Origin: Amphiscolops sp. MND2022
Lineage: Eukaryota
DNA: 64,000 bases
Assembly (NCBI GenBank): GCA_964187785.1
Contig: OZ076409.1
Coordinates: forward strand, 73,534,001 to 73,598,000
Reading direction: 5' to 3'
Shown here: positions 1 to 64,000 of the stretch, one piece after another
Layout of the letters: each line of letters begins with the position of its first letter
Position numbering within the stretch: the first letter of the stretch is position 1
Translations under genes and position numbers: made by a program
Notes under the pieces: model-generated
What the model saw: the letters and a program-made list of their open reading frames with translations, nothing else
Database searches by the model: none
Told to the model about the DNA's origin: nothing

Positions 1-690
1 TGAAGAGAAAAATGCCGCTTAGAACGACTCTTTATCGTATCTTGACGTTAACGTATGGGGCTTTGAATGAGAGCTTGATAAGAGGTCGAGAAGTCAAAGT
101 GTGTAAATGGAACGTATGTCTCGTCGAAAACTCATCGGAATACATTATATGAACCCCAATTGTCCTCAATTACAGTTGCCTAGTGCAACAACGTCTTTCA
201 GGGACATTTTACCCATTTTCTTAAGAGTCAAAATTATTTTTAAATTCAGTTAGCAAAAAACACTTGAGTACATTCTCATCTGTCCCCAGCGGATGAGATG
301 AGAATGTTCCTGCTAAAAGCCAGGTACTACGGCCCACTTTTGTTTTAATGCGACGCATTCCCTGCTTTAGCACATATATATTTTTATTTCTCCTGATTTT
401 TTGTACACACTGTAAATTGTTATTATAAAATTCTTGTCATTACGTTACATAAATTTACAACCATAAAACGTTATCGTCAACGCCAAATACATTTATACGC
501 CCACCATTCCCAAGGTATGTCGAGGCATACCTTTCGATTACGTATGTCAAAACGCAAACGCGATAAAAAGTGTTGAATTACAGAAACGCTGACAAACAAT
601 TTTAACTAATTGACACATGGTAGGTTTTTATATGGAACTTACACATCACTGACATTTCACAACCTTGCAGCTGACGAACACATACGAACA

Positions 691-787
691 TCAACGCCCA
701 CCGTCCGTGGGCATGCCGAGGCATGCCCTTCGACGACGTATGCCAATTTTTTTTCTATCTACACCCAATTGCGGTAGCAGCTAGGTG
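691..787 (+). repeat. Representative unit 3' end/junction: 51-nt conserved core (691-741) with hairpin GGGCATGCC-GA-GGCATGCCC (709-728), variable tail (742-780), CTAGGTG (781-787)
   Basis: Read directly; present at all 37 junctions. A GC-rich hairpin followed by CTRR is the established Helitron 3'-end signature, although the spacing here is longer than usual. Confidence 0.92.
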
Positions 788-1753
788 GCCGGAAATTTTT
801 TTTTTCAGCAAAATCTTTGCCATTGGGGGAGGGGCCCCGGATGGCCAGTAGTACGGGATAGCTTCCTACCAAATCCAGGCGGAAAAAACGTGATTTTGGA
901 AACTAGCCGTCAGAATTTGCTCAAATTTTGCATACGGCTTCCTATAACAATCCTAAGAACTAATCCCTACTGGCATTTTGCCCAAAAAACGCAAAAAGTT
1001 GGTCAAAATCTTAGTTTTTTGGTCAAAAAATGGCGTTTTTTCGAAAAAATTTTTTTTCAGAGACAATTACTCGTAACTGGTTCACCCAGCGCAAAAACGC
1101 CTAGCTGATTTATTGTTGGGCACTTCATGAGGAGTGCGTATACAAATTTTCGTCCAAATCGGATGAAAGTTGATTGAGAAATAACAGAAAATTTGAGGCA
1201 TTTTTTTGGAAATTTGTGAAATCCCAGTCTATCTCTGCCGTTTTTTGCCCAGATTTTTTTCCAGACACTCTCCTAAAGACCTCCCCTGGCCGGTTTACCT
1301 CCCAGCAAAACCATTTGGCCCTAAATACGGAGTTTCAGCGTTCTAGCATTCCCGGGCGAAAAGTTGTGGGACTTAGAAAAAATTTTTGGAAACGCAAAAT
1401 GTGTAAAGTCAACTTCAGGCCTCCCAAAGTCAAGAAACTTCCACACAACTAGTATTGCAAGTGAATGCATGTAGAAAGTACGTGAATAGACAAGGAAAAT
1501 GGGCTATAGAACGACTCTGTAGCTTAACTTGACGTTGACTTATGACATTTTGAGTGTGAGCGTCCTATAGGATTTTAATGTCAAAAATGAGATTTTGTAA
1601 GTCATGAGTCATCAAAAACTCATCGGAATACGTTCAATCATCCCCATAGCTGTTCAATCACCGATGTTTAGTAGAGCAACGCCATTATATGTCTTTGGAC
1701 CCATTTTAAAAATTTTCCTTACCGTCTTATTCGTCCGATATCACGAAACAGTT

Positions 1754-1799
1754 GAGTACATTCCATCTTCCCCCTTGTGGGGGAGATGAGAATGTACTC
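1754..1799 (+). repeat. Representative long subterminal hairpin, type 1 (GAGTACATTC-CATCTCCC...GGGAGATG-A-GAATGTACTC)
   Basis: Imperfect ~18-20-bp inverted repeat. It lies about 180-240 nt upstream of the core hairpin in ~1.28-kb units; in long units it lies a similar distance upstream of the degenerate duplicate core. Confidence 0.88.
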
Positions 1800-4625
1800 G
1801 CCAAAGACCTGATACAATGACCCATATTGGTTTTTATTTGACTTTTCTCACAATATTGCACACGGATAGCTGTGTTTGGTAAAAGTTTTCCTTTGCACCA
1901 TGTCTCCAGAAGCAAAACCACTTCTTTAGCTTACTACTTCTACTCAAACATCACTAACGTCAACGCCACATACTCGCATCAACGCCCACCGTCCGTGGGC
2001 ATGCCGAGGCATGCCCTTCGACGACGTATGCCAAATAGCGCCGCAGGGCGCCCCCAATTTCCGCTAGGTGCCGGGATTTCTATTCGATAAAGTATGTGGC
2101 GCGCCTTGGGTAGGGTCCCTTGCGCGCTCTTGGGTATGGTGTTCACCAGCTAGGAAACAGGGGTCGATTTTTCGGGATCTCCTAAACTAGCCACACGATT
2201 TGGCTGAAATTTGGCACACGTACCCCCCTCGGCACGGTGAAGATGATTTCCTACTGACGTTTTTCCCGCAAAATTTTTTTTGTTGTCCAAAATAACGGTT
2301 TTTGGGGGAAAATTTTGAACTTTTTTTAAATTTCATCTTATATCTCGCCACCGGTTTACGCTAGCGCTTCAAAACCCTGCTAAAGAAAGCTTGCAAACTG
2401 TCTCAGGAATGCGGTGTGAAATTTTCAGCTCAATCGGACTCAAACTCAGGGAGATATAGCGTTTTTCCGGAGCGGGGGGGTTTCATTTTTCTAACGGTCC
2501 AGCTTATCTTAGCCATTTTTTCGGAAATGTGCTCGCCTAAAGACCTCCCCTGGCCGGTTTTATTCCCAGCAAAACCATTTGACCCTAAATACGGAGTTTC
2601 AGCGTTCCAGCATTCCCGGGCGAAAAGTTGTGGGACTTAGAAAATTTCAAAAATTTTCAAAAATTTTTTTTTCCGTTTTCCGCCCTCCCCCCCTAGGGGA
2701 AAAGACCCCCCAACCAGTAATTTGAGTGAATTCATGTGGAAAGGCCATGTTTAGAGGAGAAAAATCCCGTTTAAATTGTGTTTTTATCTTTATTCAACGT
2801 TGACTTATGACGTTTTGAACGTGATGTTTGGAGGTGTGAAGCACGTGAAAAGTAAACGTTATGAGTATTTATCTGATCTGAAAGCCATTGAGATGCAACC
2901 TGTTTTGCTCAAAACGTAATTCATATCAGTTTGGTAGTCAATCAACACCCTTTGTTGTCATTTGACATCTTTTTTTGTTGATATAAGGAAAAATTTCGTG
3001 TATTTATTCATTTTTTTCTCATCAAATAACTTGAAACAGTTGAGTACATTCCATCCCCCCCTTCACGGGGGAGATGAGAATGTACTCGCAAAAAGCCCCG
3101 AACTACGGCCCTTACCTTCCTGAGCTACGCAGTATAAAGATTGCATATTTGTTCCGACATTTTGATAGAGTTATATCTTGGTAATCTGTCTGGGTATGCA
3201 GAAAAACCAGCACGTGCTTTTTTATACCAAGTTGCTCACAACGACATTTATTTTATATCAACGCCCCCATATTTATCAACGCCCCCCGTCCGTGGGCATG
3301 CCGAGGCATGCCCTTCGACGACGTATACTAAAATATGTTCGAGCGCGTTAGCCTAGGTGCCGGGATTACTATTCGATAAGGAATTTTGCGCGGTTGGGTA
3401 GGGCCCCGTGAGCGCGCCAGGGGATAGTGTTAGAACAACAAGGATTTGGGCATCAGTTGGGAGCGATTTTCTAAACTATCCGTACGATTTTGCTGAAATT
3501 TGGCACGAAGCTTCCTTGGAACATTCTAAGAACAAATCCCTACTGGCGTTTTGCTGGGAAAAATCAAAAAGTTGGTCAAAAATGCGATTTTCCGACAAAA
3601 TTTTGGGGTAAAATTTTTTTGAAACGTTATATCTCGCCACAGGGTCACGCTAGCGCCTCGCAACCTATGATCGTGTTTTGTTGGGCGTTGTCTGTAGAAC
3701 ACGTATGCCAAATTTGGTGGCGATCGGACTTAAACTCAGGGAGATATAGCGATTTTTTAGGTGCATTTTTTGACATTTTTTGCATTTGCCGATTTATCTC
3801 TGCCGTTTTTGCTCAAATTTTTTTTGAGACACTCTCCTAAAGACCTCCCCTGGCCGGTTTACCTCCCAGAAAAACCATTTGGCCCTAAATACGAAGTTTC
3901 AGCGTTCTAGCATTCCCGGGCAAAAAGTTGTGGGACTTAGAATAGTTTTTATGGTAACGCAAAATGTGTAAAGTCAACTTCAGGCCTCCCAAAGTCAAAG
4001 AACTTCCACACAACTAGGATTGCAAGTGGGTGCATGTGGAAAGTACTCGGATAGACGAGAAAAATGAGCTATAGAACGACTCTGTAGCTTAACCTGACGT
4101 TGACTTATGACAATTTTAGTGTGAGCTTGCTATTTGGTGTAAAAATTCAAATGATGAAAATCGAAGCTAAGTCTCATCCAAAACTCATCGGAATACGTTC
4201 AATGCATCCCAAAGCGGATTAATTCGAGATGTTTAGTGCAGCAACACCATTCAAGACCATTTGACCCATTTTTATAAGTTTTGACAACGTATTATTCATA
4301 CGAGAGCACGAAACAGTTGAGTACATTCCATCTCCCTTTCGGGGGAGATGAGAATGTACTCGCTAAAGTCCAGGTACTACAGCCCATATTTGCTTTTATG
4401 CGACGCTCTTATGCTAGTGCGCATACTTTTTAATCGTTTAACTGAATTTTCTTCTGTCTGCACTTTGACTTTGACTTGACATATAGTGAACGTTTTGTCT
4501 TACAACTTACAAATGAGTAACGTCAACGCCCCATCCTTGCATCAACGCCCACCGTCCGTGGGCATGCCGAGGCATGCCCTTCGACGACGTATGCCAAGAT
4601 ATATCCCAAGCGCGGTAGCAGCTAG

Positions 4626-5905
4626 GTGCCGGGATTTCTATTCGATAAAGTAAGTTGCGCGGTTGGGTAGGGCCCCGTGAGCGCGCCCGTGTCTGTGTTT
4701 TTTGAACCTGAATTTGCGGGTGCCAAAATAGACGATCTCCTAAACTATCCATACGATTTGGCTCAAATTTGGCATACGGGTTCCTGAGACAGATATAAGA
4801 ACTAATTCCTACTGGCGTTTTGCCCGGAAAATTTTTTTTGTTGCGCAAACTTGAAATTTTTGACAAAAAAATGCGATTTTTTTTGAAAAAATTTTTTTGA
4901 GAGGCCATATCTTTTTTCAGGGTGCCCGGAGCGGGACGCGTTAAACTGATTATAAACTCTACGGTTCATGGGCTGTACGGGGAACCTATTTTTGTTGGAA
5001 TCCGACTTGTAGATTTTGAGATATATTATCAAATTTGGGTGTTTTTTTTCCAATTTTTCGAAAAACCTGGTTTATCTCTGCCGTTTTTTGCCCAGATTTT
5101 TTTCTAGACCCTCTCCTAAAGGCCTCCCCTGGCCGGATTACGTCCCAGCAAAACCATTTGGCCCTAAATACGAAGTTTCAGCGTTCTAGCATTCTCGGGC
5201 GAAAAGTTGTGGGACTTAGAAAAATTTTTTTTTAAACGCAAAATGTGTAAAGTCAACTTCAGGCCTCCCAAAGTCAAGGAACTTCCACACAACTAGGATT
5301 GCAAGTGGATGCATGTGGAAAGTGCTTGAATAGACGAGGAAAATGAGCTATTATAAAACTCTGTAGCTTAACTTGACGTTGACTTATGACAATTTTAGTG
5401 TGAGCTTGCTATGTAAGAAAAAATTTCAAAAATTGAAAATCGAAGCTAAGTCTCATCCAAAACTCATCGGAATACTTTCAATCCATTCCAAAGCGGTTTA
5501 CTTCCAGCTATAGACTGCAGCAACACTATTCAAGACCATTGTACCCCTTTATATTAGTTTTGACATTGTATTATTCATCCGAGAGCACAAAGCAGTTGAG
5601 TACATTCCATCTCCCTTTCGTGGGAGATGAGAATGTACTCGCTAAAGAACAGGTACTACAGCCAATTTTTGTATTTATGCGAAGCCATTCTATGCTATTG
5701 CACATAACAACTATGCTATTGACTTAATTTTGCCTACACTTTGCTATGACATATGCTAAACGTTTGGTCCTTACAACAACATACACATGACTAACGTCAA
5801 CACCACATACTGTTACCAACGCCCACCGTCCGTGGGCATGCCGAGGCATGCCCTTCGACGACGTATGCCAAATACCTTCCAGCGACGCTCGCGCTCCCCG
5901 GCTAG
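4626..5905 (+). mobile_element. Non-autonomous cassette family Q (near-identical copies at 19991-21269 and 29108-30384)
   Basis: Same head (GTGCCGGGATTTCTATTCGATAAAGTAAG), body and tail (GCCAAATACCTTCCAGCGACGCTCGCGCTCCCCGG-CTAG) at three non-adjacent positions. Confidence 0.8.
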
Positions 5906-8900
5906 GTGCCGGGATTTCCATTCGATAAGGAATTCTGCGCGTGTGGGTAGGGCCCCTGGCGCGCTCCTGTGTTTTCGGTTTTCCTACTCCTAAATAGACC
6001 CCCTAAATTCCGGGATCTCCTAAACTATCCATACGATTTGGCTGAAATTTGGCACACGTACCCCCCTCGGCACGGTGAAGATGATTTCCTACTGACGTTT
6101 TTCCCGCTAAACATTTTTTGTTGACCAAAATAACGGTTTTTGGGGTAAAATTTTCAACTTTTTTTAAATTTCATCTTATATCTCGCCACGGGTGCTCGCT
6201 AGCGCTTCCAAACCTTGCTGACGAAAGTTTGCAAACTGTCTCAGGAAGGCTGTGTGAAAATTTCAGCTCAATCGGACTTAAACTCGAGGAGATATAGCGT
6301 TTTTCCGGAGCGGGGGGTTTCATTTTTCTAACGGTCCAGCTTATCTTTGCCATTTTTTCGAAAATGCACTCGCCTAAAGGCCTCCCCTGGCCGGTTTTAT
6401 TCCCAGCAAAACCATTCGGCCCTAAATACGGAGTTTCAGCGTTCCGGCATTCTCGGGCGAAAAGTTGTGGGACTTAGAAAATTTCAAAAATTTTCAAAAA
6501 ATTTTTTTTTCGTTATTTGGGCCCCCAAAGTGGGGGAAAAGACCCCCCAACCAGTAATTCAAGTGAATGCATGTGGAAAGGCCATGTTTAGAGGAGAAAA
6601 ATGCCGTTTAGAACGTCTTTTTATCTTGGCTCAACGTTGACTTATGACGTTTTGAAGGTGATGTTTGGAGGTGTAAAGCAAGTGAATAGTAAACGTTATG
6701 AGTATTTATCTGATCTGAAAGCCATTGAGATGCAATATGATTGCTCAAAACGTAATTCATTGCAGTTTGGCAATCAATCAACACCCTTTGTTGTCGTTTG
6801 ACATACTTTTTTGTTGTTAAAATAAAAAATTTTGTGTATTTATTCATTTTTTCTCATCAAATAACTTGGAACAGTTGAGTACATTCCATCCCCCCCTTCC
6901 GGGGGAGATGAGAATGTACTCGCAAAAAGCACCGAACTACGGCCCTTACCTTCCCGAGCTACGCAGTATAAGGATTACATATTGGTTCCGACATTTTCAT
7001 AGAGTTATATCTTGGTAATCTGTCTGGATATGCCGAAAAATCAGCACGTGCCTTTTAATACCAAGTTGCTCACAACGACAATTATTTTATATCAACGCCC
7101 CCATATTTATCAACGCCCCCCGTCCGTGGGCATGCCGAGGCATGCCCTTCGACGACGTATACCAAGATATACATAAGCGCGGTAGCAGCTAGGTGGCCGG
7201 AAATTTTTTTTTCATCAAAATCTTTGCCAGTAGTACGGGATAGCTTCCTACCAAATCCAGATGGAAAAAACGTGATTTCGGAAACTAGCCGTCAGAATTT
7301 GCTCAAATTTTGCATACGGCTTCCTATAACAATCCTAAGAACTAATCCCTACTGGCATTTTGCCCAAAAAACGCAAAAAGTTGGTCAAAATCTTAGTTTT
7401 TTGGTCAAAAAATGGCGTTTTTTCGAAAAAAAAATTTTTCAGAGACAATTACTCGTAACTGGTTCACCCAGCGCAAAAACGCCTAGCTGATTTATTGTCG
7501 GGCACTTCATCAGGAGTACGTATACAAATTTTCGTCCAAATCGGATAAAAATTGATTGAGAAATAACTGAAAATTTGAGGCATTTTTTTGGAAATTTTTG
7601 AAATCCCAGTCTATCTCTGCCGTTTTTTGCCCAGATTTTTTTCCAGACACTTTCCTAAAGACCTCCCCTGGCCGGTTTACCTCCCAGCAAAACCATTTGG
7701 CCCTAAATACAGAGTTTCAGCGTTCTAGCATTCCCGGGCGAAAAGATGTAGGACTTAGAAAAAATTCAAAAATTTTCAAAATTTTTTTTTTGCGTTTCCT
7801 GGCCCCCCAATGAAGGGGAACGACCCCCCAACTAGGATTTTTGGTGAATCCATGTGAAAAGGCCTTGTTTAGTGGAGCAAATTGCCGTTCAGAGCGACTT
7901 TTTATCTTAACTTGACGTTGACCTCTGTCGTTTTGAATTTGATATCAGTATGTGTTGAGCATGTGAAAAGTTCACGATTTCAATTGTTCTCCCGTGTTCA
8001 AGCCATTGAGATACAAGCGGTAGTGATCAAAATGTGATTTATCGCAATTTGGTGGTGTTTTTGGTGTATTTTGATTCTTTTAAATAAAAAGTTGTTCTTT
8101 CTATATTTGGTGTATTGATTCAAATTAACAAGAAACAGTTGAGTACATTTCATCTCCCCCCTTGTGGGGGAGATGAGGATGTACCCGCTAAATGACACGC
8201 ACAATGGCCCAATTTTATTTTTATGCGACGTTTTCTAGGCTTTTGCGCAAGCCCACTAAAATTTAGACTGGTTTCCTTTTCTTTTACTCCAAAATTTTCC
8301 GTACTAACCACCTTACGCACCACCAGCTCAACGTAATATCTGTAACGTCAACGCCACATACTCGCATCAACGCCCACCGTCCGTGGGCATGCCGAGGCAT
8401 GCCCTTCGACGACGTATGCCAAATAGCGCCACAGGGCGCAAACTTGTCCGCTAGGTGCCGGGATTTCTATTCGATAAAGTATGTGGCGCGTGTGGGTAGG
8501 GCCCCTGGCGCGCTCTTGGGTATGGTGTTCACCAGCTAGGAAATAGGGGTCGATTTTTCGGGATCTCCTAAACTAGCCACACGATTTGGCTGAAATTTGG
8601 CACACGTACCCCCCTCGGCACGGTGAAGATGATTTCCTACTGACGTTTTGCTCGCAAAATTTTTTTTGTTGTCCAAAATAACGGTTTTTGGTGGAAAATT
8701 TTGAACTTTTTTTAAATTTCATCTTATATCTCGCCACGGGTTTACGCTAGCGCTTCAAAACCCTGCTAAAGAAAGCTTGCAAACTGTCTCAGGAATGCGG
8801 TCTGAAATTTTCAGCACAATCGGACTTAAACTCAAGGAGATATAGCGTTTTTCCGGAGCGGGGGGGTTTCATTTTTCTAACGGTCCAGCTTATCTTAGCC

Positions 8901-11900
8901 ATTTTTTCGAAAATGTACTCGCCTAAAGACCTCCCCTGGCCGGTTTTATTCCCAGCAAAACCATTTGGCCCTAAATACGGAGTTTCAGCGTTCCAGCATT
9001 CCCGGGCGAAAAGTTGTGGGACTTAGAAAAATTCAAAAATTTTCAAAATTTTTTTTTTCGGTTTTCCGCCCTCCCCCCGAGGGGAAAAGACCCCCCAACC
9101 AGTAATTTGAGTGAATTCATGTGGAAAGGCCATGTTTAGAGGAGAAAAATCCCGTTTAAATCGTCTTTTTATCTTTATTCAACGTTGACTTATGACGTTT
9201 TGAAGGTGATGTTTGGAAGGTGTGAAGCACGTGAAAAGTAAACGTTATGAGTATTTATCTGATCTGAAAGCCATTGAGATGCAATCTGTTTTGCTCAAAA
9301 CGTAATTCATATCCGTTTGGTAGTCATACAACACCCTTTGTTGTCATTTTACATCTTTTTTGTTGATATAAGAAAAAATTTTGAGTATTTATTCATTTTT
9401 TTCTCATCAAATAACTTGAAACAGTTGAGTACATTCCATCCCCCCTTCACGGGGGAGATGAGAATGTACTCGCAAAAAGCCCCAAACTACGGCCCTTACC
9501 TTCCTGAGCTACGCAGTATAAAGATTGCATATTGGTTCCGATATTTTGATAGAGTTATATCTTGGTAATCTGTCTGGGTATGCAGAAAAACCAGCACGTG
9601 CTTTTTTATACCAAGTTGCTCACAACGACATTTATTTTATATCAACGCCCCCATATTTATCAACGCCCCCCGTCCGTGGGCATGCCGAGGCATGCCCTTC
9701 GACGACGTATACCAAGATATGTTCGAGCGCGTTAGCCTAGGTGTATTTTTACACAAAGGGGGATGTTGCGCGTGTGGGGAGGGTCCCTGACGCGCTCCCG
9801 GGATTTCGGATTTTTTAACCTTTACGTACCCATCAAAAATTTTGGGATCTCGAAAACTAGCCGTACGATTTGGCTGAAATTTGGCACACGTACCCCCCTC
9901 GGCACGGTGAAGATGATTCCCTACTGACGTTTTTCCCGCTAAACATTTTTTGTTGACCAAAATAACGGTTTTTGGGGTAAAATTTTCAACTTTTTTTAAA
10001 TTTCATCTTTTATCTCGCCACGGGTACACGCTAGCGCTTCCAAACCTTGCTGACGAAACCTTGCAAACTGTCTCAGGAATGCTGTGTGAAATTTTCAGCT
10101 CAATCGGACTTGAACTCGAGGAGATATAGCGTTTTTCCGGAGCGGGGGGGTTTCATTTTTCTAACGGTCCAGCTTATCTTTGCCATTTTTTCGAAAATGC
10201 ACTCGCCTAAAGGCCTCCCCTGGCCGGTTTTACTCCCAGCAAAACCATTTGGCCCTAAATACGGAGTTTCAGCGTTCCAGCATTCCCGGGCGAAAAGTTG
10301 TGGGACTTAGAAAATTTCAAAAATTTTCAAAAATTTTTTTTTTCGTTATTTGGGCCCCCAAAGTGGGGGAAAAGACCCCCCAACCAGTAAAGCAAGTGAA
10401 TGCATGTGCAAAGCCCTTGTTTGGACGAGAAAAATGCCGTTTAAAACGTCTTTTTATCTTGGCTCAACGTTGACTTATGACGTTTTGAAGGTGTCCGTTA
10501 GATACAGAAAATTGATATTTTGAGTATTTATCCCATCTGAAAGCCATTGAGATACATGTTTTGCTCAAAACGTGTTTCATTGCAGTTCCGCTGTCCATTG
10601 ACACCCTTTGATGTCTTTTGACGTAATTTTCTTTTCTATAATAACAATTTTTCTGTGTATTTATTCATTTTTTTCTCATCAAATAACTTGAAACAGTTGA
10701 GTACATTCCATCTCCCTTCCCGGGGGAGATGAGAATGTACTCGCTAAAGGTCAGGAACTACGGTCTATATCTTCCACAACACAAAAGCAATTGAAAATTG
10801 TTTCAGTTTGTCGCAGAAAACTTTTCTTTTTGCACTCAGTGACTCGGCAAAGTGAGCGATTTTGACCCATATTGAATCTTACTTTACCACAACTCATCTC
10901 TAACGTCAACGCCCCCCACACACATCAACGCCCCCCGTCCGTGGGCATGCCGAGGCATGCCCTTCGACGACGTATAACAAAATATATTCGAACGCGGTAG
11001 CCGCTAGGTGCCGGGATTTTCTATTCGACAAGTTTGCGCGCCTTGGGGAGGGTCCCTTTGCGCGCTTTAAGATCCAGGTGTTTCCAACTCCTAAACGGGC
11101 ATGTGATTTCGACGATCTCCTAAACTAGCCATACGATTTGGCTGAAATTTGGCACACGTACCCCCCTCGGCACGGTGAAGATGATTCCCTACTGACGTTT
11201 TTCCCGCTAAACATTTTTTGTTGACCAAAATAACGGTTTTTGGGGTAAATTTTTCAACTTTTTTTAAATTTCATCTTATATCTCGCCACGGGTACACGCT
11301 AGCGCTTCCAAACCTTGCTGACGAAACCTTGCAAACTGTCTCAGGAATGCTGTGTGAAATTTTCAGCTCAATCGGACTTAAACTCGAGGAGATATAGCGT
11401 TTTTCCGGAGCGGGGGGGTTTCATTTTTCTAACGGTCCAGCTTATCTTTGCCATTTTTTCGAAAATGCACTCGCCTAAAGGCCTCCCCTGGCCGGTTTTA
11501 TTCCCAACAAAACCATTTGGCCCTAAATACGGAGTTTCAGCGTTCCAGCATTCCCGGGCGAAAAGTTGTGGGACTTAGAAAAGTTCAAAAATTTTCAAAA
11601 AAAAATTTTTCCGTTGTTTGGGCCCTCAAAGTGGGGGAAAAGACCCCCCAACCAGTAAAGCAAGTGAATGCATGTGGAAAGCCCTTGTTTAGACGAGAAA
11701 AATGCCGTTTAGAACGTCTTTTTATCTTAACTTGACATTGACTTTTGTCGTTTTGAAGGTGACCGTTAGATACGGAAAATTGATGTTTTGAGTATTTATC
11801 CCATCTGAAAGCCATTGAGATACAACATGTTTTGCTCAAAACGTGTTTCATTGCAGTTTCGCTGTCCATTATCACCCTTTGGTGTCTTTTCACGTAATTT

Positions 11901-14866
11901 TTGTTTCTATAATAACAATTTTTTTGTGTATTTATTCATTTTTTTCTCATCAAATAACTTGAAACAGTTGAGTACATTCCATCTCCCTTCCCGGGGGAGA
12001 TGAGAATGTACTCGCTAAAGGTCAGGAACTACGGTCTATATCTTCCACAACACAAAAGGGATTGCAAATGGTTTCAGTTTGTCGCAGAAAACTTCTTTTT
12101 GCCCTCTGTGACTCGACAAAATGAACGTTTCTTACTTACTTTGAAACTCAGCATACCACAACTCATCTCTAACGTCAGCGCCCCCCTACTTGCATCAACG
12201 CCCCCCGTCCGTGGGCATGCCGAGGCATGCCCTTCGACGACGTATACCAAGATATACCTGGAGCGCGGTAGCCGCTAGGTGCCGGGATGACTATTCGATA
12301 AAGTATTTTGCGCGGTTGGGTAGGGCCCCGTGAGCGCGCCAGGGGATAGTGTTAGAACAACAAGGATTTGGGCATCAGTTGGGAGCGATTTTCTAAACTA
12401 TCCGTACGATTTGGCTCAAATTTGGCATACATGTTCCTGAGACAGATATAAGAACTAATTCCTACTGGCGTTTTGCCCGGAAAATTCAAAAAGTGGGTCA
12501 AAATTGAAATTTTCGGCAAAAAAATGCGATTTTTTTTGAAAAAAATTTTTTGAGAGGCCATATCTTTTTTCAGGGAGCCCGGAGCGGGACGCGTTAAACT
12601 GATTATAAACTCTACGGTTCATGGGCTTTACGGAGAACCTAGGCTCGTTTCGCTCGGACAAATTGTCTTGGAGATATAACGGTATTTTTCGGGAATTTTT
12701 TGAAAATTTTTCAACGGTCCAGCTTATCTTTGCCATTTTTTCGAAAATGTACTCGCCTAAAGGCCTCCCCCTGGCCGAATTTACTCCCAGCAAAACCATT
12801 TGGCCCTAAATACGGAGTTTCAGCGTTCCAGCATTTCCGGGCGAAAAGTTGTGGGACTTAGAAAAATTTCAAAATTTTTCAAAAAAATTTTTTTCGTTTT
12901 CCGGCCCCCTTTGAAGGGGAAAGGACCCCCCAACCAGTAATTTGAGTGAATTCATGTGGAAAGGCCATGTTTAGAGGAGAAAAATGCCGTTTAGATCGTC
13001 TTTTTATTTTAACCTGTCGTTGACTTATGTTGTTTTGAAGGTGATGTTTGGATGTGTGAAGCATGTGAAAAGGTAATTTATTGTGTCTTTAGCTCTTCTA
13101 AAAGCCATTGAGATACACGATGTGTGACTCAGAACGTGTTTAATTCTAATTTAGCAATGCATCAACACTTTTTTGTGTCTTTTGACTCTGTTTAAAAAAA
13201 TTTTTTCCGACTAAAATCAAAAATTATTTATAATTATTCACATTTTTTTTCTGATCTCATGACTCGAAACAGTTGAGTACATTCCATCTCCCTTCCCGGG
13301 GGAGATGAGAATGTACTCTTTAGAGACCAGGTACTGCAGTACTTACCTTCCCCGAGCAACGCCCCATAAAAATTGCGTTCTGACACAGATATTTTGACAA
13401 AATTTTATCTTTGTAATTTGACTGGAAATGAAGAAAATGCCGCACGTGCTCTTTTATATCAAGTATCTTAACAACGCCATCTCTTTTACGTCAACGCCCC
13501 ATCCTTGCATCAACGCCCACCGTCCGTGGGCATGCCGAGGCATGCCCTTCGACGACGTATACCAAGATATACATCGAGCGCGTTAGCCTAGGTGCCGGTG
13601 TATTTTTACACAATGGGGGATGTTGCGCGTGTGGGGAGGGTCCCTGACGCGCTTCCGTGGTTTCGGGTCTTCTAACCTATGATAGCGTGACACCTGACTT
13701 CGATCTCGTAAACTAGCCGTACGATTTGGCTGAAATTTGGCACACGTACCCCCCTCGGCACGGTGAAGATGATTTCCTACTGACGTTTTTCCCGCTAAAC
13801 ATTTTTTGTTGACCAAAATAACGGTTTTTGGGGTAAAATTTTGAATTTTTTTTATATTTCATCTTATATCTCGCCTCGGATACACGCTAGCGCTTCCAAA
13901 CCTTGCTGACGAAAGCTTGCAAACTGTCTCAGGAATGCTGTGTGAAATTTTCAGCTCAATCGGACTTAAACTCGGGGAGATATAGCGTTTTTTCGGAGCG
14001 GGGGGGTTTCATTTTTCTAACGGTCCAGCTTATCTTTGCCATTTTTTCGAAAATGCACTCGCCTAAAGGCCTCCCCTGGCCGGTTTTATTCCCAACAAAA
14101 CCATTTGGCCCTAAATACGGAGTTTCAGCGTTCCAGCATTCCCGGGCGAAAAGTTGTGGGACTTAGAAAAGTTCAAAAATTTTCAAAAAAAATTTTTTCC
14201 GTTATTTGGGCCCTCAAAGTGGGGGAAAAGACCCCCCAACCAGTAAAGCAAGTGAATGCATGTGGAAAGCCCTTGTTTAGACGAGAAAAATGCCGTTTAG
14301 AACGTCTTTTTATCTTAACTTGACATTGACTTTTATGGTTTTGAAGGTGACCGTTAGATACGGAAAATTGATGTTTTGAGTATTTATCCCATCTGAAAGC
14401 CATTGAGATACAACATGTTTTGCTCAAAACGTGTTTCATTGCAGTTTCGCTGTCCAATATCACCCTTTGGTGTCTTTTCACGTAATTTTCGTTTCTATAA
14501 TAACAATTTTTTTGTGTATTTATTCATTTTTTTCTCATCAAATAACTTGAAACAGTTGAGTACATTCCATCTCCCTTCCCGGGGGAGATGAGAATGTACT
14601 CGCTAAAGGTCAGGAACTACGGTCTATATCTTCCACAACACAAAAGGGATTGCAAATGGTTTCAGTTTGTCGCAGAAAACTTCTTTTTGCCCTCTGTGAC
14701 TCGACAAAATGAACGTTTCTTACTTACTTTGAAACTCAGCATACCACAACTCATCTCTAACGTCAGCGCCCCCCTACTTGCATCAACGCCCACCGTCCGT
14801 GGGCATGCCGAGGCATGCCCTTCGACGACGTATACCAAGATATACCTGGAGCGCGGTAGCCGCTAG

Positions 14867-16170
14867 GTGGCCACGACCATGGTTTCTTGCGTATCTTGTC
14901 GAATCCTTTGTCGTTGCCGGCCGGGGAGGGACCCGTTTGCCGGCGTGTGTAGTGTGGGGCCCCCATACCCAAAAAGTGGTATTTTTTTCAGAGATCTCAA
15001 AATCGGCCCGTCAGAATTGCCTGAAATTTGGCATGAGGCTCCCAATTGGGGAAAAAATAAGAAGTGTAGGAGGCGACTTGTTCGGGTAAATATTGTATGT
15101 TGACTTTTGGCCAAAATAGTGTTCCCCCCCAACATGGGCAAAATCACATGAGGTGTAAAAATATGATCACAACTTTTGAACCTTTGGATTTAGGGGTACG
15201 GTCGTGGACCACATTAAGCAAGAGCTTTGGTGAGCGGGTAGGATAGATGGGTTTTGATCCCAGTACCTTCAACCACTTTTGAGAAATTAACGTTTCAAAC
15301 AAACATCCGGGAGGTATATGTTGCCCCTGAAGGCAGGTTTTTCGCCATTTTCAATGTGAAGGAGTGGGTTTAGCGCAACGTGTGTGGGGTGCTTTTTTGT
15401 TGCCCGTGTGCGGAGCGTTGTATAGAGGTGCTGGTTGTTGAAATTGGAAAAGTTGGTAAAAAGTTATACCTATATCCCCCCTACTGTCTCTGCCATTCAA
15501 TTTTTTTTTCAACTTCAGGCCTCCCAAAGGTGAGAAACTTCCACACAACTAGTATTGCAAGTGAATGCATGTGGAAAGTACTCGGATAGACGAGAAAAAT
15601 GAGCTATAGAACGACTCTGTAGCTTAACTTGACGTTGACTTATGACAATTTGAGTGTGAGCTTGCTATGTGAGAAAAAAATTCAAAATTGAAAATCGAAG
15701 CCAAGTCTCATCCAAAACTCATCGAAATACGTTCAATCCATCCCAAAGCGGATTAATTCCAGATATATAGTGCAGCAACACTATTCAAGACCATTTGATA
15801 CAATTTTACTAGTTTTGACATTGTATTATTCATCCGAGAGCACAAAACAGTTGGGTACATTCCATCTCCCTTTCGGGGGAGATGAGAATGTACCCGCTAA
15901 ATGACACGCACCATGGCCTAATTTTTACCTTTATGCGACGTTTTCTAGGCTTTCGCGCAAGCCCACTAATATTTACACTGGTTTCTTTCTCTTTCACTCC
16001 AAACTTTCCGTCCGTACTAACCACCTTACACACCACCAGCAGCTCAACGACACATCTGTAACGTCAACGCCACATACTCGCATCAACGCCCACCGTCCGT
16101 GGGCATGCCGAGGCATGCCCTTCGACGACGTATGCCCGTTGTCACAACAGGGCGCCCCTACATTCTCTAG
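14867..16170 (+). mobile_element. Non-autonomous cassette family P (near-identical copies at 22674-23978 and 23979-25275)
   Basis: A distinct ~640-bp 5' half is joined at CAACTTCAGGCCTCCCAAAG to the common 3' half; the tail begins GCCCGTTGTCACAACAGGGC in all three. Confidence 0.8.
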
Positions 16171-19100
16171 GTGGCCGGAAATTTTTTTTTTTCATCAAAA
16201 TCTTTGCCATTGGGGGAGGGGCCCCGGATGGCCAGTAGTTCGGCTTGGCTACCTGCAAAATCAGGTACAAAAAAACACGATCTCAAAATTGGCCCGTCAG
16301 AATTCGCTCATTTTTTGCATGCGGCCCTAGAATCAATATATAAGAACAAAGTCCTGCTGACGTTTTGCCGAAAAAACATTTTTTGTTGACCAAAAATAAC
16401 ATTTTTCATGCCAAAATGACCGTTTTTTCACATTTTTCAACTTTGAGAGCTCATATCTCGTTCCCAAGTACCCGGAGCGGTTCGCACGTGAACTGCAATA
16501 TTGCTCAGCGTTGTTAACGGAGTGCGTGGACAAATTTTGGTCCAAATTGGACTTAAACTCGGGGAGATATAAACGGATTTTTAGGGGTTTCCGGGGTAAA
16601 TTTTTTAACGGTCCAGCTTATCTTTGCCATTTTTTGGAAAATGTACTCGCCTAAAGGCCTCCCCCTGGCCGAATTTACTCCCAGCAAAACCATTTGGCCC
16701 TAAATACGGAGTTTCAGCGTTCTAGCATTTCCGGGCGAAAAGTTGTGGGACTTAGAAAAAATTCAAAATTTTTCAAAAAATTTTTTTTTCGTTTTCCGGC
16801 CCCCCAATGAAGGGGAACGACCCCCCAACTAGGATTTTTGGTGAATCCATGCGAAAAGGTCTTGTTTAGTGGAGAAAAATGCCGTTTAGAGCGACTTTTT
16901 ATCTTAACTTGACGTTGACTTATGTCGTTTTGAATTTGATATTAGTATGTGTTGAGCATGTGAAAAGTTGAACATTTCAGTTGTTCTTTCGTGTTAGCCA
17001 TTGAGATACAAGCTGTAGTGATCAAATTGTGATTTTTTGCAGTTTCGTGGTGCTTTTGGTGTATTTTGATTCTTTTGATAAAAAAGTTGTTCTTTATATA
17101 TTGACAATTTTGGTGTATTGATTCAATTGAACATGAAACAGTTGAGTACATTTCATCTCCCTCTTGGGGGAGATGAGAATGTACTCGCTAAAGTCCTAGT
17201 ACTATGACCCATTTTTGTTTTTATCAGACGCAGATACTGCCAACGGATACTTTTTGCTGGTGCAACTTTCCTGTGCACAATGTCTTTAGAAGCTAGAAAA
17301 CTCTATGTCTCTAGCTTACTTCTCCTACAAATTCGTCACCAACGTCAACGCCACACACTCTCACTAACGCCCACCGTCTGTGGGCATGCCGAGGCATGCC
17401 CTTCGACGACGTATGCCAAATAGCGCCACAGGGCGCCCAATTTTGTCTAGGTGCCGGTGTTTTTTTACACAATGGGGGAAGTTGCGCGTGTGGGGAGGGT
17501 CCCTGACGCGCTCCCGGGATTTCGGATTTTTTAACCTTTACGTACCCATCAAAAATTTTGGGATCTCGAAAACTAGCCGTACGATTTGGCTGAAATTTGG
17601 CACACGTACCCCCCTCGGCACGGTGAAGATGATTCCCTACTGACGTTTTGCTCGCTAAACATTTTTTGTTGACCAAAATAACGGTTTTTGGGGTAAAATT
17701 TTCAACTTTTTTTAAATTTCATCTTATATCTCGCCACGGGTACACGCTAGCGCTTCCAAACCTTGCTGACGAAACCTTGCAAACTGTCTCAGGAATGCTG
17801 TGTGAAATTTTCAGCGCAATCGGACTTAAACTCGAGGAGATATAGCGTTTTTCCGGAGCGGGGGGGTTTCATTTTTCTAACGGTCCAGCTTATCTTTGCC
17901 ATTTTTTCGAAAATGCACTCGCCTAAAGGCCTCCCCTGGCCGGTTTTATTCCCAGCAAAACCATTTGGCCCTAAATACGGAGTTTCAGCGTTCCAGCATT
18001 CCCGGGCGAAAAGTTGTGGGACTTAGAAGATTTCAAAAATTTTCAAAAAAATTTTTTTCCGTTATTTGGGCCCCCAAAGTGGGGGAAAAGACCCCCCAAC
18101 CAGTAAAGCAAGTGAATGCATGTGGAAAGCCCTTGTTTAGACGAGAAAAATGGCGTTTAGAACGTTTTTTTGTCGTAACTTGACATTGACTTTTGTCGTT
18201 TTGAAGGTGACCGTTAGATACGGAAAATTGATGTTTTGAGTGTTTATCCCATCTGAAAGCCATTGAGATACAACATGTTTTGCTCAAAACGTGTTTCATT
18301 GCAGTTTCGCTGTCCATTAACACTCTTTGGTGTCTTTTGACGTAATTTTCTTTTCTATAATAACAATTTCTTTGTGTATTTATTCATTTTTTTCTCATCA
18401 AATAACTTGAAACAGTTGAGTACATTCCATCTCCCTTCCCGGGGGAGATGAGAATGTACTCGCTAAAGGTCAGGAACTACGGTATATATCTTCCACAACA
18501 CAAAAGAGATTGCAAATTGTTTCAGTTTGTCGCAGAAAACTTCTTTTTGCACTCTGTGACTCGACAAAGTGAACGTTTCTTACTTACTTTGAATCTCACC
18601 ATACCACAACTCATCTCTAACGTCAACGCCCCCCACACACATCAACGCCCCCCGTCCGTGGGCATGCCGAGGCATGCCCTTCGACGACGTATAGCAAAAT
18701 ATATTCGAACGCGGTAGCCGCTAGGTGCCGGTGTTTTTCACGACAAAGAAAGTTGCGCGCTTTGGGTAGGGTCCCGGCGCGCTTTTGGGGTTCATTTTAA
18801 CAACCTGATAGGACACATGCTGAAATGACCGATCTCCTAAACTACCCTACCAATTTTGCTGAAATTTGGCACGAAGCTTCCTTGGAACATTCTAAGAACA
18901 AATCCCTACTGGCGTTTTGCTGGGAAAAATCAAAAAGTTGGTCAAAAATGCGATTTTCCGACAAAATTTTGGGGTAAAATTTCTTTGAAACGTTATATCT
19001 CGCCACAGGGTCACGCTAGCGCCTCGCAACCTATGATCGTGTTTTGTAGGGCGTTGTCTGTAGAACACGTATGCAAAATTTGGTGGCAATCGGACTTAAA

Positions 19101-21269
19101 CTCAGGGAGATATAGCGATTTTTTAGGTGCTTTTTTTGACATTTTTTGCATTTGCTGATTTATCTCTGCCATTTTTGCCCAAAATTTTTTTGAGACCCTC
19201 TCCTAAAGACCTCCCCTGGCCGGTTTACCTCCCAGAAAAACCATTTGGCCCTAAATACGAAGTTTCAGCGTTCTAGCATTCCCGGGCAAAAAGTTGTGGG
19301 ACTTAGAAAAATTTTTTCGAAAACGCAAAATGTGTAAAGTCAACTTAAGGCCTCTCAAAGTCAAAGAACATCCACACAACTAGTATTGCAAGTGAATGCA
19401 TGTGAAAAGTACTCGAATAGACGAGGAAAATGAGCTATAGAACGACTTTCTATCTTAATTTGACGTTGACTTATGACAATTTTAGTGTGAGCTTGCTACA
19501 TGGTGAAAAATTCAAAAGATGAAGATCGAAACTAAGTCTCATCCAAAACTCATCGGAATACGTTCAATGCATCCCAAAGCGGAATAATTCCAGGTGTCTA
19601 GTGCAGCAACACCATTCAAGACCATTTGACCCATTTTTATAAGTTTTGACAACGTATTATTCATCCGAGAGCACGAAACAGTTGAGTACATTCCATCTCC
19701 CTTTTGGGGGAGATGAGAATGTACTCGCTAAAGTCCAGGTACTACAGCCCATATTTGTTTTTATGCGACGCTCTCATGCTAGTGCGCATACTTTTTATTC
19801 GTTTAACTGAATTTTCTTCTGTCTGCACTTTGACTTTGACTTGACGTATACTGAACGTTTTGTCCTTACAACATACACATTACTAACGTCAACGCCCCAC
19901 ACTCACATCAACGCCCACCGTCCGTGGGCATGCCGAGGCATGCCCTTCGACGACGTATACCAAGATATACATAAGCGCGGTAGCCGCTAGGTGCCGGGAT
20001 TTCTATTCGATAAAGTAAGTTGCGCGGTTGGGTAGGGCCCCGTGAGCGCGCCCGTGTCTGTGTTTTTTGAACCTGAATTTGCGGGTGCCAAAAAAGACGA
20101 TCTCCTAAACTATCCATACGATTTGGCTCAAATTTGGCATACGGGTTCCTGAGACAGATATAAGAACTAATTCCCACTGGCGTTTTGCCCGGAAAATTTT
20201 TTTTGTTGCGCAAACTTGAAATTTTTGACAAAAAAATGCGATTTTTTTTGAAAAAATTTTTTTGAGAGGCCATATCTTTTTTCAGGGTTCCCGGAGCGGG
20301 ACGCGTTAAACTGATTATAAACTCTACGGTTCATGGGCTGTACGGGGAACCTATTTTTGTTGGAATCCGACTTGTAGATTTTGAGATATATTATCAAATT
20401 TGGGTGTTTTTTTCCAATTTTTCGAAAAACCTGGTTTATCTCTGCCGTTTTTTGCCCAGATTTTTTTCTAGACCCTCTCCTAAAGGCCTCCCCTGGCCGG
20501 ATTACGTCCCAGCAAAACCATTTGGCCCTAAATACGAAGTTTCAGCGTTCTAGCATTCTCGGGCGAAAAGTTGTGGGACTTAGAAAATTTTTTTTTAAAA
20601 CGCAAAATGTGTAAAGTCAACTTCAGGCCTCCCAAAGTCAAGGAACTTCCACACAACTAGGATTGCAAGTGGATGCATGTGGAAAGTGCTTGAATAGACG
20701 AGGAAAATGAGCTATTATAAAACTCTGTAGCTTAACGTGACGTTGACTTATGACAATTTTAGTGTGAGCTTGCTATGTGAGAAAAAATTTCAAAAATTGA
20801 AAATCGAAGCTAAGTCTCATCCAAAACTCATCGGAATACGTTCAATCCATTCCAAAGCGGTTTACTTCCAGCTATAGACTGCAGCAACACTATTCAAGAC
20901 CATTGTACCCCTTTATATTAGTTTTGACATTGTATTATTCATCCGAGAGCACAAAGCAGTTGAGTACATTCCATCTCCCTTTCGGGGGAGATGAGAATGT
21001 ACTCGCTAAAGAACAGGTACTACAGCCAATTTTTGTATTTATGCGAAGCCATTCTTTGCTATTACACATAACAACTATGCTATTGACTTAATTTTGCCTA
21101 CACTTTGCTATGGCATATGCTAAACGTTTGGTCCTTACAACAACATACACATGACTAACGTCAACACCACATACTGTTACCAACGCCCACCGTCCGTGGG
21201 CATGCCGAGGCATGCCCTTCGACGACGTATGCCAAATACCTTCCAGCGACGCTCGCGCTCCCCGGCTAG

Positions 21270-22673
21270 GTGGTCGGGTATTTTTTTTTACTCGTATATG
21301 ACGTTTGCGAGGCTTTGGGGAGGGCCCCGTGCCGAGCCTGTTCCGAAAATCGCCACATGTAGAAATCTGGCACTAAAATGCGAGATCTCAAAAAGTAGCC
21401 GTTAGAATTCTCTGAAATTTTGCATGTGGCTCAGAATTAATGAGTAATGAAAAAGTGTAGAAGTGAAGGTCGCTGAAAAAATGGTCCTTGTTGCACTTTT
21501 TGCGCAATTTTTGTCTGATTGTTGCGTTTTTTATGTCATTTTCGACTTTTCAAGCAAAAAACTCATGAATGCTTTGTTCCTAGCGCATCAAGTGTGGAGC
21601 ACGAAAAGTTGCAGCATCTCCAATTGCGTATGCTGAGAAAATTTGGTTGCCGTCGGGTTACCCCCCACAGAGGTAGAGGGGTACTTCCGGTTATTTTTGA
21701 CCCCCTAAATTAGGTAAACTGCTAATTTTTGTAATGAAGCCGTAGATTTAGCGTGTCCGCACCCTGCTGAAGTTTTGTTAGGCATTTTGAGAGAGACCCA
21801 ATGACATGTGTTCAGTTCACCCCCCATCACCCCCTTGACCGGAAATGAACGTTTTTGTGCACTTTCAGACCGGATGTCTCCATTTTCACCGGTAAGGAGG
21901 CCTTGTACGACCAACTAGCAGGATATCAAAATTGAAGTATAACCCAGGGTCAACTTAATGACCACGTGTTGTCCAGTCATGGGTTTCACTATGACCGGAA
22001 ATGGGCTCAAAACCCCACTTTTAGTAGTTTTTTATCAATTTGAATAGTGTTTGGTCCACATTCAGGTGGCGTAAGTCACTTGCACCAGTGTGAGTATTAA
22101 CTGCATGTTCACTGCGTAGACGTAACTGACACTGTCAGATACCGGAAGTAACCCCATTTGACCGAAAGTGGTCAATTTTGACCGGAAATGGTCCAAAAAG
22201 TAGCGTAAAAGCAGTTTTTCACTACTTTTTAGGGACAATTTTTTACTTTTTTTTCAATCTGAATGCCTCCTTTATACTACCAAAGCTAACATCGTTGCCT
22301 GTTTTGCTAAAGATTTGGCAATTGATTACCTTTATCAACCCCGATAGCCTTCCAAGTTGACCTTGGGTCAATCTTGAAGGCTATCTATACTTAAAACGAA
22401 AAATCGAGATAAGTTGTTTTCTCCATTACGTTGATAATTTTTCCTTGATGTCAAATTGTTAAGCAAAGACTTTTAAGCAAATTAACAATCTGAATCTTGT
22501 TCAGAGGTCTCACCCTGAGGAAGATTATTTGAGATTGAAGTAAACTGAGAATGAGGTTAGTATTTGTCAACATCAGAGAATCTTATCAACGCCCACCGTC
22601 TGTGGGCATGCCGAGGCATGCCCTTCGACGACGTATGCCAAATAGCGCCACAGGGCGCCCACACTTTTGCTAG
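21270..22673 (+). mobile_element. Non-autonomous cassette family R, ~1.4 kb (relatives at 52907-54297 and 63640-64000, partial)
   Basis: Head GTGGTCGGGTATTTTTTTTACTCGTA; carries ACCGGAA repeats and the type-2 long hairpin (22343-22385); same core and CTAGGTG ends. Confidence 0.78.
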
Positions 22674-25600
22674 GTGGTCACGACCATGGTTTCTTGCGTA
22701 TCTTGTCGAATCCTTTGTCGTTGCCGGCCGGGGAGGGACCCGTTTGCCGGCGTGTGTAGTGTGGGGCCCCCATACCCAAAAAGTGGTATTTTTTTCAGAG
22801 ATCTCAAAATCGGCCCGTCAGAATTGCCTGAAATTTGGCATGAGGCTCCCAATTGGGGAAAAAATAAGAAGTGTAGGAGGCGACTTGTTCGGGTAAATAT
22901 TGTATGTTGACTTTTGGCCAAAATAGTGTTCCCCCCCAACATGGGCAAAATCACATGAGGTGTAAAAATATGATCACAACTTTTGAACCTTTGGATTTAG
23001 GGGTACGGTCGTGGACCACATTAAGCAAGAGCTTTGGTGAGCGGGTAGGATAGATGGGTTTTGATCCCAGTACCTTCAACCACTTTTGAGAAATTAACGT
23101 TTCAAACAAACATCCGGGAGGTATATGTTGCCCCTGAAGGCAGTTTTTTCGCCATTTTCAATGTGAAGGAGTGGGTTTAGCGCAACGTGTGTGGGGTGCT
23201 TTTTTGTTGCCCGTGTGCGGAGCGTTGTATAGAGGTGCTGGTTGTTGAAATTGGAAAAGTTGGTAAAAAGTTATACCTATACCCCCCCTACTGTCTCTGC
23301 CATTCAATTTTTTTTTCAACTTCAGGCCTCCCAAAGGTGAGAAACTTCCACACAACTAGTATTGCAAGTGAATGCATGTGGAAAGTACTCGGATAGACGA
23401 GAAAAATGAGCTATAGAACGACTCTGTAGCTCAACTTGACGTTGACTTATGACATTTTGAGTGTGAGCTTGCTATGTGAGAAAAAATTTCAAAATTGAAA
23501 ATCGAAGCTAAGTCTCATCCAAAACTCATCGAAATACGTTCAATCCATCCCAAAGCGGATTAATTCCAGAAATATAGTGCAGCAACACTATTCAAGACCA
23601 TTTGACACAATTTTACTAGTTTTGACATTGTATTATTCATCCGAGAGCACAAAACAGTTGGGTACATTCCATCTCCCTTTCGGGGGAGATGAGAATGTAC
23701 CCGCTAAATGACACGCACCATGGCCTAATTTTTACCTTTATGCGACGTTTTCTAGGCTTTCGCGCAAGCCCACTAATATTTACACTGGTTTCTTTCTCTT
23801 TCACTCCAAACTTTCCGTCCGTACTAACCACCTTACACACCACCAGCAGCTCAACGACACATCTGTAACGTCAACGCCACATACTTGCATCAACGCCCAC
23901 CGTCCGTGGGCATGCCGAGGCATGCCCTTCGACGACGTATGCCCGTTGTCACAACAGGGCGCCCCCAGTTTCCGCTAGGTGGCCGCGACCATGGTTTCTT
24001 GCGTATCTTGTCGAATCTTTTGTCGTTGCCGGCCGGGGAGGGACCCGTTTGCCGGCGTGTGTAGTGTGGGGCCCCCATACCCAAAAAGTGGTATTTTTTT
24101 CAGAGATCTCAAAATCGGCCCATCAGAATTTCCTGAAATTTGGCATGAGGCTCCCAATTGGGGAAAAAATAAGAAGTGTAGGAGGCGACTTGTTCGGGTA
24201 AATATTGTATGTTGACTTTTGGCCAAAATAGTGTTCCCCCCCAACATGGGCAAAATCACATGAGGTGTAAAAATATGATCACAACTTTTGAACCTTTGGA
24301 TTTAGGGGTACGGTCGTGGACCACATTAAGCAAGAGCTTTGGTGAGCGGGTAGGATAGATGGGTTTTGATCCCAGTACCTTCAACCACTTTTGAGAAATT
24401 AACGTTTCAAACAAACATCCGGGAGGTATATGTTGCCCCTGAAGGCAGGTTTTTCGCCATTTTCAATGTGAAGGAGTGGGTTTAGCGCAACGTGTGTGTT
24501 GTGCTTTTTTGTTGCCCGTGTGCGGAGCGTTGTATAGAGGTGCTGGTTGTTGAAATTGGAAAAGTTGGTAAAAAGTTATACCTATACCCCCCCTACTGTC
24601 TCTGCCATTCAATTTTTTTTTCAACTTCAGGCCTCCCAAAGGTGAGAAACTTCCACACAACTAGTATTGCAAGTGAATGCATGTGGAAAGTACTCGGATA
24701 GACGAGAAAAATGAGCTATAGAACGACTCTGTAGCTTAACTTGACGTTGACTTATGACATTTTGAGTGTGAGCTTGCTATGTGAGAAAAAAATTCAAAAT
24801 TTAAAATCGAAGCGAAGTCTCATCCAAAACTCATCGAAATACGTTCAATCCATCCCAAAGCGGATTAATTCCAGATATATAGTGCAGCAACACTATTCAA
24901 GACCATTTGACACAATTTTACTAGTTTTGACATTGTATTATTCATCCGAGAGCACAAAACAGTTGGGTACATTCCATCTCCCTTTCGGGGGAGATGAGAA
25001 TGTACCCGCTAAATGACACGCACCATGGCCTAATTTTTACCTTTATGCGACGTTTTCTAGGCTTTCGCGCAAGCCCACTAATATTTAGACTGGTTTCTTT
25101 CTCTTTCACTCCAAACTTTCCCTACTAACCACCTTACACACCATCAGCTCAACGTTACTTCTGTAACGTCAACGCCACATACTCGCATCAACGCCCACCG
25201 TCCGTGGGCATGCCGAGGCATGCCCTTCGACGACGTATGCCCGTTGTCACAACAGGGCGCCCCCATTCCCGCTAGGTGCCGGTGTTTTCTTCACTTTTGA
25301 GGAAGTTGCGCGTGTGGGTAGGGCCCCTGGCGCGCTCCGTTGTCCCTGTGTTTACATCTTAGAAAATTTGAACAATTTTTTGGGATCTCGAAAACTGGCC
25401 ACACGATTCGGCTAAAATTTTGCATGCGGCTCCCTATGACAGTTGTAAGAACTAATCCCTAGTGGCGTTTTGCCCGGAAAATTTTTTTTGTTGACTTATT
25501 CACATTTTTAGGGTCAAAAAATGGCGTTTTTTTGAAAAAATTTTTTTTCAGAGACAAATACTCGAAACTGGTGCACCCAGCGCAGTAACGCCTAGCTGAT

Positions 25601-28600
25601 TTATTGTTGGGCATTTCATGAGGAGTCCGTATACAAATTTTCGTCCAAATCGGATTAAAATTGATTGAGAAATAACTGAAAATTTGAGGAATTTTTTCGG
25701 AAATTTTCGAAAACCCAGTCTATCTCTGCCGTTTTTTGCCCAGATTTTTTTTGAGACACTCTCCTAAAGACCTCCCCTGGCCGATTTTCCTCCCAGCAAA
25801 ACCATTTGGCCCTAAATACGAAGTTTCACCGTTCTAGCATTCCCGGGCGAAAAGTTGTGGGACTTAGAAAAAATTTTTGGAAACGCAAAATGTGTAAAGT
25901 CAACTTCAGGCCTCCCAAAGTCAAGGAACTTCCACACAACTAGTATTGCAAGTGGATGCATGTGAAAAGTACTCAAACAGACGAGAAAAATGGGCTATAG
26001 AACGACTCTGTAGCTTAACTTGACGTTGACTTATGTCAATTTTAGTGTGAGCTTGCTGTGTGAGAAAAAAATTCAAAAGATGAAAATCAAAGCTAAATCT
26101 CATCCAAAACTCATCGGAAAACGTTCAGTCCATCCAAGAGCGGTTTAATTCCAGCTATATAATGCAGCAACACTATTCAAGACCATTTGATCCACTTACA
26201 TTAGTTTTGACACCGTATTATTCTTCCGAGAGCACAAAACAGTTGAGTACATTCCATCTCCCTTTCGGGGGAGATGAGAATGTACTCGCTAAAGTCCAGG
26301 TACTACAGTCCATATTTGTTTTTATGCGACGCTCTTATGGTTTGTATGCTAGTGCGTACACGTATTAATCTTTTAACCTATTTTTTGTTGTCTGCAGTTT
26401 GACTTTGACTTGACATAAACTGAACGTTTTGTCCTTACAACAGACATGACTAACGTCAACGCCCCATCCTTGCATCAACGCCCACCGTCCGTGGGCATGC
26501 CGAGGCATGCCCTTCGACGACGTATACCAAGATATACATCGAGCGCGTTAGCCTAGGTGCCGGTGTTTTCTTCACTTTTGAGGAAGTTGCGCGTGTGGGT
26601 AGGGCCCCTGGCGCGCTCCGTTGTCCCTGTGTTTACATCTTAGAAAATTTGAAAAAAAAATTGAGATCTCGAGAACTCTCCTAACGATTTGGCTAAAATT
26701 TTGCATGCGGCTTCCTATAACAATTCTAAGAACTAATCCCTAGTGGCGTTTTGCCCGGAAAATTTTTTTTGTTGACTTATTCACAATTTTAGGTCCGAAA
26801 AATGGCGTTTTTTCGAAAAATTTTTTTTCAAGAGCCCATATCTCGCTCCCAGTTGCCCGGAGCGATTCGTACGTGGACGTGATATTGCTGGGCACTTCAT
26901 CAGGAGTCCGTATACAAATTTTCGTCTAAATCGGATAAAAATTGACTAAGTAATAGCCGCAAAACGGACGCATTTTTCCGACATTTTTCGAAAACCTGGT
27001 CTATCTCTGCCGTTTTTTGCCCAGATTTTTTTTGAGACACTCTCCTAAAGACCTCCCCTGGCCGGTTTACCTCCCAGCAAAACCATTTGGCCCTAAATAC
27101 GAAGTTTCAGCGTTCTAGCATTCCCGGGCGAAAAGTTGTGGGACTTAGAAAAAATTTTTGAAAACGCAAAATGTGTAAAGTCAACTTCAGGCCTCCCAAA
27201 GTCAAGAAACTTCCACACAACTAGGATTGCAAGTGAATGCATGTAGAAAGTACTCGAATAGACGAGAAAAATGAGCTATAGAACGACTCTGTAGCTTAAC
27301 TTGACGTTGACTTATGACATTTTGAGTGTGAGCTTGCTTTGTGATAAAAAATGCAAAACATGAAAATGGAAGCAAAGTCTCGTCGAAAACCCATCGGAAC
27401 ACGTTTAATTCATCCCAGAGCGGTTTATTTACTGCTGTCTAATGCAGCAACACCATTCAAGATCATTTGACTCATTTTTATAAGTTTTGATTTTGTCTTA
27501 TTCATCCGATAGCACAAAACAGTTGAGTACATTCCATCTCCCCTCCGTGGGAGATGAGAATGTACTCGCTAAAGTCCAGGTACTACAGCCCATATTTGTT
27601 TTTATGCGATGCTTTTTATGCTAGTGAGCATATGTGTTAATCTTTTAACTGAATTTTTTTTCGTCTGTACTTTGATTTTGACTTGACATATACTGAACGT
27701 TTTGTCCTTACAACATACGCATGACTAACGTCAACGCCCCATCCTTGCATCAACGCCCACCGTCCGTGGGCATGCCGAGGCATGCCCTTCGACGACATAT
27801 AGCCAAATATATTCGAACGCGGTAGCCGCTAGGTGCCGGTGTTTTCCTCACATTTGGGGAAGTTGCGCGGTTGGGTAGGGTCCCTGACGCGCTCCCGTGT
27901 TTTTTGGTTTTCCAACTTAGACAGCTTGAAAAAAAAATTGGGATCTCGAGAACTCTCCTAACGATTTGGCTGAAATTTTGCATGCGGCTTCCTATAACAA
28001 TTCTAAGAACTAATCCCTTGTGGCGTTTTGCCCGGAAAATTTTTTTTGTTGACTTATTCACATTTTTAGGGTCAAAAAATGGCGTTTTTTCGAAAAATTT
28101 TTTTTCAAGAGCCCATATCTCGCTGCCAGTTGCCCGGAGCGATTCGCACGTGGACGTGATATTGCTGGGCACTTCATCAGGAGTCCGTATACAAATTTTC
28201 GTCCAAATCGAATGAAAATTGATTGAGAAATAACTGCAAATTTGGGGCATTTTTTCGGAAATTTTCGAAAACCTTGTCTATCTCTGCCGTTTTTTGCCCA
28301 GATTTTTTTTGAGACACTCTCCTAAAGACCTCCCCTGGCCGGTTTACCTCCCAGCAAAACCATTTGGCCCTAAATACGAAGTTTCAGCGTTCTAGCACTC
28401 CCGGGCGAAAAGTTGTGGGACTTAGAAAAAATTTTTGGAAACGCAAAATGTGTAAAGTCAACTTCAGGCCTCCCAAAGTCAAGAAACTTCCACACAACTA
28501 GGATTGCAAGTGAATGCATGTAGAAAGTACTCGAATAGACGAGAAAAATGAGCTATAGAACGACTCTGTAGCTTAACTTGACGTTGACTTATGACATTTT

Positions 28601-31324
28601 GAGTGTGAGCTTGCTTTGTGATAAAAAATGCAAAACATGAAAATGGAAGCAAAGTCTCGTCGAAAACCCATCGGAATACGTTCAATACATCCCAAAGCAG
28701 CTTATTTCCAAGTGTCTGGTCCAGCAACACCATTCAAGAACATTTGACCCATTTTTATAAGTTTTGACACCGTATTATTCATCCGAGAGCACGAAACAGT
28801 TGAGTACATTCCATCTCCCTTTCGGGGGAGATGAGAATGTACTCGCTAAAGTCCAGGTACTACAGCCCATAATTGTTTTTATGCAACGCTCTTTATGCTA
28901 GTGTGCACACGTATTAATCTTTGAACTGAATTTTCTCTCGTCGGCACTTTGACTTTGACTTGACATATACTGAATATTTTGTCCTTTTAATATACACATG
29001 ACTAACGTCAACGCCCCATCCTTGCATCAACGCCCACCGTCCGTGGGCATGCCGAGGCATGCCCTTCGACGACGTGCACCAAGATATGTTCGAGCGCGTT
29101 AGCCTAGGTGCCGGGATTTCTATTCGATAAAGTAAGTTGCGCGGTTGGGTAGGGCCCCGTGAGCGCGCCCGTGTCTGTGTTTTTTGAACCTGAATTTGCG
29201 GGTGCCAAAATAGACGATCTCCTAAACTATCCATACGATTTTGCTCAAATTTGGCATACGGGTTCCTGAGACAGATATAAGAACTAATTCCTACTGGCGT
29301 TTTGCCCGGAAAATTTTTTTTGTTGCGCAAACTTGAAATTTTTGACAAAAAAATGCGTTTTTTTTTGAAAAATTTTTTGAGAGGCCATATCTTTTTTCAG
29401 GGTGCCCGGAGCGGGACGCGTTAAACTGATTATAAACTCTACGGTTCACGGGCTGTACGGGCAACCTATTTTTGTTGGAATCCGACTTGTAGATTTTGAG
29501 ATATATTATCAAATTTGGGTGTTTTTTTTCCAATTTTTCGAAAAACCTGGTTTATCTCTGCCGTTTTTTGCCCAGATTTTTTTCTAGACCCTCTCCTAAA
29601 GGCCTCCCCTGGCCGGATTACGTCCCAGCAAAACCATTTGGCCCTAAATACGAAGTTTCAGCGTTCTAGCATTCTCGGGCGAAAAGTTGTGGGACTTAAA
29701 AATTTTTTTTTAAAACGCAAAATGTGTAAAGTCAACTTCAGGCCTCCCAAAGTCAAGGAACTTCCACACAACTAGGATTGCAAGTGGATGCATGTGGAAA
29801 GTGCTTGAATAGACGAGGAAAATGAGCTATTATAAAACTCTGTAGCTTAACCTGACGTTGACTTATGACAATTTTAGTGTGAGCTTGCTATGTGAGAAAA
29901 AATTTCAAAAATTGAAAATCGAAGCTAAGTCTCATCCAAAACTCATCGGAATACGTTCAATCCATTCCAAAGCAGTTTACTTCCAGCTATAGACTGCAGC
30001 AACACTATTCAAGACCATTGTACTCCTTTATATTAGTTTTGACATTGTATTATTCATCCGAGAGCACAAAGCAGTTGAGTACATTCCATCTCCCTTTCGG
30101 GGGAGATGAGAATGTACTCGCTAAAGAACAGGTACTACAGCCAATTTTTGTATTTATGCGAAGCCATTCTATGCTATTGCACATAACAACTATGCTATTG
30201 ACTTAATTTTGCCTACACTTTGCTATGACATATGCTAAACGTTTGGTCCTTACAACAACATACACATGACTAACGTCAACACCACATACTGTTACCAACG
30301 CCCACCGTCCGTGGGCATGCCGAGGCATGCCCTTCGACGACGTATGCCAAATACCTTCCAGCGACGCTCGCGCTCCCCGGCTAGGTGCCGGTGTTTTCTT
30401 CACTTTTGAGGAAGTTGCGCGTGTGGGTAGGGCCCCTGGCGCGCTCCGTTGTCCCTGTGTTTACATCTTAGAAAATTTGAAAAAAAATTGAGATCTCGAG
30501 AACTCTCCTAACGATTTGGCTGAAATTTTGCATGCGGCTTCCTATAACAATTGTAAGAACTAATCCCTAGTGGCGTTTTGCCCGGAAAATTTTTTTTGTT
30601 GACTTATTCACAATTTTAGGTCCGAAAAATGACGTTTTTTCGAAAAAATTTTTTTAAGAGCCCATATCTCGCTCCCAGTTGCCCGGAGCGATTCGTACGT
30701 GGACGTGATATTGCTGGGCACTTCATCAGGAGTCCGTATACAAATTTTCGTCTAAATCGGATAAAAATTGACTAAGTAATAGCCGCAAAACGGACGCATT
30801 TTTCCGACATTTTTCGAAAACCTAGTCTATCTCTGCCGTTTTTTGCCCAGATTTTTTTTGAGACACTCTCCTAAAGACCTCCCCTGGCCGGTTTACCTCC
30901 CAGCAAAACCATTTGGCCCTAAATACGAAGTTTCAGCGTTCTAGCATTCCCGGGCGAAAAGTTGTGGGACTTAGAAAAAATTTTTGGAAACGCAAAATGT
31001 GTAAAGTCAACTTCAGGCCTCCCAAAGTCAAGAAACTTCCACACAACTAGGATTGCAAGTGAATGCATGTGGAAAGTACTCGGATAGACGAGAAAAATGA
31101 GCTATAGAACGTCTCTGGTTCTTAATCTGACGTTGACTTATGGTGTTTTGAATGTGGGCTTGTGAAGGTGTCTAAAAGTAAAAAAATGGAAATCGAGTTA
31201 TTCTACAGCAAAAACTCCTTTAAATAGGCTAATTAGGTATAAGTAACGTGAAACACTGTCGTACGGAACGATTATGATTATAGGCGATACGGTTCGTTCA
31301 AAAAAATTGCCAACAATTTTGCTC

Positions 31325-31404
31325 TTTTTTCTTAGGTTTTTTTGTCTAGGATTTTTTTCTTTGGTTTTTTTGCTTAGGTTATAGGTGTAGGTTATAGGTT
31401 AGGC
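31325..31404 (+). repeat. Short degenerate T-run/TAGG repeat tract
   Basis: TTTTTTCTTAGG TTTTTTTGTCTAGG ... TTAGGTTATAGGTGTAGGTTATAGGTTAGG read directly. Confidence 0.6.
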
Positions 31405-33010
31405 TTTTTGTAAGGCCCTGTTGGCTTTCCCTGTTCACAGCATAGTTTGTTTTTAGTGGCAGAAGAAGACGACGACGACCAAGCATACGAGTTTTTTCTT
31501 TTTTTTTTGGTTTTCCTTGGGGTTAATGGCTATCCCGAAACCAGTGGCTCCTGCTCGAGGGCTTCTCGGGTGCTGGTTTCGTGTATGGGGTTTCCCCCCC
31601 CCCCCAGTAGGTAACCTCTGCCCAAATTTTCAAACGTCCCTCGTAATTCGCATTTTGCCGGTGTCTTTTTTTTACGGGCGTTTCGTCGAAAAAGATAGAA
31701 TTTTTCTCGGAACCGGCAAAATCGGAAAATCAATCACCAAAAATAAACGACGTCGAGAAATCAATCAGACTTATCGGGCGTCCAGTTGCTACAAAGAAGA
31801 AGTACAGATTAACTATGCTTCAGTTTCAGGTGCCTGTCAATCGAGCTCAAGATGTCTTTTTTTGTAACTTATTAAATAGTCCATAAAGTTATTGAAAATA
31901 GGGAAATTTGTAAAGGTTAGTTTTTTTGAATATTGATAGAAATTTTTGATCATATGTACTAGTGCTTTTAAAAGCAACAGGATATATAAATATAAAGTAA
32001 ACTAAATTGCAGTTTAACTGTTCTAATTTCCTTCAGTTTTAGTTTACAGATGAAGACTCGCCATAGCCATACGTAACGTTATCTGAATCGAATTCGCGGA
32101 GACTTTCACATCTGCACATCGTTCGTACGGTCGTTATTGAGCATAAAATACGCTCATTGAAAAAATGTGTGATCGGCGTCGTTCAATTTCTACATGTAAC
32201 TTACGTTCCCTATTATGAAGTCTTAATTTGTTACATATCTCTGCGGGATCTCTGCCATTATATAGTTTTGACCTATCTAAAAATGTTTAATGGTTTAACC
32301 CATCAAGCTATTGAACTATTTGGATGTTGGATGAACCTGTTTTTGATTCTGATCAAAGAGTCAATTTCTCGTCATATTATACGATTATGACACCAGATTT
32401 CTTCTCCAATTTAAACAAAAAATTGAATGTTTGGTAGACTTTTGGAACCCGCAGAGAAAACAGTTCCAATGTAAAGGCTATGTTTATGAATCCTTTGTAC
32501 CAGATGCACTTGAGAATGAATTCTACCAATAAAAGACTTGAAACCTCTTGTACTGTATGTTTGATGTATGTTTATTTTATACTGAGAGTCAAGAAGGTCT
32601 TTAATTATCGCGAGATATCGTTTCATTTTTTCTGTGAAATTCCTATCATTTATCGTTTTTCAGCAGTCAAACAAACCTTGATATTCTTTGATAATACGCT
32701 GCCTACAAAGTTTTAGCGATCGGCTCATTGTTTCTTTTGTCGGAGGTGCGTAAAAATGTAATGATACATCGTGTAAGCGATAACTTCATATTCCAACAAT
32801 GTTTCAACAAATCTCGTGATATACCTAGTAGTTCTCGATCATCACACTTTCAAAGCTATGATGTTTGAAACTGGTCGTTTTCGCTATCACCAGGATTTTT
32901 GAATTGCAGTTATTCTGAATTTTTTTAATACCTTCAAAATACTTCTTTTCTCGAAGCGTTTCGTGACAACTTATGTTTCAAACGTGTATCTGATTGTGCG
33001 AAACTTCACC

Positions 33011-33028
33011 TTTTATTTATTTTTTCAG
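33011..33028 (+). promoter_or_regulatory. Probable 3' splice acceptor (cis or trans) just before the first ATG of the large ORF
   Basis: T-rich tract TTTTATTTATTTTTTCAG|G ends 4 nt before ATG 33033; inferred from the spliceosomal consensus only. Confidence 0.5.
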
Positions 33029-33032
33029 GGTT

Positions 33033-36000
33033 ATGTCCACGAGAGGGCGCGGTCGTCCAACCCGCAACCGTGGAAGCCGAAAAACGTGTTCACGATGTAG
33101 CTCTTTCGTGCGCTCTGATTTAACTTTATGTTCACGATGCTCCTCAACAGATGTCCAGTTGCCGAACGGGAATGAAGATGAACCACATTCGTCCAATGTG
33201 GAAGAAATATCTGCAACGCAACAGTTTGTCACTTGTAGCCTTTGCAGCTCGAATGAACAAACTAATGGAAATCTTTGTGCTGATTGCAGTCCTTTTGTTT
33301 TACCAGAGTGTACTTCCGTTGAATGTCAGAAATGTCGACGAATCCCTTCCACACCACTGAAAACAGCAACAATCGGAGAAATTAAAGTTACACAATTTGG
33401 ATGTCGTCTATCTAGAACAAGCCATGACTTAATCAACCTTTGTGACGAATGTTTCCATTTCTCCACTGGAGGATCATCTTGGAAAAATGCCTGGCCTGCT
33501 GTAATTTTGGACTTTTTAATTGGTAAGTTTAGTGGACTAGTCTCGAATAAACCTTTCCACAGTGTCTTACCTCAATCAATGTTGCAACAATACCAACATC
33601 TGCGTCAAAATATTGGTGATCCTGATAGAGTTTTCAACGATTTAACACCGAAACTGTCAACCTTCAAGAACCTAAAACAATCTCTGAAAGTTGAAGATGT
33701 CAAAGCGGCCCATAACACATTTTGTTTCCCGGAAGTAAGATGTCCTTTTGGGTGTTCTGAGTTTGTTGGTCAAACAGGCACTGTGCCTTTCCATTACTTT
33801 TTAAACAAGTTGGACCCCAATTTCAAATTCAAAGTAACAAATTGGAAACTCCGTCTCAGATGCGTTCGCCCAGATTGGCTAACAAGCTACATTCACAATG
33901 ACATGTTCATTATCAAACCGCATGTCGTTATTGACAATGTGAAAGGATTATGTATAGCAACATGCAGTTTCCATAACGGTGGATCCAACAAGCTATTCGT
34001 ACATCCGCCATGTAACCCGACCGGTAGACTGCCATCCAGAAATTCTGATCGTTTGGGACCAGCGACAATTACTTACAACTCATACAAACCTGCTAAGCCA
34101 AATTACTCAAGTCATACGTATTCCATGGGCGTAGCAAAAGGAGGCTTCACAGGGATTAGTTCAACAACAATAGGATGTAAACGGAAATGGGACATTGCTT
34201 TTGGAATGAAAGAAGTGTCCAGAGAGTCTTTGTGCTGCAATAATCGATCAGACATCAAACCTCTTCTACAGAAACTAGTTAAACAAGGTGAATTGTCACA
34301 AAATCTTTGCGACAGTATATCATCAGCGGACGCCATGCCTGAATGTCATGAAATTTCAAACTGCCTCAGAAATACAACATCTGTTCCTTTGGAATCTTCT
34401 CTTGCGGTGAAAAAACTACAAGAAAGTGGTATCGAAGTGAAGTATTTCCCTATTTTTGCACACCCCTTCAACAATTACGGATGTGATCCTCCCGAATTGG
34501 CTATTGTTAATTGTGAAAGACTGTACTTGTGGAACTTTTTTGTCATGTTTGCTTTGAGTTCTTCATTCCATTCTTCGTTACTGGAATCTACTGTTCAACA
34601 AAGTAAAGAATTGGCGAAAACATTTCACCAAATGTTTTGTGAACCGGGAAAGTCGAGTTCCAAGAAACAAAAAGAAGATTTGACACGGTCTCTAGAATCC
34701 TTATCCTCGAATGCTTCCGGTGACTTCCATAGAGATATCACACAACTTTTAACGAGTATAACTTTTTGTGACATTGTTAGTGTCAATGCTCGGGACGACG
34801 TGAATTCACTCTTGACGAACAACAATTACAAGAACATTGTGATCTTCACGTCCAACTCCAGAACAGGGACACACACTTCATATTTGCCAGATCGAGTATC
34901 AAGTCCTAATGGAAACGTCACTTATGAACTGAGATCAATTGCGATAAAAGACGGCAATACAATCAAAACTGTAGTGAGACATGGCAAACAATACAATTGT
35001 TGGTGGACTTATTCGAGTAACAGTTATCAACCTTTACAAATCAACGTTGACGACGTCACATTAATGGGTCAAATACATTCCAATTGGATTACTTGTCACT
35101 TTGAACATGTTGATTCGCTCAAGTTGCGTGAAGAGAAATTCCGCTATCTGGAGTACTTGGGAGGACAAGGTAAATTCATATGTAACCAACATCAAATTCC
35201 TTTAACTGTCAGCAGCAAAAAATCAAACTGCACCTGTTCTATTCTTGCCAACTGTCTCAGAAAAGCCGCATGGCAGTGTCCGTCCTCAGACTGTACGTCT
35301 GGAGTTTGTCGTTCACATTTCAAAAGTGACACTCAGTCGGAAAGAGTTTTCGTTCATCCAACTTGCAACACCATAATGGCGGACAGTGTCCCACGTGTAG
35401 AAACAACAGAAGATCCCGAGCAATTGGTCGAACTATCAGATACCGAGTCAGAATACGATGAGTTTTCTTTTGTGCATTTTGCTACAGACTCTGGTGGAAT
35501 TGACAACTCAGAATCTTTGAACGCAACCGATTCTGGAGATATACCATATGTTCATGAGTCACTTCAAAGTAATGTTCCCACACACATTCTGTTGAACACC
35601 GATTGCCATGTTCTTCAAAGGCATAGGTACCGAAACGAACGAAACAAAAGTTGTTCCCGAATTTTGCAAAATATAGTGGCATCTACCCCAGGTGATTCAA
35701 TTCCTCTTATCTACCCTGAGGCAACAGTTTTCCCCACGCAGTATTTCCACGAACAGGAGGACGGTACAATCACTGGCGCAGTACCATCATCACTTTACAA
35801 TGACAAACAAACCAAACGATTCCACTTCGCAGAAATAGAGGACCACAAAAGAACTTCTTTGCTAAATCCAAATTTACTGCAGTCAACAGATGTGAGAAGC
35901 ATACAAACGTCTTTCGACACTGTGTTTAACAAGCGCCTCACTTTTGCTGATACCAGATTGGTTCTTAACCGTGGCTTCCAGGAAGTGAACTCCAAAATGA

Positions 36001-39000
36001 GCAAGACTATATCTCCAGACAACACAAGATTGCAGTTCGATAAAGCGGACTCTAGAGTGCGTGTCAACGAATTGGCGTCCCTCCTGTCAGAAGAGCCTGC
36101 AACTTTTTTCCTGACTCTCACGTGCAATCAAAAAGAGCACTTTGGAGTTGGCCCAATTTTTGACGCATTGGAGGAAAAGTATGACAGAAACAATACTGAA
36201 GAATGGTATGGTGCCGTACAAGCTGAAATTGTCCTTTTAACAAGAGCATGGTATCGATCAGCCGAAGCTCTAATGGAATACATTGAAAAATCGCCAGATA
36301 AACCCCTCGGGACTGTAACAAAGTTGTGGTACAGATATGAATTTCAGTCAACTAAAGGTAACTTGCCACACATTCACGCCGTTATTTGGACAAGAGAGAG
36401 CATTGACGAATTAAAATACAAAGTTTCTTGTTCTGGTTCATCTGCTTTATTTGAATTGAAGAAACTCGCAAACGAGACAGAACTCATACAAACAAATGAC
36501 GTAATGGAGATTTGGAATGACCTGATGACAGTTCAAACGCATTCATGTGAAAAAGCTGGTTTTCGATGTCATAAAGTCACCAAAGAAGATGGATCCACCA
36601 TATGCAGAGTACCACGATACCCTTTCAGTTCTGAATACAAATGGAGAAAAGTTCCTTCTTGTCACTCTGAAGAAGCTCTTGAAAAACTGTTTTTTCTAGA
36701 CTTGGCCGTGCCCTCACAAAGTCGTGACAACACTTACGATATAACAAACTTGCTCCAAGGCGGGAAGCATGAGTATCCTGCATCCACCAATGAACACTTG
36801 TCGCCTTTCAACACTCTCTTGTTTCTGCTGACAAAATCTTCCCAGAATCTGCAGTTGTGTGATGAGTATTTATCTGCTCGATACATCGCCAAATATGCTG
36901 CAGGAATAGAAGAAAGAGCAGATGCCCATGTAGATCCCATTACTTTCAAGGACATCAAAGTACAGACGAACGGCATTAAAAATATCAAAATATCGGGATC
37001 TAAACTTAGAAGTAACATAACAGAAAGAAAAACACTGGTTCAAATAATACCTCTTGTAGAATCAATCTGGTGGCTATTAGAGTTTAATTACGTGTACAGC
37101 TCCGTTACATTTGTGCACATGAATACCCACGAAAAATCGGAACGAGCATCAATTGTGAAGAACACTTCCCGGAATCAAACAACTGTATCTTTGCCACTTC
37201 ATGTTACAAAACTTTCTACTTTTCCACCTCATCGGAATTATACCCAGTCACAATTGCTCTTACTGGAAGATCATTTGGCCAGCGACTATACGACTTGCAA
37301 AATGTCCATTTTCAGTGGCAGACCTCCTGCACTACTTTTTGTTGACAACCCTAAACTATATTTCACATGGTTTCAACGTAAACAGCTCAAAAATCCTGAA
37401 ACCAAAATTAAAGAAAATGCCAACTCCTCAATGTGGATTGACATATTTGGATTTGCAGTGTATTTGCGCAGATACTATTTGGATTCATTCAGGGACTATA
37501 TACAGAAATGCAGATCAGAAGGACATGCAAACTTGACACGCTTCGAACAGGATTCAACTTTGACTTTTTTGCAGACTGACACTCATGGACTAAAAACAAT
37601 AGAAGATAGACCTGTTCAGGTGGTAACATCAAATATTTTACCAATCAGCCCCCAGAAGTTTCTCATTCATTACGTACTCTCCTACGGTCGATTTGAAACG
37701 GAAATTGATCTCTTCAACAATGCCAGCATGATTGATGTTTTCCAACACTGCAAACTGCTTCTAAGAAAGAGCTCCTACACTCAACAAGACGCGTTACCAC
37801 TGATTAGAAACTACGTTTTGGATGAACTGAAATATCTTCCCGGTGCCAGTCGCTCCTTTGACCGCCATCTGTTAGCCAGTTTTGAGTTATTCACAAATCT
37901 TGTTACAAACAATCAAATTTATACAGAAGCACTGCCTTCCGTTTTACATACCGCAATTCACGAGAATGCATCACACGCCTACAATGTTTTCAACGCTCAG
38001 AAGAAGGAGAGATGTGTCCAGGCATGTCTTTTAAATCCACCATTGGCACCGTTACAACCATACCAGACACAGCTTCTGAATGCCACTCGCAGAAATCCTT
38101 TTCTTTTCGATTACCCGTTTCCTCGAGCGGAGGGTCAATCAGAAGATTCCTACATGTTTCAACAGCAAGTTTTTGATGTTTGCTCTGAAAGATTGGACAC
38201 TTATGTTAATGGAAGTCAAGGATTCGTCAAGCATCAAATGTTTTTGGGACGTCCCGGAAGCGGAAAAACGCTGGTGTGCACGATGCTTTTCATTAAAGCC
38301 GTTTCAAAAGGCTTAAATTGCTCAATAACGTGTTTGAGTGGTGAACGTGCCCAGCAACTTGGAGGGGAACACATTCACAAAATGTTCAAGTTCAAAGTCA
38401 ACCACTCTTTAGTTCCCGAAGTGATGGCGAGTCAAAGTGTGAAGTGTTTATTAAGGGATGTCACAAGATTCACCGATTTAGAAAGATTAGAAGTACTGTT
38501 CATAGACGAAGTAGGCCAATTAAACGCGGAGTTGCTGTGTGCCATGGAACTTGTATTGCAGAATGTCCGTGACAACAAGCTACCTATGGGCGGTGTACTA
38601 ACACTTTTCACCGGAGATCCAAAGCAATTGAAACCACCGGATGGATCCCTGGTTTGGTTGTCACCAAAAATGCTAACCAACTTCGAGTTTCATTATTTCT
38701 TACACTACGTCAGAGCAGTTCCTGGCCTCTTAAGAGAGATTTTGAGCAAATTGGATGAAACCAATATTGGTGAGACTGAGGCTGCCGCTTTAGCAAGAAT
38801 AATTATATCCAATTGCGTTATCAAAGCTAATTGGGATGACGAAAATAACACCTTCGCAATGAGAGTATTCAGCACCCGAGCAGCAGAAAAAACAGCAGTC
38901 GCACAACACAGTGAAAGAATTTTGAATGACGTTAACTGTCCATCCATCATATTTGCAGCTCAGGATGAACAAAGTTCAACTGGATCATCCATATGGTTAC

Positions 39001-40031
39001 CAGCTTCCAGTCAAAATACGACATTCATAGACAATCATACAATCACTCCCCAAAGGCTTTTGCTTTACAGAGGAGCACTTTTGAGATTCACAGCCAATGT
39101 TCCAACCATAAATGCCAGACAGGGTCAGTTGTGTCTCCTTCTGCAATTTCCTGATTCTACAGCAACAACTTTGAATGTTTTGATTGCACCACCTGGATGC
39201 CGTGCTGCTACTTCTACGGACGAAACCTGTTTGCTAGCTTCTGGTTGGCAGAAAGTTAAGGTATCAAAAGTATTCACACCCGTCATAACAAACAAAAGTA
39301 CCTTTCTGCGCAGATACTCTTTTCCCTTGAAAAATTACGTCGCCTCCACGATTCACAAGTGTTTGGGAGATACCTTCCCTAAAATTGTATCGAAGGTTTC
39401 GCTTAATGAATCCAGTTACAAAATTTGGGAAAAGGAGCAACTGTTGGTTCTCCTCAGTCGGGTAAGCAAGCTAGAGGACATTACCTTCATTGGAACTGAA
39501 TCTGATCTTCTAGCAACCTTGACTGCCGTCATACAAAAGGAATCTTGTTGGAGCCACTTCATCAACAGTCTACTTCTAACACTCGCTTCACCTACTACGA
39601 CTCACACTTCGACTTTTAATGTGCTGACTACAAACTTTCAACCTTGGAACATCGTTCTGCCTGATGATAACACTGGTTTCGTCTACATTCTAGTTAGCAC
39701 GAAAATTACCAACGTATTTTACATTGGGGAAACAGTTTGTCTACGGCGAAGACTACGCGAACATAACTCTGGCCAAGGAGCGGAATCAACACGACCCATA
39801 GAAAGAAGGCCATGGGCTGTTCTAGCATTTGTGACTGGGTTTTGCACAACAAACATGTTAACTAACATGCGACAGCGAAAAGAACTTGAGAGAACTCTGA
39901 ATTACCAAGCATCGCTGATAGGACCGAACATTGCAGTGCCAAGCATTTTCCGTGTGATACAAGATTGCGTAGTATCGTACTCATCCGCCAATGAACTTAA
40001 TCTGAAAGTTATCCAATGTGGTAATATTTAA
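33033..40031 (+). CDS. Helitron-type Rep/helicase transposase (HUH Rep + Pif1-like SF1B helicase) with Cys-rich N-terminus and C-terminal GIY-YIG nuclease, ~2332 aa from the first ATG
   Basis: Uninterrupted 7-kb ORF (the track starts at TTG 32994; first ATG is 33033). Rep motifs FFLTLTCN, YRYEFQSTKGNLPHIHAVIW and YIAKY; helicase motifs GRPGSGKT, FIDEVGQL, GDPKQLKP, ASTIHKCLG and LLSRV; C-terminal GFVYIL...FYIGET...RRRLREHN. Confidence 0.93.
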   Translation: MSTRGRGRPTRNRGSRKTCSRCSSFVRSDLTLCSRCSSTDVQLPNGNEDEPHSSNVEEISATQQFVTCSLCSSNEQTNGNLCADCSPFVLPECTSVECQKCRRIPSTPLKTATIGEIKVTQFGCRLSRTSHDLINLCDECFHFSTGGSSWKNAWPAVILDFLIGKFSGLVSNKPFHSVLPQSMLQQYQHLRQNIGDPDRVFNDLTPKLSTFKNLKQSLKVEDVKAAHNTFCFPEVRCPFGCSEFVGQTGTVPFHYFLNKLDPNFKFKVTNWKLRLRCVRPDWLTSYIHNDMFIIKPHVVIDNVKGLCIATCSFHNGGSNKLFVHPPCNPTGRLPSRNSDRLGPATITYNSYKPAKPNYSSHTYSMGVAKGGFTGISSTTIGCKRKWDIAFGMKEVSRESLCCNNRSDIKPLLQKLVKQGELSQNLCDSISSADAMPECHEISNCLRNTTSVPLESSLAVKKLQESGIEVKYFPIFAHPFNNYGCDPPELAIVNCERLYLWNFFVMFALSSSFHSSLLESTVQQSKELAKTFHQMFCEPGKSSSKKQKEDLTRSLESLSSNASGDFHRDITQLLTSITFCDIVSVNARDDVNSLLTNNNYKNIVIFTSNSRTGTHTSYLPDRVSSPNGNVTYELRSIAIKDGNTIKTVVRHGKQYNCWWTYSSNSYQPLQINVDDVTLMGQIHSNWITCHFEHVDSLKLREEKFRYLEYLGGQGKFICNQHQIPLTVSSKKSNCTCSILANCLRKAAWQCPSSDCTSGVCRSHFKSDTQSERVFVHPTCNTIMADSVPRVETTEDPEQLVELSDTESEYDEFSFVHFATDSGGIDNSESLNATDSGDIPYVHESLQSNVPTHILLNTDCHVLQRHRYRNERNKSCSRILQNIVASTPGDSIPLIYPEATVFPTQYFHEQEDGTITGAVPSSLYNDKQTKRFHFAEIEDHKRTSLLNPNLLQSTDVRSIQTSFDTVFNKRLTFADTRLVLNRGFQEVNSKMSKTISPDNTRLQFDKADSRVRVNELASLLSEEPATFFLTLTCNQKEHFGVGPIFDALEEKYDRNNTEEWYGAVQAEIVLLTRAWYRSAEALMEYIEKSPDKPLGTVTKLWYRYEFQSTKGNLPHIHAVIWTRESIDELKYKVSCSGSSALFELKKLANETELIQTNDVMEIWNDLMTVQTHSCEKAGFRCHKVTKEDGSTICRVPRYPFSSEYKWRKVPSCHSEEALEKLFFLDLAVPSQSRDNTYDITNLLQGGKHEYPASTNEHLSPFNTLLFLLTKSSQNLQLCDEYLSARYIAKYAAGIEERADAHVDPITFKDIKVQTNGIKNIKISGSKLRSNITERKTLVQIIPLVESIWWLLEFNYVYSSVTFVHMNTHEKSERASIVKNTSRNQTTVSLPLHVTKLSTFPPHRNYTQSQLLLLEDHLASDYTTCKMSIFSGRPPALLFVDNPKLYFTWFQRKQLKNPETKIKENANSSMWIDIFGFAVYLRRYYLDSFRDYIQKCRSEGHANLTRFEQDSTLTFLQTDTHGLKTIEDRPVQVVTSNILPISPQKFLIHYVLSYGRFETEIDLFNNASMIDVFQHCKLLLRKSSYTQQDALPLIRNYVLDELKYLPGASRSFDRHLLASFELFTNLVTNNQIYTEALPSVLHTAIHENASHAYNVFNAQKKERCVQACLLNPPLAPLQPYQTQLLNATRRNPFLFDYPFPRAEGQSEDSYMFQQQVFDVCSERLDTYVNGSQGFVKHQMFLGRPGSGKTLVCTMLFIKAVSKGLNCSITCLSGERAQQLGGEHIHKMFKFKVNHSLVPEVMASQSVKCLLRDVTRFTDLERLEVLFIDEVGQLNAELLCAMELVLQNVRDNKLPMGGVLTLFTGDPKQLKPPDGSLVWLSPKMLTNFEFHYFLHYVRAVPGLLREILSKLDETNIGETEAAALARIIISNCVIKANWDDENNTFAMRVFSTRAAEKTAVAQHSERILNDVNCPSIIFAAQDEQSSTGSSIWLPASSQNTTFIDNHTITPQRLLLYRGALLRFTANVPTINARQGQLCLLLQFPDSTATTLNVLIAPPGCRAATSTDETCLLASGWQKVKVSKVFTPVITNKSTFLRRYSFPLKNYVASTIHKCLGDTFPKIVSKVSLNESSYKIWEKEQLLVLLSRVSKLEDITFIGTESDLLATLTAVIQKESCWSHFINSLLLTLASPTTTHTSTFNVLTTNFQPWNIVLPDDNTGFVYILVSTKITNVFYIGETVCLRRRLREHNSGQGAESTRPIERRPWAVLAFVTGFCTTNMLTNMRQRKELERTLNYQASLIGPNIAVPSIFRVIQDCVVSYSSANELNLKVIQCGNI
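36099..36905 (+). other. HUH (Y2) rolling-circle initiator catalytic core within the large ORF
   Basis: Motif I TFFLTLTCN (~36102-36128), motif II H-I-H (36369-36377) and motif III Y-I-A-K-Y (36882-36896), in the order known for Helitron Rep. Confidence 0.9.
38241..39480 (+). other. Pif1-like helicase domain within the large ORF
   Basis: Walker A GRPGSGKT (38247-38270), GGEHIHKMF, Walker B FIDEVG, PMGG..GDPKQLKP, FPLKNYVASTIHKCLGDT and QLLVLLSRV. Confidence 0.9.
39675..40028 (+). other. GIY-YIG endonuclease domain, SLX1-like, fused in frame at the C-terminus
   Basis: GFVYILVS-x6-FYIGET-x3-RRRLREHNSGQGAEST-x5-RPWAVLAFVTGF...KELE follows the SLX1/GIY-YIG pattern VY.L.S...YIG.T....RRL.QHN...GA..T...RPW.....V.GF...E, recognised by eye. 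Confidence 0.82.
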
Positions 40032-40042
40032 ATATATTTCTG

Positions 40043-40084
40043 CGCTTGCCCGGATCGCGCAGTGATCCAAGGGCAAGCGTCTAG
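40043..40084 (+). other. GC-rich hairpin followed by CTAG, 11 nt after the stop codon
   Basis: CGCTTGCCC-GGATC-gcgcagt-GATCC-aa-GGGCAAGCG, then T-CTAG. A possible poly(A) signal ATTAAA lies at 40169-40174. Confidence 0.7.
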
Positions 40085-42429
40085 ATACTCATTACAATTT
40101 GCTCATGTTGCCCTCTTTTGTTATCTTCATGTAAAACTGTTGCTTTGAATTGTTGCTATTGTAAAACCATTAAACTTTAACTTACAGCTCCATATCCTCA
40201 ACTTCGTCGACAGATTTTTTCTTTGAATTACTACTTGAAAGCTCCTTCAATTACTACCTTTTCATATATTGGTTATTTCACAATCTCTTTTCGTCATTCG
40301 AAGTTCCAGTGTCTTTATTTAACGAATTTTGCTCAACAAACTGCTGATGGGCCTTTTACTTCGAAATTGTTCGGCAATTCGCTATTTTATCACACATGTT
40401 ATCATCGCACTCCTCTTCTCAACACGCTGACATTGATGGGGCTGGTGTCTGACCCGCAAGGGTGGTAACAGTGCCAATACCTCACTTTGTTTTGCCCAGA
40501 GAAGCTTCAATTTTTTGCCGATCCCTCGTAAAGCTTTTGTTTCCCCCATAATGTCTGTTTCCAGTCCACGCTTTACATTGTTTGTGCTAACTCTGCATTG
40601 ACTTGCATCATCTGGAATGAAGAAATCTGAATATAGTACATGGTTCAAACTTAACTCGAATAAATCTCAAAAAAAATTGAGGTTTTTTCTCATAAATTCT
40701 CAGGATTTTTCTTGATAAAATCTCTTTTACAAAATAAAAGAATCTAAAATGTTATAATTAACCCTAAAAAATATCTAATTTGCTTGAAGATTTGAGTTTT
40801 ATTATTTGAGGATTTAGGAGTTTTTCTCGTATTTTATTCAAAAGATAGTCATCAGTAATTAAAGTTATGATCGATTTCTCTAAACATGTTTTAACTTTTT
40901 TATGAAGAAAGTGACAGTGAATATATGTAGAGTTAGTTTCATCTCTTTGGTCAACACGGGATTATTATCAGTCATTTTGAATCATAATTTATTTTGTTAT
41001 CAGTAACAATTTTGAATTAGACTTCTCCATTACGATTCAGCCTAAAATAGGCGTTATATGAAAAGTTCAGTAGGTAAGTTTTTTGTTTAATTATTAAAGT
41101 TGGATGACAGTTTCGTTCTTTATCATCAAAAAACAAATTGCTGCAACAGTGTTTGCAATAAAAGTTATTGGGGACAGGTCAAAACATTTTTACTTTCTTT
41201 GTTTGAACCATAGAACGATCAGCTAAAGTGTTTCCTGTTGGAAAAGGAAAACCGTCAATCGGGACACAGTTAAACGATGTTTCCTGTTCGTCCGACTTCA
41301 CTTACCCTCCGCCAAACGCTCAAGTATTCGAATGTTTGCATGGAAACTTTTTGTTCATAATGGATACTGCTTTCAAGTATCGATTATTGATGACAAATTG
41401 ACTTTTTGATGAAGGGACTTTTTGATGAAAATGAATAAAAGAAAAAACATTGAGCGATCATGCTTCAACTCACTTGTCATTTCTGTCATCCATATCACAC
41501 AATTCAAGCACTTCCTTCATTGGTCGCACCCATGATACTCCAATCAAAAAACCAGTTTTTTAAATTGATAATATGTTCAAACAGTGTCGGACGCAAAGAG
41601 AGTCGAAAATAAGTTTTTTGAACTGGCCATTTTTCATAATTCTTTGCAAACGATTCTATTACAGCTTTATTCTCCCTAGCTTCATTCGTCAACATTTATC
41701 TCTAGAAGTGATGAACTCACGCGCATAACTAGTATCAGACCTGCCTTCAATACCGATATGTCCGTCTTGCAGCTACTGTTGCTTCCTTTTGAACTTCATC
41801 TTTGAATAAAGAACTGTTGTACATAACTCTTCATTGCATCCTGAAAATGACTCCAGCTGAAACAAGTTAAACTTTTATTTTCTTTGTTGCTCGCATTGTA
41901 AATAATATAAACAATTCGGTCATATGGTTTGAACAGATTAAAAAAAAAGAGCATTGCACCTATTGCAATGAACGCGGACATAAATACAAATTGAAGATTG
42001 AATTTTTCAAACCTCTGTTTTTAGCCATTCAAGTTGAAACTAGGAAATTAGATAAAGTAGGCTAAAGGCTAGTGTACAAAGTGTTAGTTCGTCTTTTTAG
42101 AGCCGTGAATCAGTTATAAATGCGCTCAAACTCTTTCTGTAAAACATAATGGAAACATAAAAATCTAAACAAGTGCTTAGCAACATAACTGTTCTTACTT
42201 TAATCATTTATGGAATTATTTTTTTTCCATTGCGTAGGAGAATCAATCAGTTACGTTATGTTCGAAATTGACGTCCCCATCTATTGCAACTAGAACGTCA
42301 GCTGCTATATGTGCATCAAGCCGACGTGCCAAACCATTTATCAACGCCCACCGTCCGTGGGCATGCCGAGGCATGCCCTTCGACGACGTATGCCAAATAC
42401 CTTAAAACCGACGCGCACTCTTTCGCTAG

Positions 42430-43821
42430 GTGGTTGGGGCGGTCCCCAGAACGCACAAGGAGGCGCGGGGAGGGTCCTGCGCCGACGTAGAATAATTTCA
42501 TATAATACTAGTATCCTACATGGGTGTTTTAGAGGCGATTTTGGAATCTAACCGTAGGATTTGGATAATTTTTTGCATGCGGCCATAACTCAAAATTCTA
42601 AGAACTTTTTCCTACTGTCATTTTCCCCGCAAATTGTTTTTTGTTGACTTATGGCCGAAAAACCGGAAATAACGTCCTTTTTAGACGTTATATCCGAAGT
42701 GTCGTCATAACTTTTTTCCAGGGCATGCTAGCGTTCTCGTTCACTTTTACAATTAGTTGCAGCATCTCAAAATACAACTGGTGGAAAATTTTGGTTGCAT
42801 TCGGATCACCCCCCACCGAGATAGAAGGGTTCCCCCCTCCAGTTTTACCCCCCAAATTTGCAAAATAGCCAATTTTGAGCATGAAGCCGAGGATTTAGCG
42901 TACCCATACCCTCCTGATGTTTTGTTGTACGTATTGGGGTCAATCTGACGACATGTGTGGTTTTCACCCCCAACCCCCCCCCCTTGGACCGGAAATGACA
43001 CTTTTTTGTGTTTTTTGGCAGAATTTAGCCTTTTTCATTATTAGGCAGTCGTTTTAGGGACTCCTAGCAGGATATCGAAATTGAAATACAACCTGATCAC
43101 AACCCAGTGACAACATAGTGGCCACTTGGAGGTATCATGATGACCGGAAGTGGGGTCAACCCCCCTTTTTGTGACCGCTTTTTGACCTTGTGCACCAAAA
43201 TGCCAACATCTTGAGGCCTAATGAGGCATTCAAATCTGTACCAAGATAAAATGTTAGACAACCGAAGTCCCGGAAGATCTTTAGCATATACCGGAAGTTA
43301 CCCCCCATGACCGGAAGTTACCCAATGTGACCGGAAATGGTCCAAAAATTAATGTAAAGTTGAGTTTTTCACTATTTCAAGACCACTTAATTGAAACTTT
43401 TCAATCTATAAACTAGCGTACTGGCTTGTTTTGCTGAATTTATGGAAATTGATGAGCTCTATCGCCCCCGATAGCCTTCGAAGTTGACCTTGCGTCAACT
43501 TTGTAGGCTATCGATAAAGAAAAATGAACAACAAAGTACATTGTTGCTCTCGTTTTTTTCCCGTTGTTTTTCCTCAAACATTCTTGAGACATATACATGG
43601 CCGTTAGTTGAAATCAATATTTAGCCCATGTTATAGCTGGAGCAGCGAAGCGTTACACAGACTAGTGTGGTTTTGAAATCACACTATTTAAATTAACAAC
43701 TGACCGTCTTAGTCAACTCCACACATTCATACCAACGCCCACCGTCTGTGGGCATGCCGAGGCATGCCCTTCGACGACGTATGACGAATCCACTCCAACG
43801 ACACCCGCAGTCCTCAGCTAG
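42430..43821 (+). mobile_element. Non-autonomous cassette family S, ~1.39 kb (also 43822-45210, 46482-47869, 47870-49258)
   Basis: Head GTGGT(T/C)GGGGCGGTCCCCAGAACGCAC, type-2 long hairpin (43469-43513) and tail GACGAATCCA...CCCGCAGTCCTCAG-CTAG. Confidence 0.8.
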
Positions 43822-46800
43822 GTGGTCGGGGCGGTCCCCAGAACGCACATGGAGGCGCGGGGAGGGTCCTGCGCCGACGTAGAATAATTTCATAAAATAC
43901 TATTATCCTACATGGGTGTTTTTGAAGCGATTTTGGAACCTACCCGTCAAATTTGGATAATTTTTTGCATGCGGCCAAAACTCAAAATTCTAAGAACTTT
44001 TTCCTACTGTCATTTTCCCCGCAAATTGTTTTTTGTTGACTTATGGCCGAAAAACCGGAAATAACGTTCTTTTTAGACGTTATATCCGAAGTGTCGTCAT
44101 AACTTTTTTCCAGGGCATGCTAGCGTTCTTGTTCACTTTTACACTTAGTTGCAGCATCTCAAAATACAACTGGTGGAAAATTTTGGTTGCATTCGGATCA
44201 CCCCCCACCGAGATAGAAGGGTTCCCCCCTCCAGTTTTACCCCCCAAATTTGCGAAAAAGCCAATTTCGAGCATGAAGCCGAGGATTTAGCGTACCCGCA
44301 CCCTTCTGATGTTTTGTCGTACAAATTGGGGTCAATCGGATGACATGTGTGATTTTCACCCCCAACCCCCCCTGGGACCGGAAATGACGTTTTTTGTGTT
44401 TTTTGGCAGAAATTAGCCTTTTTCATTATAAGGCAGTCGTTTTAGGGACTCCTAGTAGGATATCGAAATTGAAATACAACCTGATCACAACCCAGTGACA
44501 ACATGTTGGCCATTTGGAGGTACCATCAAGACCGGAAGTGGGGTCAACCCCCCTTTTTGTGACCGCTTTTTGACCTTGTGCACCAAAATGCCAACAACTT
44601 GAGGCCTAATGACGCATTCAAATCTGTACAAAGATTGAATGTTAGACAACCAAAGTCCCGGAAGATCTTTAGCATATACCGGAAGTTACCCCCCATGACC
44701 GGAAGGTACCCAATGTGACCGGAAATGGTCCAAAAAGTAATGTAAAGTTGAATTTTTAACTATTTCCAGACCACTTCATTGAACATTTTCAATCCCAAAA
44801 CTAGCGTACTGGCTTGTTTTGCTGAAGTTATGGAAATTGATGAGCTCTATCACCCCCGATAGCCTTCGAAGTTGACCTTGCGTCAACTTTGGAGGCTATC
44901 GATTCTGAAAATGAACAACAGAGTTCATTGTTGCTCTCGTTTTTTTTCCGTTGTTTTTCCTCAAACATTCTTGAGACATATACATGGCAGTTAGTTAAAA
45001 TCAATTTTTTAGCCCATGTTATAGCGGGAGTAGCAAAGCGTTACACGGGCTAGTGTGGTTTTGAACTTACATTATTTTAAAATAAAAAAAGACCGTCTTA
45101 GTCAACGCCACACTTTCATAGCAACGCCCACCGTCTGTGGGCATGCCGAGGCATGCCCTTCGACGACGTATGACGAATCCACTTCCACGACGCCCGCAGT
45201 CCTCAGCTAGGTGGCCGCGTCTTTTAGATGGACTTTTAGCCCTGAGGCGCGGGTAGGGTCCTGCGCCGAGCTGGTGAAAATATACTACGTCCAAATCGCC
45301 CGTTCCGGAAACGATCTCGAAAACTGACCGTTAGAAATTCCTGAAAATTTGCATGTGGCCCCCAATTGGCGAGCAATGAAAAAGTGTAGGAGGTCATTTT
45401 TCCCAAATTCCACTGTGAGACGAGATATATGAAAAAAACGGACCCCAAAATGACGGAAATTTCACTTTTTGACCATTAATGGGACATTATCTCCCCAGGC
45501 AAGGCTCGGAGCAAAATTTGTCAGAACCCAAACCTGCAGCAGACTGTTAGAGCAGTACACACAGTAATTTTGAAAGAAATCCGATAATCACATGTTGAGA
45601 AATTGACGTTTTTCCGGCGAAATTTCTAGCAAATGCAGTCTATCTCTGCCGTTTTTTGCCCAAAATTTTTCCGAGACACTCGCCTAAAGGCCTCCCCTGG
45701 CCGGTTTACCTCCCAAAAAAACCATTTGGCCCTAAATACGAGGTTTCAGCGTTCTAGCTTTTCCCAGTAAAAAGTTATGGGACTTAGAAGTTTTTCAAAA
45801 CTTTTCAAAATTTTTCTAAAAAAGTTCAGGCCGCCCAAAGTGAAGAAACTTCCACACAACTAGTATTGCAAGTGAATGCATGTGGAAAGCCCTGCACTTG
45901 ACGAGAAAAATGCCGTTTAGAACGTCTTTTTATCTCAACTTGATGTTGACTTATGATCTTTTGAGTAGCGTATAACACGTGATCACAGTAGTGAAAACCC
46001 TAATTTTCAAAAATTTTCGAACAATAACGCATGAAAAGAACCTAGAAAAGGTTCCGATGGGTCAGTTGGGATGTCTGAAGCTTGTGTACATTCCCGTAGT
46101 GTATAGCGGATGTATTTGGGACTTATTAGAAATTGTGATATGTTTTATACAAGTCTTTGTTTCTCTTAGAATCTTATGCAGTTGAGTACATTCCATCTCC
46201 CTCTCAGGGGAGATGTGAATGTACGTTTGTCAAATGCCTTGTATATTTCACATCTTTGATGGATTCAAATACCTAAACAAGTGTGATTTGCGTTTGCCGA
46301 ACCACTGCGACAAAATACCCTAAATCTATAGCGAGATTGTATGGTTTTTGTCTTTAGTGTTTCGTCTTGTGTAGCCGACTTCCACATCCAAATATCAACG
46401 CCCGCCGTCCGTAGGCATGCCGAGGCATGCCTTTCGACGACGTATGCCAAATACCCAATGCCACGCTGTCATTATCGCTAGGTGGTTGGGGCGGTCCCCA
46501 GAACGCACAAGGAGGCGCGGGGAGGGTCCTGCGCCGACGTAGAATAATTTCATATAATACTAGTATCCTACATGGGTGTTTTAGAAGCGATTTTGGAATC
46601 TAACCGTAGGATTTGGATAAATTTTTGCATGCGGCCATAACTCGAAATTCTAAGAACTTTTTCCTACTGTCATTTTCCCCGCAAATTGTTTTTTGTTGAC
46701 TTATGGCCGAAAAACCGGAAATAACGTCCTTTTTAGACGTTATATCCGAAGTGTCGTCATAACTTTTTTCCAGGGCATGCTAGCGTTCTCGTTCAGTTTT

Positions 46801-49258
46801 ACACTTAGTTGCAGCATCTCAAAATACAACTGGTGGAAAATTTTGGTTGCATTCGCATCACCCCCCACCGAGATAGAAGGGTTCCCCCCTCCAGTTTTAC
46901 CCCCCAAATTTGCAAAAAAGCCAATTTTGAGCATGAAGCCGACAATTTAGCGTACCCGCACCCTTATGATGTTTTGTTGTACGTGTTGGGGTCAATCTGA
47001 CGACACGTGTGGTTTTCACCCCCAACCCCCCCTGGGACCGGAAATGACACTTTTTTGTGTTTTTTGGCAGAATTTAGCCTTTTTCATTATTAGGCAGTCG
47101 TTTTAGGGACTCCTAGCAGGATATCGAAATTGAAATACAACCTGATCACAACCCAGTGACAACATGTTGGCCACTTGGAAGTATCATCATGACCGGAAGT
47201 GGGGTCAACCCCCCTTTTTGTGACCGCTTTTTGACCTTGTGCACCAAAATGCCAACAACTTGAGGCCTAATGAGGCATTCAAGTCTGTACAAAGATAAAA
47301 TGTTAGACAACCGAAGTCCCGGAAGATCTTTAGCATATACCGGAAGTTACCCCCCAAGACCGGAAGTTACCCAATGTGACCGGAAATGGTCCAAAAATTA
47401 ATGTAAAATTGAATTTTTCACTATTTCAAGACCACTTCATTGAACATTTTCATTCCCAAAACTAGCGTAGTGGCTTGTTTTGCTGAATTTATGGAAATTG
47501 ATGAGCTCTATCACCCCCGATAGCCTTCGAAGTTGACCTTGCGTCAACTTTGGAGGCTATCGATACTGAAAATGAACAACAAAGTACATTGTTGCTCTCG
47601 GTTTTTTCCCGTTGTTTTTCCTCAAACATTCTTGAGACATATACATGGCCGTTAGTTGAAATCAATATTTAGCCCATGTTATAGCTGGAGCAGCGAAACG
47701 TTACACAGACTAGTGTGGTTTTGAAATTACATTATTTAAATTAACAACTGACCGTCTTAGTCAACTCCACACATTCATACCAACGCCCACCGTCTGTGGG
47801 CATGCCGAGGCATGCCCTTCGACGACGTATGACGAATCCACTCCAACGAAACCCGCAGTCCTCAGCTAGGTGGTCGGGGCGGTCCCCAGAACGCACATGG
47901 AGGCGCGGGGAGGGTCCTGCGCCGACGTAGAATAATTTCATAAAATACTATTATCCTACATGGGTGTTTTGGAAGCGATTTTGGAACCTACCCGTCAGAT
48001 TTGGATAATTTTTTGCATGCAGCCATAACTCGAAATTCTAAGAACTTTTTCCTACTGTCATTTTCCCCGCAAATTGTTTTTTGTTGACTTATGGCCGAAA
48101 AACCGGAAATAACGTCCTTTTTAGACGTTATATCCGAAGTGTCGTCATAACTTTTTTCCAGGGCATGCTAGCGTTCTCCTTCACTTTTACACTTTGTTTT
48201 AGCATCTCAAAATACAACTGGTGGAAAATTTTGGTTGCATTCGGATCACCCCCCACCGAGATAGAAGGGTTCCCCCTCCAGTTTTACCCCCCAAAACTGA
48301 GAAAATACCAATTTTGAGCATGAAGCCGTGGATTTAGCGAATCCTCACCCCCCTGATGTTTTGTCGGACATGTTAGGGTCAATCTGGTGACATGTGTGGT
48401 TTTCACCCCCAACCCCCCCCTGGGACCGGAAATGACACTTTTTTGTGTTTTTTGACAAAAATGAGCCTTTTTGATTAGTAGGGAGTCGTTTTTGGGCCTC
48501 CTAGCAGGATATCGAAGTTGAAATACAACTTGATCACAACCCAGTGACAACATGTTGGCCAGTTGCAGGTACCATCATGACCGGAAGTGGGGTCAAACCC
48601 CCCTTTTTGTGACCGCTTTTTGACCTTGTGCACCAAAATGCCAACAACTTGAGGCCTAATGACGCATTCAAATCTGTACAAAGATAGAACGTTAGACAAC
48701 GGAAGTCCCGCAAGCTCTTTAGCATATACCGGACGTCACCCCCCATGACCGGAAGTTGTCCAATATGACCGGAAATGGTCCAAAAATTCATGTAAAATTA
48801 ACTTTTTCACTTATTGAAGACCACTTCGTTGAACATTTTCAATCCCAAAACTAGCGTACTAGCTGGTGGCGTTGAATTTATGGAAATTGAGGAGCTTTAT
48901 CACCCCCGATAGCCTTCGAAGTTGACCTTGCGTCAACTTTGGAGGCTATCGATTCTGAAAATGAACAACAAAGTACTTTGTTGCTCTCGTTTTTTTTCCG
49001 TTTTTTTCCTCAAATATTGTTGAGACATACACATGGCCGTTAGTTAAAATCAATATTTTAGCCCATGTTATAGCGTGAGTAACGAAGCGTTACACAGGCT
49101 GGTGTGGTTTTGAACTGTAATTATTTTAAAATAAAAAAGACCCTCTTAGTCAACTCCACACATTCATACCAACGCCCACCGTCTGTGGGCATGCCGAGGC
49201 ATGCCCTTCGACGACGTATGACGAATCCATTCCAACGACACCCGCAGTCCTCAGCTAG

Positions 49259-51633
49259 GTGGTCGGGGTTGTTTCCCAGCCAATTTTGCCGCGCGGGGAG
49301 GGACCCGTTCAGCGGCCCAGGTAATTATTTTTTTTGCATTAAAAAAATGACCCATCCTAAAAGCGATTTCGAAACCCACCCGTAGGATCCCTCTGAATTT
49401 TTGCATACACCTCCGTATAACAGATGTAAGAAAAAGTCAGCAAGGGCGTTTTCAGTTCTAAACGGGGAATGTTGACCAAAAAGCGCAATTTATGTCCAAA
49501 AAAATGCAATTTTTCGACTTTTTTATTTTTGACGGCCCATAGCGTTTTCCCAGATGCCCGCTCAAGTCATAAACCGGAGTAAACTTTTGTTGGGCACTTC
49601 GTGACGAATCTTTAGGGTGATTTTCGTTTCAATCCTATTTCCTGACGTTGACTTATGGTTGGGTGAAAAAACGCAACATTTGTTACAAAAAGTGCTTTTG
49701 GTACTCAAGGGCCCATAACTCGTGACATAATCAATTGAGCAAGTTCGTGTATACTTACAATTTTGTTGCCTATCTATAGGAGAACAAACAAGCAGAAACA
49801 AAATTTTCTGTGGGAAATCGTCAAAAAAAGATATCACAGGTTTTATACTCAATAAAACAGTGTTTTTCAGTTATCGTGGAAAAAATGTAAAATGGTGGCA
49901 TTTTTCGGCTGTTTAAGGTAGCGGGTATTTTATTGCAGTTATTAACTCACCTCTAGTAGTCATTTACTTGGATGATTCTCACATTTGACAAATTGCATTA
50001 TAAACTTCATTTTTTGCGTCACCAATTTTGACATCCACGATTACAGTCACTTTTTTCGCGTTCACGTTTTTGAGTGGATATAACTTTTTTCCAGTGCGTT
50101 TTACGGTCTTCATCCAGGAGCACAAAATTGTTGGCCGTCTTAAGCAGAAAATACATGGTAAGTTTAGAGTCATTTGAAACGTTTTTGAAATGTCCAGAGA
50201 TGCACAAATTTACAGTTTTTTTGCCCACAAAACATTATTTTACGAAACCCAACACTTTTTGCCAAAAAAGTCAAACTTCGTCCACACAACTTAGATTGCA
50301 AGTGGATGCATGCGAAGAGTACTTGAAATGATGAGAAAAATGAGCTATAGAACGCTCATTTACGACAACCTGACGTTGACTTAGGATAATTTGAAAAATT
50401 ACAAAAATAAAGAACAACGGTTCCAAAACAATCAGTTTGTAGTAAATGGCCAATAACTCCATACACAACCCTCCGCGCAAGCTAGTGTCCAAGTACGTTT
50501 TTGTTACCCGTGAACAGTGCAACAAATAAGTAAAGGTAAAATTTTATGTAGAATATCGTCAGTGGAAAAAATAACGTGATTTTATATCACATTTGAGTGA
50601 CAAAATTGAAAAATTAGTCTATTCTGGGCATTTTACCTAAACTTTTTCGACAGTACACATACAGGGGGTAAAATTGGCCAAATATCATGCCTACCAAAAC
50701 TATTTGATCCATTGGCCACAATTTGAGCGTTCCACCTTTCCCCAGTTATAAATTATGAAACTTCAAAAATTTTCAAAATTTTCTTTTTTCAACAAAATTT
50801 CAACTTCAGGCCTCCCAAAGGTAAGAAAGTTCCACACAACTAGGATTGCAAGTGGATGCATGTGAAAAGTACTCGAATACACAAGAAAAATGGGCTTTAG
50901 AACGTCTCTCTATCGTAACTTGACGTTGACTTATGATGTTTTGAATGTGAGATTGCTACGGGCTCGAGAAGTGTAAGTGGAACATATGTCTCGTTGAAAA
51001 CTCATCAGAATACATCCAATGAACCCCAACCACCCTCAATTGCAGTTTCCTAGTGCAACAACGTCTTTCATAGACCGTTTTTGTTAAGAGTCGAAATCAT
51101 TAGTAACTTCAGTTAGCAAGAAACACTTGAGTACATTCTCATCTCTCCCCATCGGGGGAGATGAGAATGTACTTGCTAAAACGGTCTCCTTTGTTTTCAT
51201 GCGAGGCATTCTGTGCTTTGGCACATAAATACCTTTGTTTCGTCTGACGTCTCGGATAAATGGTGACTTTTCATTGAATTTCCCGTCACTACTTTACGTA
51301 ACATAATTTTTCTACCATTCACCTTTAACTTCAAAGCCACATAAATTTAGACTCCTATCGTCGATAAACATACCGTGGCATGTTTTTCGACGACGTATGC
51401 CGAAACACAAACGCGAACAACAGTGCTGAATGTCAGAAACAGTGACAAACAATATTGATTATTTGACATAAGGTAGGTTTTTATATGGAACTTACGCATC
51501 ACTGATATTTAATAACAATCCAGCTGACGAACACATACCAACATCACCGCCCACCGTCCGTAGGCATGCCGAGGCATGCCTTTCGACGACGTATGCCTAA
51601 TCCATTCCTCCGACGCCCGCACTCCGCCCCTAG
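49259..51633 (+). mobile_element. Non-autonomous cassette family T, ~2.38 kb (also 54298-56673, 56674-59049, 59050-61448)
   Basis: Shared head (…GCCGCGCGGGGAGGGACCCGTTCAGCGGCCCAGG), an internally duplicated block and a degenerate second core ~190 nt before the true core. Confidence 0.8.
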
Positions 51634-54600
51634 GTGGCCGGAAATTTTTTTTTCTTCTCAAATCTTTGCCGCTGGGGGAGGGGCCCCTGGCGGCTGCTGT
51701 TCGGTTTTACTACCTACCAAAACCTGCTTTTTTTTTCACGATCTCGAGAACCACCCGTACGATTTTCCTGAAAATTTGCATACAGGCTTAGAATCAAATC
51801 CTAAGAACTATTTCCTACTGGCGTTTTCCCGAATTTTTTCAAAAAGTTGGTCAAAAACGCAACAAAAGTTGCCAATGGACATAAAAAACGCAACTTTTCG
51901 ACTTTTAGGGCTCATAACTTTTTCCAGAGTGCCCGGAGCGACCCGTGTGCATCGGACACTTTTGTTCAGCATTCTAGGAAGAGTGCGTGGGCAAATTTTC
52001 GTTTAAATCGGACAAAAATTGACTGAGAAATTAACGCAAATTTTGGTGCATTTTTTGCGAATACTAGTCTATCTCTGCCATTTTCGCCCAAAATTTTTCC
52101 CAGAGCCTTTACAGGAGGCAACCCCTGCCCAAATTTCTGCCGAGCAAACCCATTTGGCCCTAAATACGAGGTTTCAGCGTTCTAGCATTTCCGCGCAAAA
52201 AGTTGTGGGACTTAGAAATTTTTCAAAAAAATGCAAAAATTGTAAAAAGTAACTTCCGGCGTCCCAAAGTCAAGAAACTTTCACACAACTAGTATTTCAA
52301 GTGAATGCATGTGGAAAGTACTTGGATAGACGAGAAAAATGAGCTATAGAACGACTCTCTAGCTTAATCTGACGTTGACTTATGACATTTTGAGTGTGAG
52401 CATCCTATAGGATTTTAATGTCAAAAATGAGATTTTGTAAGTCATGTCTCATCAAAAACTCGTCGGAATACGTTCAATCATCCCCATAGCTGTTCAATTA
52501 CTGTGACTTAGTAGAGCAACGCCATTTAATGTCCTTGGACCCATTTTGAAAATTTTCGTTATCGTCTTATTCGTCCGATATCCCGAAACAGTTGAGTACA
52601 TTCCATCTCTCCCTTAAGGGGGAGATGAGAATGTACTCGCCAAACACCTGACACAATGGCCCATATTGGTTTTTATTTGACCTTTCTCACGATATTACAC
52701 ACGGATAGCTGTGTTTGGTAAAAGTTTTCCATTGCACCATGTCTCCAGAAGCTAAACCACTTCTTTAGCCTACTACTTCTACTCAAACATCACTAACGTC
52801 AACGCCACATACTCGCATCAACGCCCACCGTCCGTGGGCATGCCGAGGCATGCCCTTCGACGACGTATGCCAAATAGCGCCACCTGGCGCCCCCAATTTC
52901 CGCTAGGTGGTCGGGTATTTTTTTTTACTCGTAGATGGCGTTTGCGAGGCTTTGGGGAGGGCCCCGTGCCGAGCCTGTACCGAAAATTACCACATACAAG
53001 AAGTGTCCGATTTAATCGTGATCTCAAAAACTAACCGTTAGAATTCTCTGAAATTTTGCATGTGGCCCCTGATCAATGAGTAATGAAAAAGTGTAGGAGT
53101 GACGGTTGCTGAAAAACTTGTCTTTGTTGCACTTTTTGCGCAATTTTTGTCGCATTGTTGCGTTTTTTATGTCATTTTCGACTTTTCAAGCAAAAAACTC
53201 ATAGATGCTTTGTTCCTAGCGTATCAAGTGTGGAGCACGAAAAGTTGCAGCATCTTCCATTACGTATGCTGGGAAAATTTGGTTGCCCTCGGATTACCCC
53301 CCACAGAGATAGAGGGGTGCATCCGGGTATTTTTGACCCCTAAATTTGGGAAATTGCTAATTTTCGTAATAAAGCCGTAGATTTAGCGCGTGCACACCCT
53401 GCTGAAGATTTGTTAGGCATTTTGAGATAGATCCGATGACATGCGTTGAGTTCACCCCCATCACCCCCTTGACCGGAAATGAACGTTTTTGTGCACTTTC
53501 AGACCGGAAGTCTCCATTTTCACCGGTAAGGAGGCATTGTACGAGCAACTAGCAGGATATCAAAAGTGAAGTATAACCTGGGGTCAACTTAATGACCACG
53601 TGTTGTCCAGTCATGGGTTTCGCTATGACCGGAAATGGGCTTAAAACCCCCTTTTGGTAGTATTTTTTATCAATTTTCCTTGTGCTTGGTCCACATTCAA
53701 GTTGCGTAAGTCAGTTGAACCAGTGAGAGCATAAAATATATATTCACTGCGTAGTCGTAACTGACACTGCCAGATACCGGAAGTAACCCCCTGTGACCGG
53801 AAGAGGTCAATTTTGACCGGAAATGGTCCAAAAAGTAGCGTAAATGCAGTTTTCAATGCTTTTTAAGGTCAAGTTATTAGTATTTTTCAATTTGAATGCT
53901 TTTTTCCACGCAAAAAGCTAACATCGTTGCATGTTTTGCTGAAGATCGGAAAAGTGATCACCATTATCACCCCCGATAGCCTTTCAAGTTGACCTTTGGT
54001 CAATCTTGAAGGCTATCTGTTCTGATAACGAAAAATAGTGGAATTTTGTTTCCTCCTTTCTCTTGATATTTTTCCTTCAAGTCAATTTGTCAAAAGAAAG
54101 ACATTTGTTCAACTGAGTGATCTGAAACCTGTCCAGAGGTGTCACCCGGACGAATACCATTTCAAGCTGAAGTACACAAATCAGGGTAGTATTAGACATC
54201 ACACACTCCTACCAACTCCCACCGTCTGTGGGCATGCCGAGGCATGCCCTTCGACGACGTATGCCAAATAGCGCTACAGGGCGCCCACAGTTGCTAGGTG
54301 GTCGGGGTGTTTCCCAGCCGTTTTGGCCGCGCGGGGAGGGACCCGTTCAGCGGCCCAGGTAATTAAGATTTTGTCATTCAAAAAATGACCCATCCGGAAA
54401 GCGATTTCGAAACCCACCCGTAGGATCCCTCTGAATTTTTGCATGCACCTCCGTATAACAGATGTAAGTTAAAGTCAGCAAGAGCGTTTTCAGTTCTAAA
54501 CGGGGAATGTTGACCAAAAAGCGCAATTTATGTCCAAAAAAATGCAATTTTTCGACTTTTTTATTTTTGACGGCCAACAGCTCTTTTCCAGATGCCCGCC

Positions 54601-57600
54601 CAAGTCATAAATCGGAGTAAGCTTTTGTTGGGCACTTCGTGAAGAATCTTTAGGGTGATTTTCGTTTCATTCCTATTTCCTGACGTTGACTTATGGTTGG
54701 GTGAAAAAACGCAACATTTGTTACAAAAAGTGCTTTTGGTACTCAAGGGCCCATAACTCGTGACATAATCAATTGAGCAAGTTCGTGTATACTTACGATT
54801 TTGTTGCCTATCTATAGGAGAACAAACAAGCAGTGACAAAACTTTCTGTGGGAAGACGTCAAAAAAAGATATCACAGGTTTTATAATCAATAAAACAGTG
54901 TTTTTCGGTTGTCGTGGAAAAAATGTAAAAGGGTGGCATTTTTCGGCTGTTTAAGGTAGCGGGTATTTTATTGCTGTTATTAACTCACCTCTAGTATTCA
55001 TTTACTTGGATGATTTTCAATTTTGATAAATTACATGATAAACTTCATTTTTTGCGTCACCAATATTGACACCCACGATTACAGTCATTTTTTTCGCGTT
55101 CACGTTTTTGAGTGGATATAACTTTTTTCCAGTGCGTTTTACGGTCATCATCCAGGAGCACAAAATTGTTGGCCGGCTTAAGCAGAAAATATATGGTAAG
55201 TTTAGAGTCATTTGAAACTTTTTTGAAATGTCCAGAGATGCACAAATTTACAGTTTTTTTGCCCACAAAACACTATTTTACGAAACCCAAAACTTTTTGC
55301 CAAAAAAGTCAAACTTTGTCCACACAACTTAGATTGCAAGTGAATGCATGCGGAGAGTACTTGAAATGGTGGGAAAAATGAGCTATAGAACGCTCATTTA
55401 CGACAACGTGACGTGGACTTAGGACATTTTGAAAAAGTACGAAAAAAAAGAACAACGGTTCCAAAACAATCAGTTTGTAGTAAATGGCCAATAACTCCAT
55501 ACACAACCTTCCGCGCAAGCTAGTGTCCAAGTACGTTTTTGTTACCCGTGAACAGCGCAACAAATAAGTAAAAGTAAAACTTTATGTAGAGAATCGTCGG
55601 AGAAAGAAATAACGGGATTTTTTGTCACATTTAAGAGACAAAATTGAAAAATTAGTCTATTCCTGGCATTTTACCTAAACTTTTTCGACAGTACACATAC
55701 AGGAGGTAAAATTCGCCCAATACCATGCCTAACAAAACTATTTGATCCATTGGCCGCAATTTGAGCGTTCCACCTTTCCCCAGTCATAAATTATGGGACT
55801 TCGAAATTTTTCAACTTTCCATTTTTCAACAAAATTTCAAATTCAGGCCTCCCAAAGGTAAGAAAGTTCCACACAACTAGGATTGCAAGTGGTTGCATGT
55901 GGAAAGTGCTCGAACCGACGAGAAAAATGGGCTTTAGAACGTCTCTCTATCGTAACCTGACGTTGACTTATGATGTTTTGAATGTGAGACTGCTACGTGC
56001 TCGAGAAGTGTAAGTGGAACATATGTCTCGTCGAAAACTCATCGGAATACATCCAATGAACCCAAATCACCCTCAATTGCAGTTTCCTAGTGCAACAACG
56101 TCTGTCAAGGACCTTTTTTGATAAGAGTCGAACTTATTATTAAATTCAGTTAGCAAGAAACACTTGAGTACATTCTCATCTCTCCCCATCGGGGGAGATG
56201 AGAATGTACTTGCAAATTGGCCTCATTTGTTTTCATGCGAGGCATTCTGTGCTTTGGCACACTTAGATAACTTTGTTTTGTCTGTTTTTTTTGCATATAC
56301 TTTAAATTGACATTAGAAATTTGCCGACTTTACTTTACGTAAAATTAACTTTCTACCATGCACCTTTAACGTCAAAGCCACATAAAATTAGACTCCTATC
56401 GTCGAAAAACATACCGCGGCATTTATTTTGATGACATATGCCGAAACACAAACGTGAACAAAATTGATGAGATTCAGAAACAGTGACAAACAATTTTTAC
56501 TATTTGACATAAGGTAGGTTTTTATATGGAACTTACACATCACTGATATTTAATAACAATCCAGCTGACGCACACATACCAACATCAACGCCCACCGTCT
56601 GTAGGCATGCCGAGGCATGGCTTTCGACGACGTATGCCTAATCCACTCCCCGACGCCCCCACTCCGCCCCTAGGTGGTCGGGGTGTTTCCCAGCCGTTTT
56701 GGCCGCGCGGGGAGGGACCCGTTCAGCGGCCCAGGTAATTAAGATTTTGTCATTCAAAAAATGACCCATCCGGAAAGCGATTTCGAAACCCACCCGTAGG
56801 ATCCCTCTGAATTTTTGCATGCACCTCCGTATAACAGATGTAAGTTAAAGTCAGCAAGAGCGTTTTCAGTTCTAAACGGGGAATGTTGACCAAAAAGCGC
56901 AATTTATGTCCAAAAAAATGCAATTTTTCGACTTTTTTATTTTTGACGGCCAACAGCTCTTTTCCAGATGCCCGCCCAAGTCATAAATCGGAGTAAGCTT
57001 TTGTTGGGCACTTCGTGAAGAATCTTTAGGGTGATTTTCGTTTCATTCCTATTTCCTGACGTTGACTTATGGTTGGGTGAAAAAACGCAACATTTGTTAC
57101 AAAAAGTGCTTTTGGTACTCAAGGGCCCATAACTCGTGACATAATCAATTGAGCAAGTTCGTGTATACTTACGATTTTGTTGCCTATCTATAGGAGAACA
57201 AACAAGCAGTGACAAAACTTTCTGTGGGAAGACGTCAAAAAAAGATATCACAGGTTTTATAATCAATAAAACAGTGTTTTTCGGTTGTCGTGGAAAAAAT
57301 GTAAAAGGGTGGCATTTTTCGGCTGTTTAAGGTAGCGGGTATTTTATTGCTGTTATTAACTCACCTCTAGTATTCATTTACTTGGATGATTTTCAATTTT
57401 GATAAATTACATGATAAACTTCATTTTTTGCGTCACCAATATTGACACCCACGATTACAGTCATTTTTTTCGCGTTCACGTTTTTGAGTGGATATAACTT
57501 TTTTCCAGTGCGTTTTACGGTCATCATCCAGGAGCACAAAATTGTTGGCCGGCTTAAGCAGAAAATATATGGTAAGTTTAGAGTCATTTGAAACGTTTTT

Positions 57601-60600
57601 GAAATGTCCAGAGATGCACAAATTTACAGTTTTTTTGCCCACAAAACACTATTTTACGAAACCCAAAACTTTTTGCCAAAAAAGTCAAACTTTGTCCACA
57701 CAACTTAGATTGCAAGTGAATGCATGCGGAGAGTACTTGAAATGGTGGGAAAAATGAGCTATAGAACGCTCATTTACGACAACGTGACGTGGACTTAGGA
57801 CATTTTGAAAAAGTACGAAAAAAAAGAACAACGGTTCCAAAACAATCAGTTTGTAGTAAATGGCCAATAACTCCATACACAACCTTCCGCGCAAGCTAGT
57901 GTCCAAGTACGTTTTTGTTACCCGTGAACAGCGCAACAAATAAGTAAAAGTAAAACTTTATGTAGAGAATCGTCGGAGAAAGAAATAACGGGATTTTTTG
58001 TCACATTTAAGAGACAAAATTGAAAAATTAGTCTATTCCTGGCATTTTACCTAAACTTTTTCGACAGTACACATACAGGAGGTAAAATTCGCCCAATACC
58101 ATGCCTAACAAAACTATTTGATCCATTGGCCGCAATTTGAGCGTTCCACCTTTCCCCAGTCATAAATTATGGGACTTCGAAATTTTTCAAAATTTCCATT
58201 TTTCAACAAAATTTCAAATTCAGGCCTCCCAAAGGTAAGAAAGTTCCACACAACTAGGATTGCAAGTGGTTGCATGTGGAAAGTGCTCGAACCGACGAGA
58301 AAAATGGGCTTTAGAACGTCTCTCTATCGTAACCTGACGTTGACTTATGATGTTTTGAATGTGAGACTGCTACGTGCTCGAGAAGTGTAAGTGGAACATA
58401 TGTCTCGTTGAAAACTCATCGGAATACATTCAATGAACCCAATCACCCTAAATTGCAGTTTCCTAGTGCAACAACGTCTGTCAAGGACCTTTTTTGATAA
58501 GAGTCGAAATTATTATTAAATTCAGTTAGCAAGAAACACTTGAGTACATTCTCATCTCTCCCCATCGGGGGAGATGAGAATGTACTTGCTAAAACGGCTT
58601 CTTTGTTTTCATGCGATGGATTCTGTGCCTTGCCACACATATAACTTTGTTTTGTGTGACCTTGCGTATATAATTTGACTTGTCATAATAAATTTTTTCT
58701 CGTAAATTTACGTAAATCAACAATGCATCTACAATGCACCTTCAACGTCAAAGTCAAATAAATATAGCTGGCCACCGTCCGTAGGCAGAGCAAGGCATGC
58801 TTTTTGACGACGTATGCCGAAACACAAACGCAAACAAAACTGCTGAAAATCAGAAACAGTGACCAACAATTTTGACTGTTTGACATATGGTAGGTTTTTA
58901 TATGGAATTTACACATCACTGATATTTCACAACATTTCAGCTGACACCCACCTACCACTATCAACGCGCACCGTCAGTGGGCATGCCGAGGCATGCCCTT
59001 CGACGACGTATGGCTAACACCTTCAGCGACGCCCCCGCGCTCCCCCTAGGTGGTCGGGGTGTGTTTCCCAGCCAATTTTGCCGCGCGGGGAGGGACCCGT
59101 TCAGCGGCCCAGGTCATTATTTTTTTTACATTAAAAAAAACGATACCCCGGAAAGCGATTTCGAAACCCACCCGTAGGATCCCTCTGAATTTTTGCATAC
59201 ACCTCCGTATAACAGATGTAAGAAAAAGTCAGCAAGGGCGTTTTCAATTCTAAATGGGGAATGTTGACCAAAAAGCGCAATTTATGTCCAAAAAAATGCA
59301 ATTTTCCGACTTTTTTATTTTTGACGGCCCACAGCTCTTTTCCAGATGCCCGCCCAAGTCATAAACCGGAGTAAACTTTTGTTGGGCACTTCGTGAAGAA
59401 TCTTTAGGGTGATTTTCGTTTCAATCCTATTTCCTGACGTTGACTTCTATGTGACGCAATTAGGTGCAAAATTGGGTGAAAAAACGCAATTTTGGTACTC
59501 AAGGGCTCATAACTCGTTACAGAGTCAATTTAGCAAGTTGATTTATATCGACGTTTTTGTTGCCTACTTATAGGCAAACAATTAAGCAGAAACAAAATTT
59601 TCTGTGAGACATCGTCAAAAAAAGATATCACTTGTTTAAAAAACGCAAAAAATGTAGTTTTTTGGATTTCGTGAAAAAAATATAAAAAGGTGGCGTCTAC
59701 CGGCTGTTACAGGTAGCGGGTATTTTATTGCAGTTAATAACTCACCTTTAGTAGTCATTTACTTGGATGGTTTTTGATTTTGAGAAAATGCATGATAACT
59801 TTCATTTTTTGCCTCACCAATATTGACACCCACGACTACCGTCGATTTTTCGAGTTCACGTATTCAACTGGATATACTTTTTTTCCAGTGCGTTTTACGG
59901 TCCTCACACAGGAGTGCAAAAATGTTGCCCATCTTAAACAGAAGGCATATGGTGAGTTTAGAGTAATTTGAAAGGTTTTCGACATGTCCAGAGATGCACA
60001 AATTTACAGTTTTTTTGCCCACAAAACACTATTTTACGAAACCCAACACTTTTTGCCAAAAATGTGAAACTTCGTCCACACAACTTAGATTGCAAGTGGG
60101 TGCATGCGGAGAGTACTCGAAATAACGAGAAAAATGAGCTAACGAACGCTCATTTACGACAACTTGACGTGGACTTAAGACATTTTGAAAATCACAAAAA
60201 AAGGACAACGATTTCAAAACAATCAGTTTGTAGTAAATGGCCAATAACTCCATACACAACCCTCCGAGCAAGCTAGTGTCCAATTACGTTTTTATTACCT
60301 GTGAGCAATGCAACAAATAATCAAAAGTAAAAGTTTATGTAGAAAATCGTCGGGGAAAGAAATAACGGGATTTTATATCACATTTAAGTGACAAAATTCA
60401 AAAATTAGTCTATCCATGGCATTTTCCCTAATATTTTTCGACAATACGCACACACGGGGTAAAATCTGCCTAAAACTGTGCCTACTAATACTATTTGATC
60501 CATTGGCAGCAAATTGTGCGTTCTAGTTCTAGTTTTCCCATTCAAAAATTATGCGACTTCGAAAATTTTCAAAATTTTCATTTTTCAACAAAATTTCAAC

Positions 60601-61448
60601 TTCAGGCCTCCCGAAGGTAAGAAAAACCCACACAACTATGATTGCAAGTGAATGCATGTGGAAAGTACTTGAACAGACAAGAAAAATGGGCTATAGAACG
60701 TCTCTCTATCGTAACCTGACGTTGACTTATGATGTTTTGAATGTGAGATTGCTACAGGGTCGAGAAGTCAAAGTGTGTAAGTGGAACATATGTCTCGTCG
60801 AAAACTCATCGGAAAACTTTCAGTGAACCCCAAACACACTCAATTGCAGTTGCCTAGTGCAACAACGTCTTTTCAAGGACCTTTTACTTATTCTGAAAAG
60901 TGTCGAAATCATTATTAAATTCAGTTAGCAAGAAACACTTGAGTACATTCTCATCTCTCCCCATCGGGGGAGATGAGAATGTACTTGCTAAAACGGTCCC
61001 CTTTGTTTTCACGCGAGGCATTCTGTGCTTTGGCACATGAATACCTTTGTTATGTCTGACGTTTCGGATAAACGGTGACTTTTCATTAAATTTCCCGTCA
61101 TTACTTTACGTAACATAATCTTTCTACCATTCAACTTTAACTTCAAAGCCACATAAATTTAGACTCCTATCGTCGATAAACATACCGTGGCATGTTTTTC
61201 GATGACGTATGCCAAAACACAAACGCGAACAAAAGTGCTAAATTTCAGAAACAGTGACAAACAATTTTGACTGTTTGGTATAACATTTGGTAGGTTCTTA
61301 TATGGAACTTACTCATCACTGATATTTCACAACATTCCAGCTGACGCCCACATACCAACATTAACGTCCACCGTCCGTGGGCATGCCGAGGCATGCCCTT
61401 CGACGACGTATGGCAAATAATTTATGCGACACCCCCGCCCACCTCTAG

Positions 61449-63639
61449 GTGGAGGTTATTTTATAATAATTAAAGTGTTTTTTTCCGGAGTTTGTGGCTT
61501 TGGAAAAAACAAAAGGCGAGAAATTGGGCACTCCGGGCTGAACCGTATACACTCAAAATTCGCCCAATATTTATACGATCTCGAAACCCAGCCGTACGAT
61601 TTGGCTGAAAATTTGCATGCGGCTAAAAAATCAGATTCTAAGAACTATTTCCTGCTGACATTTTTTTGAAATTTTTGTGTACGTTTCCCCCCCGCCCCCT
61701 AAAGGGGTCAATTTTCCCCAATTTTGCACTTATGAGTCAAATTCTCAAAACTGGTGGATCTGAGCGTATTCCCAGCGGGGACAACTTTTAACAAGCGCTC
61801 TTCAGTAGACCTTTTTGACTTTTTACTTTGGTGGTAGGTTCACCCCCCAAGGAGGAAATGGCGTTTTTGTGACTTCCGGTCGAGACTTTTTTCACCCAAA
61901 AAATTGAAATAAGCCAGTTTTGAGCAGGAAGGAGTGGATTTGAAGTGTCTGTACCCTGCTAAAAATTTGTTGGGCTTGTAGCGATATATCTCATACCAAG
62001 TCTGGTTTTCATCCCCAAACCCCCCTTGAGACCAAAATTCAAACAAACATTTTACCTCTATTTGTCGTTTTTTTCACAAAATGTCGTCATTTCTATCGGC
62101 AAAGATTTGAATTAGGGGCTCCTAATAGCGTACCAAAGTTCAAGTACACTTGGAGTGCAATTGAGTGACCCTTTTTGGGCCTCTCGTGTGTTCGGCAATG
62201 ACCGGAAGTGGTATAAACCCCCCTTTTTTGACGTTTGTTGACCTTGAGACTCGCGCTTAGATGACGTTTGTGTCGCGCAAATCCTACAAACCAGTATTAG
62301 GATGACATGCTAGCCAACTAGAGAGCAATAAGGGAAACTATACTATACCGGAAGTAACCCCCTCTTGACCGGAAGTTGTCATTTTTGACCGGAAATGGTC
62401 CAAAACCTAGCGTGAAAGCAGTTTTTCATTGCTTTTAATGTCAACTTAATACTTTTTTCACTCTGCGCGAGCTTGCCTTCAGGTCCGTTAGTGTTGCCCG
62501 TGCACACTGCAACAAATATACATCTGTAAAGATTTGGCTATAATTTCGTCGGAGAGAGAAATAACGGATTTTTGTGATTTTTTTTCAAAAATATTAGTCT
62601 TTATCTGTCATTTTTACTCAACGTTATTGAACAGTAGAACCACAGGTGTTAGTCTCTGCACAAATATATGTCTAACAAAAGCACTTGTTCCATTGGTTGC
62701 AGTTTGAGCGATCTAGTTTTGCCTCGTCACAAGTTAGGGGACTTGAAAAACTTTCAAAATCTTTTCCGAACTTTTTTCTAAACGTCACGTCTCTCAAAGT
62801 TAAGAAACTTCCTCACAACTAGGACTGCAAGTGAATGCATGTGGTAAGACCTATAAATGGAGAGAAAAACTCCGTTTAGGACGTCTCTTTATCTTAACGT
62901 GACGCTAAGAGATGTTGCTTTGAATGTGAGTTTGATAATGCGTCGAGAAGTAAAAGCGTGTAAATGGAACCTTTGTCTCGATAAATACTCATTGCACAAC
63001 ACGCGATGAACCCCAATTACCCTCAGTTTCAGTTGTTTAGTACATCAACGTCTTCCAAAGACCTTTTATCTATTTTGAAAAGTGTCGAAATCAATATTGA
63101 TATCAGTTATCATGAAACACTTGAGTACATTCTCATCTCTCCCCATCGGGTGAGATGAGAATGTTCTTGCTAAAAGCCAGGTACTACGGCTCCCTTTTGT
63201 TTTAATACGATGCATTCTCTGCTTTAGCACATATATATTTTATTTCGCCTGATTGCTTGTATACTCTCTGACTTGTTGTTATAAATCTCTCGTCATTACT
63301 TTACATAAATATACAACCAAAAATCATTATCGTCAACGCCACATACATTTAGACGCCCACCATTCCGTAGGTATGTCGAGGCATACCTTTCGATTACGTA
63401 TGTCAAAACGCAAACGCGATAAAAAGTGCTGAAAGTCTGAAACAGTGACAAACAATTTAGACTATTTGACATATGGTAGGTTTTAATATGGGAGTTACAC
63501 ATCACTGACATTTCACATCATTCCAGCTGACGCCCACATACCAACATCAACGCCCACCGTCCGTGGGCATGCCGAGGCATGCCCTTCGACGACGTATGCC
63601 AATTTCTGCATATCTACACTCAATTGCGGTAGCAGCTAG
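61449..63639 (+). mobile_element. Non-autonomous cassette, 2191 bp; same family as the partial unit at 1-784
   Basis: The 3' ~780 bp align by eye with 1-784, including the degenerate core AGGTATGTCGAGGCATACCT and the tail TATCTACAC.CAATTGCGGTAGCAG-CTAG. Confidence 0.72.
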
Positions 63640-64000
63640 GTGGTCGGGTATTTTTTTTTACTCGTAGATGGCGTTTGCGAGGCTTTGGGGAGGGCCCCGT
63701 GCCGAGCCTGTACCGAAATTTACCACATACCAGAAGTGTCCGATTTAATCGAGATCTCAAAAACTAACCGTTAGAATTCTCTGATTTTTTGCATGTGGCC
63801 CCTAATCAATGAGTAATGAAAAAGTGTAGTAGTGACGGTTGCTGAAAAACTTGTCTTTGTTGCACTTTTTGCGCAATTTTTGTCGCATTGTTGCGTTTTT
63901 TATGTCATTTTCGACTTTTCAAGCAAAAAACTCATAGATACTTTGTTCCTAGCGTATCAAGTGTGGAGCACGAAAAGTTGCAGCATCTTCCATTACGTAT

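Follow-up and report, generated by a model that had tools for sequence, protein, structure and literature searches.

The 64,000-nucleotide stretch analysed here (the window, 1..64000, + strand) consists of units set head to tail, and the question it raises is how units that differ so much in sequence came to be joined so exactly. As the first-pass annotation had reported, 36 complete co-oriented units abut one another directly; they measure 1262-2399 bp, except for one of 12,045 bp, and the motif CTAGGTG occurs 37 times on the + strand and 0 times on the - strand. The features of the window are:

1-784 and 63640-64000, +: partial units at the window edges
785..21269, +: 1.27-kb class, sixteen non-autonomous units, each 1262-1313 bp
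1268..1380, +: central conserved block, example in unit 1; present in 1.27-kb units and some autonomous heads
1751..1800, +: internal conserved hairpin, example in unit 1; present in 40/40 non-redundant 1.27-kb units
21270..22673, +: 1.39-kb-class unit, non-autonomous; further ones at 42430-45210, 46482-49258 and 52907-54297
22674..30384, +: six units of the 1.27-kb class; others at 45211-46481 and 51634-52906
30381..30387, +: junction CTAG/GTG, example (37 in window); CTAG closes the left unit and GTG opens the right unit
30385..42429, +: autonomous element, 12,045 bp, GTG...CTAG
30417..30444, +: head stem-loop; loop GGG-KAGGGN-CC fixed, stem varying by family
33033..40031, +: transposase ORF, 2332 aa, with Cys-rich N-terminus, HUH/Y2 Rep, PIF1 helicase and C-terminal GIY-YIG (SLX1-like)
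36339..36377, +: Rep motif 2 (HUH), EFQSTKGNLPHIH
36882..36896, +: Rep motif 3, two tyrosines (YIAKY)
38247..38270, +: PIF1 helicase Walker A
39675..39890, +: GIY-YIG nuclease domain; FVY...YIG, Arg and Glu present
42342..42392, +: subterminal core of 51 nt containing a palindrome, an example from tails of the window's lineage
49259-51633 and 54298-61448, +: four 2.38-kb units, in region 49259..63639
61449-63639, +: one 2.19-kb unit, in the same region

Units, enzyme genes and the surrounding array

Each unit is a mobile element of the form 5'-GTG...CTNG-3'. Nearly all lineages have in common a hairpin located ~30-60 nt inside the 5' end, whose loop is constant while the stems differ (43 distinct heads). 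The 51-nt core, which had been thought common to all families, lies 76-89 nt upstream of 37/37 window junctions with 0-4 mismatches, but only 82/144 units of the surrounding 260 kb contain it; it marks some lineages only, and the others are without it. The families had also been described as hard to align internally, which is true of units of other lengths, the 1.39-kb class for example, alignable at the ends only, but not of the 1.27-kb units. The latter are colinear homologues with a median identity of 63% (40 non-redundant units), in which a length of 1261-1316 bp and conserved blocks are kept despite this divergence, and the units of region 49259..63639 contain internal duplications of the same body. 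Consensus folding of the 1.27-kb units recovered both hairpins, at the head and in the interior, with weak or strand-dependent signals in the central block. The longest ATG frame is below 150 aa in 139/139 short units of the 260-kb region, a scan that spliced or RNA genes could escape, and a search of window positions 700-6000 against Rfam gave three matches, all under the gathering score. The hexamer CTAGGT is found inside 144 related units 0 times on the + strand and 47 times on the - strand, and inside nine autonomous units once on + versus seven times on -; this strand bias is suggestive, the copies being non-independent.

The ORF at 33033-40031 exceeds the Pfam cut-offs for Helitron_like_N, PIF1 and GIY-YIG. 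Rep motifs 1, 2 and 3 (Y2) of an HUH enzyme are all present and the PIF1 (SF1B) helicase is fused to the Rep, while motif 2 is at least 2 residues longer than the Q-x-R-G-x-x-HUH of sampled HLE1 and HLE2 proteins. Single-sequence structure prediction of the Rep region gave a pLDDT of 32.5 and no usable fold, and tblastn gave no match for a second ORF in this unit. A twin of the autonomous element, 99.88% identical, is located 174 kb downstream, with a precise right end and a left end joined to a truncated unit via CGGT microhomology. The window indeed holds one intact enzyme unit, as first described, but there are five long ORFs in the 260 kb around it and at least 30 HUH-helicase genes in the array, some just 30% identical, and every gene examined constitutes a unit of its own. 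A dN/dS of 0.05-0.15 was obtained for the computable pairs (4/6). An OB-fold accessory gene occurs in many autonomous copies and an OTU domain in some family members. Elements with proteins of 32% identity still match at 77-79% over their first 700 bp, which indicates that heads have been exchanged.

The array is real and far bigger than the window, which lies wholly within a head-to-tail array on contig C1 (G000:C1, ~70,454,838-76,005,437), ~8% of whose length was read directly. Additional smaller arrays exist elsewhere in the genome, and junctions are estimated to total 8,000-9,000. Among Rep-region matches, 34/117 fall in C1 70.5-76.5 Mb, all on the + strand, a count that is a lower bound from 114/482 candidates scored; high density of these matches is confined to C1, the end of C2 and the start of C3. 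That all units are co-oriented and none nested holds in the window but not outside it, where one head is nested within a unit (locus L093) and one tail within the large array is on the reverse strand (C1:72444504). A check on the array ends and host site had been suggested and succeeded for the left end, with an empty site CTAG^GT (9/11 matches). The right end does not lie in the same host site: the LINE at the left end is not continued there, which rules out a single site for both ends and means that the large array is not one clean expanding insertion.

Ends and target sites

In a library of 228 units, 227 begin with GTG, and the 3' ends are CTAG (210), CTGG (15), CTTG (2) and TTAG (1); the library was cut by a junction pattern requiring GTG, and empty sites independently confirm the boundary. 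Insertion takes place directly after host CTNG, usually before DT, without target-site duplication. One solo copy has the empty site CTCG^AT in 4/4 paralogues, with no duplication, and another has CTTG^GT in 6/7 fetched paralogue loci, the seventh giving no match; the comparison at L111 involved distant paralogues only, leaving 3/4 tests informative. Heads flanked by host DNA have C at -4 in 18/20 and T at -3 in 19/20 cases, and host-flanked tails are followed by T at +2 in 27/29.

The junction CTAG/GTG itself fits the host target CTNG^DT. Such sites number ~5.6 million in the host (from 232 in 44 kb), and 286 lie inside the 144 units, whose lengths still fall almost all in discrete classes. 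In one tail class the next bases are GTGS in 1649 cases, non-G in 29 and GTH in 14, so that ~97% of tails abut the head of another element; this figure applies to a single tail class (20/143 sampled junctions), with tails before GV or GTGW omitted, and the preference for junctions could be exaggerated if insertions into host DNA are selected against.

Unit order, proposed mechanism and alternatives

Within the 260-kb region, the 144 units form 90 families at 95% identity. The 35 unit pairs of at least 98% identity share a neighbour in 1/70 cases, and 88 same-tail pairs share their own head in 70 but the next head in only 5 (background 6% and 5%, respectively). Near-identical units with unrelated neighbours, together with tails that move with their own unit, point to reshuffling at the junction. 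The two main lineages are joined at 21/143 junctions, and near-identical young units are dispersed without gathering at a single entry site. Nearly all copies sit at junctions, and the order changes unit by unit, exactly at the junction. The proposal of precise site-specific insertion at the element's own junction is supported by the empty sites, the unit order and the tail class.

We consider it likely that a rolling-circle family (HUH Rep, PIF1 helicase and GIY-YIG) prefers its own end-to-end junction as target, and the best reading, as judged from sequence, is junction-specific strand transfer by the HUH enzyme. Insertion almost only at seams between own copies would let members pile up head to tail over megabases. 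The enzyme would nick CTNG^GTG and peel off one strand; circularised at the next CTNG, this strand would have a joint identical to an array junction, and it would then be transferred into another junction, recognised by the shared head hairpin and CTNG^GT, much as TrwC integrates DNA into a second oriT copy. The moving strand would, with somewhat less confidence, be the + strand. The GIY-YIG domain, judging by its likeness to SLX1, most likely resolves a branched intermediate or cuts the second strand. A rare host insertion would found an array, and since every insertion adds one more target, arrays would grow by positive feedback while the elements thereby avoid genes. Autonomous units of several lineages would supply the enzyme, with the short units as their parasites. 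We lean slightly toward a broader picture in which one origin hairpin is common to many enzyme lineages, which exchange origin modules and jointly build a communal, self-made safe-harbour domain of megabase size that consists of transposons only.

The alternative that survives best, although unlikely, is weak targeting at any CTNG^DT followed by satellite-like expansion and shuffling of the tandems through unequal crossover or gene conversion. It would fit the exchanged heads, the one CGGT fusion and the internal mosaics (12/60 head-alike pairs differ in the tail and 22/123 tail-alike pairs in the head), the last of which show that recombination acts as well. It would also fit the clustering of lineages (35 class changes vs 76.7 +/- 5.5 shuffled), of which local duplication could be another source. 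Crossover within units or at the core should, however, link a tail with the next head, and these travel together at background level (5/88), which excludes crossover at the core and does not uphold unequal crossover as the cause of unit order. Duplicated neighbour pairs are at chance (1 observed vs 1.1 shuffled), units alike in little but their ends are joined exactly at CTNG/GTG, and small arrays at several host sites are heterogeneous too.

Less probable still is read-through, in which terminators are skipped and multi-unit blocks or rolled multimers are pasted as arrays. One-ended transposition is known in IS91 (PMC13181058), read-through has been proposed for Helitron tandems (PMC5876387), 6/143 neighbours are at least 95% identical, and the large array closes with two adjacent units that carry the same tail. 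Multimers nevertheless predict identical neighbours, and 98% identity is reached by just 1/143 adjacent pairs, which excludes identical-copy rolling-circle multimers and agrees with the earlier remark that read-through would leave identical neighbours. Pasted blocks predict shared neighbours, which the 260 kb tested for repeated blocks yielded in the single case of 70 given above, and read-through offers no account of how different lineages came to adjoin.

We regard as quite improbable a host-maintained structure (centromere-like or eliminated DNA) with units under host selection and transposition secondary. The multi-megabase size and the constant length and conserved blocks of the 1.27-kb units would suit it, and Helitrons in special compartments have precedents (PMC13085455; PMC11934779), but solo copies act as ordinary insertions, and enzyme matches are sparse on other long contigs, for which reason a general centromere repeat was rejected. 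An assembly artefact is barely credible given 90 families among 144 units, clean empty sites and the same junction in an independent contig.

Comparison with known systems and relatives elsewhere

Integrons also hold an array of units with common ends, which is reshuffled there. They rely on a fixed tyrosine recombinase, cassettes that bear genes, a cassette promoter and entry at one site, attI. In the window protein, Pfam found HUH, PIF1 and GIY-YIG only, and no tyrosine recombinase. The integron-like layout first suggested was abandoned, as the enzyme genes examined are units of several lineages, the enzyme is of HUH type, young units are scattered and the cassettes are, by the scan of ATG frames, without genes; with no fixed enzyme gene, tyrosine recombinase, single entry site or gene-bearing cassettes, membership was rejected.

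HLE1 Helitrons (Helraiser) share with the array family the HUH/Y2 Rep fused to PIF1, the OB-fold accessory gene and the lack of target duplication. HLE1 3' ends are usually CTAG or CTGG, with a tail-to-head circle joint (PMC5876387, PMC11417382), and the array elements likewise end in CTRR-3'. They differ in opening with GTG instead of TC, in the target (CTNG^DT versus A^T), and in the shared hairpin near the 5' end, the fused GIY-YIG and the arrays, which are heterogeneous and run to thousands of units. HLE2 (Helentron/Helitron2) shares a long transposase and, in some members, OTU. GIY-YIG is reported in one HLE2 family, HelenSM92 of Sphagnum, with short inverted repeats and TT/TT sites (PMC11417382), which we set apart by description alone. 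DUF6570 is absent from the window protein and eight relatives but present in 6/8 other Rep proteins tested from this genome; the array family differs from HLE2 in lacking both DUF6570 and the T^T target, and no short subterminal inverted repeats of HLE2 type were seen by eye. A small tree places the array-family proteins apart from the HLE1 clade (2 rows, both from this genome) and, tentatively, from the HLE2 clade, split from 5 HLE2 rows at 100/99, in an unrooted, thinly sampled tree with a long-branch warning.

The tetranucleotide target of IS91, CTTG and also CTCG, resembles its own terminal cleavage site CTCG, and the element has subterminal palindromes, ori-ter circle joints and no duplication (PMC13181058). 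The array family shares the resemblance between target and cleavage site, the subterminal palindromes and the absence of duplication, and would share the form of the circle joint, but IS91 has no helicase (PMC10288648) and moves its bottom strand, and self-built arrays do not appear in the accessible part of its description (PMC13181058). The closest mechanistic precedent, likened by mechanism and not by sequence, is TrwC of plasmid R388, an HUH Y2 relaxase-helicase that inserts incoming DNA at an additional copy of the site it nicks (PMC3264647), although it is a conjugative plasmid protein and no transposon. Paramecium Helitrons form a third clade outside HLE1 and HLE2, with long ORFs under purifying selection and a strict orientation in a special compartment, features that recall the array family; compared by description, they differ in their CCAA ends and telomeric-repeat insertion, and the string 'GIY' is absent from the main text of the paper (PMC13085455). 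Other Helitron tandems, in Xenopus (2-7 repeats; PMC12001565), Hydractinia (PMC11934779), Fusarium/Metarhizium (PMC5148889) and plant centromeres (Xiong 2016), comprise, by their descriptions, a single family or a few copies, unlike the array family.

We found no description of such self-targeting arrays in the literature (Repbase lay outside the search). Target choice of rolling-circle transposons is largely open, and in this family it would come down to a short, defined sequence together with a hairpin. If true, our reading would provide a further route to megabase tandem DNA, by repeated site-specific insertion instead of amplification of the satellite type, and a way of surviving whereby the element serves as its own safe harbour. 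Together with its short junction, the enzyme would then make a portable system for targeted integration in animal cells, an HUH integrase whose landing site is defined being of interest for genome engineering.

No relative was confirmed in prokaryotic genomes, and IMG/VR gave one weak helicase match and two single pattern matches. Among eukaryotes, one relative is the Styela clava protein XP_039262880.1. The family has 324 representatives at E <=1e-30 in a 50%-identity library, a number that may include other Helitrons; being large and mostly unnamed, it is probably missed by annotation tools. The idea that relatives sit in a similar junction context fails for five further long loci from metagenomes (two distinct elements), which have no such junction, but holds for one independent metagenome contig (L120), where a related gene is followed by the same junction and by the hairpin; its protein has 61% amino-acid identity to the nearest fetched relative.

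A tandem array and the site its units enter

The window contains 37 copies of CTAGGTG, all on the + strand, each joining the tail (3′ end) of one rolling-circle unit, 5′-GTG...CTNG-3′, to the head (5′ end) of the next. Between them lie 36 abutting units of 1262-2399 bp plus one of 12,045 bp, in agreement with the complete, co-oriented tandem units described in the first-pass annotation. A 51-nt palindrome-bearing core is found 76-89 nt upstream of the junction in 37/37 cases. Compared with its family, unit 8 (window 9737-9760) lacks 6 nt directly behind GTG, probably because of slippage between GGTG repeats or because a second GTG serves as its start.

Units continue throughout the contiguous 260-kb region around the window (145 junctions, 144 units, 5 long ORFs) and belong to a large array on contig OZ076409.1 (C1), where the window occupies 73,534,001-73,598,000. 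The array starts at 70,454,838, inside a LINE at CTAG|GT (9/11 paralogous matches), and is closed at ~76,005,437 by a host-flanked tail; the right end does not rejoin the LINE. Junctions on the + strand were present in 9/9 four-kb and 17/19 three-kb samples across the array, the remaining two matching unit interiors, with ~8% of the span read directly and interruptions possible; one reverse-strand tail lies inside. Another array begins at C1 76.13 Mb, and smaller ones are located at 3.5, 24, 29.5 and 38 Mb. At 3.5 Mb the final unit of the array (L021, G000:C1:3484000-3485390) appears decayed and lacks a recognisable tail, which would be expected of a founder in the 3′-most position. Arrays of opposite orientation face each other at L022 (G000:C1:23977199-23979716) and L083/L084, with a 200-N gap separating one of the pairs; inversion or an assembly join may be the cause. 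Across the genome (1.07 Gb), 31 nt taken from the core match exactly at 3911 places, and of the first 100 matches listed nearly all are clustered.

Insertion occurs at CTNG^DT, to which the junction CTAG^GTG conforms perfectly, the N of CTNG being set by the family of the left unit. On C5, a solo copy (GTG...CTAG) is preceded by host CTCG and followed by host AT, and its paralogous empty sites read CTCG|AT in 4/4; the insertion neither duplicated nor removed target sequence. A second solo, at CTTG|GT (empty in 6/7 paralogue loci fetched), is a member of a family that itself ends in CTTG (L096). A search for heads after YG gave 41 matches at 30 loci; once array-junction variants (6), chance matches (3) and a duplicate were set aside, the 20 retained have C at −4 in 18 and T at −3 in 19. 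One of these 20 heads lies nested in a unit, an exception outside the window, for which the first-pass annotation noted no nested unit. Among 29 tails without a following G, T occupies +2 in 27. The rule is nearly identical to that of IS91, for which the available text of PMC13181058 gives target CTTG, terminal cleavage site CTCG and no duplication.

Junction preference, unit order and a proposed mechanism

In one tail class, GTGS follows 1649 copies, a non-G base 29 and GTH 14, which places ~97% of that class at junctions (tails before GV and GTGW uncounted) and supports the proposal of precise insertion at the element's own junction. Host DNA holds ~5.6 million CTNG^DT sites and ~10^5 CTRGGTG sites (extrapolated from 232 and 5 in 44 kb, respectively), against an estimated 8,000-9,000 junctions in the genome (from 3911 and 3193 matches, corrected for catch rates of 70/143 and 49/143), so the short motif is unable to account for the bias. 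Local hopping does not account for it either, since the 144 units contain 286 internal CTNG^DT sites on the + strand, yet their lengths almost all fall in discrete classes. We regard this as a real, unusual system of rolling-circle transposons, for which the evidence of targeting their own junction is strong, though indirect.

The order of units points the same way. The 144 units comprise 90 families at 95% identity; adjacent units are 98% identical in 1/143 cases, the 35 pairs at least 98% identical share a neighbour in 1/70 cases, and neighbour pairs repeat as in shuffles (1 vs 1.1). Among 88 same-tail pairs of core-bearing units, the own head is shared in 70 and the next head in 5, the background level, which indicates that the junction determines the order. 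The opposite pattern would be predicted from crossover within units or at the core, and unequal crossover as a full explanation of order is not supported. Several observations count against a pure insertion model: mosaicism within units (12/60 and 22/123 discordant pairs), the clustering of lineages along the array (35 changes vs 76.7 ± 5.5 shuffled; 54 vs 39.9 ± 3.4 with local shuffles at the 0.8 threshold), the failure of the array's far end to rejoin the LINE, and a twin of the autonomous unit in the window (99.88% identity over 12,048 bp), whose right end is precise beside a different neighbour and whose left end is fused through microhomology.

We propose that a nick at CTNG^GTG would let the helicase displace a strand, to be closed at the next CTNG and transferred into another junction, structurally identical to the circle joint. 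A tail-to-head joint of this kind is present in Helraiser circles (available text of PMC5876387), and integration by TrwC into a second oriT (available text of PMC3264647) is a precedent for the transfer. The + strand as moving strand would fit the IS91/HLE1 tetranucleotide; movement of the − strand would fit an origin that is specific to the lineage and lies downstream of the gene.

Shared heads, hairpins and enzyme genes

The core is lineage-specific (82/144 units), not common to all units as first supposed; nearly all unit classes instead have a homologous head of ~150-400 bp in common. A head stem-loop lies 30-60 nt from the 5′ end, its loop fixed and its stem built from differing sequences in 43 distinct heads (anchor matched in 76/132 variants, median z −2.0), with compensatory changes in 3/7 pairs; the 2.19-kb family is without the fixed loop. 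Elements whose proteins are 32% identical are 77-79% identical over the first 700 bp (shuffled 51-54%), and their tails are unrelated (43-49%); heads are swapped between lineages and tails stay with the enzyme. Junctions join these two lineages in 21/143 cases.

Non-autonomous units form tight size classes of ~1.04, 1.27, 1.39, 2.0, 2.2 and 2.38 kb (window 785-30384, C1 array). The 1.27-kb class (40 non-redundant units, 1261-1316 bp, median identity 63%) keeps a long internal hairpin (window 1751-1800 and equivalents) in 40/40, which could be a second-strand origin. In autonomous copies the hairpin is not present at the corresponding position, and what they share with short units is limited to the tail and the initial ~775 bp; short units are therefore not simple deletion products.

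The autonomous unit of the window is:

30385-42429: long unit carrying a 2332-aa ORF with Helitron_like_N, PIF1 and GIY-YIG domains

Rep motifs 1-3 of its protein align with the Helitron ones, and the nuclease domain matches SLX1 (profile E 1e-9). Short T-rich tandem repeats with TTAGG-like units lie upstream of the ORF (window 31325-31403). Of at least 117 Rep-region matches (114 of 482 candidates scored), 34 fall in C1 70.5-76.5 Mb, all on the + strand, at 31-100% identity and mostly in open frames >2000 aa; 30 are inside the large array, which does away with a single enzyme gene. The layout proposed earlier is integron-like by analogy alone. Enzyme genes also cluster at C2 102-104 Mb and C3 2.4-3.9 Mb. 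Nine autonomous copies, extracted in full from the assembly, are each a 12-15.5 kb unit with the same ends, and dN/dS is 0.05-0.15 among four ORFs of one lineage (4/6 pairs computable).

Many autonomous units carry a second gene of ~310-460 aa (e.g. L141:1461-2384, L120:4032-5099), with no tblastn match in the window's autonomous element and no Pfam family at cut-off for its product. The predicted structure (pLDDT 82) resembles OB-fold single-strand binders (LEF-3, E 1.5e-5; Teb1 OB-A, Z 9.9, rmsd 3.9, 113 aligned), suggesting an OB-fold protein; its cysteines are conserved.

Relatives of the enzyme

A word-index search returned 34 relatives, one named (Styela clava, uncharacterized), and a 50%-identity library 324 matches at E up to 1e-30 (best 150 of 324 listed). 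In a tree built on 626 columns from Rep and helicase (28 of 38 prepared rows; partial, redundant and badly anchored ones left out), 21 family rows stand apart from 2 HLE1 and 5 HLE2 rows of the same genome with 100/99 support, the tree being unrooted, thinly sampled and subject to a long-branch warning. Ordinary HLE1 and DUF6570-bearing HLE2 elements also occur in the Amphiscolops genome (L157-L167), with no array junction found at these loci.

The clade's ends and mixed self-targeted arrays are undescribed in the available text of the literature searched, which includes PMC13085455, 10.64898/2026.09.17.752431, PMC12001565, PMC11934779, PMC5148889 and PMC10288648. The available text of PMC11417382 reports GIY-YIG in one Sphagnum HLE2 family and 'unclassified' HLEs in 19 genomes, and its main text does not contain the word 'tandem'. 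Because Repbase, subscription journals and the HELIANO sequence tables lay outside the comparison, an existing catalogue may list the protein clade among its unclassified entries.

Of 14 metagenome loci, one (L120) is closed by the same junction and hairpin; five long ones do not have it, and most of the rest are short or stop close to the gene. Metagenome relatives of 27-30% identity (L122-L126) are accompanied by several further ORFs and by short tandem repeats (18-94 nt) and lack the junction motif. Some family members (P0011, P0027, P0033, P0159) have added N-terminal OTU or TPR domains.

Follow-up and report, generated by a model that had tools for sequence, protein, structure and literature searches.

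The 51-nt block that recurs along a 64-kb stretch of Amphiscolops DNA is probably a Helitron-like right-end (termination) hairpin signal that is read by a RepHel-GIY-YIG protein, with new units being inserted at the junctions between existing ones; we put the probability of this combined reading at roughly two in three. Its two parts carry different weights. The analysis as a whole makes it highly likely that the core marks the right end of each unit, and the self-targeting part, in which new units enter existing junctions, stands at about even odds. Here, the window denotes the whole stretch of 64,000 nucleotides that was analysed, and the features discussed below are collected in Table 1.

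Table 1. Features of the window, with positions counted from its first nucleotide
Feature	Position	Strand	Remarks
51-nt conserved core	691..741	+	First of 37 copies; subterminal signal of the unit ending at 784
Main hairpin	709..728	+	8-bp stem 709-716/721-728, loop CGAG; 19/20 match to p53 response-element consensus
Main hairpin with A-T outer pair	46413..46432	+	
Main hairpin with A-T outer pair	51562..51581	+	
Main hairpin with A-T outer pair and one broken inner pair	56603..56622	+	
Bulged stem extension	702..735	+	702-705 and 707 with 731-735; second register possible
Proposed alternative stem GCCCAC-cgtcc-GTGGGC	696..712	+	Not maintained
Variable spacer	742..780	+	26-39 nt across copies; inherited with upstream unit
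Invariant junction CTAGGTG	781..787	+	Presumed unit end CTAG, unit start GTG
5' hairpin of next unit	819..845	+	Fixed inner GG[GT]AGGGNCC; outer 5-6-bp stem, 9 different arm sequences
Example of a complete ORF-less unit	785..2067	+	GTG...CTAG, 1283 nt
Long internal hairpin, ~19-20 bp	1754..1799	+	300-360 nt before end; example from first complete unit
Diverged upstream core copy	495..545	+	From 196-nt duplicated end; no CTAGGTG after; main stem kept via double changes
Other diverged upstream core copies	51348, 56389, 58765, 61160, 63351	+	
3'-end duplications	495-690, 51348-51543, 56389-56584, 58765-58960, 61160-61360, 63351-63546		196-201 nt
Sole coding unit	30385..42429	+	12,045 nt; core at 42341, junctions same as other units
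Uninterrupted ORF	32994..40031	+	2345 codons, first ATG 33033
GIY-YIG coding part	39675-39860	+	

The conserved core and its array of units

The window contains 37 plus-strand copies of the core with 0-4 mismatches (14 identical, 11 with one mismatch, 7 with two, 4 with three and 1 with four), and 37 of its 51 positions are invariant among them. The 17-mer at 696-712 has 63 matches with up to 3 mismatches on the two strands, against an expected 0.06. In an alignment of the short units, which comprises 30 of the 36 complete units and excludes the five long units and the coding unit, mean pairwise identity reaches 0.968 in the core window, compared with 0.758 in the next best 51-column window and a mean of 0.548; invariant columns number 41 of 51 in the core versus 82 of 1246 outside it. 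Since the units tile the entire window, this high identity is not caused by dropping units that lack a core. The near-invariant 51-nt core that the original prediction had described in 37 units is thus borne out, and the per-position comparison that it had suggested places the conservation of the core above that of all other blocks. Its accompanying statement that the bodies differ greatly does not extend to all units: the 35 complete ORF-less units fall into 16 subfamilies at 85% identity, and some pairs are 97-99% identical. The core is in all likelihood a real, functional feature, and we propose that it stays fixed while the bodies drift because each ORF-less unit depends in trans on related transposases.

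Six additional copies of the core are diverged, with 13-20 mismatches, each some 196 nt upstream of a regular core, and 3'-end duplications are present in all five long units and in the partial first unit; CTAGGTG does not follow the upstream core in any of these duplications. The motif TCAACGCC, described as often present twice some 19 nt apart just upstream, has its upstream occurrence exactly at 19 of the 37 cores and with at most one mismatch at 27 of them, at 18-20 nt; it is absent at the very copy cited, that at 691.

The word CTAGGTG occurs 37 times on the plus strand of the 64 kb, each time 26-39 nt past a core, and never on the minus strand. The spacers between core and junction adopt no consistent fold when set against shuffles (mean z -0.4). 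Comparison of the 666 junction pairs, which are not independent of one another, revealed 11 in which the upstream DNA is near-identical and the downstream DNA different; spacer identity in these is 0.91, and the exact match stops a median of 3 nt after CTAG. In 14 other pairs the downstream DNA is near-identical and the upstream DNA different, and spacer identity is 0.57, close to the background of 0.54. The spacer follows the upstream unit, and the units are therefore joined within CTAGGTG rather than in the core. The mobile unit would accordingly run from GTG through core and spacer to CTAG, with the core subterminal, the joint in the 7-nt word and a nick position that is presumed. Breakpoints fall at this word, whereas homologous exchange would be expected to favour the 51-nt stretch of identity. 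The core as crossover point was considered and rejected, the breakpoints mapping 26-39 nt beyond it. As regards the lack of target-site duplications that marks Helitron-like elements, none of the 37 junctions has extra bases, but the division of CTAGGTG could lie at any point in the word, or the word may be a target that is regenerated; neither a host flank nor a solitary copy was found in the 64-kb window.

A 5' hairpin of the next unit lies 36-57 nt after most junctions, being found at 36 of 38 (the 37 of the window and that of L001, a metagenomic relative described below). Its own arms pair over at least 5 bp in 24 of 24 distinct cases, compared with 43% when arms are crossed between hairpins. 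With a covariation stronger than that in the core, it represents a candidate left-end signal.

The 37 units are chained head to tail in a single orientation with their subfamilies mixed, the complete ORF-less ones measuring 1.26-2.4 kb, and units with 97-99% identity are found 5-15 kb from each other, flanked by different neighbours. None of the 27 adjacent short-unit pairs is identical (highest identity 0.978), and the best match of a unit is in most cases not its neighbour. Identity between neighbours exceeds the average (0.64 versus 0.53), and same-subfamily neighbours account for 8 of the 35 adjacent pairs versus 1.8 after shuffling (p 1e-4); furthermore, there are mosaic units, and certain dimers are seen more than once. 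The short units yielded no cargo ORFs, and the ORFs listed outside the coding unit are all shorter than 170 aa.

A separate observation concerns a long internal hairpin (for instance at 266-310 and 43471-43514), which is present in all 36 ORF-less units, one of them partial, and at about 564-600 of L001. It lies about 510 nt before the end in units with a duplicated end, and occurs in two unrelated sequence types, its shape and place being kept and its sequence swapped; the final 620 nt of the coding unit contain none. The z values of this hairpin are inflated by the choice of the best window in each unit. Our guesses as to its role are a substrate of the SLX1-like domain or a site of second-strand priming.

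Pairing within the core

The predicted main hairpin of the core has an 8-bp stem and a 4-nt loop, CGAG, in place of the 9-bp stem with a GA loop drawn originally. The main stem folds with z -2.9 on the plus strand and z -2.5 on the minus strand, and the wider 131-nt region folds no better than shuffles (z -1.4). The stem is Watson-Crick paired in 36 of 37 cores; its outer pair is G-C in 34 cores, A-T in 3 and mismatched in none. Both copies previously singled out for a paired change of the outer pair, at 46413-46432 and 51562-51581, carry it as claimed, and a third, at 56603-56622, had been overlooked.

Once the six diverged upstream copies are added, double changes appear at 4 of the 8 main-stem pairs. 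An alignment was made of the variant copies and one reference, 18 rows out of 44 known copies; in it 94% (93.8%) of cells pair, and 0 of 500 shuffles reach the covariation score, a control that ignores relatedness. These double changes stem from about three lineages. A single origin for two of the A-T cores was not rejected in an AU test (p 0.14), and the three A-T cores may represent one or two events. Of the six upstream copies, four retain 7-8 of the 8 stem pairs and two are clearly broken, with an A-C mismatch in three of the six. Moreover, the G-to-A/C-to-T change of the outer pair also preserves a double-stranded p53-type consensus. The compensatory change is consequently weaker evidence than it might seem, because few events are possible and because the same change keeps that consensus. 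The covariation check thus upholds the main stem in part, with double changes at half of its pairs set against few lineages and two broken upstream copies, and the support for its pairing appears real but modest. The G-T and A-C changes in cores and upstream copies gave a mixed picture that picks no strand as the folded one. The CGTC/GACG extension was rightly predicted to be able to lengthen the main stem, being pairable in 37 of 37 cores; it is invariant there, so that covariation cannot test it in the cores.

The core had also been proposed to harbour a second stem, GCCCAC/GTGGGC, competing with the main hairpin. This stem is present at 696-712 as described, but its competing role is unsupported: in 12 of 37 cores it is not fully Watson-Crick paired (11 with a true mismatch, one with a G-T pair only), none of these changes is compensated, and the A-T change that preserves the main stem breaks it. 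On these grounds the alternative stem was rejected as a switch. That the core works as a two-state switch between both stems, or as a structured RNA, is extremely unlikely, since the substitution pattern largely refutes it. Formation of the alternative stem is possible in 25 of 37 cores, and the 18-row alignment gives it 6 double-change cells, a number reached by 0 of 500 shuffles; these cells, however, trace to a single lineage of upstream copies whose three outer pairs are broken, 78.7% of cells pair compared with 93.8% in the main stem, and the stem is missing from the minimum-energy fold. Searches of Rfam and for tRNAs returned neither an RNA family nor a tRNA match for the core.

The coding unit, the proposed mechanism and its rivals

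The first 780 nt of the sole coding unit are 97% identical to the unit at 26557-27832, and on its 3' side it shares only the core with other units. Its ORF exhibits an HUH motif (PHIH), the motif YxxKY, a Pif1 helicase and a C-terminal SLX1-like GIY-YIG domain; Helitron_like_N (PF14214), PIF1 (PF05970) and GIY-YIG score above the Pfam cut-offs. Residues H1126, H1128, Y1297 and Y1301 are invariant across 35 relatives. A model of the Rep region (pLDDT 61) yielded one significant structural match, Helraiser 7LCC (E 1.7e-8). For the C-terminal domain the matches are SLX1 nucleases, and a profile of the 35 relatives matches Helraiser by sequence in the helicase only. The protein family comprises 192 clusters at 50% identity (E under 1e-30), with GIY-YIG in 29 of 55 relatives according to precomputed domains. 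The motif-II pattern occurs in 45 of 141 further relatives, 44 with six residues between EFQ and PHxH and one with seven, and the QxRG form in 0 of the 141.

Three further observations were made in the coding unit. A pyrimidine tract and CAG just 5' of the first ATG (33010-33035) resemble a splice acceptor, which suggests that the unit may have a spliced 5' leader. Its strongest hairpin (40043-40084) directly follows the stop codon and is itself followed by CTAG and then A; it may represent an end that is older or alternative, or else correspond to the long hairpin seen in short units. Short repeats of the TTAGGT/TATAGG type (31370-31410), which may resemble telomeric repeats, directly follow the shared 780-nt part.

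A metagenome scan with the core pattern identified a single 1.2-kb contig from another assembly, L001, with a body about 70% identical; its core has two changes, including the A-T pair, and beyond the core come 35 nt of spacer and a head-to-tail junction that reads CGAG|GTG. No relatives with flanking DNA were found in viral contigs. A Rep fragment 36-42% identical and without ends (L002, 1-2512) occupies a 2.5-kb contig in a bacterial MAG record, and is probably eukaryotic DNA binned into it. Nine of the 59 contigs of at least 50 kb among the homologues carry two or three different transposase clusters, a count in which equal size is taken as the same contig and which has no null model; it hints that diverged transposases are clustered in arrays. 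Four diverged transposases of three clusters apparently lie on one contig of 1,297,008 nt. A profile search for HLE1/HLE2 references retrieved one reference-like protein only, P0240.

By analogy with Helraiser, the Rep protein would nick the top strand at the CTAG|GTG junction and the helicase would then peel the strand in the 5' to 3' direction. Folding of the core on the displaced strand would license the following CTAG|GTG to be nicked in turn, and the ends would be joined into a circle whose junction equals the array junction. A junction preceded by a core would be the preferred nicking site of the enzyme, and units of any subfamily would be inserted into existing junctions. As the circle junction would be identical to the array junction, and that junction would be the substrate of the enzyme, insertion there would build a mixed array in one orientation, to which local duplication and recombination would add. 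Random-order insertion is not the whole story, because same-subfamily neighbours are enriched (8 versus 1.8) and some dimers recur.

In Helraiser, the 3' hairpin is a terminator whose loop sequence matters, and precise head-to-tail circles form (PMC4778049). Its transposase cleaves head-to-tail junctions on the plus strand and requires double-stranded donors (PMC5876387), a requirement from which it follows that the core may be read first as a duplex. Furthermore, tandem transposons are known to arise when the same target receives two insertions (bioRxiv 10.1101/158386). The earlier suggestion that the Rep recognises the core much as a Helitron 3' hairpin is recognised is supported in that the core is subterminal to CTAG, is shared by the one unit with a RepHel gene and keeps its stem pairing through double changes; its element of two stems falls away.

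Beyond the right-end reading, and somewhat short of even odds, the units may represent a lineage of rolling-circle transposons of their own, in which the junction is a regenerating integration site and the core its address, possibly doubling as a p53-family site. Such a lineage would be characterised by a RepHel protein with a fused SLX1-like GIY-YIG domain, the Rep motif EFQ-x6-PHxH and integron-like cassette arrays of all subfamilies. If junction targeting is true, this would be a Helitron that inserts site-specifically into itself, turning a transposon into a mixed satellite array without target duplication; it would also be a candidate for a sequence-specific single-strand integrase with a load of 1-12 kb. 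If the p53-family site is true, transposition would be linked to a host stress or germline factor.

The same right-end signal could sit in an ordinary Helitron satellite that grew by rolling-circle concatemers, unequal exchange and gene conversion, with no junction targeting. Head-to-tail Helitron arrays have been reported from bats, Drosophila, rice and maize (PMC5148889, PMC5876387), and the greater likeness of neighbours, the enrichment of same-subfamily neighbours, the mosaics and the recurring dimers all accord with this origin. We nevertheless consider it unlikely: identical pairs are missing among the 27 adjacent short pairs and best matches are mostly non-adjacent, 16 subfamilies and a 12-kb coding unit are interleaved with exact junctions, and the breakpoints avoid the 51-nt identity. 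Still less likely, to our mind, is that the conserved 20-mer is read as a duplex, whether by the transposase or a p53/p63-family factor of the host, the hairpin being a by-product of a palindromic site. The p53 response element consists of two RRRCWWGYYY half-sites (PMC4323202), and in L001 as well as in 36 of the 37 copies of the core the 20-mer, in which both half-sites have CATG at their centre, departs from RRRCWWGYYY-RRRCWWGYYY at one position and so agrees at 19 of 20; these are the only such matches in the window, and a random 8+4+8 hairpin reaches one 2-3 times in 10,000. This consensus survives the G-to-A/C-to-T change and is lost in the six non-terminal copies (3-5 mismatches). Against it, the motif was spotted post hoc among many possible motifs, its single mismatch is invariant and lies in an asymmetric centre, invariance spans 37 of 51 positions and so reaches far past the 20-mer, and in four of the six upstream copies the consensus is lost although 7-8 of 8 stem pairs are preserved. 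Reading of the duplex can coexist with the right-end signal, in which case the p53-type site may be a second function.

In IS91, the end downstream of the transposase gene starts transposition. A comparable arrangement would make the core end an origin, at which iteron-like TCAACGCC, hairpin and nick site start transposition on the bottom strand. The core end is indeed the most conserved end and the sole 3'-side part common with the coding unit, the direct repeat at 18-20 nt resembles iterons, six units have a duplicated core end, and the initiating end of Helraiser is the indispensable one (PMC4778049). Even so, an origin at the core appears quite improbable, given that a hairpin followed by CTAG-3' on the coding strand is a Helitron right end, that in other HLEs conservation is greater at the right end (PMC11417382), that the upstream repeat is weak or absent in 10 of 37 cores, and that the G-T and A-C changes pick no strand.

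Comparison with known systems

Two features of the Helitron-like superfamily are present here: an HUH-Y2 Rep and a Pif1 helicase in one ORF, and ORF-less partners that share their ends with the autonomous element (780 nt at 97% identity, the core and the junction). The family belongs to this superfamily, and the core probably works like a Helitron right end. By the definitions of HLE1 and HLE2 in PMC11417382, PMC4067079 and PMC5148889, its termini fit neither group.

Likeness to HLE1 and Helraiser extends, in addition to the shared Rep and helicase, to a hairpin and then CTAG 3' of the ORF, to ORF-less partners with the same ends and to head-to-tail junctions. The CTRR 3' end of HLE1 corresponds to CTAG at 37 of 37 junctions and to CGAG in L001, taking the nick position as presumed. 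The differences lie in the 5' end and in spacing. CTAG is followed by GTG at 37 of 37 junctions, hence by G and not T, and no split of CTAGGTG gives CTRR followed by TC, so the 5' TC and the A/T insertion of HLE1 are lacking. The canonical 16-20-nt palindrome lies about 11 nt from the end (PMC4067079), whereas the 20-nt palindrome described here lies 43-56 nt from it across a variable spacer, inside a 51-nt fixed block. A canonical hairpin in the last 30 nt was sought and rejected, as the spacers fold no better than shuffles. In addition, GIY-YIG is fused to the protein, and the arrays are mixed rather than clonal.

With HLE2 (Helitron2/Helentron), FoHeli1/2 and DINE-1/HINE, the units share hairpins near both ends and an extra C-terminal nuclease, and in FoHeli1/2 the 3' hairpin likewise lies tens of bases from the end (38-51 bp; PMC5148889). 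Unlike HLE2, they have no subterminal inverted repeats: 0 of 36 units show a 12-mer inverted match with at most one mismatch between the first 30 and the last 110 nt, and one deeper inverted match, in 5 of 36 units, is no better within than between units. The T-T insertion and T-rich ends of HLE2 are also lacking, the junction being CTAGGTG. GIY-YIG stands in place of an AP endonuclease; neither DUF6570 nor an AP endonuclease was found in the window protein (E 0.001) or, by precomputed domains, in any of 55 relatives. A Xenopus Helentron-type protein aligns over short motifs only, with EFQ-x4-PHIH as opposed to the x6 spacing here, and has the QxRG form.

Integron attC cassettes and IS200/IS605 elements also carry a folded hairpin near one end, and integron arrays are mixed and of one orientation, as is the array described here, in which each unit has a bulged hairpin near its end. 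In integrons the crossover lies within the folded attC site; the attC likeness that had been suggested fails on this point, with breakpoints 26-39 nt beyond the core and the joint at a varying distance beyond the hairpin. The protein encoded here is an HUH-Y2 RepHel, not a tyrosine recombinase or Y1 transposase, and no cargo ORFs were found.

The Helitrons of Paramecium, a third HLE clade, are similar by description: they have a divergent RepHel, right-end stem-loops with compensatory changes and a strict single orientation, explained by target-specific insertion (PMC13085455). They differ in ending in CCAA and inserting into telomeric repeats, whereas the present units abut with no host repeat between them, and GIY is unmentioned in the main text (PMC13085455). 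Precedents thus exist both for target-specific Helitrons, at Paramecium telomeres (PMC13085455), and for tandem Helitron arrays and self-insertions (PMC5148889, PMC5876387). The literature searched, to which Repbase and most subscription journals did not belong, holds no description of the RepHel-GIY-YIG family as a group; the one related case found is a Sphagnum HLE2 family with a captured GIY-YIG domain (PMC11417382). The available parts of PMC6431247, PMC13565253, PMC8788227 and PMC6213432 contain nothing on a RepHel-GIY-YIG clade, and the unclassified HLE clusters of HELIANO (19 genomes) may include it.

In summary, a conserved hairpin at a Helitron end is ordinary and its context less so: 37 natural variants show which bases, pairs and distances are tolerated, beside an uninterrupted transposase gene. 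The terminal hairpin is of a known kind, and what is new by comparison with these systems is the combination of atypical ends, a fused nuclease and an exact mixed array.

Follow-up and report, generated by a model that had tools for sequence, protein, structure and literature searches.

CTAGGTG at positions 5902..5908 (+ strand) of the window, by which we mean the whole 64,000-nt stretch of DNA analysed, is the seam at which the 3' end of one unit (4626-5905) meets the 5' start of the next (5906-7192). Taken as a joint reading, it is quite probable that this seam belongs to a divergent Helitron-like family with GTG...CTRG ends, which inserts without duplication at CTNG^[AGT]T, likely under one nick rule of its Rep protein and likely with a preference for existing seams.

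CTAGGTG separates neighbouring units of a head-to-tail array

The motif is confirmed as the seam between neighbouring copies of a head-to-tail array. The window holds 36 complete units in this arrangement (785..63639, + strand), 35 of them 1.26-2.40 kb long and one of 12,045 nt. CTAGGTG occurs 37 times, always on the + strand, against 3.2 copies expected and a maximum of 10 in 100 shuffles. A fuzzy search that made no use of the motif recovered 37 conserved tail blocks, with a palindrome ending 44-57 nt before CTAGGTG in 37/37, and a head box lies 36-57 nt downstream of 35 of the 37 window seams. Because the tail-block search arrives at the same 37 places without the motif, the definition of the seam is not circular, and the placement of CTAGGTG at all 37 junctions by an initial sequence-only reading was borne out. 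The invariance that it ascribed to the 7-mer holds within the window (37/37) but not beyond: among 231 sampled seams, the left 4-mer was CTAG in 200, CTGG in 20, CTTG in 6 and another sequence in 5.

The same reading took CTAGGTG to be the exchange point, and the identity of look-alike units indeed collapses at the edges of the 7-mer. In 14 window pairs whose heads agree and whose upstream bodies differ, identity was 100% from -4 to +3, then 71% at -5 and 36% at -6. Where upstream bodies agreed and heads differed (11 pairs), it fell from 100% at +3 to 27% at +4. The drop lies 1-2 nt outside the 7-mer, but window units also change homology inside their bodies as mosaics, so the seam is not the sole exchange point.

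Within a unit, window copies with the same head had tails at least 85% alike in 15 of 17 pairs; across the seam, 2 of 13 same-tail pairs shared the next head. When tail type was tabulated against next head type, 225 sampled seams yielded 210 distinct combinations. The examples first proposed hold up. One tail is followed by three heads: at 5902, 21266 and 30381 the tails match base for base over 95 nt, and their units, the non-autonomous 1,280-nt unit 4626..5905 (+ strand) and those at 19991-21269 and 29108-30384, are 99% identical and have a different downstream neighbour each. Conversely, one head recurs behind different tails at 25276, 26557 and 30385, and the heads at 21270, 52907 and 63640 are near-identical, although 21270 differs at two positions.

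Upstream of the seam lies a 3' subterminal palindrome, GGGCATGCC-GA-GGCATGCCC (5834..5853, + strand), recognised from the sequence (fold z -2.2) in 37 window copies and likely to be a termination signal; its 18-mer core occurs 4,998 times in the genome. The tail segment from the conserved block to CTAG (5867..5901, + strand) varies between families and is uncoupled from the following head. About 40 nt after GTG, the next unit carries a head box of the type GGG[TG]AGGG[TC]CC (5945..5955, + strand), a feature common to co-arrayed families with unrelated tails and a candidate Rep-binding origin.

Host-flanked copies define the element ends and the insertion target

Tail-pattern matches in the genome (3,888 in total) were sorted by the bases that follow them. 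CTAG-type tails ran into GTG, the start of another unit, in 3,764 of the 3,888 (~97%). A further 78 tails showed CTAG followed by A, C or T (A 53, T 20 and C 5 by hand count), a list for which a reversed-pattern control gave 15 and which includes a few unrelated matches; 42 read CTAGGT plus a base other than G, and 4 read CTAGG plus a base other than T. Of these, 60 more of the 78 loci and 20 of the 42 were retrieved. For many terminal tails, the 6 kb fetched contained no recognisable head, and the automatic boundary finder often ran into host repeats.

Position +2 was T in 56 of 63 terminal tails from the list of 78. Two-ended copies, 21 picked by eye from the first 80 loci (L001-L080), gave the profile C19 T21 N G19 ^ [AGT]21 T18, and 10 further copies or mini-arrays read CTNG^[AG]T in 10/10; all 31 flanked copies derive from tail-pattern matches, which biases +1 and +2, and the 10 extras were largely chosen for GT. 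The left flank was CTNG in 28 of the 31 (three miss it), with G at -1 in 29, and the host left 4-mers were CTTG in 12, CTAG in 7, CTCG in 5, CTGG in 4 and others in 3. The copies themselves started with GTG in 29/31, with GTA once and GCG once. Among window units, none of 36 starts with TC and 36/36 end in CTAG; other families have CTGG ends, and a few copies end in CTTG.

Copies flanked by host DNA at either end therefore confirm the element ends as GTG...CTRG, and the target, CTNG^[AGT]T, mimics the element's own seam. A canonical TC start with insertion into AT is ruled out by the 31 flanked copies. The proposal that a GTG start is atypical for both Helitron groups stands; host-flanked solo copies end at the same place as arrayed ones and not as TC...CTRR in AT sites; that both ends are non-canonical is true of the 5' end, whereas the 3' CTAG is the canonical CTRR of HLE1. 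The nick position, at first judged unresolvable, can be narrowed to CTA^G or CTAG^ because the host sequence is variable at position -2 of the left side and +1 of the right, and CTAG^GTG is favoured because two copies (L060 and L023) have left flanks without G while their right ends keep CTAG; its chemistry we infer. At 5902..5908, the cut most likely falls between 5905 and 5906. A hairpin across the seam with the nick in its loop can be drawn at 5902 and is absent at 42426, and was rejected because heads and tails pair freely.

Empty sites agree with a clean insertion. For one copy (L035), 11/11 paralogs of its tRNA-like host have adjacent flanks with an offset of 0. In a second locus (L123), two whole units, spaced 13 nt apart, interrupt a unit body whose uninterrupted form lies in the window at 3156..3193 (+ strand), where the targets are CTTG^GT after 3180 and CTGG^GT after 3193; a third locus (L243) carries an independent insertion at the first of these two sites. 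L066 has two insertions at a spacing of 17 nt in a host repeat, of which L030 has the empty form. No target duplication or loss was seen in the three empty-site tests (hosts of L035, L123 and L066).

The array is megabase-sized, mixed and biased towards seams

The array that holds the window extends over ~6 Mb (G000:C1:70.45-76.49 Mb), an extent judged from spaced samples. Its left border is a host CTAG near 70.455 Mb, and its right border lies near 76.49 Mb. All 16 samples between C1:70.70 and 76.25 Mb had + strand seams and none on the - strand, and four samples outside the array had no seams; two heads at 76.06-76.09 Mb lie in the opposite orientation, so the array is mostly one-way. Within the window, 84 other CTNG[AGT]T sites on the + strand and 140 on the - strand carry no insertion, and all 36 units are uninterrupted. 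Because these 224 non-seam sites are unused and no unit is broken, the 6-mer alone does not explain the pattern. More than 100 array-end or dispersed tails exist, and the seam share may be inflated if dispersed copies are selected against.

A Rep search of the genome returned 120 matches, 28-100% identical; many lie in open frames of more than 2,100 aa, and the matches cluster at the window array and on C2 and C3. Among 20 autonomous loci fetched, 16 had seams nearby, 13 of them on both sides, and four had none by the head pattern used; seams at these loci were called by the head box, so that head-box sharing there is by construction. The loci carry several unrelated tail types, all ending in CTRG or CTTG, and the Reps of co-arrayed families are 28-76% identical to that of the window. 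Mixed mini-arrays of 2-8 units also occupy single host sites.

Same-family runs were found as well (L270, L272 and a dimer in L243), so concatemers or local duplication do occur, and recombination is active, because units are mosaic inside their bodies. Of 317 same-tail pairs, 18 also shared the next head, against 5.8 in shuffles (maximum 14). In copies 98-100% identical to one unit, the match ended at or near the seam (7 of 1,914 and 5 of 2,668 candidates were scored), and no copied three-unit block was found among these few scored candidates. Three 3.07-kb units are 99.1-99.7% identical and their next units only 84-87% identical, a disparity by which co-transposed dimers were rejected as the source of these pairs.

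The transposase probably belongs to a divergent lineage

The autonomous element of the array (GTG...CTAG, 30385..42429, + strand) is placed like any other unit, and has up to ~800 nt at its head and ~60 nt at its tail in common with the short units. Its intact ORF (33033..40031, + strand) encodes a transposase of 2,332 aa from the ATG, with a Cys/His-rich N-terminal part, a Rep with HUH (H1113, H1115) and two-tyrosine Y1284-x-x-K-Y1288 motifs (36369..36896, + strand), a PIF1-like SF1B helicase (aa ~1736-2150; 38238..39482, + strand) and a C-terminal GIY-YIG nuclease domain (aa 2215-2274; 39675..39854, + strand; 32.3 bits against a cut-off of 22.6). Profile scores were weak for Helitron_like_N (31 bits) and PIF1 (33 bits), compared with ~195-200 and 220-240 bits for HLE1 proteins of the same genome. 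The HUH and YxxKY motifs are kept across 34 aligned proteins. The GIY-YIG region, which has weak SLX1-type PDB matches, was detected in 10 of the 13 scanned relatives as well as in the window protein and is thus a stable lineage feature. The Rep-region model (pLDDT 85) had Helraiser 7lcc as its top fold match, the only one at E 1.4e-9, with Z 14.7 and rmsd 3.8 over 334 aligned residues; at the sequence level identity to Helraiser is 15-16%, and phmmer did not list it at E<=0.1.

Relatives comprised 55 full-length matches, two of them named Perkinsus olseni hypothetical proteins, and 730 clusters at E<=0.001 (168 at 1e-30), of which the weak end may include other Helitrons. Metagenomes contributed 47 loci, in whose short contigs no arrays were seen; short pattern scans found no relatives in viral and prokaryote contigs. 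One boundary pair among the 47 loci (L137/L140) reads CTGG|GTAG and CTAG|GTAG, which offers a thin indication that CTRG|GTAG ends are shared with other hosts, and head-box-like motifs occur in L142, L161 and L162/L163.

None of 14 lineage proteins has DUF6570, whereas all 7 HLE2 references from this genome do. The Rep tree, which is unrooted, separates 33 lineage rows from 8 HLE2 and 2 HLE1 rows with 100/100 support on a long branch, the references coming from one genome and both HLE1 rows from one family. A quick helicase tree gave a support of 84 for the separation and placed a poorly filled HLE2 row beside the lineage; one locus (L204) is labelled HLE2 by motif only. These proteins likely form a divergent third Helitron-like lineage, apart from the in-genome HLE1 and HLE2 references.

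Proposed mechanism and alternatives

By analogy to Helraiser and IS91, the Rep would nick at CTNG^GTG, the helicase would peel off the plus strand, and a second nick after the subterminal hairpin would close a circle with the joint CTAG^GTG. Strand transfer at a chromosomal seam would then place the unit between the old tail and the old head, each such insertion turning one seam into two. The two-tyrosine Rep likely cuts origin, terminus and target alike by a single nick rule, CTNG^DT; existing seams are then likely the preferred targets, and the array likely exists because the host target mimics the seam. Since the 6-mer alone cannot explain the bias, we infer that Rep bound to an existing element end recruits the incoming copy. 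The head (GTG plus box) would be a somewhat likelier tether than the tail, because co-arrayed families have different tails but a common head box, and because one extra unit lies upstream in L246 as compared with L252. Concatemer insertion and body recombination would add local runs and mosaics, and GIY-YIG might, at a guess, trim branched intermediates.

Two side observations concern the spacing and siting of insertions. L246 and L252 occupy the same host site, and the pair could be two independent insertions. Near misses of 13, 16 and 17 nt would fit a tethered enzyme that takes the nearest site, the 16-nt case (L268) being judged without an empty-site comparison.

The pattern could instead come from rolling-circle concatemers of one element, later mixed by unequal crossing-over or conversion, with the seam an apparent switch point. 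We think this unlikely, though in its favour are the same-family runs and dimers, the excess of same-tail/same-head pairs (18 against 5.8), the mosaics inside unit bodies and the origin of plant tandem Helitron arrays from concatemers, as given in excerpts of two later articles (Xiong 2016 via PMC12628747, PMC11934779). Yet exchange by homology should concentrate in the 60-nt conserved tail block or the bodies and should couple the variable tail to the next head, whereas identity falls just outside the 7-mer; unrelated tail types, with Reps down to 28% identical, share common arrays, mixed arrays of 2-8 units stand in single host sites, and nested insertions are backed by empty sites.

Less probable still is a homing-like role for GIY-YIG, in which that domain cuts the target and Rep only ligates. 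Its presence in the window protein and 10 of 13 relatives would suit such a role, but the target matches the element's terminal and joint sequence, as for an HUH nick site, the empty sites of L035 have no duplication, and the motif is degenerate or missing in several relatives (aligned proteins, irrespective of array membership). It is very improbable that the 6-mer suffices and the arrays merely outlasted other insertions because their region is harmless or heterochromatic. The unused 224 window sites, the lack of any broken unit, the single direction of all units and the + strand seams alone in 16/16 samples over 5.5 Mb weigh against this, even granting the >100 array-end or dispersed tails and the body insertions in L123 and L243.

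Beyond seam-directed insertion by one Rep rule, we lean slightly towards a wider reading: an undescribed third major Helitron-like lineage, eukaryote-wide and with an IS91-like CTNG^DT rule, may use its own origins as shared docking sites, so that dozens of families (Reps 28-75% identical) build communal megabase arrays that serve as a self-made safe harbour and perhaps as a chromosome domain.

Relation to known systems

The element behaves as a Helitron with an IS91-like target rule: the Rep-helicase fusion and the duplication-free insertion of the superfamily are present, and the 5' end, hairpin spacing and target of HLE1 and the domain and end features of HLE2 are absent. Published systems are described here from excerpts of the cited articles. 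In Helraiser, the plus strand is the one mobilised, and the circles that arise join CTAG precisely to the element's start (PMC4778049, PMC5876387). Like HLE1/Helraiser, the present element has a Y2 HUH Rep, which folds like 7lcc, with a PIF1-like helicase, a 3' CTAG after a palindrome, no target duplication and a head-to-tail CTAG|start joint. It differs in starting with GTG rather than TC, in a palindrome that ends 44-57 nt from the 3' end (37/37) rather than ~11, in the target CTNG^DT rather than A^T, and in its ~2,300-aa protein with C-terminal GIY-YIG and its mixed-family arrays.

With HLE2/Helentron/Helitron2, it shares a RepHel with extra domains, but it lacks DUF6570 and occupies a separate branch of the Rep tree. 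Some HLE2 members have 4-nt preferences, TTTT in Chlamydomonas and TNAT^A in FoHeli1/2 (PMC11417382, PMC3627910, PMC5148889), scattered self-insertion is described for Fusarium FoHeli (PMC5148889), and one moss HLE2 family has captured GIY-YIG (PMC11417382). T-rich ends with T^T or TTTT^ insertion were absent from the 31 flanked copies, and no APE endonuclease match was found in the lineage proteins scanned. HLE2-type terminal inverted repeats were rejected: the longest head/tail match was 4-8 nt, close to chance in shuffled sequence, against 8-17 nt in HLE2. HELIANO recognises two Helitron-like clades and a few unclassified clusters (Fig. 8A; PMC11417382); those clusters, the HELIANO supplements or Repbase could hold members of the present lineage.

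Plant tandem Helitron arrays (Xiong et al. 2016 via PMC12628747) are likewise head-to-tail, but consist of truncated-copy concatemers, often with many 5' ends per 3' end (PMC12628747), whereas units here are complete and neighbours mostly belong to different families. Tandem arrays are known as one-element concatemers (PMC12628747, PMC11934779). In the literature covered, with Repbase, supplements and subscription papers outside its scope, neither GTG...CTRG ends nor a CTNG^DT target nor the stacking of mixed families at seams is described. Replitrons are also eukaryotic HUH transposons that insert in one orientation 3' of a short target (PMC10288648), but they have one tyrosine, no helicase, terminal direct repeats and a CRESS-virus-related Rep (PMC10288648), in contrast to YxxKY and a helicase here.

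How Helitrons choose a target and integrate is less well understood than any other part of rolling-circle transposition, and the sharp target rule, strong seam preference and many intact ORFs make both steps testable with oligonucleotides and one protein. Repeated targeted insertion of whole, different elements offers a route to megabase tandem DNA other than amplification of one monomer. Element finders keyed to TC...CTRR or inverted repeats likely miss GTG...CTRG ends, and a duplication-free transposase that lands on a defined seam could serve site-directed gene delivery.

In target choice the element resembles IS91, which also has a Y2 HUH transposase and a duplication-free, oriented insertion by a tetranucleotide resembling its own ter end. 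IS91 inserts next to CTTG, rarely CTCG or CTGG, and its own ter cleavage site is CTCG (PMC13181058); CTTG is also the commonest host 4-mer here (12/31). IS91 differs in being prokaryotic, without helicase or GIY-YIG, whereas the present element has a helicase and sits in a eukaryote genome of 1.07 Gb; the excerpts of PMC13181058 describe no megabase mixed arrays for IS91.

The nick of the pC194/pUB110 plasmids falls at the CTTG^AT point. CTTG^AT, the commonest host context here, occurs in the pC194/pUB110 origin as printed in the excerpt of PMC5031790.

Segment exchange and repeated structure within units

Units of the array, each running from GTG to CTRG and named by its start position in the window, switch homology internally as well as at their joints. 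Swapping of the initial ~100 nt, and of other segments of the body, is seen among window units 785, 3357, 5906, 9741, 11008, 13592, 17451 and 18725; for example, units 9741 and 11008 share 61% identity over the first 100 nt vs 95–99% across the following 600. This pattern points to a second exchange zone within the head region, at the 5' start of the unit.

Units 54298 and 56674 are ~99–100% identical along 1.7 kb and divergent thereafter. The ~2.38-kb units (window 49259–61448) carry two copies of a block that is present once, at ~620–780, in the autonomous unit. A second long palindrome, beginning GAGTACATT, lies ~300 nt upstream of the seam, the CTAG|GTG joint between neighbours, at window 5598–5642, with like sites in many units; its initial 9-mer has 27 exact copies.

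Possible neighbour preference and a putative insertion within a tail

Among the 3.07-kb units ending in CTGG (locus pairs L260/L246, L261/L242, L262/L257, L263/L258 and L273/L042), the next unit was one of two short-unit types in six of seven cases, without these being block copies. A partner preference among families is a possible reading of these recurrent short partners. At L026:6052, a unit end adjoins the final 32 nt of another family's tail, followed by an ordinary seam; the left junction was not found. This adjacency suggests an insertion within a tail.

Transposase gene and its relatives

A pyrimidine tract and AG immediately upstream of the transposase ATG (window 33020–33035) resemble a splice acceptor, which raises the possibility of a further exon upstream. 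Lineage relatives P0043 and P0044 carry a ubiquitin-hydrolase (UCH) domain, which in P0044 is N-terminal; HELIANO (PMC11417382) reports an enrichment of this domain in subgroups c and d of HLE2. Upstream of distant relatives on metagenome contigs, head-box-like motifs lie ~50 nt past CTGG|TT or CTCG|TT at putative boundaries (L142:1-75, L162:150-216).

Lineage copies and other elements in the genome

Further dense clusters of autonomous lineage copies occur in both orientations at G000:C2:102.0-103.9 Mb and C3:2.4-3.9 Mb of this genome. At L115/L116 (G000:C3:3156200-3176199), a 2,525-aa lineage ORF lies between 2.4-kb direct repeats that are 94.6% identical, and no seam was recognised around it. 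Canonical HLE1 ORFs of ~1,320 aa are also present in the genome, alongside a diverse set of HLE2 ORFs that carry DUF6570, OTU or JAB domains (L200–L219). A tRNA-like short repeat (L082–L092), the host of the L035 insertion, is abundant, with 663 first-look candidates, and ARAGORN called a tRNA in one of two scanned copies.

Follow-up and report, generated by a model that had tools for sequence, protein, structure and literature searches.

How the single-strand insertion of a Helitron is completed, and what purpose the C-terminal endonuclease of Helentrons serves, have been addressed only by hypotheses in prior papers (published work is cited here for the parts of the text that were available). 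Helentrons (HLE2) carry an AP endonuclease (AP-EN) in frame at the C-terminus of a Rep-Pif1 ORF; the Helentron and proto-Helentron features used below are taken from PMC4067079. The Helraiser transposase forms its own plus-strand end junction in vitro and precisely re-cuts it, depending on the catalytic Tyr (PMC5876387). Tandem Helitron arrays (PMC5876387), as well as tandem and self-inserted Helitrons (PMC5148889), are already known. In the literature searched, with Repbase and subscription journals outside the scope, a GIY-YIG domain was linked to a Helitron only by HELIANO, which describes its capture in one Sphagnum HLE2 family, HelenSM92, with TIRs and TT sites (PMC11417382). No Helitron-GIY-YIG link occurs in the available text of PMC6431247, PMC3627910, PMC13565253, and 10.64898/2026.09.17.752431, or in that of the background papers PMC9071465, PMC1564403, and PMC10288648.

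The window analyzed here is a stretch of 64,000 nucleotides from Amphiscolops sp. MND2022 (contig OZ076409.1), and it encodes a Helitron-like transposase with a GIY-YIG tail. The tail is real, and the clade that carries it is apparently unnamed; literature searches of the same scope returned no description of the clade or of an SLX1-type tail.

Like Helentrons, the element encodes an endonuclease in frame behind Rep-Pif1, has an aromatic-x-Arg before Rep motif 2 and non-autonomous partners, and its relatives include some with an OTU domain and, as a lead only, a separate OB-fold-like ORF (PMC4067079). It differs from them in that GIY-YIG replaces the AP-EN and in that Rep motif 2 contains additional residues and carries Leu where Helentrons have Ser (PMC4067079). 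HelenSM92, compared by description only, is also a Helitron-like element with GIY-YIG; it is a single moss HLE2 family with TIRs and TT sites (PMC11417382). The tail resembles SLX1 and At-HIGLE in its fold, its active-site residues, and an RPW...GF...E motif, but it lacks a RING and is fused C-terminally to a transposase. The Slx1-type domain appended to MSH1 is a similar arrangement (PMC1564403). Paramecium Helitrons, also compared by description, are likewise a divergent clade with a strict target, an orientation bias, and many ORF-less derivatives; theirs, however, target a telomeric repeat and end in CCAA, and "GIY" is absent from the available main text of that paper (PMC13085455). The IS91 family shares the HUH rolling-circle mode and oriented insertion at a tetranucleotide, but IS91 is prokaryotic and has neither helicase nor GIY-YIG (PMC10288648). 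A second, unrelated nuclease thus occupies the place of the Helentron AP-EN. It exists naturally in intact and Arg-less forms and comes with a defined 7-bp junction substrate, which makes both the completion of insertion and the purpose of such an endonuclease testable.

Domain Order of the Transposase

The window contains a single long ORF, which comprises the following features:

32994..40031, + strand: stop-free ORF, 2345 codons, the sole long ORF of the window
33033..40031, + strand: RepHel-GIY transposase ORF, intronless, 2332 aa counted from the first ATG (33033)
33033..35570, + strand: Cys-rich N-terminal region, conserved in the clade, no significant Pfam or NCBIfam name
36090..36900, + strand: HUH Rep domain (H1126/H1128, Y1297/Y1301)
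38238..39503, + strand: Pif1-type SF1B helicase, Walker A K1758 through motif VI
39675..40031, + strand: C-terminal GIY-YIG nuclease domain, aa 2228-2345, assigned to the SLX1 lineage, catalytic set apparently intact, without RING

The Pfam matches along the ORF were, in order, Helitron_like_N (1033-1131), PIF1 (1749-1881), and GIY-YIG (2228-2287). The combination of a Y2 HUH Rep with a Pif1 helicase in one protein makes the transposase Helitron-like. The Arg of the aromatic-x-Arg upstream of Rep motif 2 is present and invariant; the Ser before Pro-His is absent. Positions 39675-40031, to which the first-pass annotation had assigned the nuclease, correspond exactly to residues 2228-2345, in the same frame as Rep and helicase. 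That annotation also correctly placed the domain behind the helicase within one ORF, where Helentrons carry their AP endonuclease (PMC4067079).

The C-Terminal GIY-YIG Domain

The Pfam GIY-YIG match had an E-value of 1.2e-7 and 32.3 bits against a cut-off of 22.6 (3e-9 for the fragment alone). The hallmark residues lie at the following positions:

39684, 39720, 39726, 39750, 39762, 39765, 39888, + strand: putative catalytic or hallmark residues Y2231, Y2243, G2245, R2253, H2257, N2258, and E2299, respectively

All seven were invariant in an alignment of 15 domains. A chance match or frame artefact was rejected on the Pfam score, this invariance, and the clade-wide fusion described below. With its bipartite motif, its Tyr/Tyr/Arg/His/Glu set, and an alpha/beta fold, the domain belongs to the GIY-YIG superfamily, and the in-frame motifs with Tyr, Arg, His, and Glu of the first-pass annotation are confirmed. 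In C. glabrata Slx1, Arg36 and Glu79 are named as active-site residues (PMC4407285). Arg36 pairs with R2253, by counting along the phmmer alignment; E2299 is probably the equivalent of Glu79, given the profile match to 4xlg 11-91 and the fold match.

The nearest solved proteins by sequence (phmmer) were one bacterial UPF0213 protein and five SLX1 sequences. A family-profile search of solved proteins placed Slx1/HIGLE on top, with E-values of 1e-10 to 3e-8. An AF2 model built with the alignment reached a pLDDT of 92.4 and a pTM of 0.86; the model from the single sequence had a pLDDT of 35.5, and the alignment-based model was used for the fold comparison instead. In Foldseek, all 11 matches to this domain model at E<=1e-3 were Slx1/HIGLE chains. 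VIA-align gave a Z of 11.4 for At-HIGLE (rmsd 2.5, 108 aligned) and 11.2 and 10.5 for two Slx1 structures (rmsd 2.5, 106 aligned; rmsd 2.4, 103 aligned); the next-best Z was 7.1, and UvrC had a Z of 4.5 (rmsd 3.8, 79 aligned). Giant-virus GIY-YIG proteins (best E 1.5e-7) and Slx1 matched the model comparably, and both are candidate donors of the domain. Judged by nearest folds and sequences, the domain is of the SLX1 lineage, as the first-pass annotation had proposed, rather than of the UvrC or I-TevI type, and its active site is apparently complete.

The RING finger of orthodox SLX1 is missing: the ORF stops 46 residues past the Glu, with no Cys cluster. Pfam searches of the whole ORF found none of the NUMOD or HTH DNA-binding modules of GIY-YIG homing endonucleases and no reverse transcriptase. 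No sequence-reading domain follows the nuclease, and there is no Cys between the two GIY-YIG motifs. The match to TIGR01453 scored 19.1 bits against a cut-off of 56. Penelope-type GIY-YIG nucleases carry a Cys/His zinc motif. They are fused to a reverse transcriptase (PMC1564403). A Penelope origin was rejected because the ORF has no reverse transcriptase, no Cys lies between the motifs, and the nearest folds are Slx1 and HIGLE. A homing-endonuclease origin was rejected on the same folds, the missing NUMOD/HTH modules, and the sub-threshold TIGR01453 score.

Distribution of the Fusion across the Clade

A search with residues 1700-2345 returned 34 proteins, one of which was the window's own. 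For a survey of the clade, a profile built from just the Rep region was compared with 50%-identity representatives, giving 452 clusters at E<=1e-30. Architectures were tallied in the best 150 of these 452 clusters, of which 60 extend to the helicase end. GIY-YIG lies directly behind the helicase in 59 of the 60, although these counts over-represent the distant branch, because the profile derives mostly from metagenome loci and clustering at 50% merges the near relatives of the query. Among the 59 fused relatives (again from the best 150 of 452 clusters), all seven hallmark residues are kept in 52; the Y, Y, G, R, H, E set is kept in 55 and degraded in 4. In the reciprocal search with a GIY-YIG profile, the helicase end was found upstream in 68/68 longer matches (at least 60 residues upstream) and in 22/28 short ones. 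The dN/dS of the domain was 0.07-0.31 in nine of eleven locus pairs, several of them near saturation; of the other two, one was identical and one saturated. The GIY-YIG fusion is clade-wide and not a one-off capture, and the domain is probably the accessory nuclease that defines this divergent clade.

One relative is named, from the diatom Attheya. The top Atlas cluster (0.98; GIY-YIG 98%, PIF1 85%) is mostly diatom among its four members with a phylum. An OTU domain was found in 3 of 19 scanned relatives. AP endonuclease and DUF6570 were absent from the query and the 19 homologues scanned (19 of 33).

Loss of Catalytic Residues near the Query

In the 34 aligned proteins the nuclease is intact in 20, degraded in 13, and missing in one; the HUH, the two Tyr, and the helicase residues are kept almost throughout. 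A quick maximum likelihood tree of clade members only placed 15 proteins, all nuclease-intact, in a distant branch, and 19 in the branch that holds the query, with the nuclease intact in 5. All seven nearest families (60-62% identical to the query) lack the catalytic Arg and have intact Rep and helicase residues. In a second subclade (P0014-18 and P0023), most catalytic residues are gone. P0004 and P0006 have lost only the Arg, with basic neighbor residues present; to judge from these substitutions, their nuclease is probably inactive.

Counted among listed members, full-length copies number 5, 6, and 11 in three of the Arg-less families, and in one of these families they are 98.8-100% identical. 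The divergence of the domain in Arg-less families was 0.018, compared to 0.029/0.009 for Rep/helicase, and 0.052, compared to 0.042/0.044. The domain thus diverges no faster than Rep and helicase, which points to a non-catalytic role. Its length, the Asn, and the RPW motif are retained in 11 of the 13 degraded proteins; P0007 and P0008 end shortly after RPW. The Arg-less families were compared at the protein level, and any association of theirs with arrays is putative.

With equal size as a proxy for the same contig, and 15 of the 24 members of one cluster listed, 12 of 45 contigs carry at least two families. By this same-size proxy, under which assemblies may differ, a second family is present on 11/24 contigs with degraded families versus 4/24 with intact ones. 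Intact families share some contigs with degraded ones, so trans-complementation is possible; if present, it would make the catalytic losses uninformative.

The Cassette Array and Its Junctions

Outside approximately 31200-42300 the window is repetitive, with all repeats on one strand. The array consists of 36 full units arranged head to tail: 35 non-coding cassettes of 1.26-2.40 kb and unit 24, which contains the ORF.

785..30384, + strand: left array of 23 head-to-tail units, non-coding, 1.26-1.40 kb each
30385..42429, + strand: autonomous element (unit 24), 12,045 bp, bounded by a CTAGGTG junction on either side
42430..63639, + strand: right array of 12 head-to-tail units, non-coding, 1.27-2.40 kb each
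30381..30387, + strand: left junction CTAGGTG of unit 24; the cut CTAG|GTG is assumed from the CTRR rule
42426..42432, + strand: right junction CTAGGTG of unit 24
30417..30444, + strand: 5'-terminal stem-loop of unit 24 around a conserved GG(G/T)AGGG box; stems vary with unit type
42342..42388, + strand: 47-bp subterminal motif A with hairpin, nearly invariant in 37 junction-bearing ends

The first 733 bp of unit 24 are 98.5% identical to cassette unit 21, after which the similarity fades. Motif A occurs in 38 copies in the window, 37 of which are followed by CTAGGTG 29-42 nt on. CTAGGTG itself occurs 37 times, every time as a junction and never on the minus strand, compared to 187 occurrences of CTAG. 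A stem-loop around the GG(G/T)AGGG box is present at 35 of 37 unit 5' ends.

The spacer between motif A and CTAG goes with the upstream unit in 7/9 pairs in which the upstream units are near-identical and the downstream ones differ; in the converse pairs, it goes with the downstream unit in 0/11. A junction is the starting point of 12 and the end point of 5 of the 55 high-identity repeats, where roughly 1.2% would be expected for each end; no repeat has its start in motif A, and 4 stop within it or immediately before it. Single whole units reappear at distant places in the array at 98.7-99.2% identity, with their ends at junctions. Unit neighbors are shuffled precisely at CTAGGTG, with the caveat that the array pairs are not independent. 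The self-joined cassette array of the first-pass annotation is thereby borne out. Most repeat ends lie inside units, so ordinary recombination also acts. Rfam gave no match in the window.

Termini and Related Loci

The elements end in a 3' hairpin followed by CTAG, a CTRR end of the HLE1 type, and start with GT(G). A 5' TC start and insertion between A and T were not found, and no cut within CTAGGTG yields TC. Because the 5' end partly matches motif A, asymmetric terminal inverted repeats (ATIRs) were considered, and they were rejected: none of the 36 units had a perfect 8- or 12-nt match, and the mean equaled that of shuffles.

The 3' hairpin with CTAG, the absence of inverted termini, the Y2 HUH, and Pif1 are shared with canonical Helitrons and Helraiser (HLE1) and with proto-Helentron-Pi; in contrast to these elements, the 5' end is GT(G), not TC/TT, and the site is not between A and T. 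The clade profile matched Helraiser in the helicase only (E 1e-14), more weakly than bacterial Pif1 (4e-23). In contrast to Helentrons, there are no ATIRs, the 3' end is CTAG, there is no TT target, and DUF6570 is absent from the 20 proteins scanned (PMC4067079); an assignment of the element to Helentrons fails at these termini. Given the HLE1-like 3' end, the non-TC 5' end, the mixed motif 2, and the lack of AP-EN, DUF6570, and ATIRs, we classify the element as Helitron-like and file it under neither HLE1 nor Helentron.

Related DNA was available as 28 metagenome loci on contigs of 1-26 kb. One of them, L001, encodes a nuclease-intact protein 33% identical to the query and 62% identical to P0011. 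It ends in CTAGGTGG, followed by the 5' signature of the window's units including the stem-loop, where the contig stops. Of the 28 loci, this pattern of CTAGGTG junction and 5' signature was found in L001 only. L012 and L013 contain the same distant nuclease-intact element, and their unrelated left flanks end in CTGG and CTAG before GTAG. These two loci hint at a CTRG target across the clade.

A survey of Rep-Pif1-GIY-YIG architectures and their co-occurrence with arrays had been proposed. The architecture is clade-wide (59/60, best 150 of 452 clusters), but eight flank regions on these short contigs contained no kilobase cassette array apart from the L001 junction, and with contigs of 1-26 kb the lack of arrays weighs little. 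Among viral contigs, no relative was confirmed in 66 pattern stretches, and motif A had no match.

Possible Role of the Nuclease

On balance, we lean slightly toward a mechanism in which Rep would give the junction specificity, and the tethered nuclease would cut the branched product of one-strand transfer, with repair completing the insertion. The cycle would start with a Rep nick at CTAG|GTG on the plus strand. The helicase would peel the nicked strand off, a circle would form at the next CTAG, and Rep would insert this circle at CTRG|GT. The end junction of another element would be favored as target in this host lineage; insertion at end junctions would build a mosaic array, with cassettes mobilized in trans. 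The SLX1-type nuclease would act on a flap or on the strand that faces the newly inserted single-stranded loop, and repair synthesis after its cut would fix the insertion. The nuclease would read structure, not sequence, and would assist targeting but not be its source. The host lineage with the arrays may have seen catalysis disappear on several occasions, and resolvases of the host or sister families with an intact nuclease may stand in for it there. Slx1 cuts branched DNA and leaves nicked, gapped, double- or single-stranded DNA uncut (PMC4407285). Helraiser transposes without such a nuclease, so the nuclease step would not be obligatory.

The first-pass annotation had the nuclease nick the target junction or cassette hairpins, thereby directing insertion into the array and explaining its self-targeted growth. 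We consider this unlikely. Hairpins do flank every junction and could extrude as branched substrates, and a similar role has been hypothesized for the Helentron AP endonuclease (PMC4067079). Moreover, both elements found at a junction, those of the window and L001, are nuclease-intact, which also counts against the mechanism that we favor. However, the Arg is gone in all seven nearest families, some of them multi-copy (5, 6, and 11 listed copies); contigs with degraded families are shared more often than those with intact ones by the indirect same-size proxy (11/24 versus 4/24, with one cluster represented by 15 of its 24 members); conservation of the domain is highest in the distant branch (15/15), where short flanks showed no arrays; and the break maps to the CTRR end, which in Helitrons Rep itself cuts. 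The substrate range of Slx1 (PMC4407285) and the lack of a following sequence-reading domain speak against the nuclease as the cause of self-targeting, as does Helraiser, which cuts its own end junction and for which the available text describes no such domain (PMC5876387). A role on branched intermediates stays plausible; nicking as the cause of targeting is unsupported.

It is similarly improbable that the conserved job of the domain is to bind branched DNA or terminal hairpins as a transposase tether, with cutting secondary. The length, Asn, and RPW motif retained in 11/13 degraded proteins, and a divergence in Arg-less families comparable to Rep/helicase, would fit binding. Binding alone needs no catalytic set, though, and the full set is kept in 55/59 representatives (best 150 of 452 clusters) at about 25-35% overall identity, which counts against a binding-only function. 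Less probable still is a nuclease that works outside transfer, for example by making breaks at arrays or empty sites from which homologous repair copies the element, or that is a passenger, with the array growing by rolling-circle amplification and unequal exchange. Chimeric units, the many repeat ends within units, and the known tandem Helitron arrays (PMC5876387, PMC5148889) agree with such growth. Against it stand the strict position of the domain and its purifying selection, the lack of a long-target recognition domain, the recurrence of single whole units far apart at 98.7-99.2% with ends at junctions, and exchanges that avoid the longer shared 47-bp motif.

Beyond the mechanism that we favor, we tentatively raise a wider possibility. 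The clade may be an unnamed major eukaryotic rolling-circle lineage (hundreds of 50%-identity clusters, some of the hosts being diatoms) outside HLE1/HLE2, which would be defined by its targeting of CTRG|GT and by a tail that acts as an SLX1-type resolvase. One host lineage would then be self-targeting and integron-like, with cassettes excised and re-inserted at its own junction and the nuclease converting single-strand insertions to fixed double-strand ones. If true, targeting of its own end junction would make this eukaryotic HUH transposase a candidate for placing kilobase cassettes site-specifically and break-free; it would also open a route from transposon to satellite DNA.

Among the related loci, L022 is a truncated copy that adjoins GAPDH and filament-like genes.

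A second ORF in related loci

Downstream of the transposase, related metagenome loci carry a second, conserved ORF of about 350-460 aa with a Cys cluster:

L001, 4032-5099: second ORF
L003, 10095-11372, (-) strand: second ORF
L008, 9075-10283: second ORF
L004, L010, L011, L012, L015 and L016/L017: second ORF also present

A Pfam search with this ORF returned no match, and a tblastn search for it in the window element found none. Its Atlas neighbours are OB-fold ssDNA-binding proteins (0.88-0.89), a similarity that we treat only as a lead.

Structure of the array units

High-identity repeat ends in the window arrays also cluster within units, at about +105-130, +290, +428 and +593; this clustering suggests that these positions are modular exchange points. 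The unit at 9741 lacks 6 nt immediately after the junction, and the unit at 7193 is without the 5' box.

Besides motif A (the 47-bp subterminal hairpin motif), 27 window units have a second long conserved hairpin, which precedes motif A by about 220-430 nt and has a variable loop. Neither the autonomous unit nor the 1.39-kb unit type has it. One example of this hairpin is:

30075-30120: second long hairpin

At 58766-58812 there is an additional, degenerate motif A (13 mismatches) that is not followed by CTAGGTG; a normal copy lies 196 bp further on.

The 5' region and other features of relatives

Shortly before the transposase ATG, a pyrimidine tract and CAG (33020-33028) resemble the splice acceptor of a putative 5' UTR intron. 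Short TTAGG-containing tandem repeats are located in the element's 5' region (31325-31403), and similar repeats are found at the 3' end of locus L003.

An N-terminal OTU domain is present in three homologous transposases (P0014, P0015 and P0018), which fall in the subclade with the most decayed GIY-YIG domain. Locus L022 (1-9900) contains a truncated element copy amid host-like genes (GAPDH, filament-like), outside any array.
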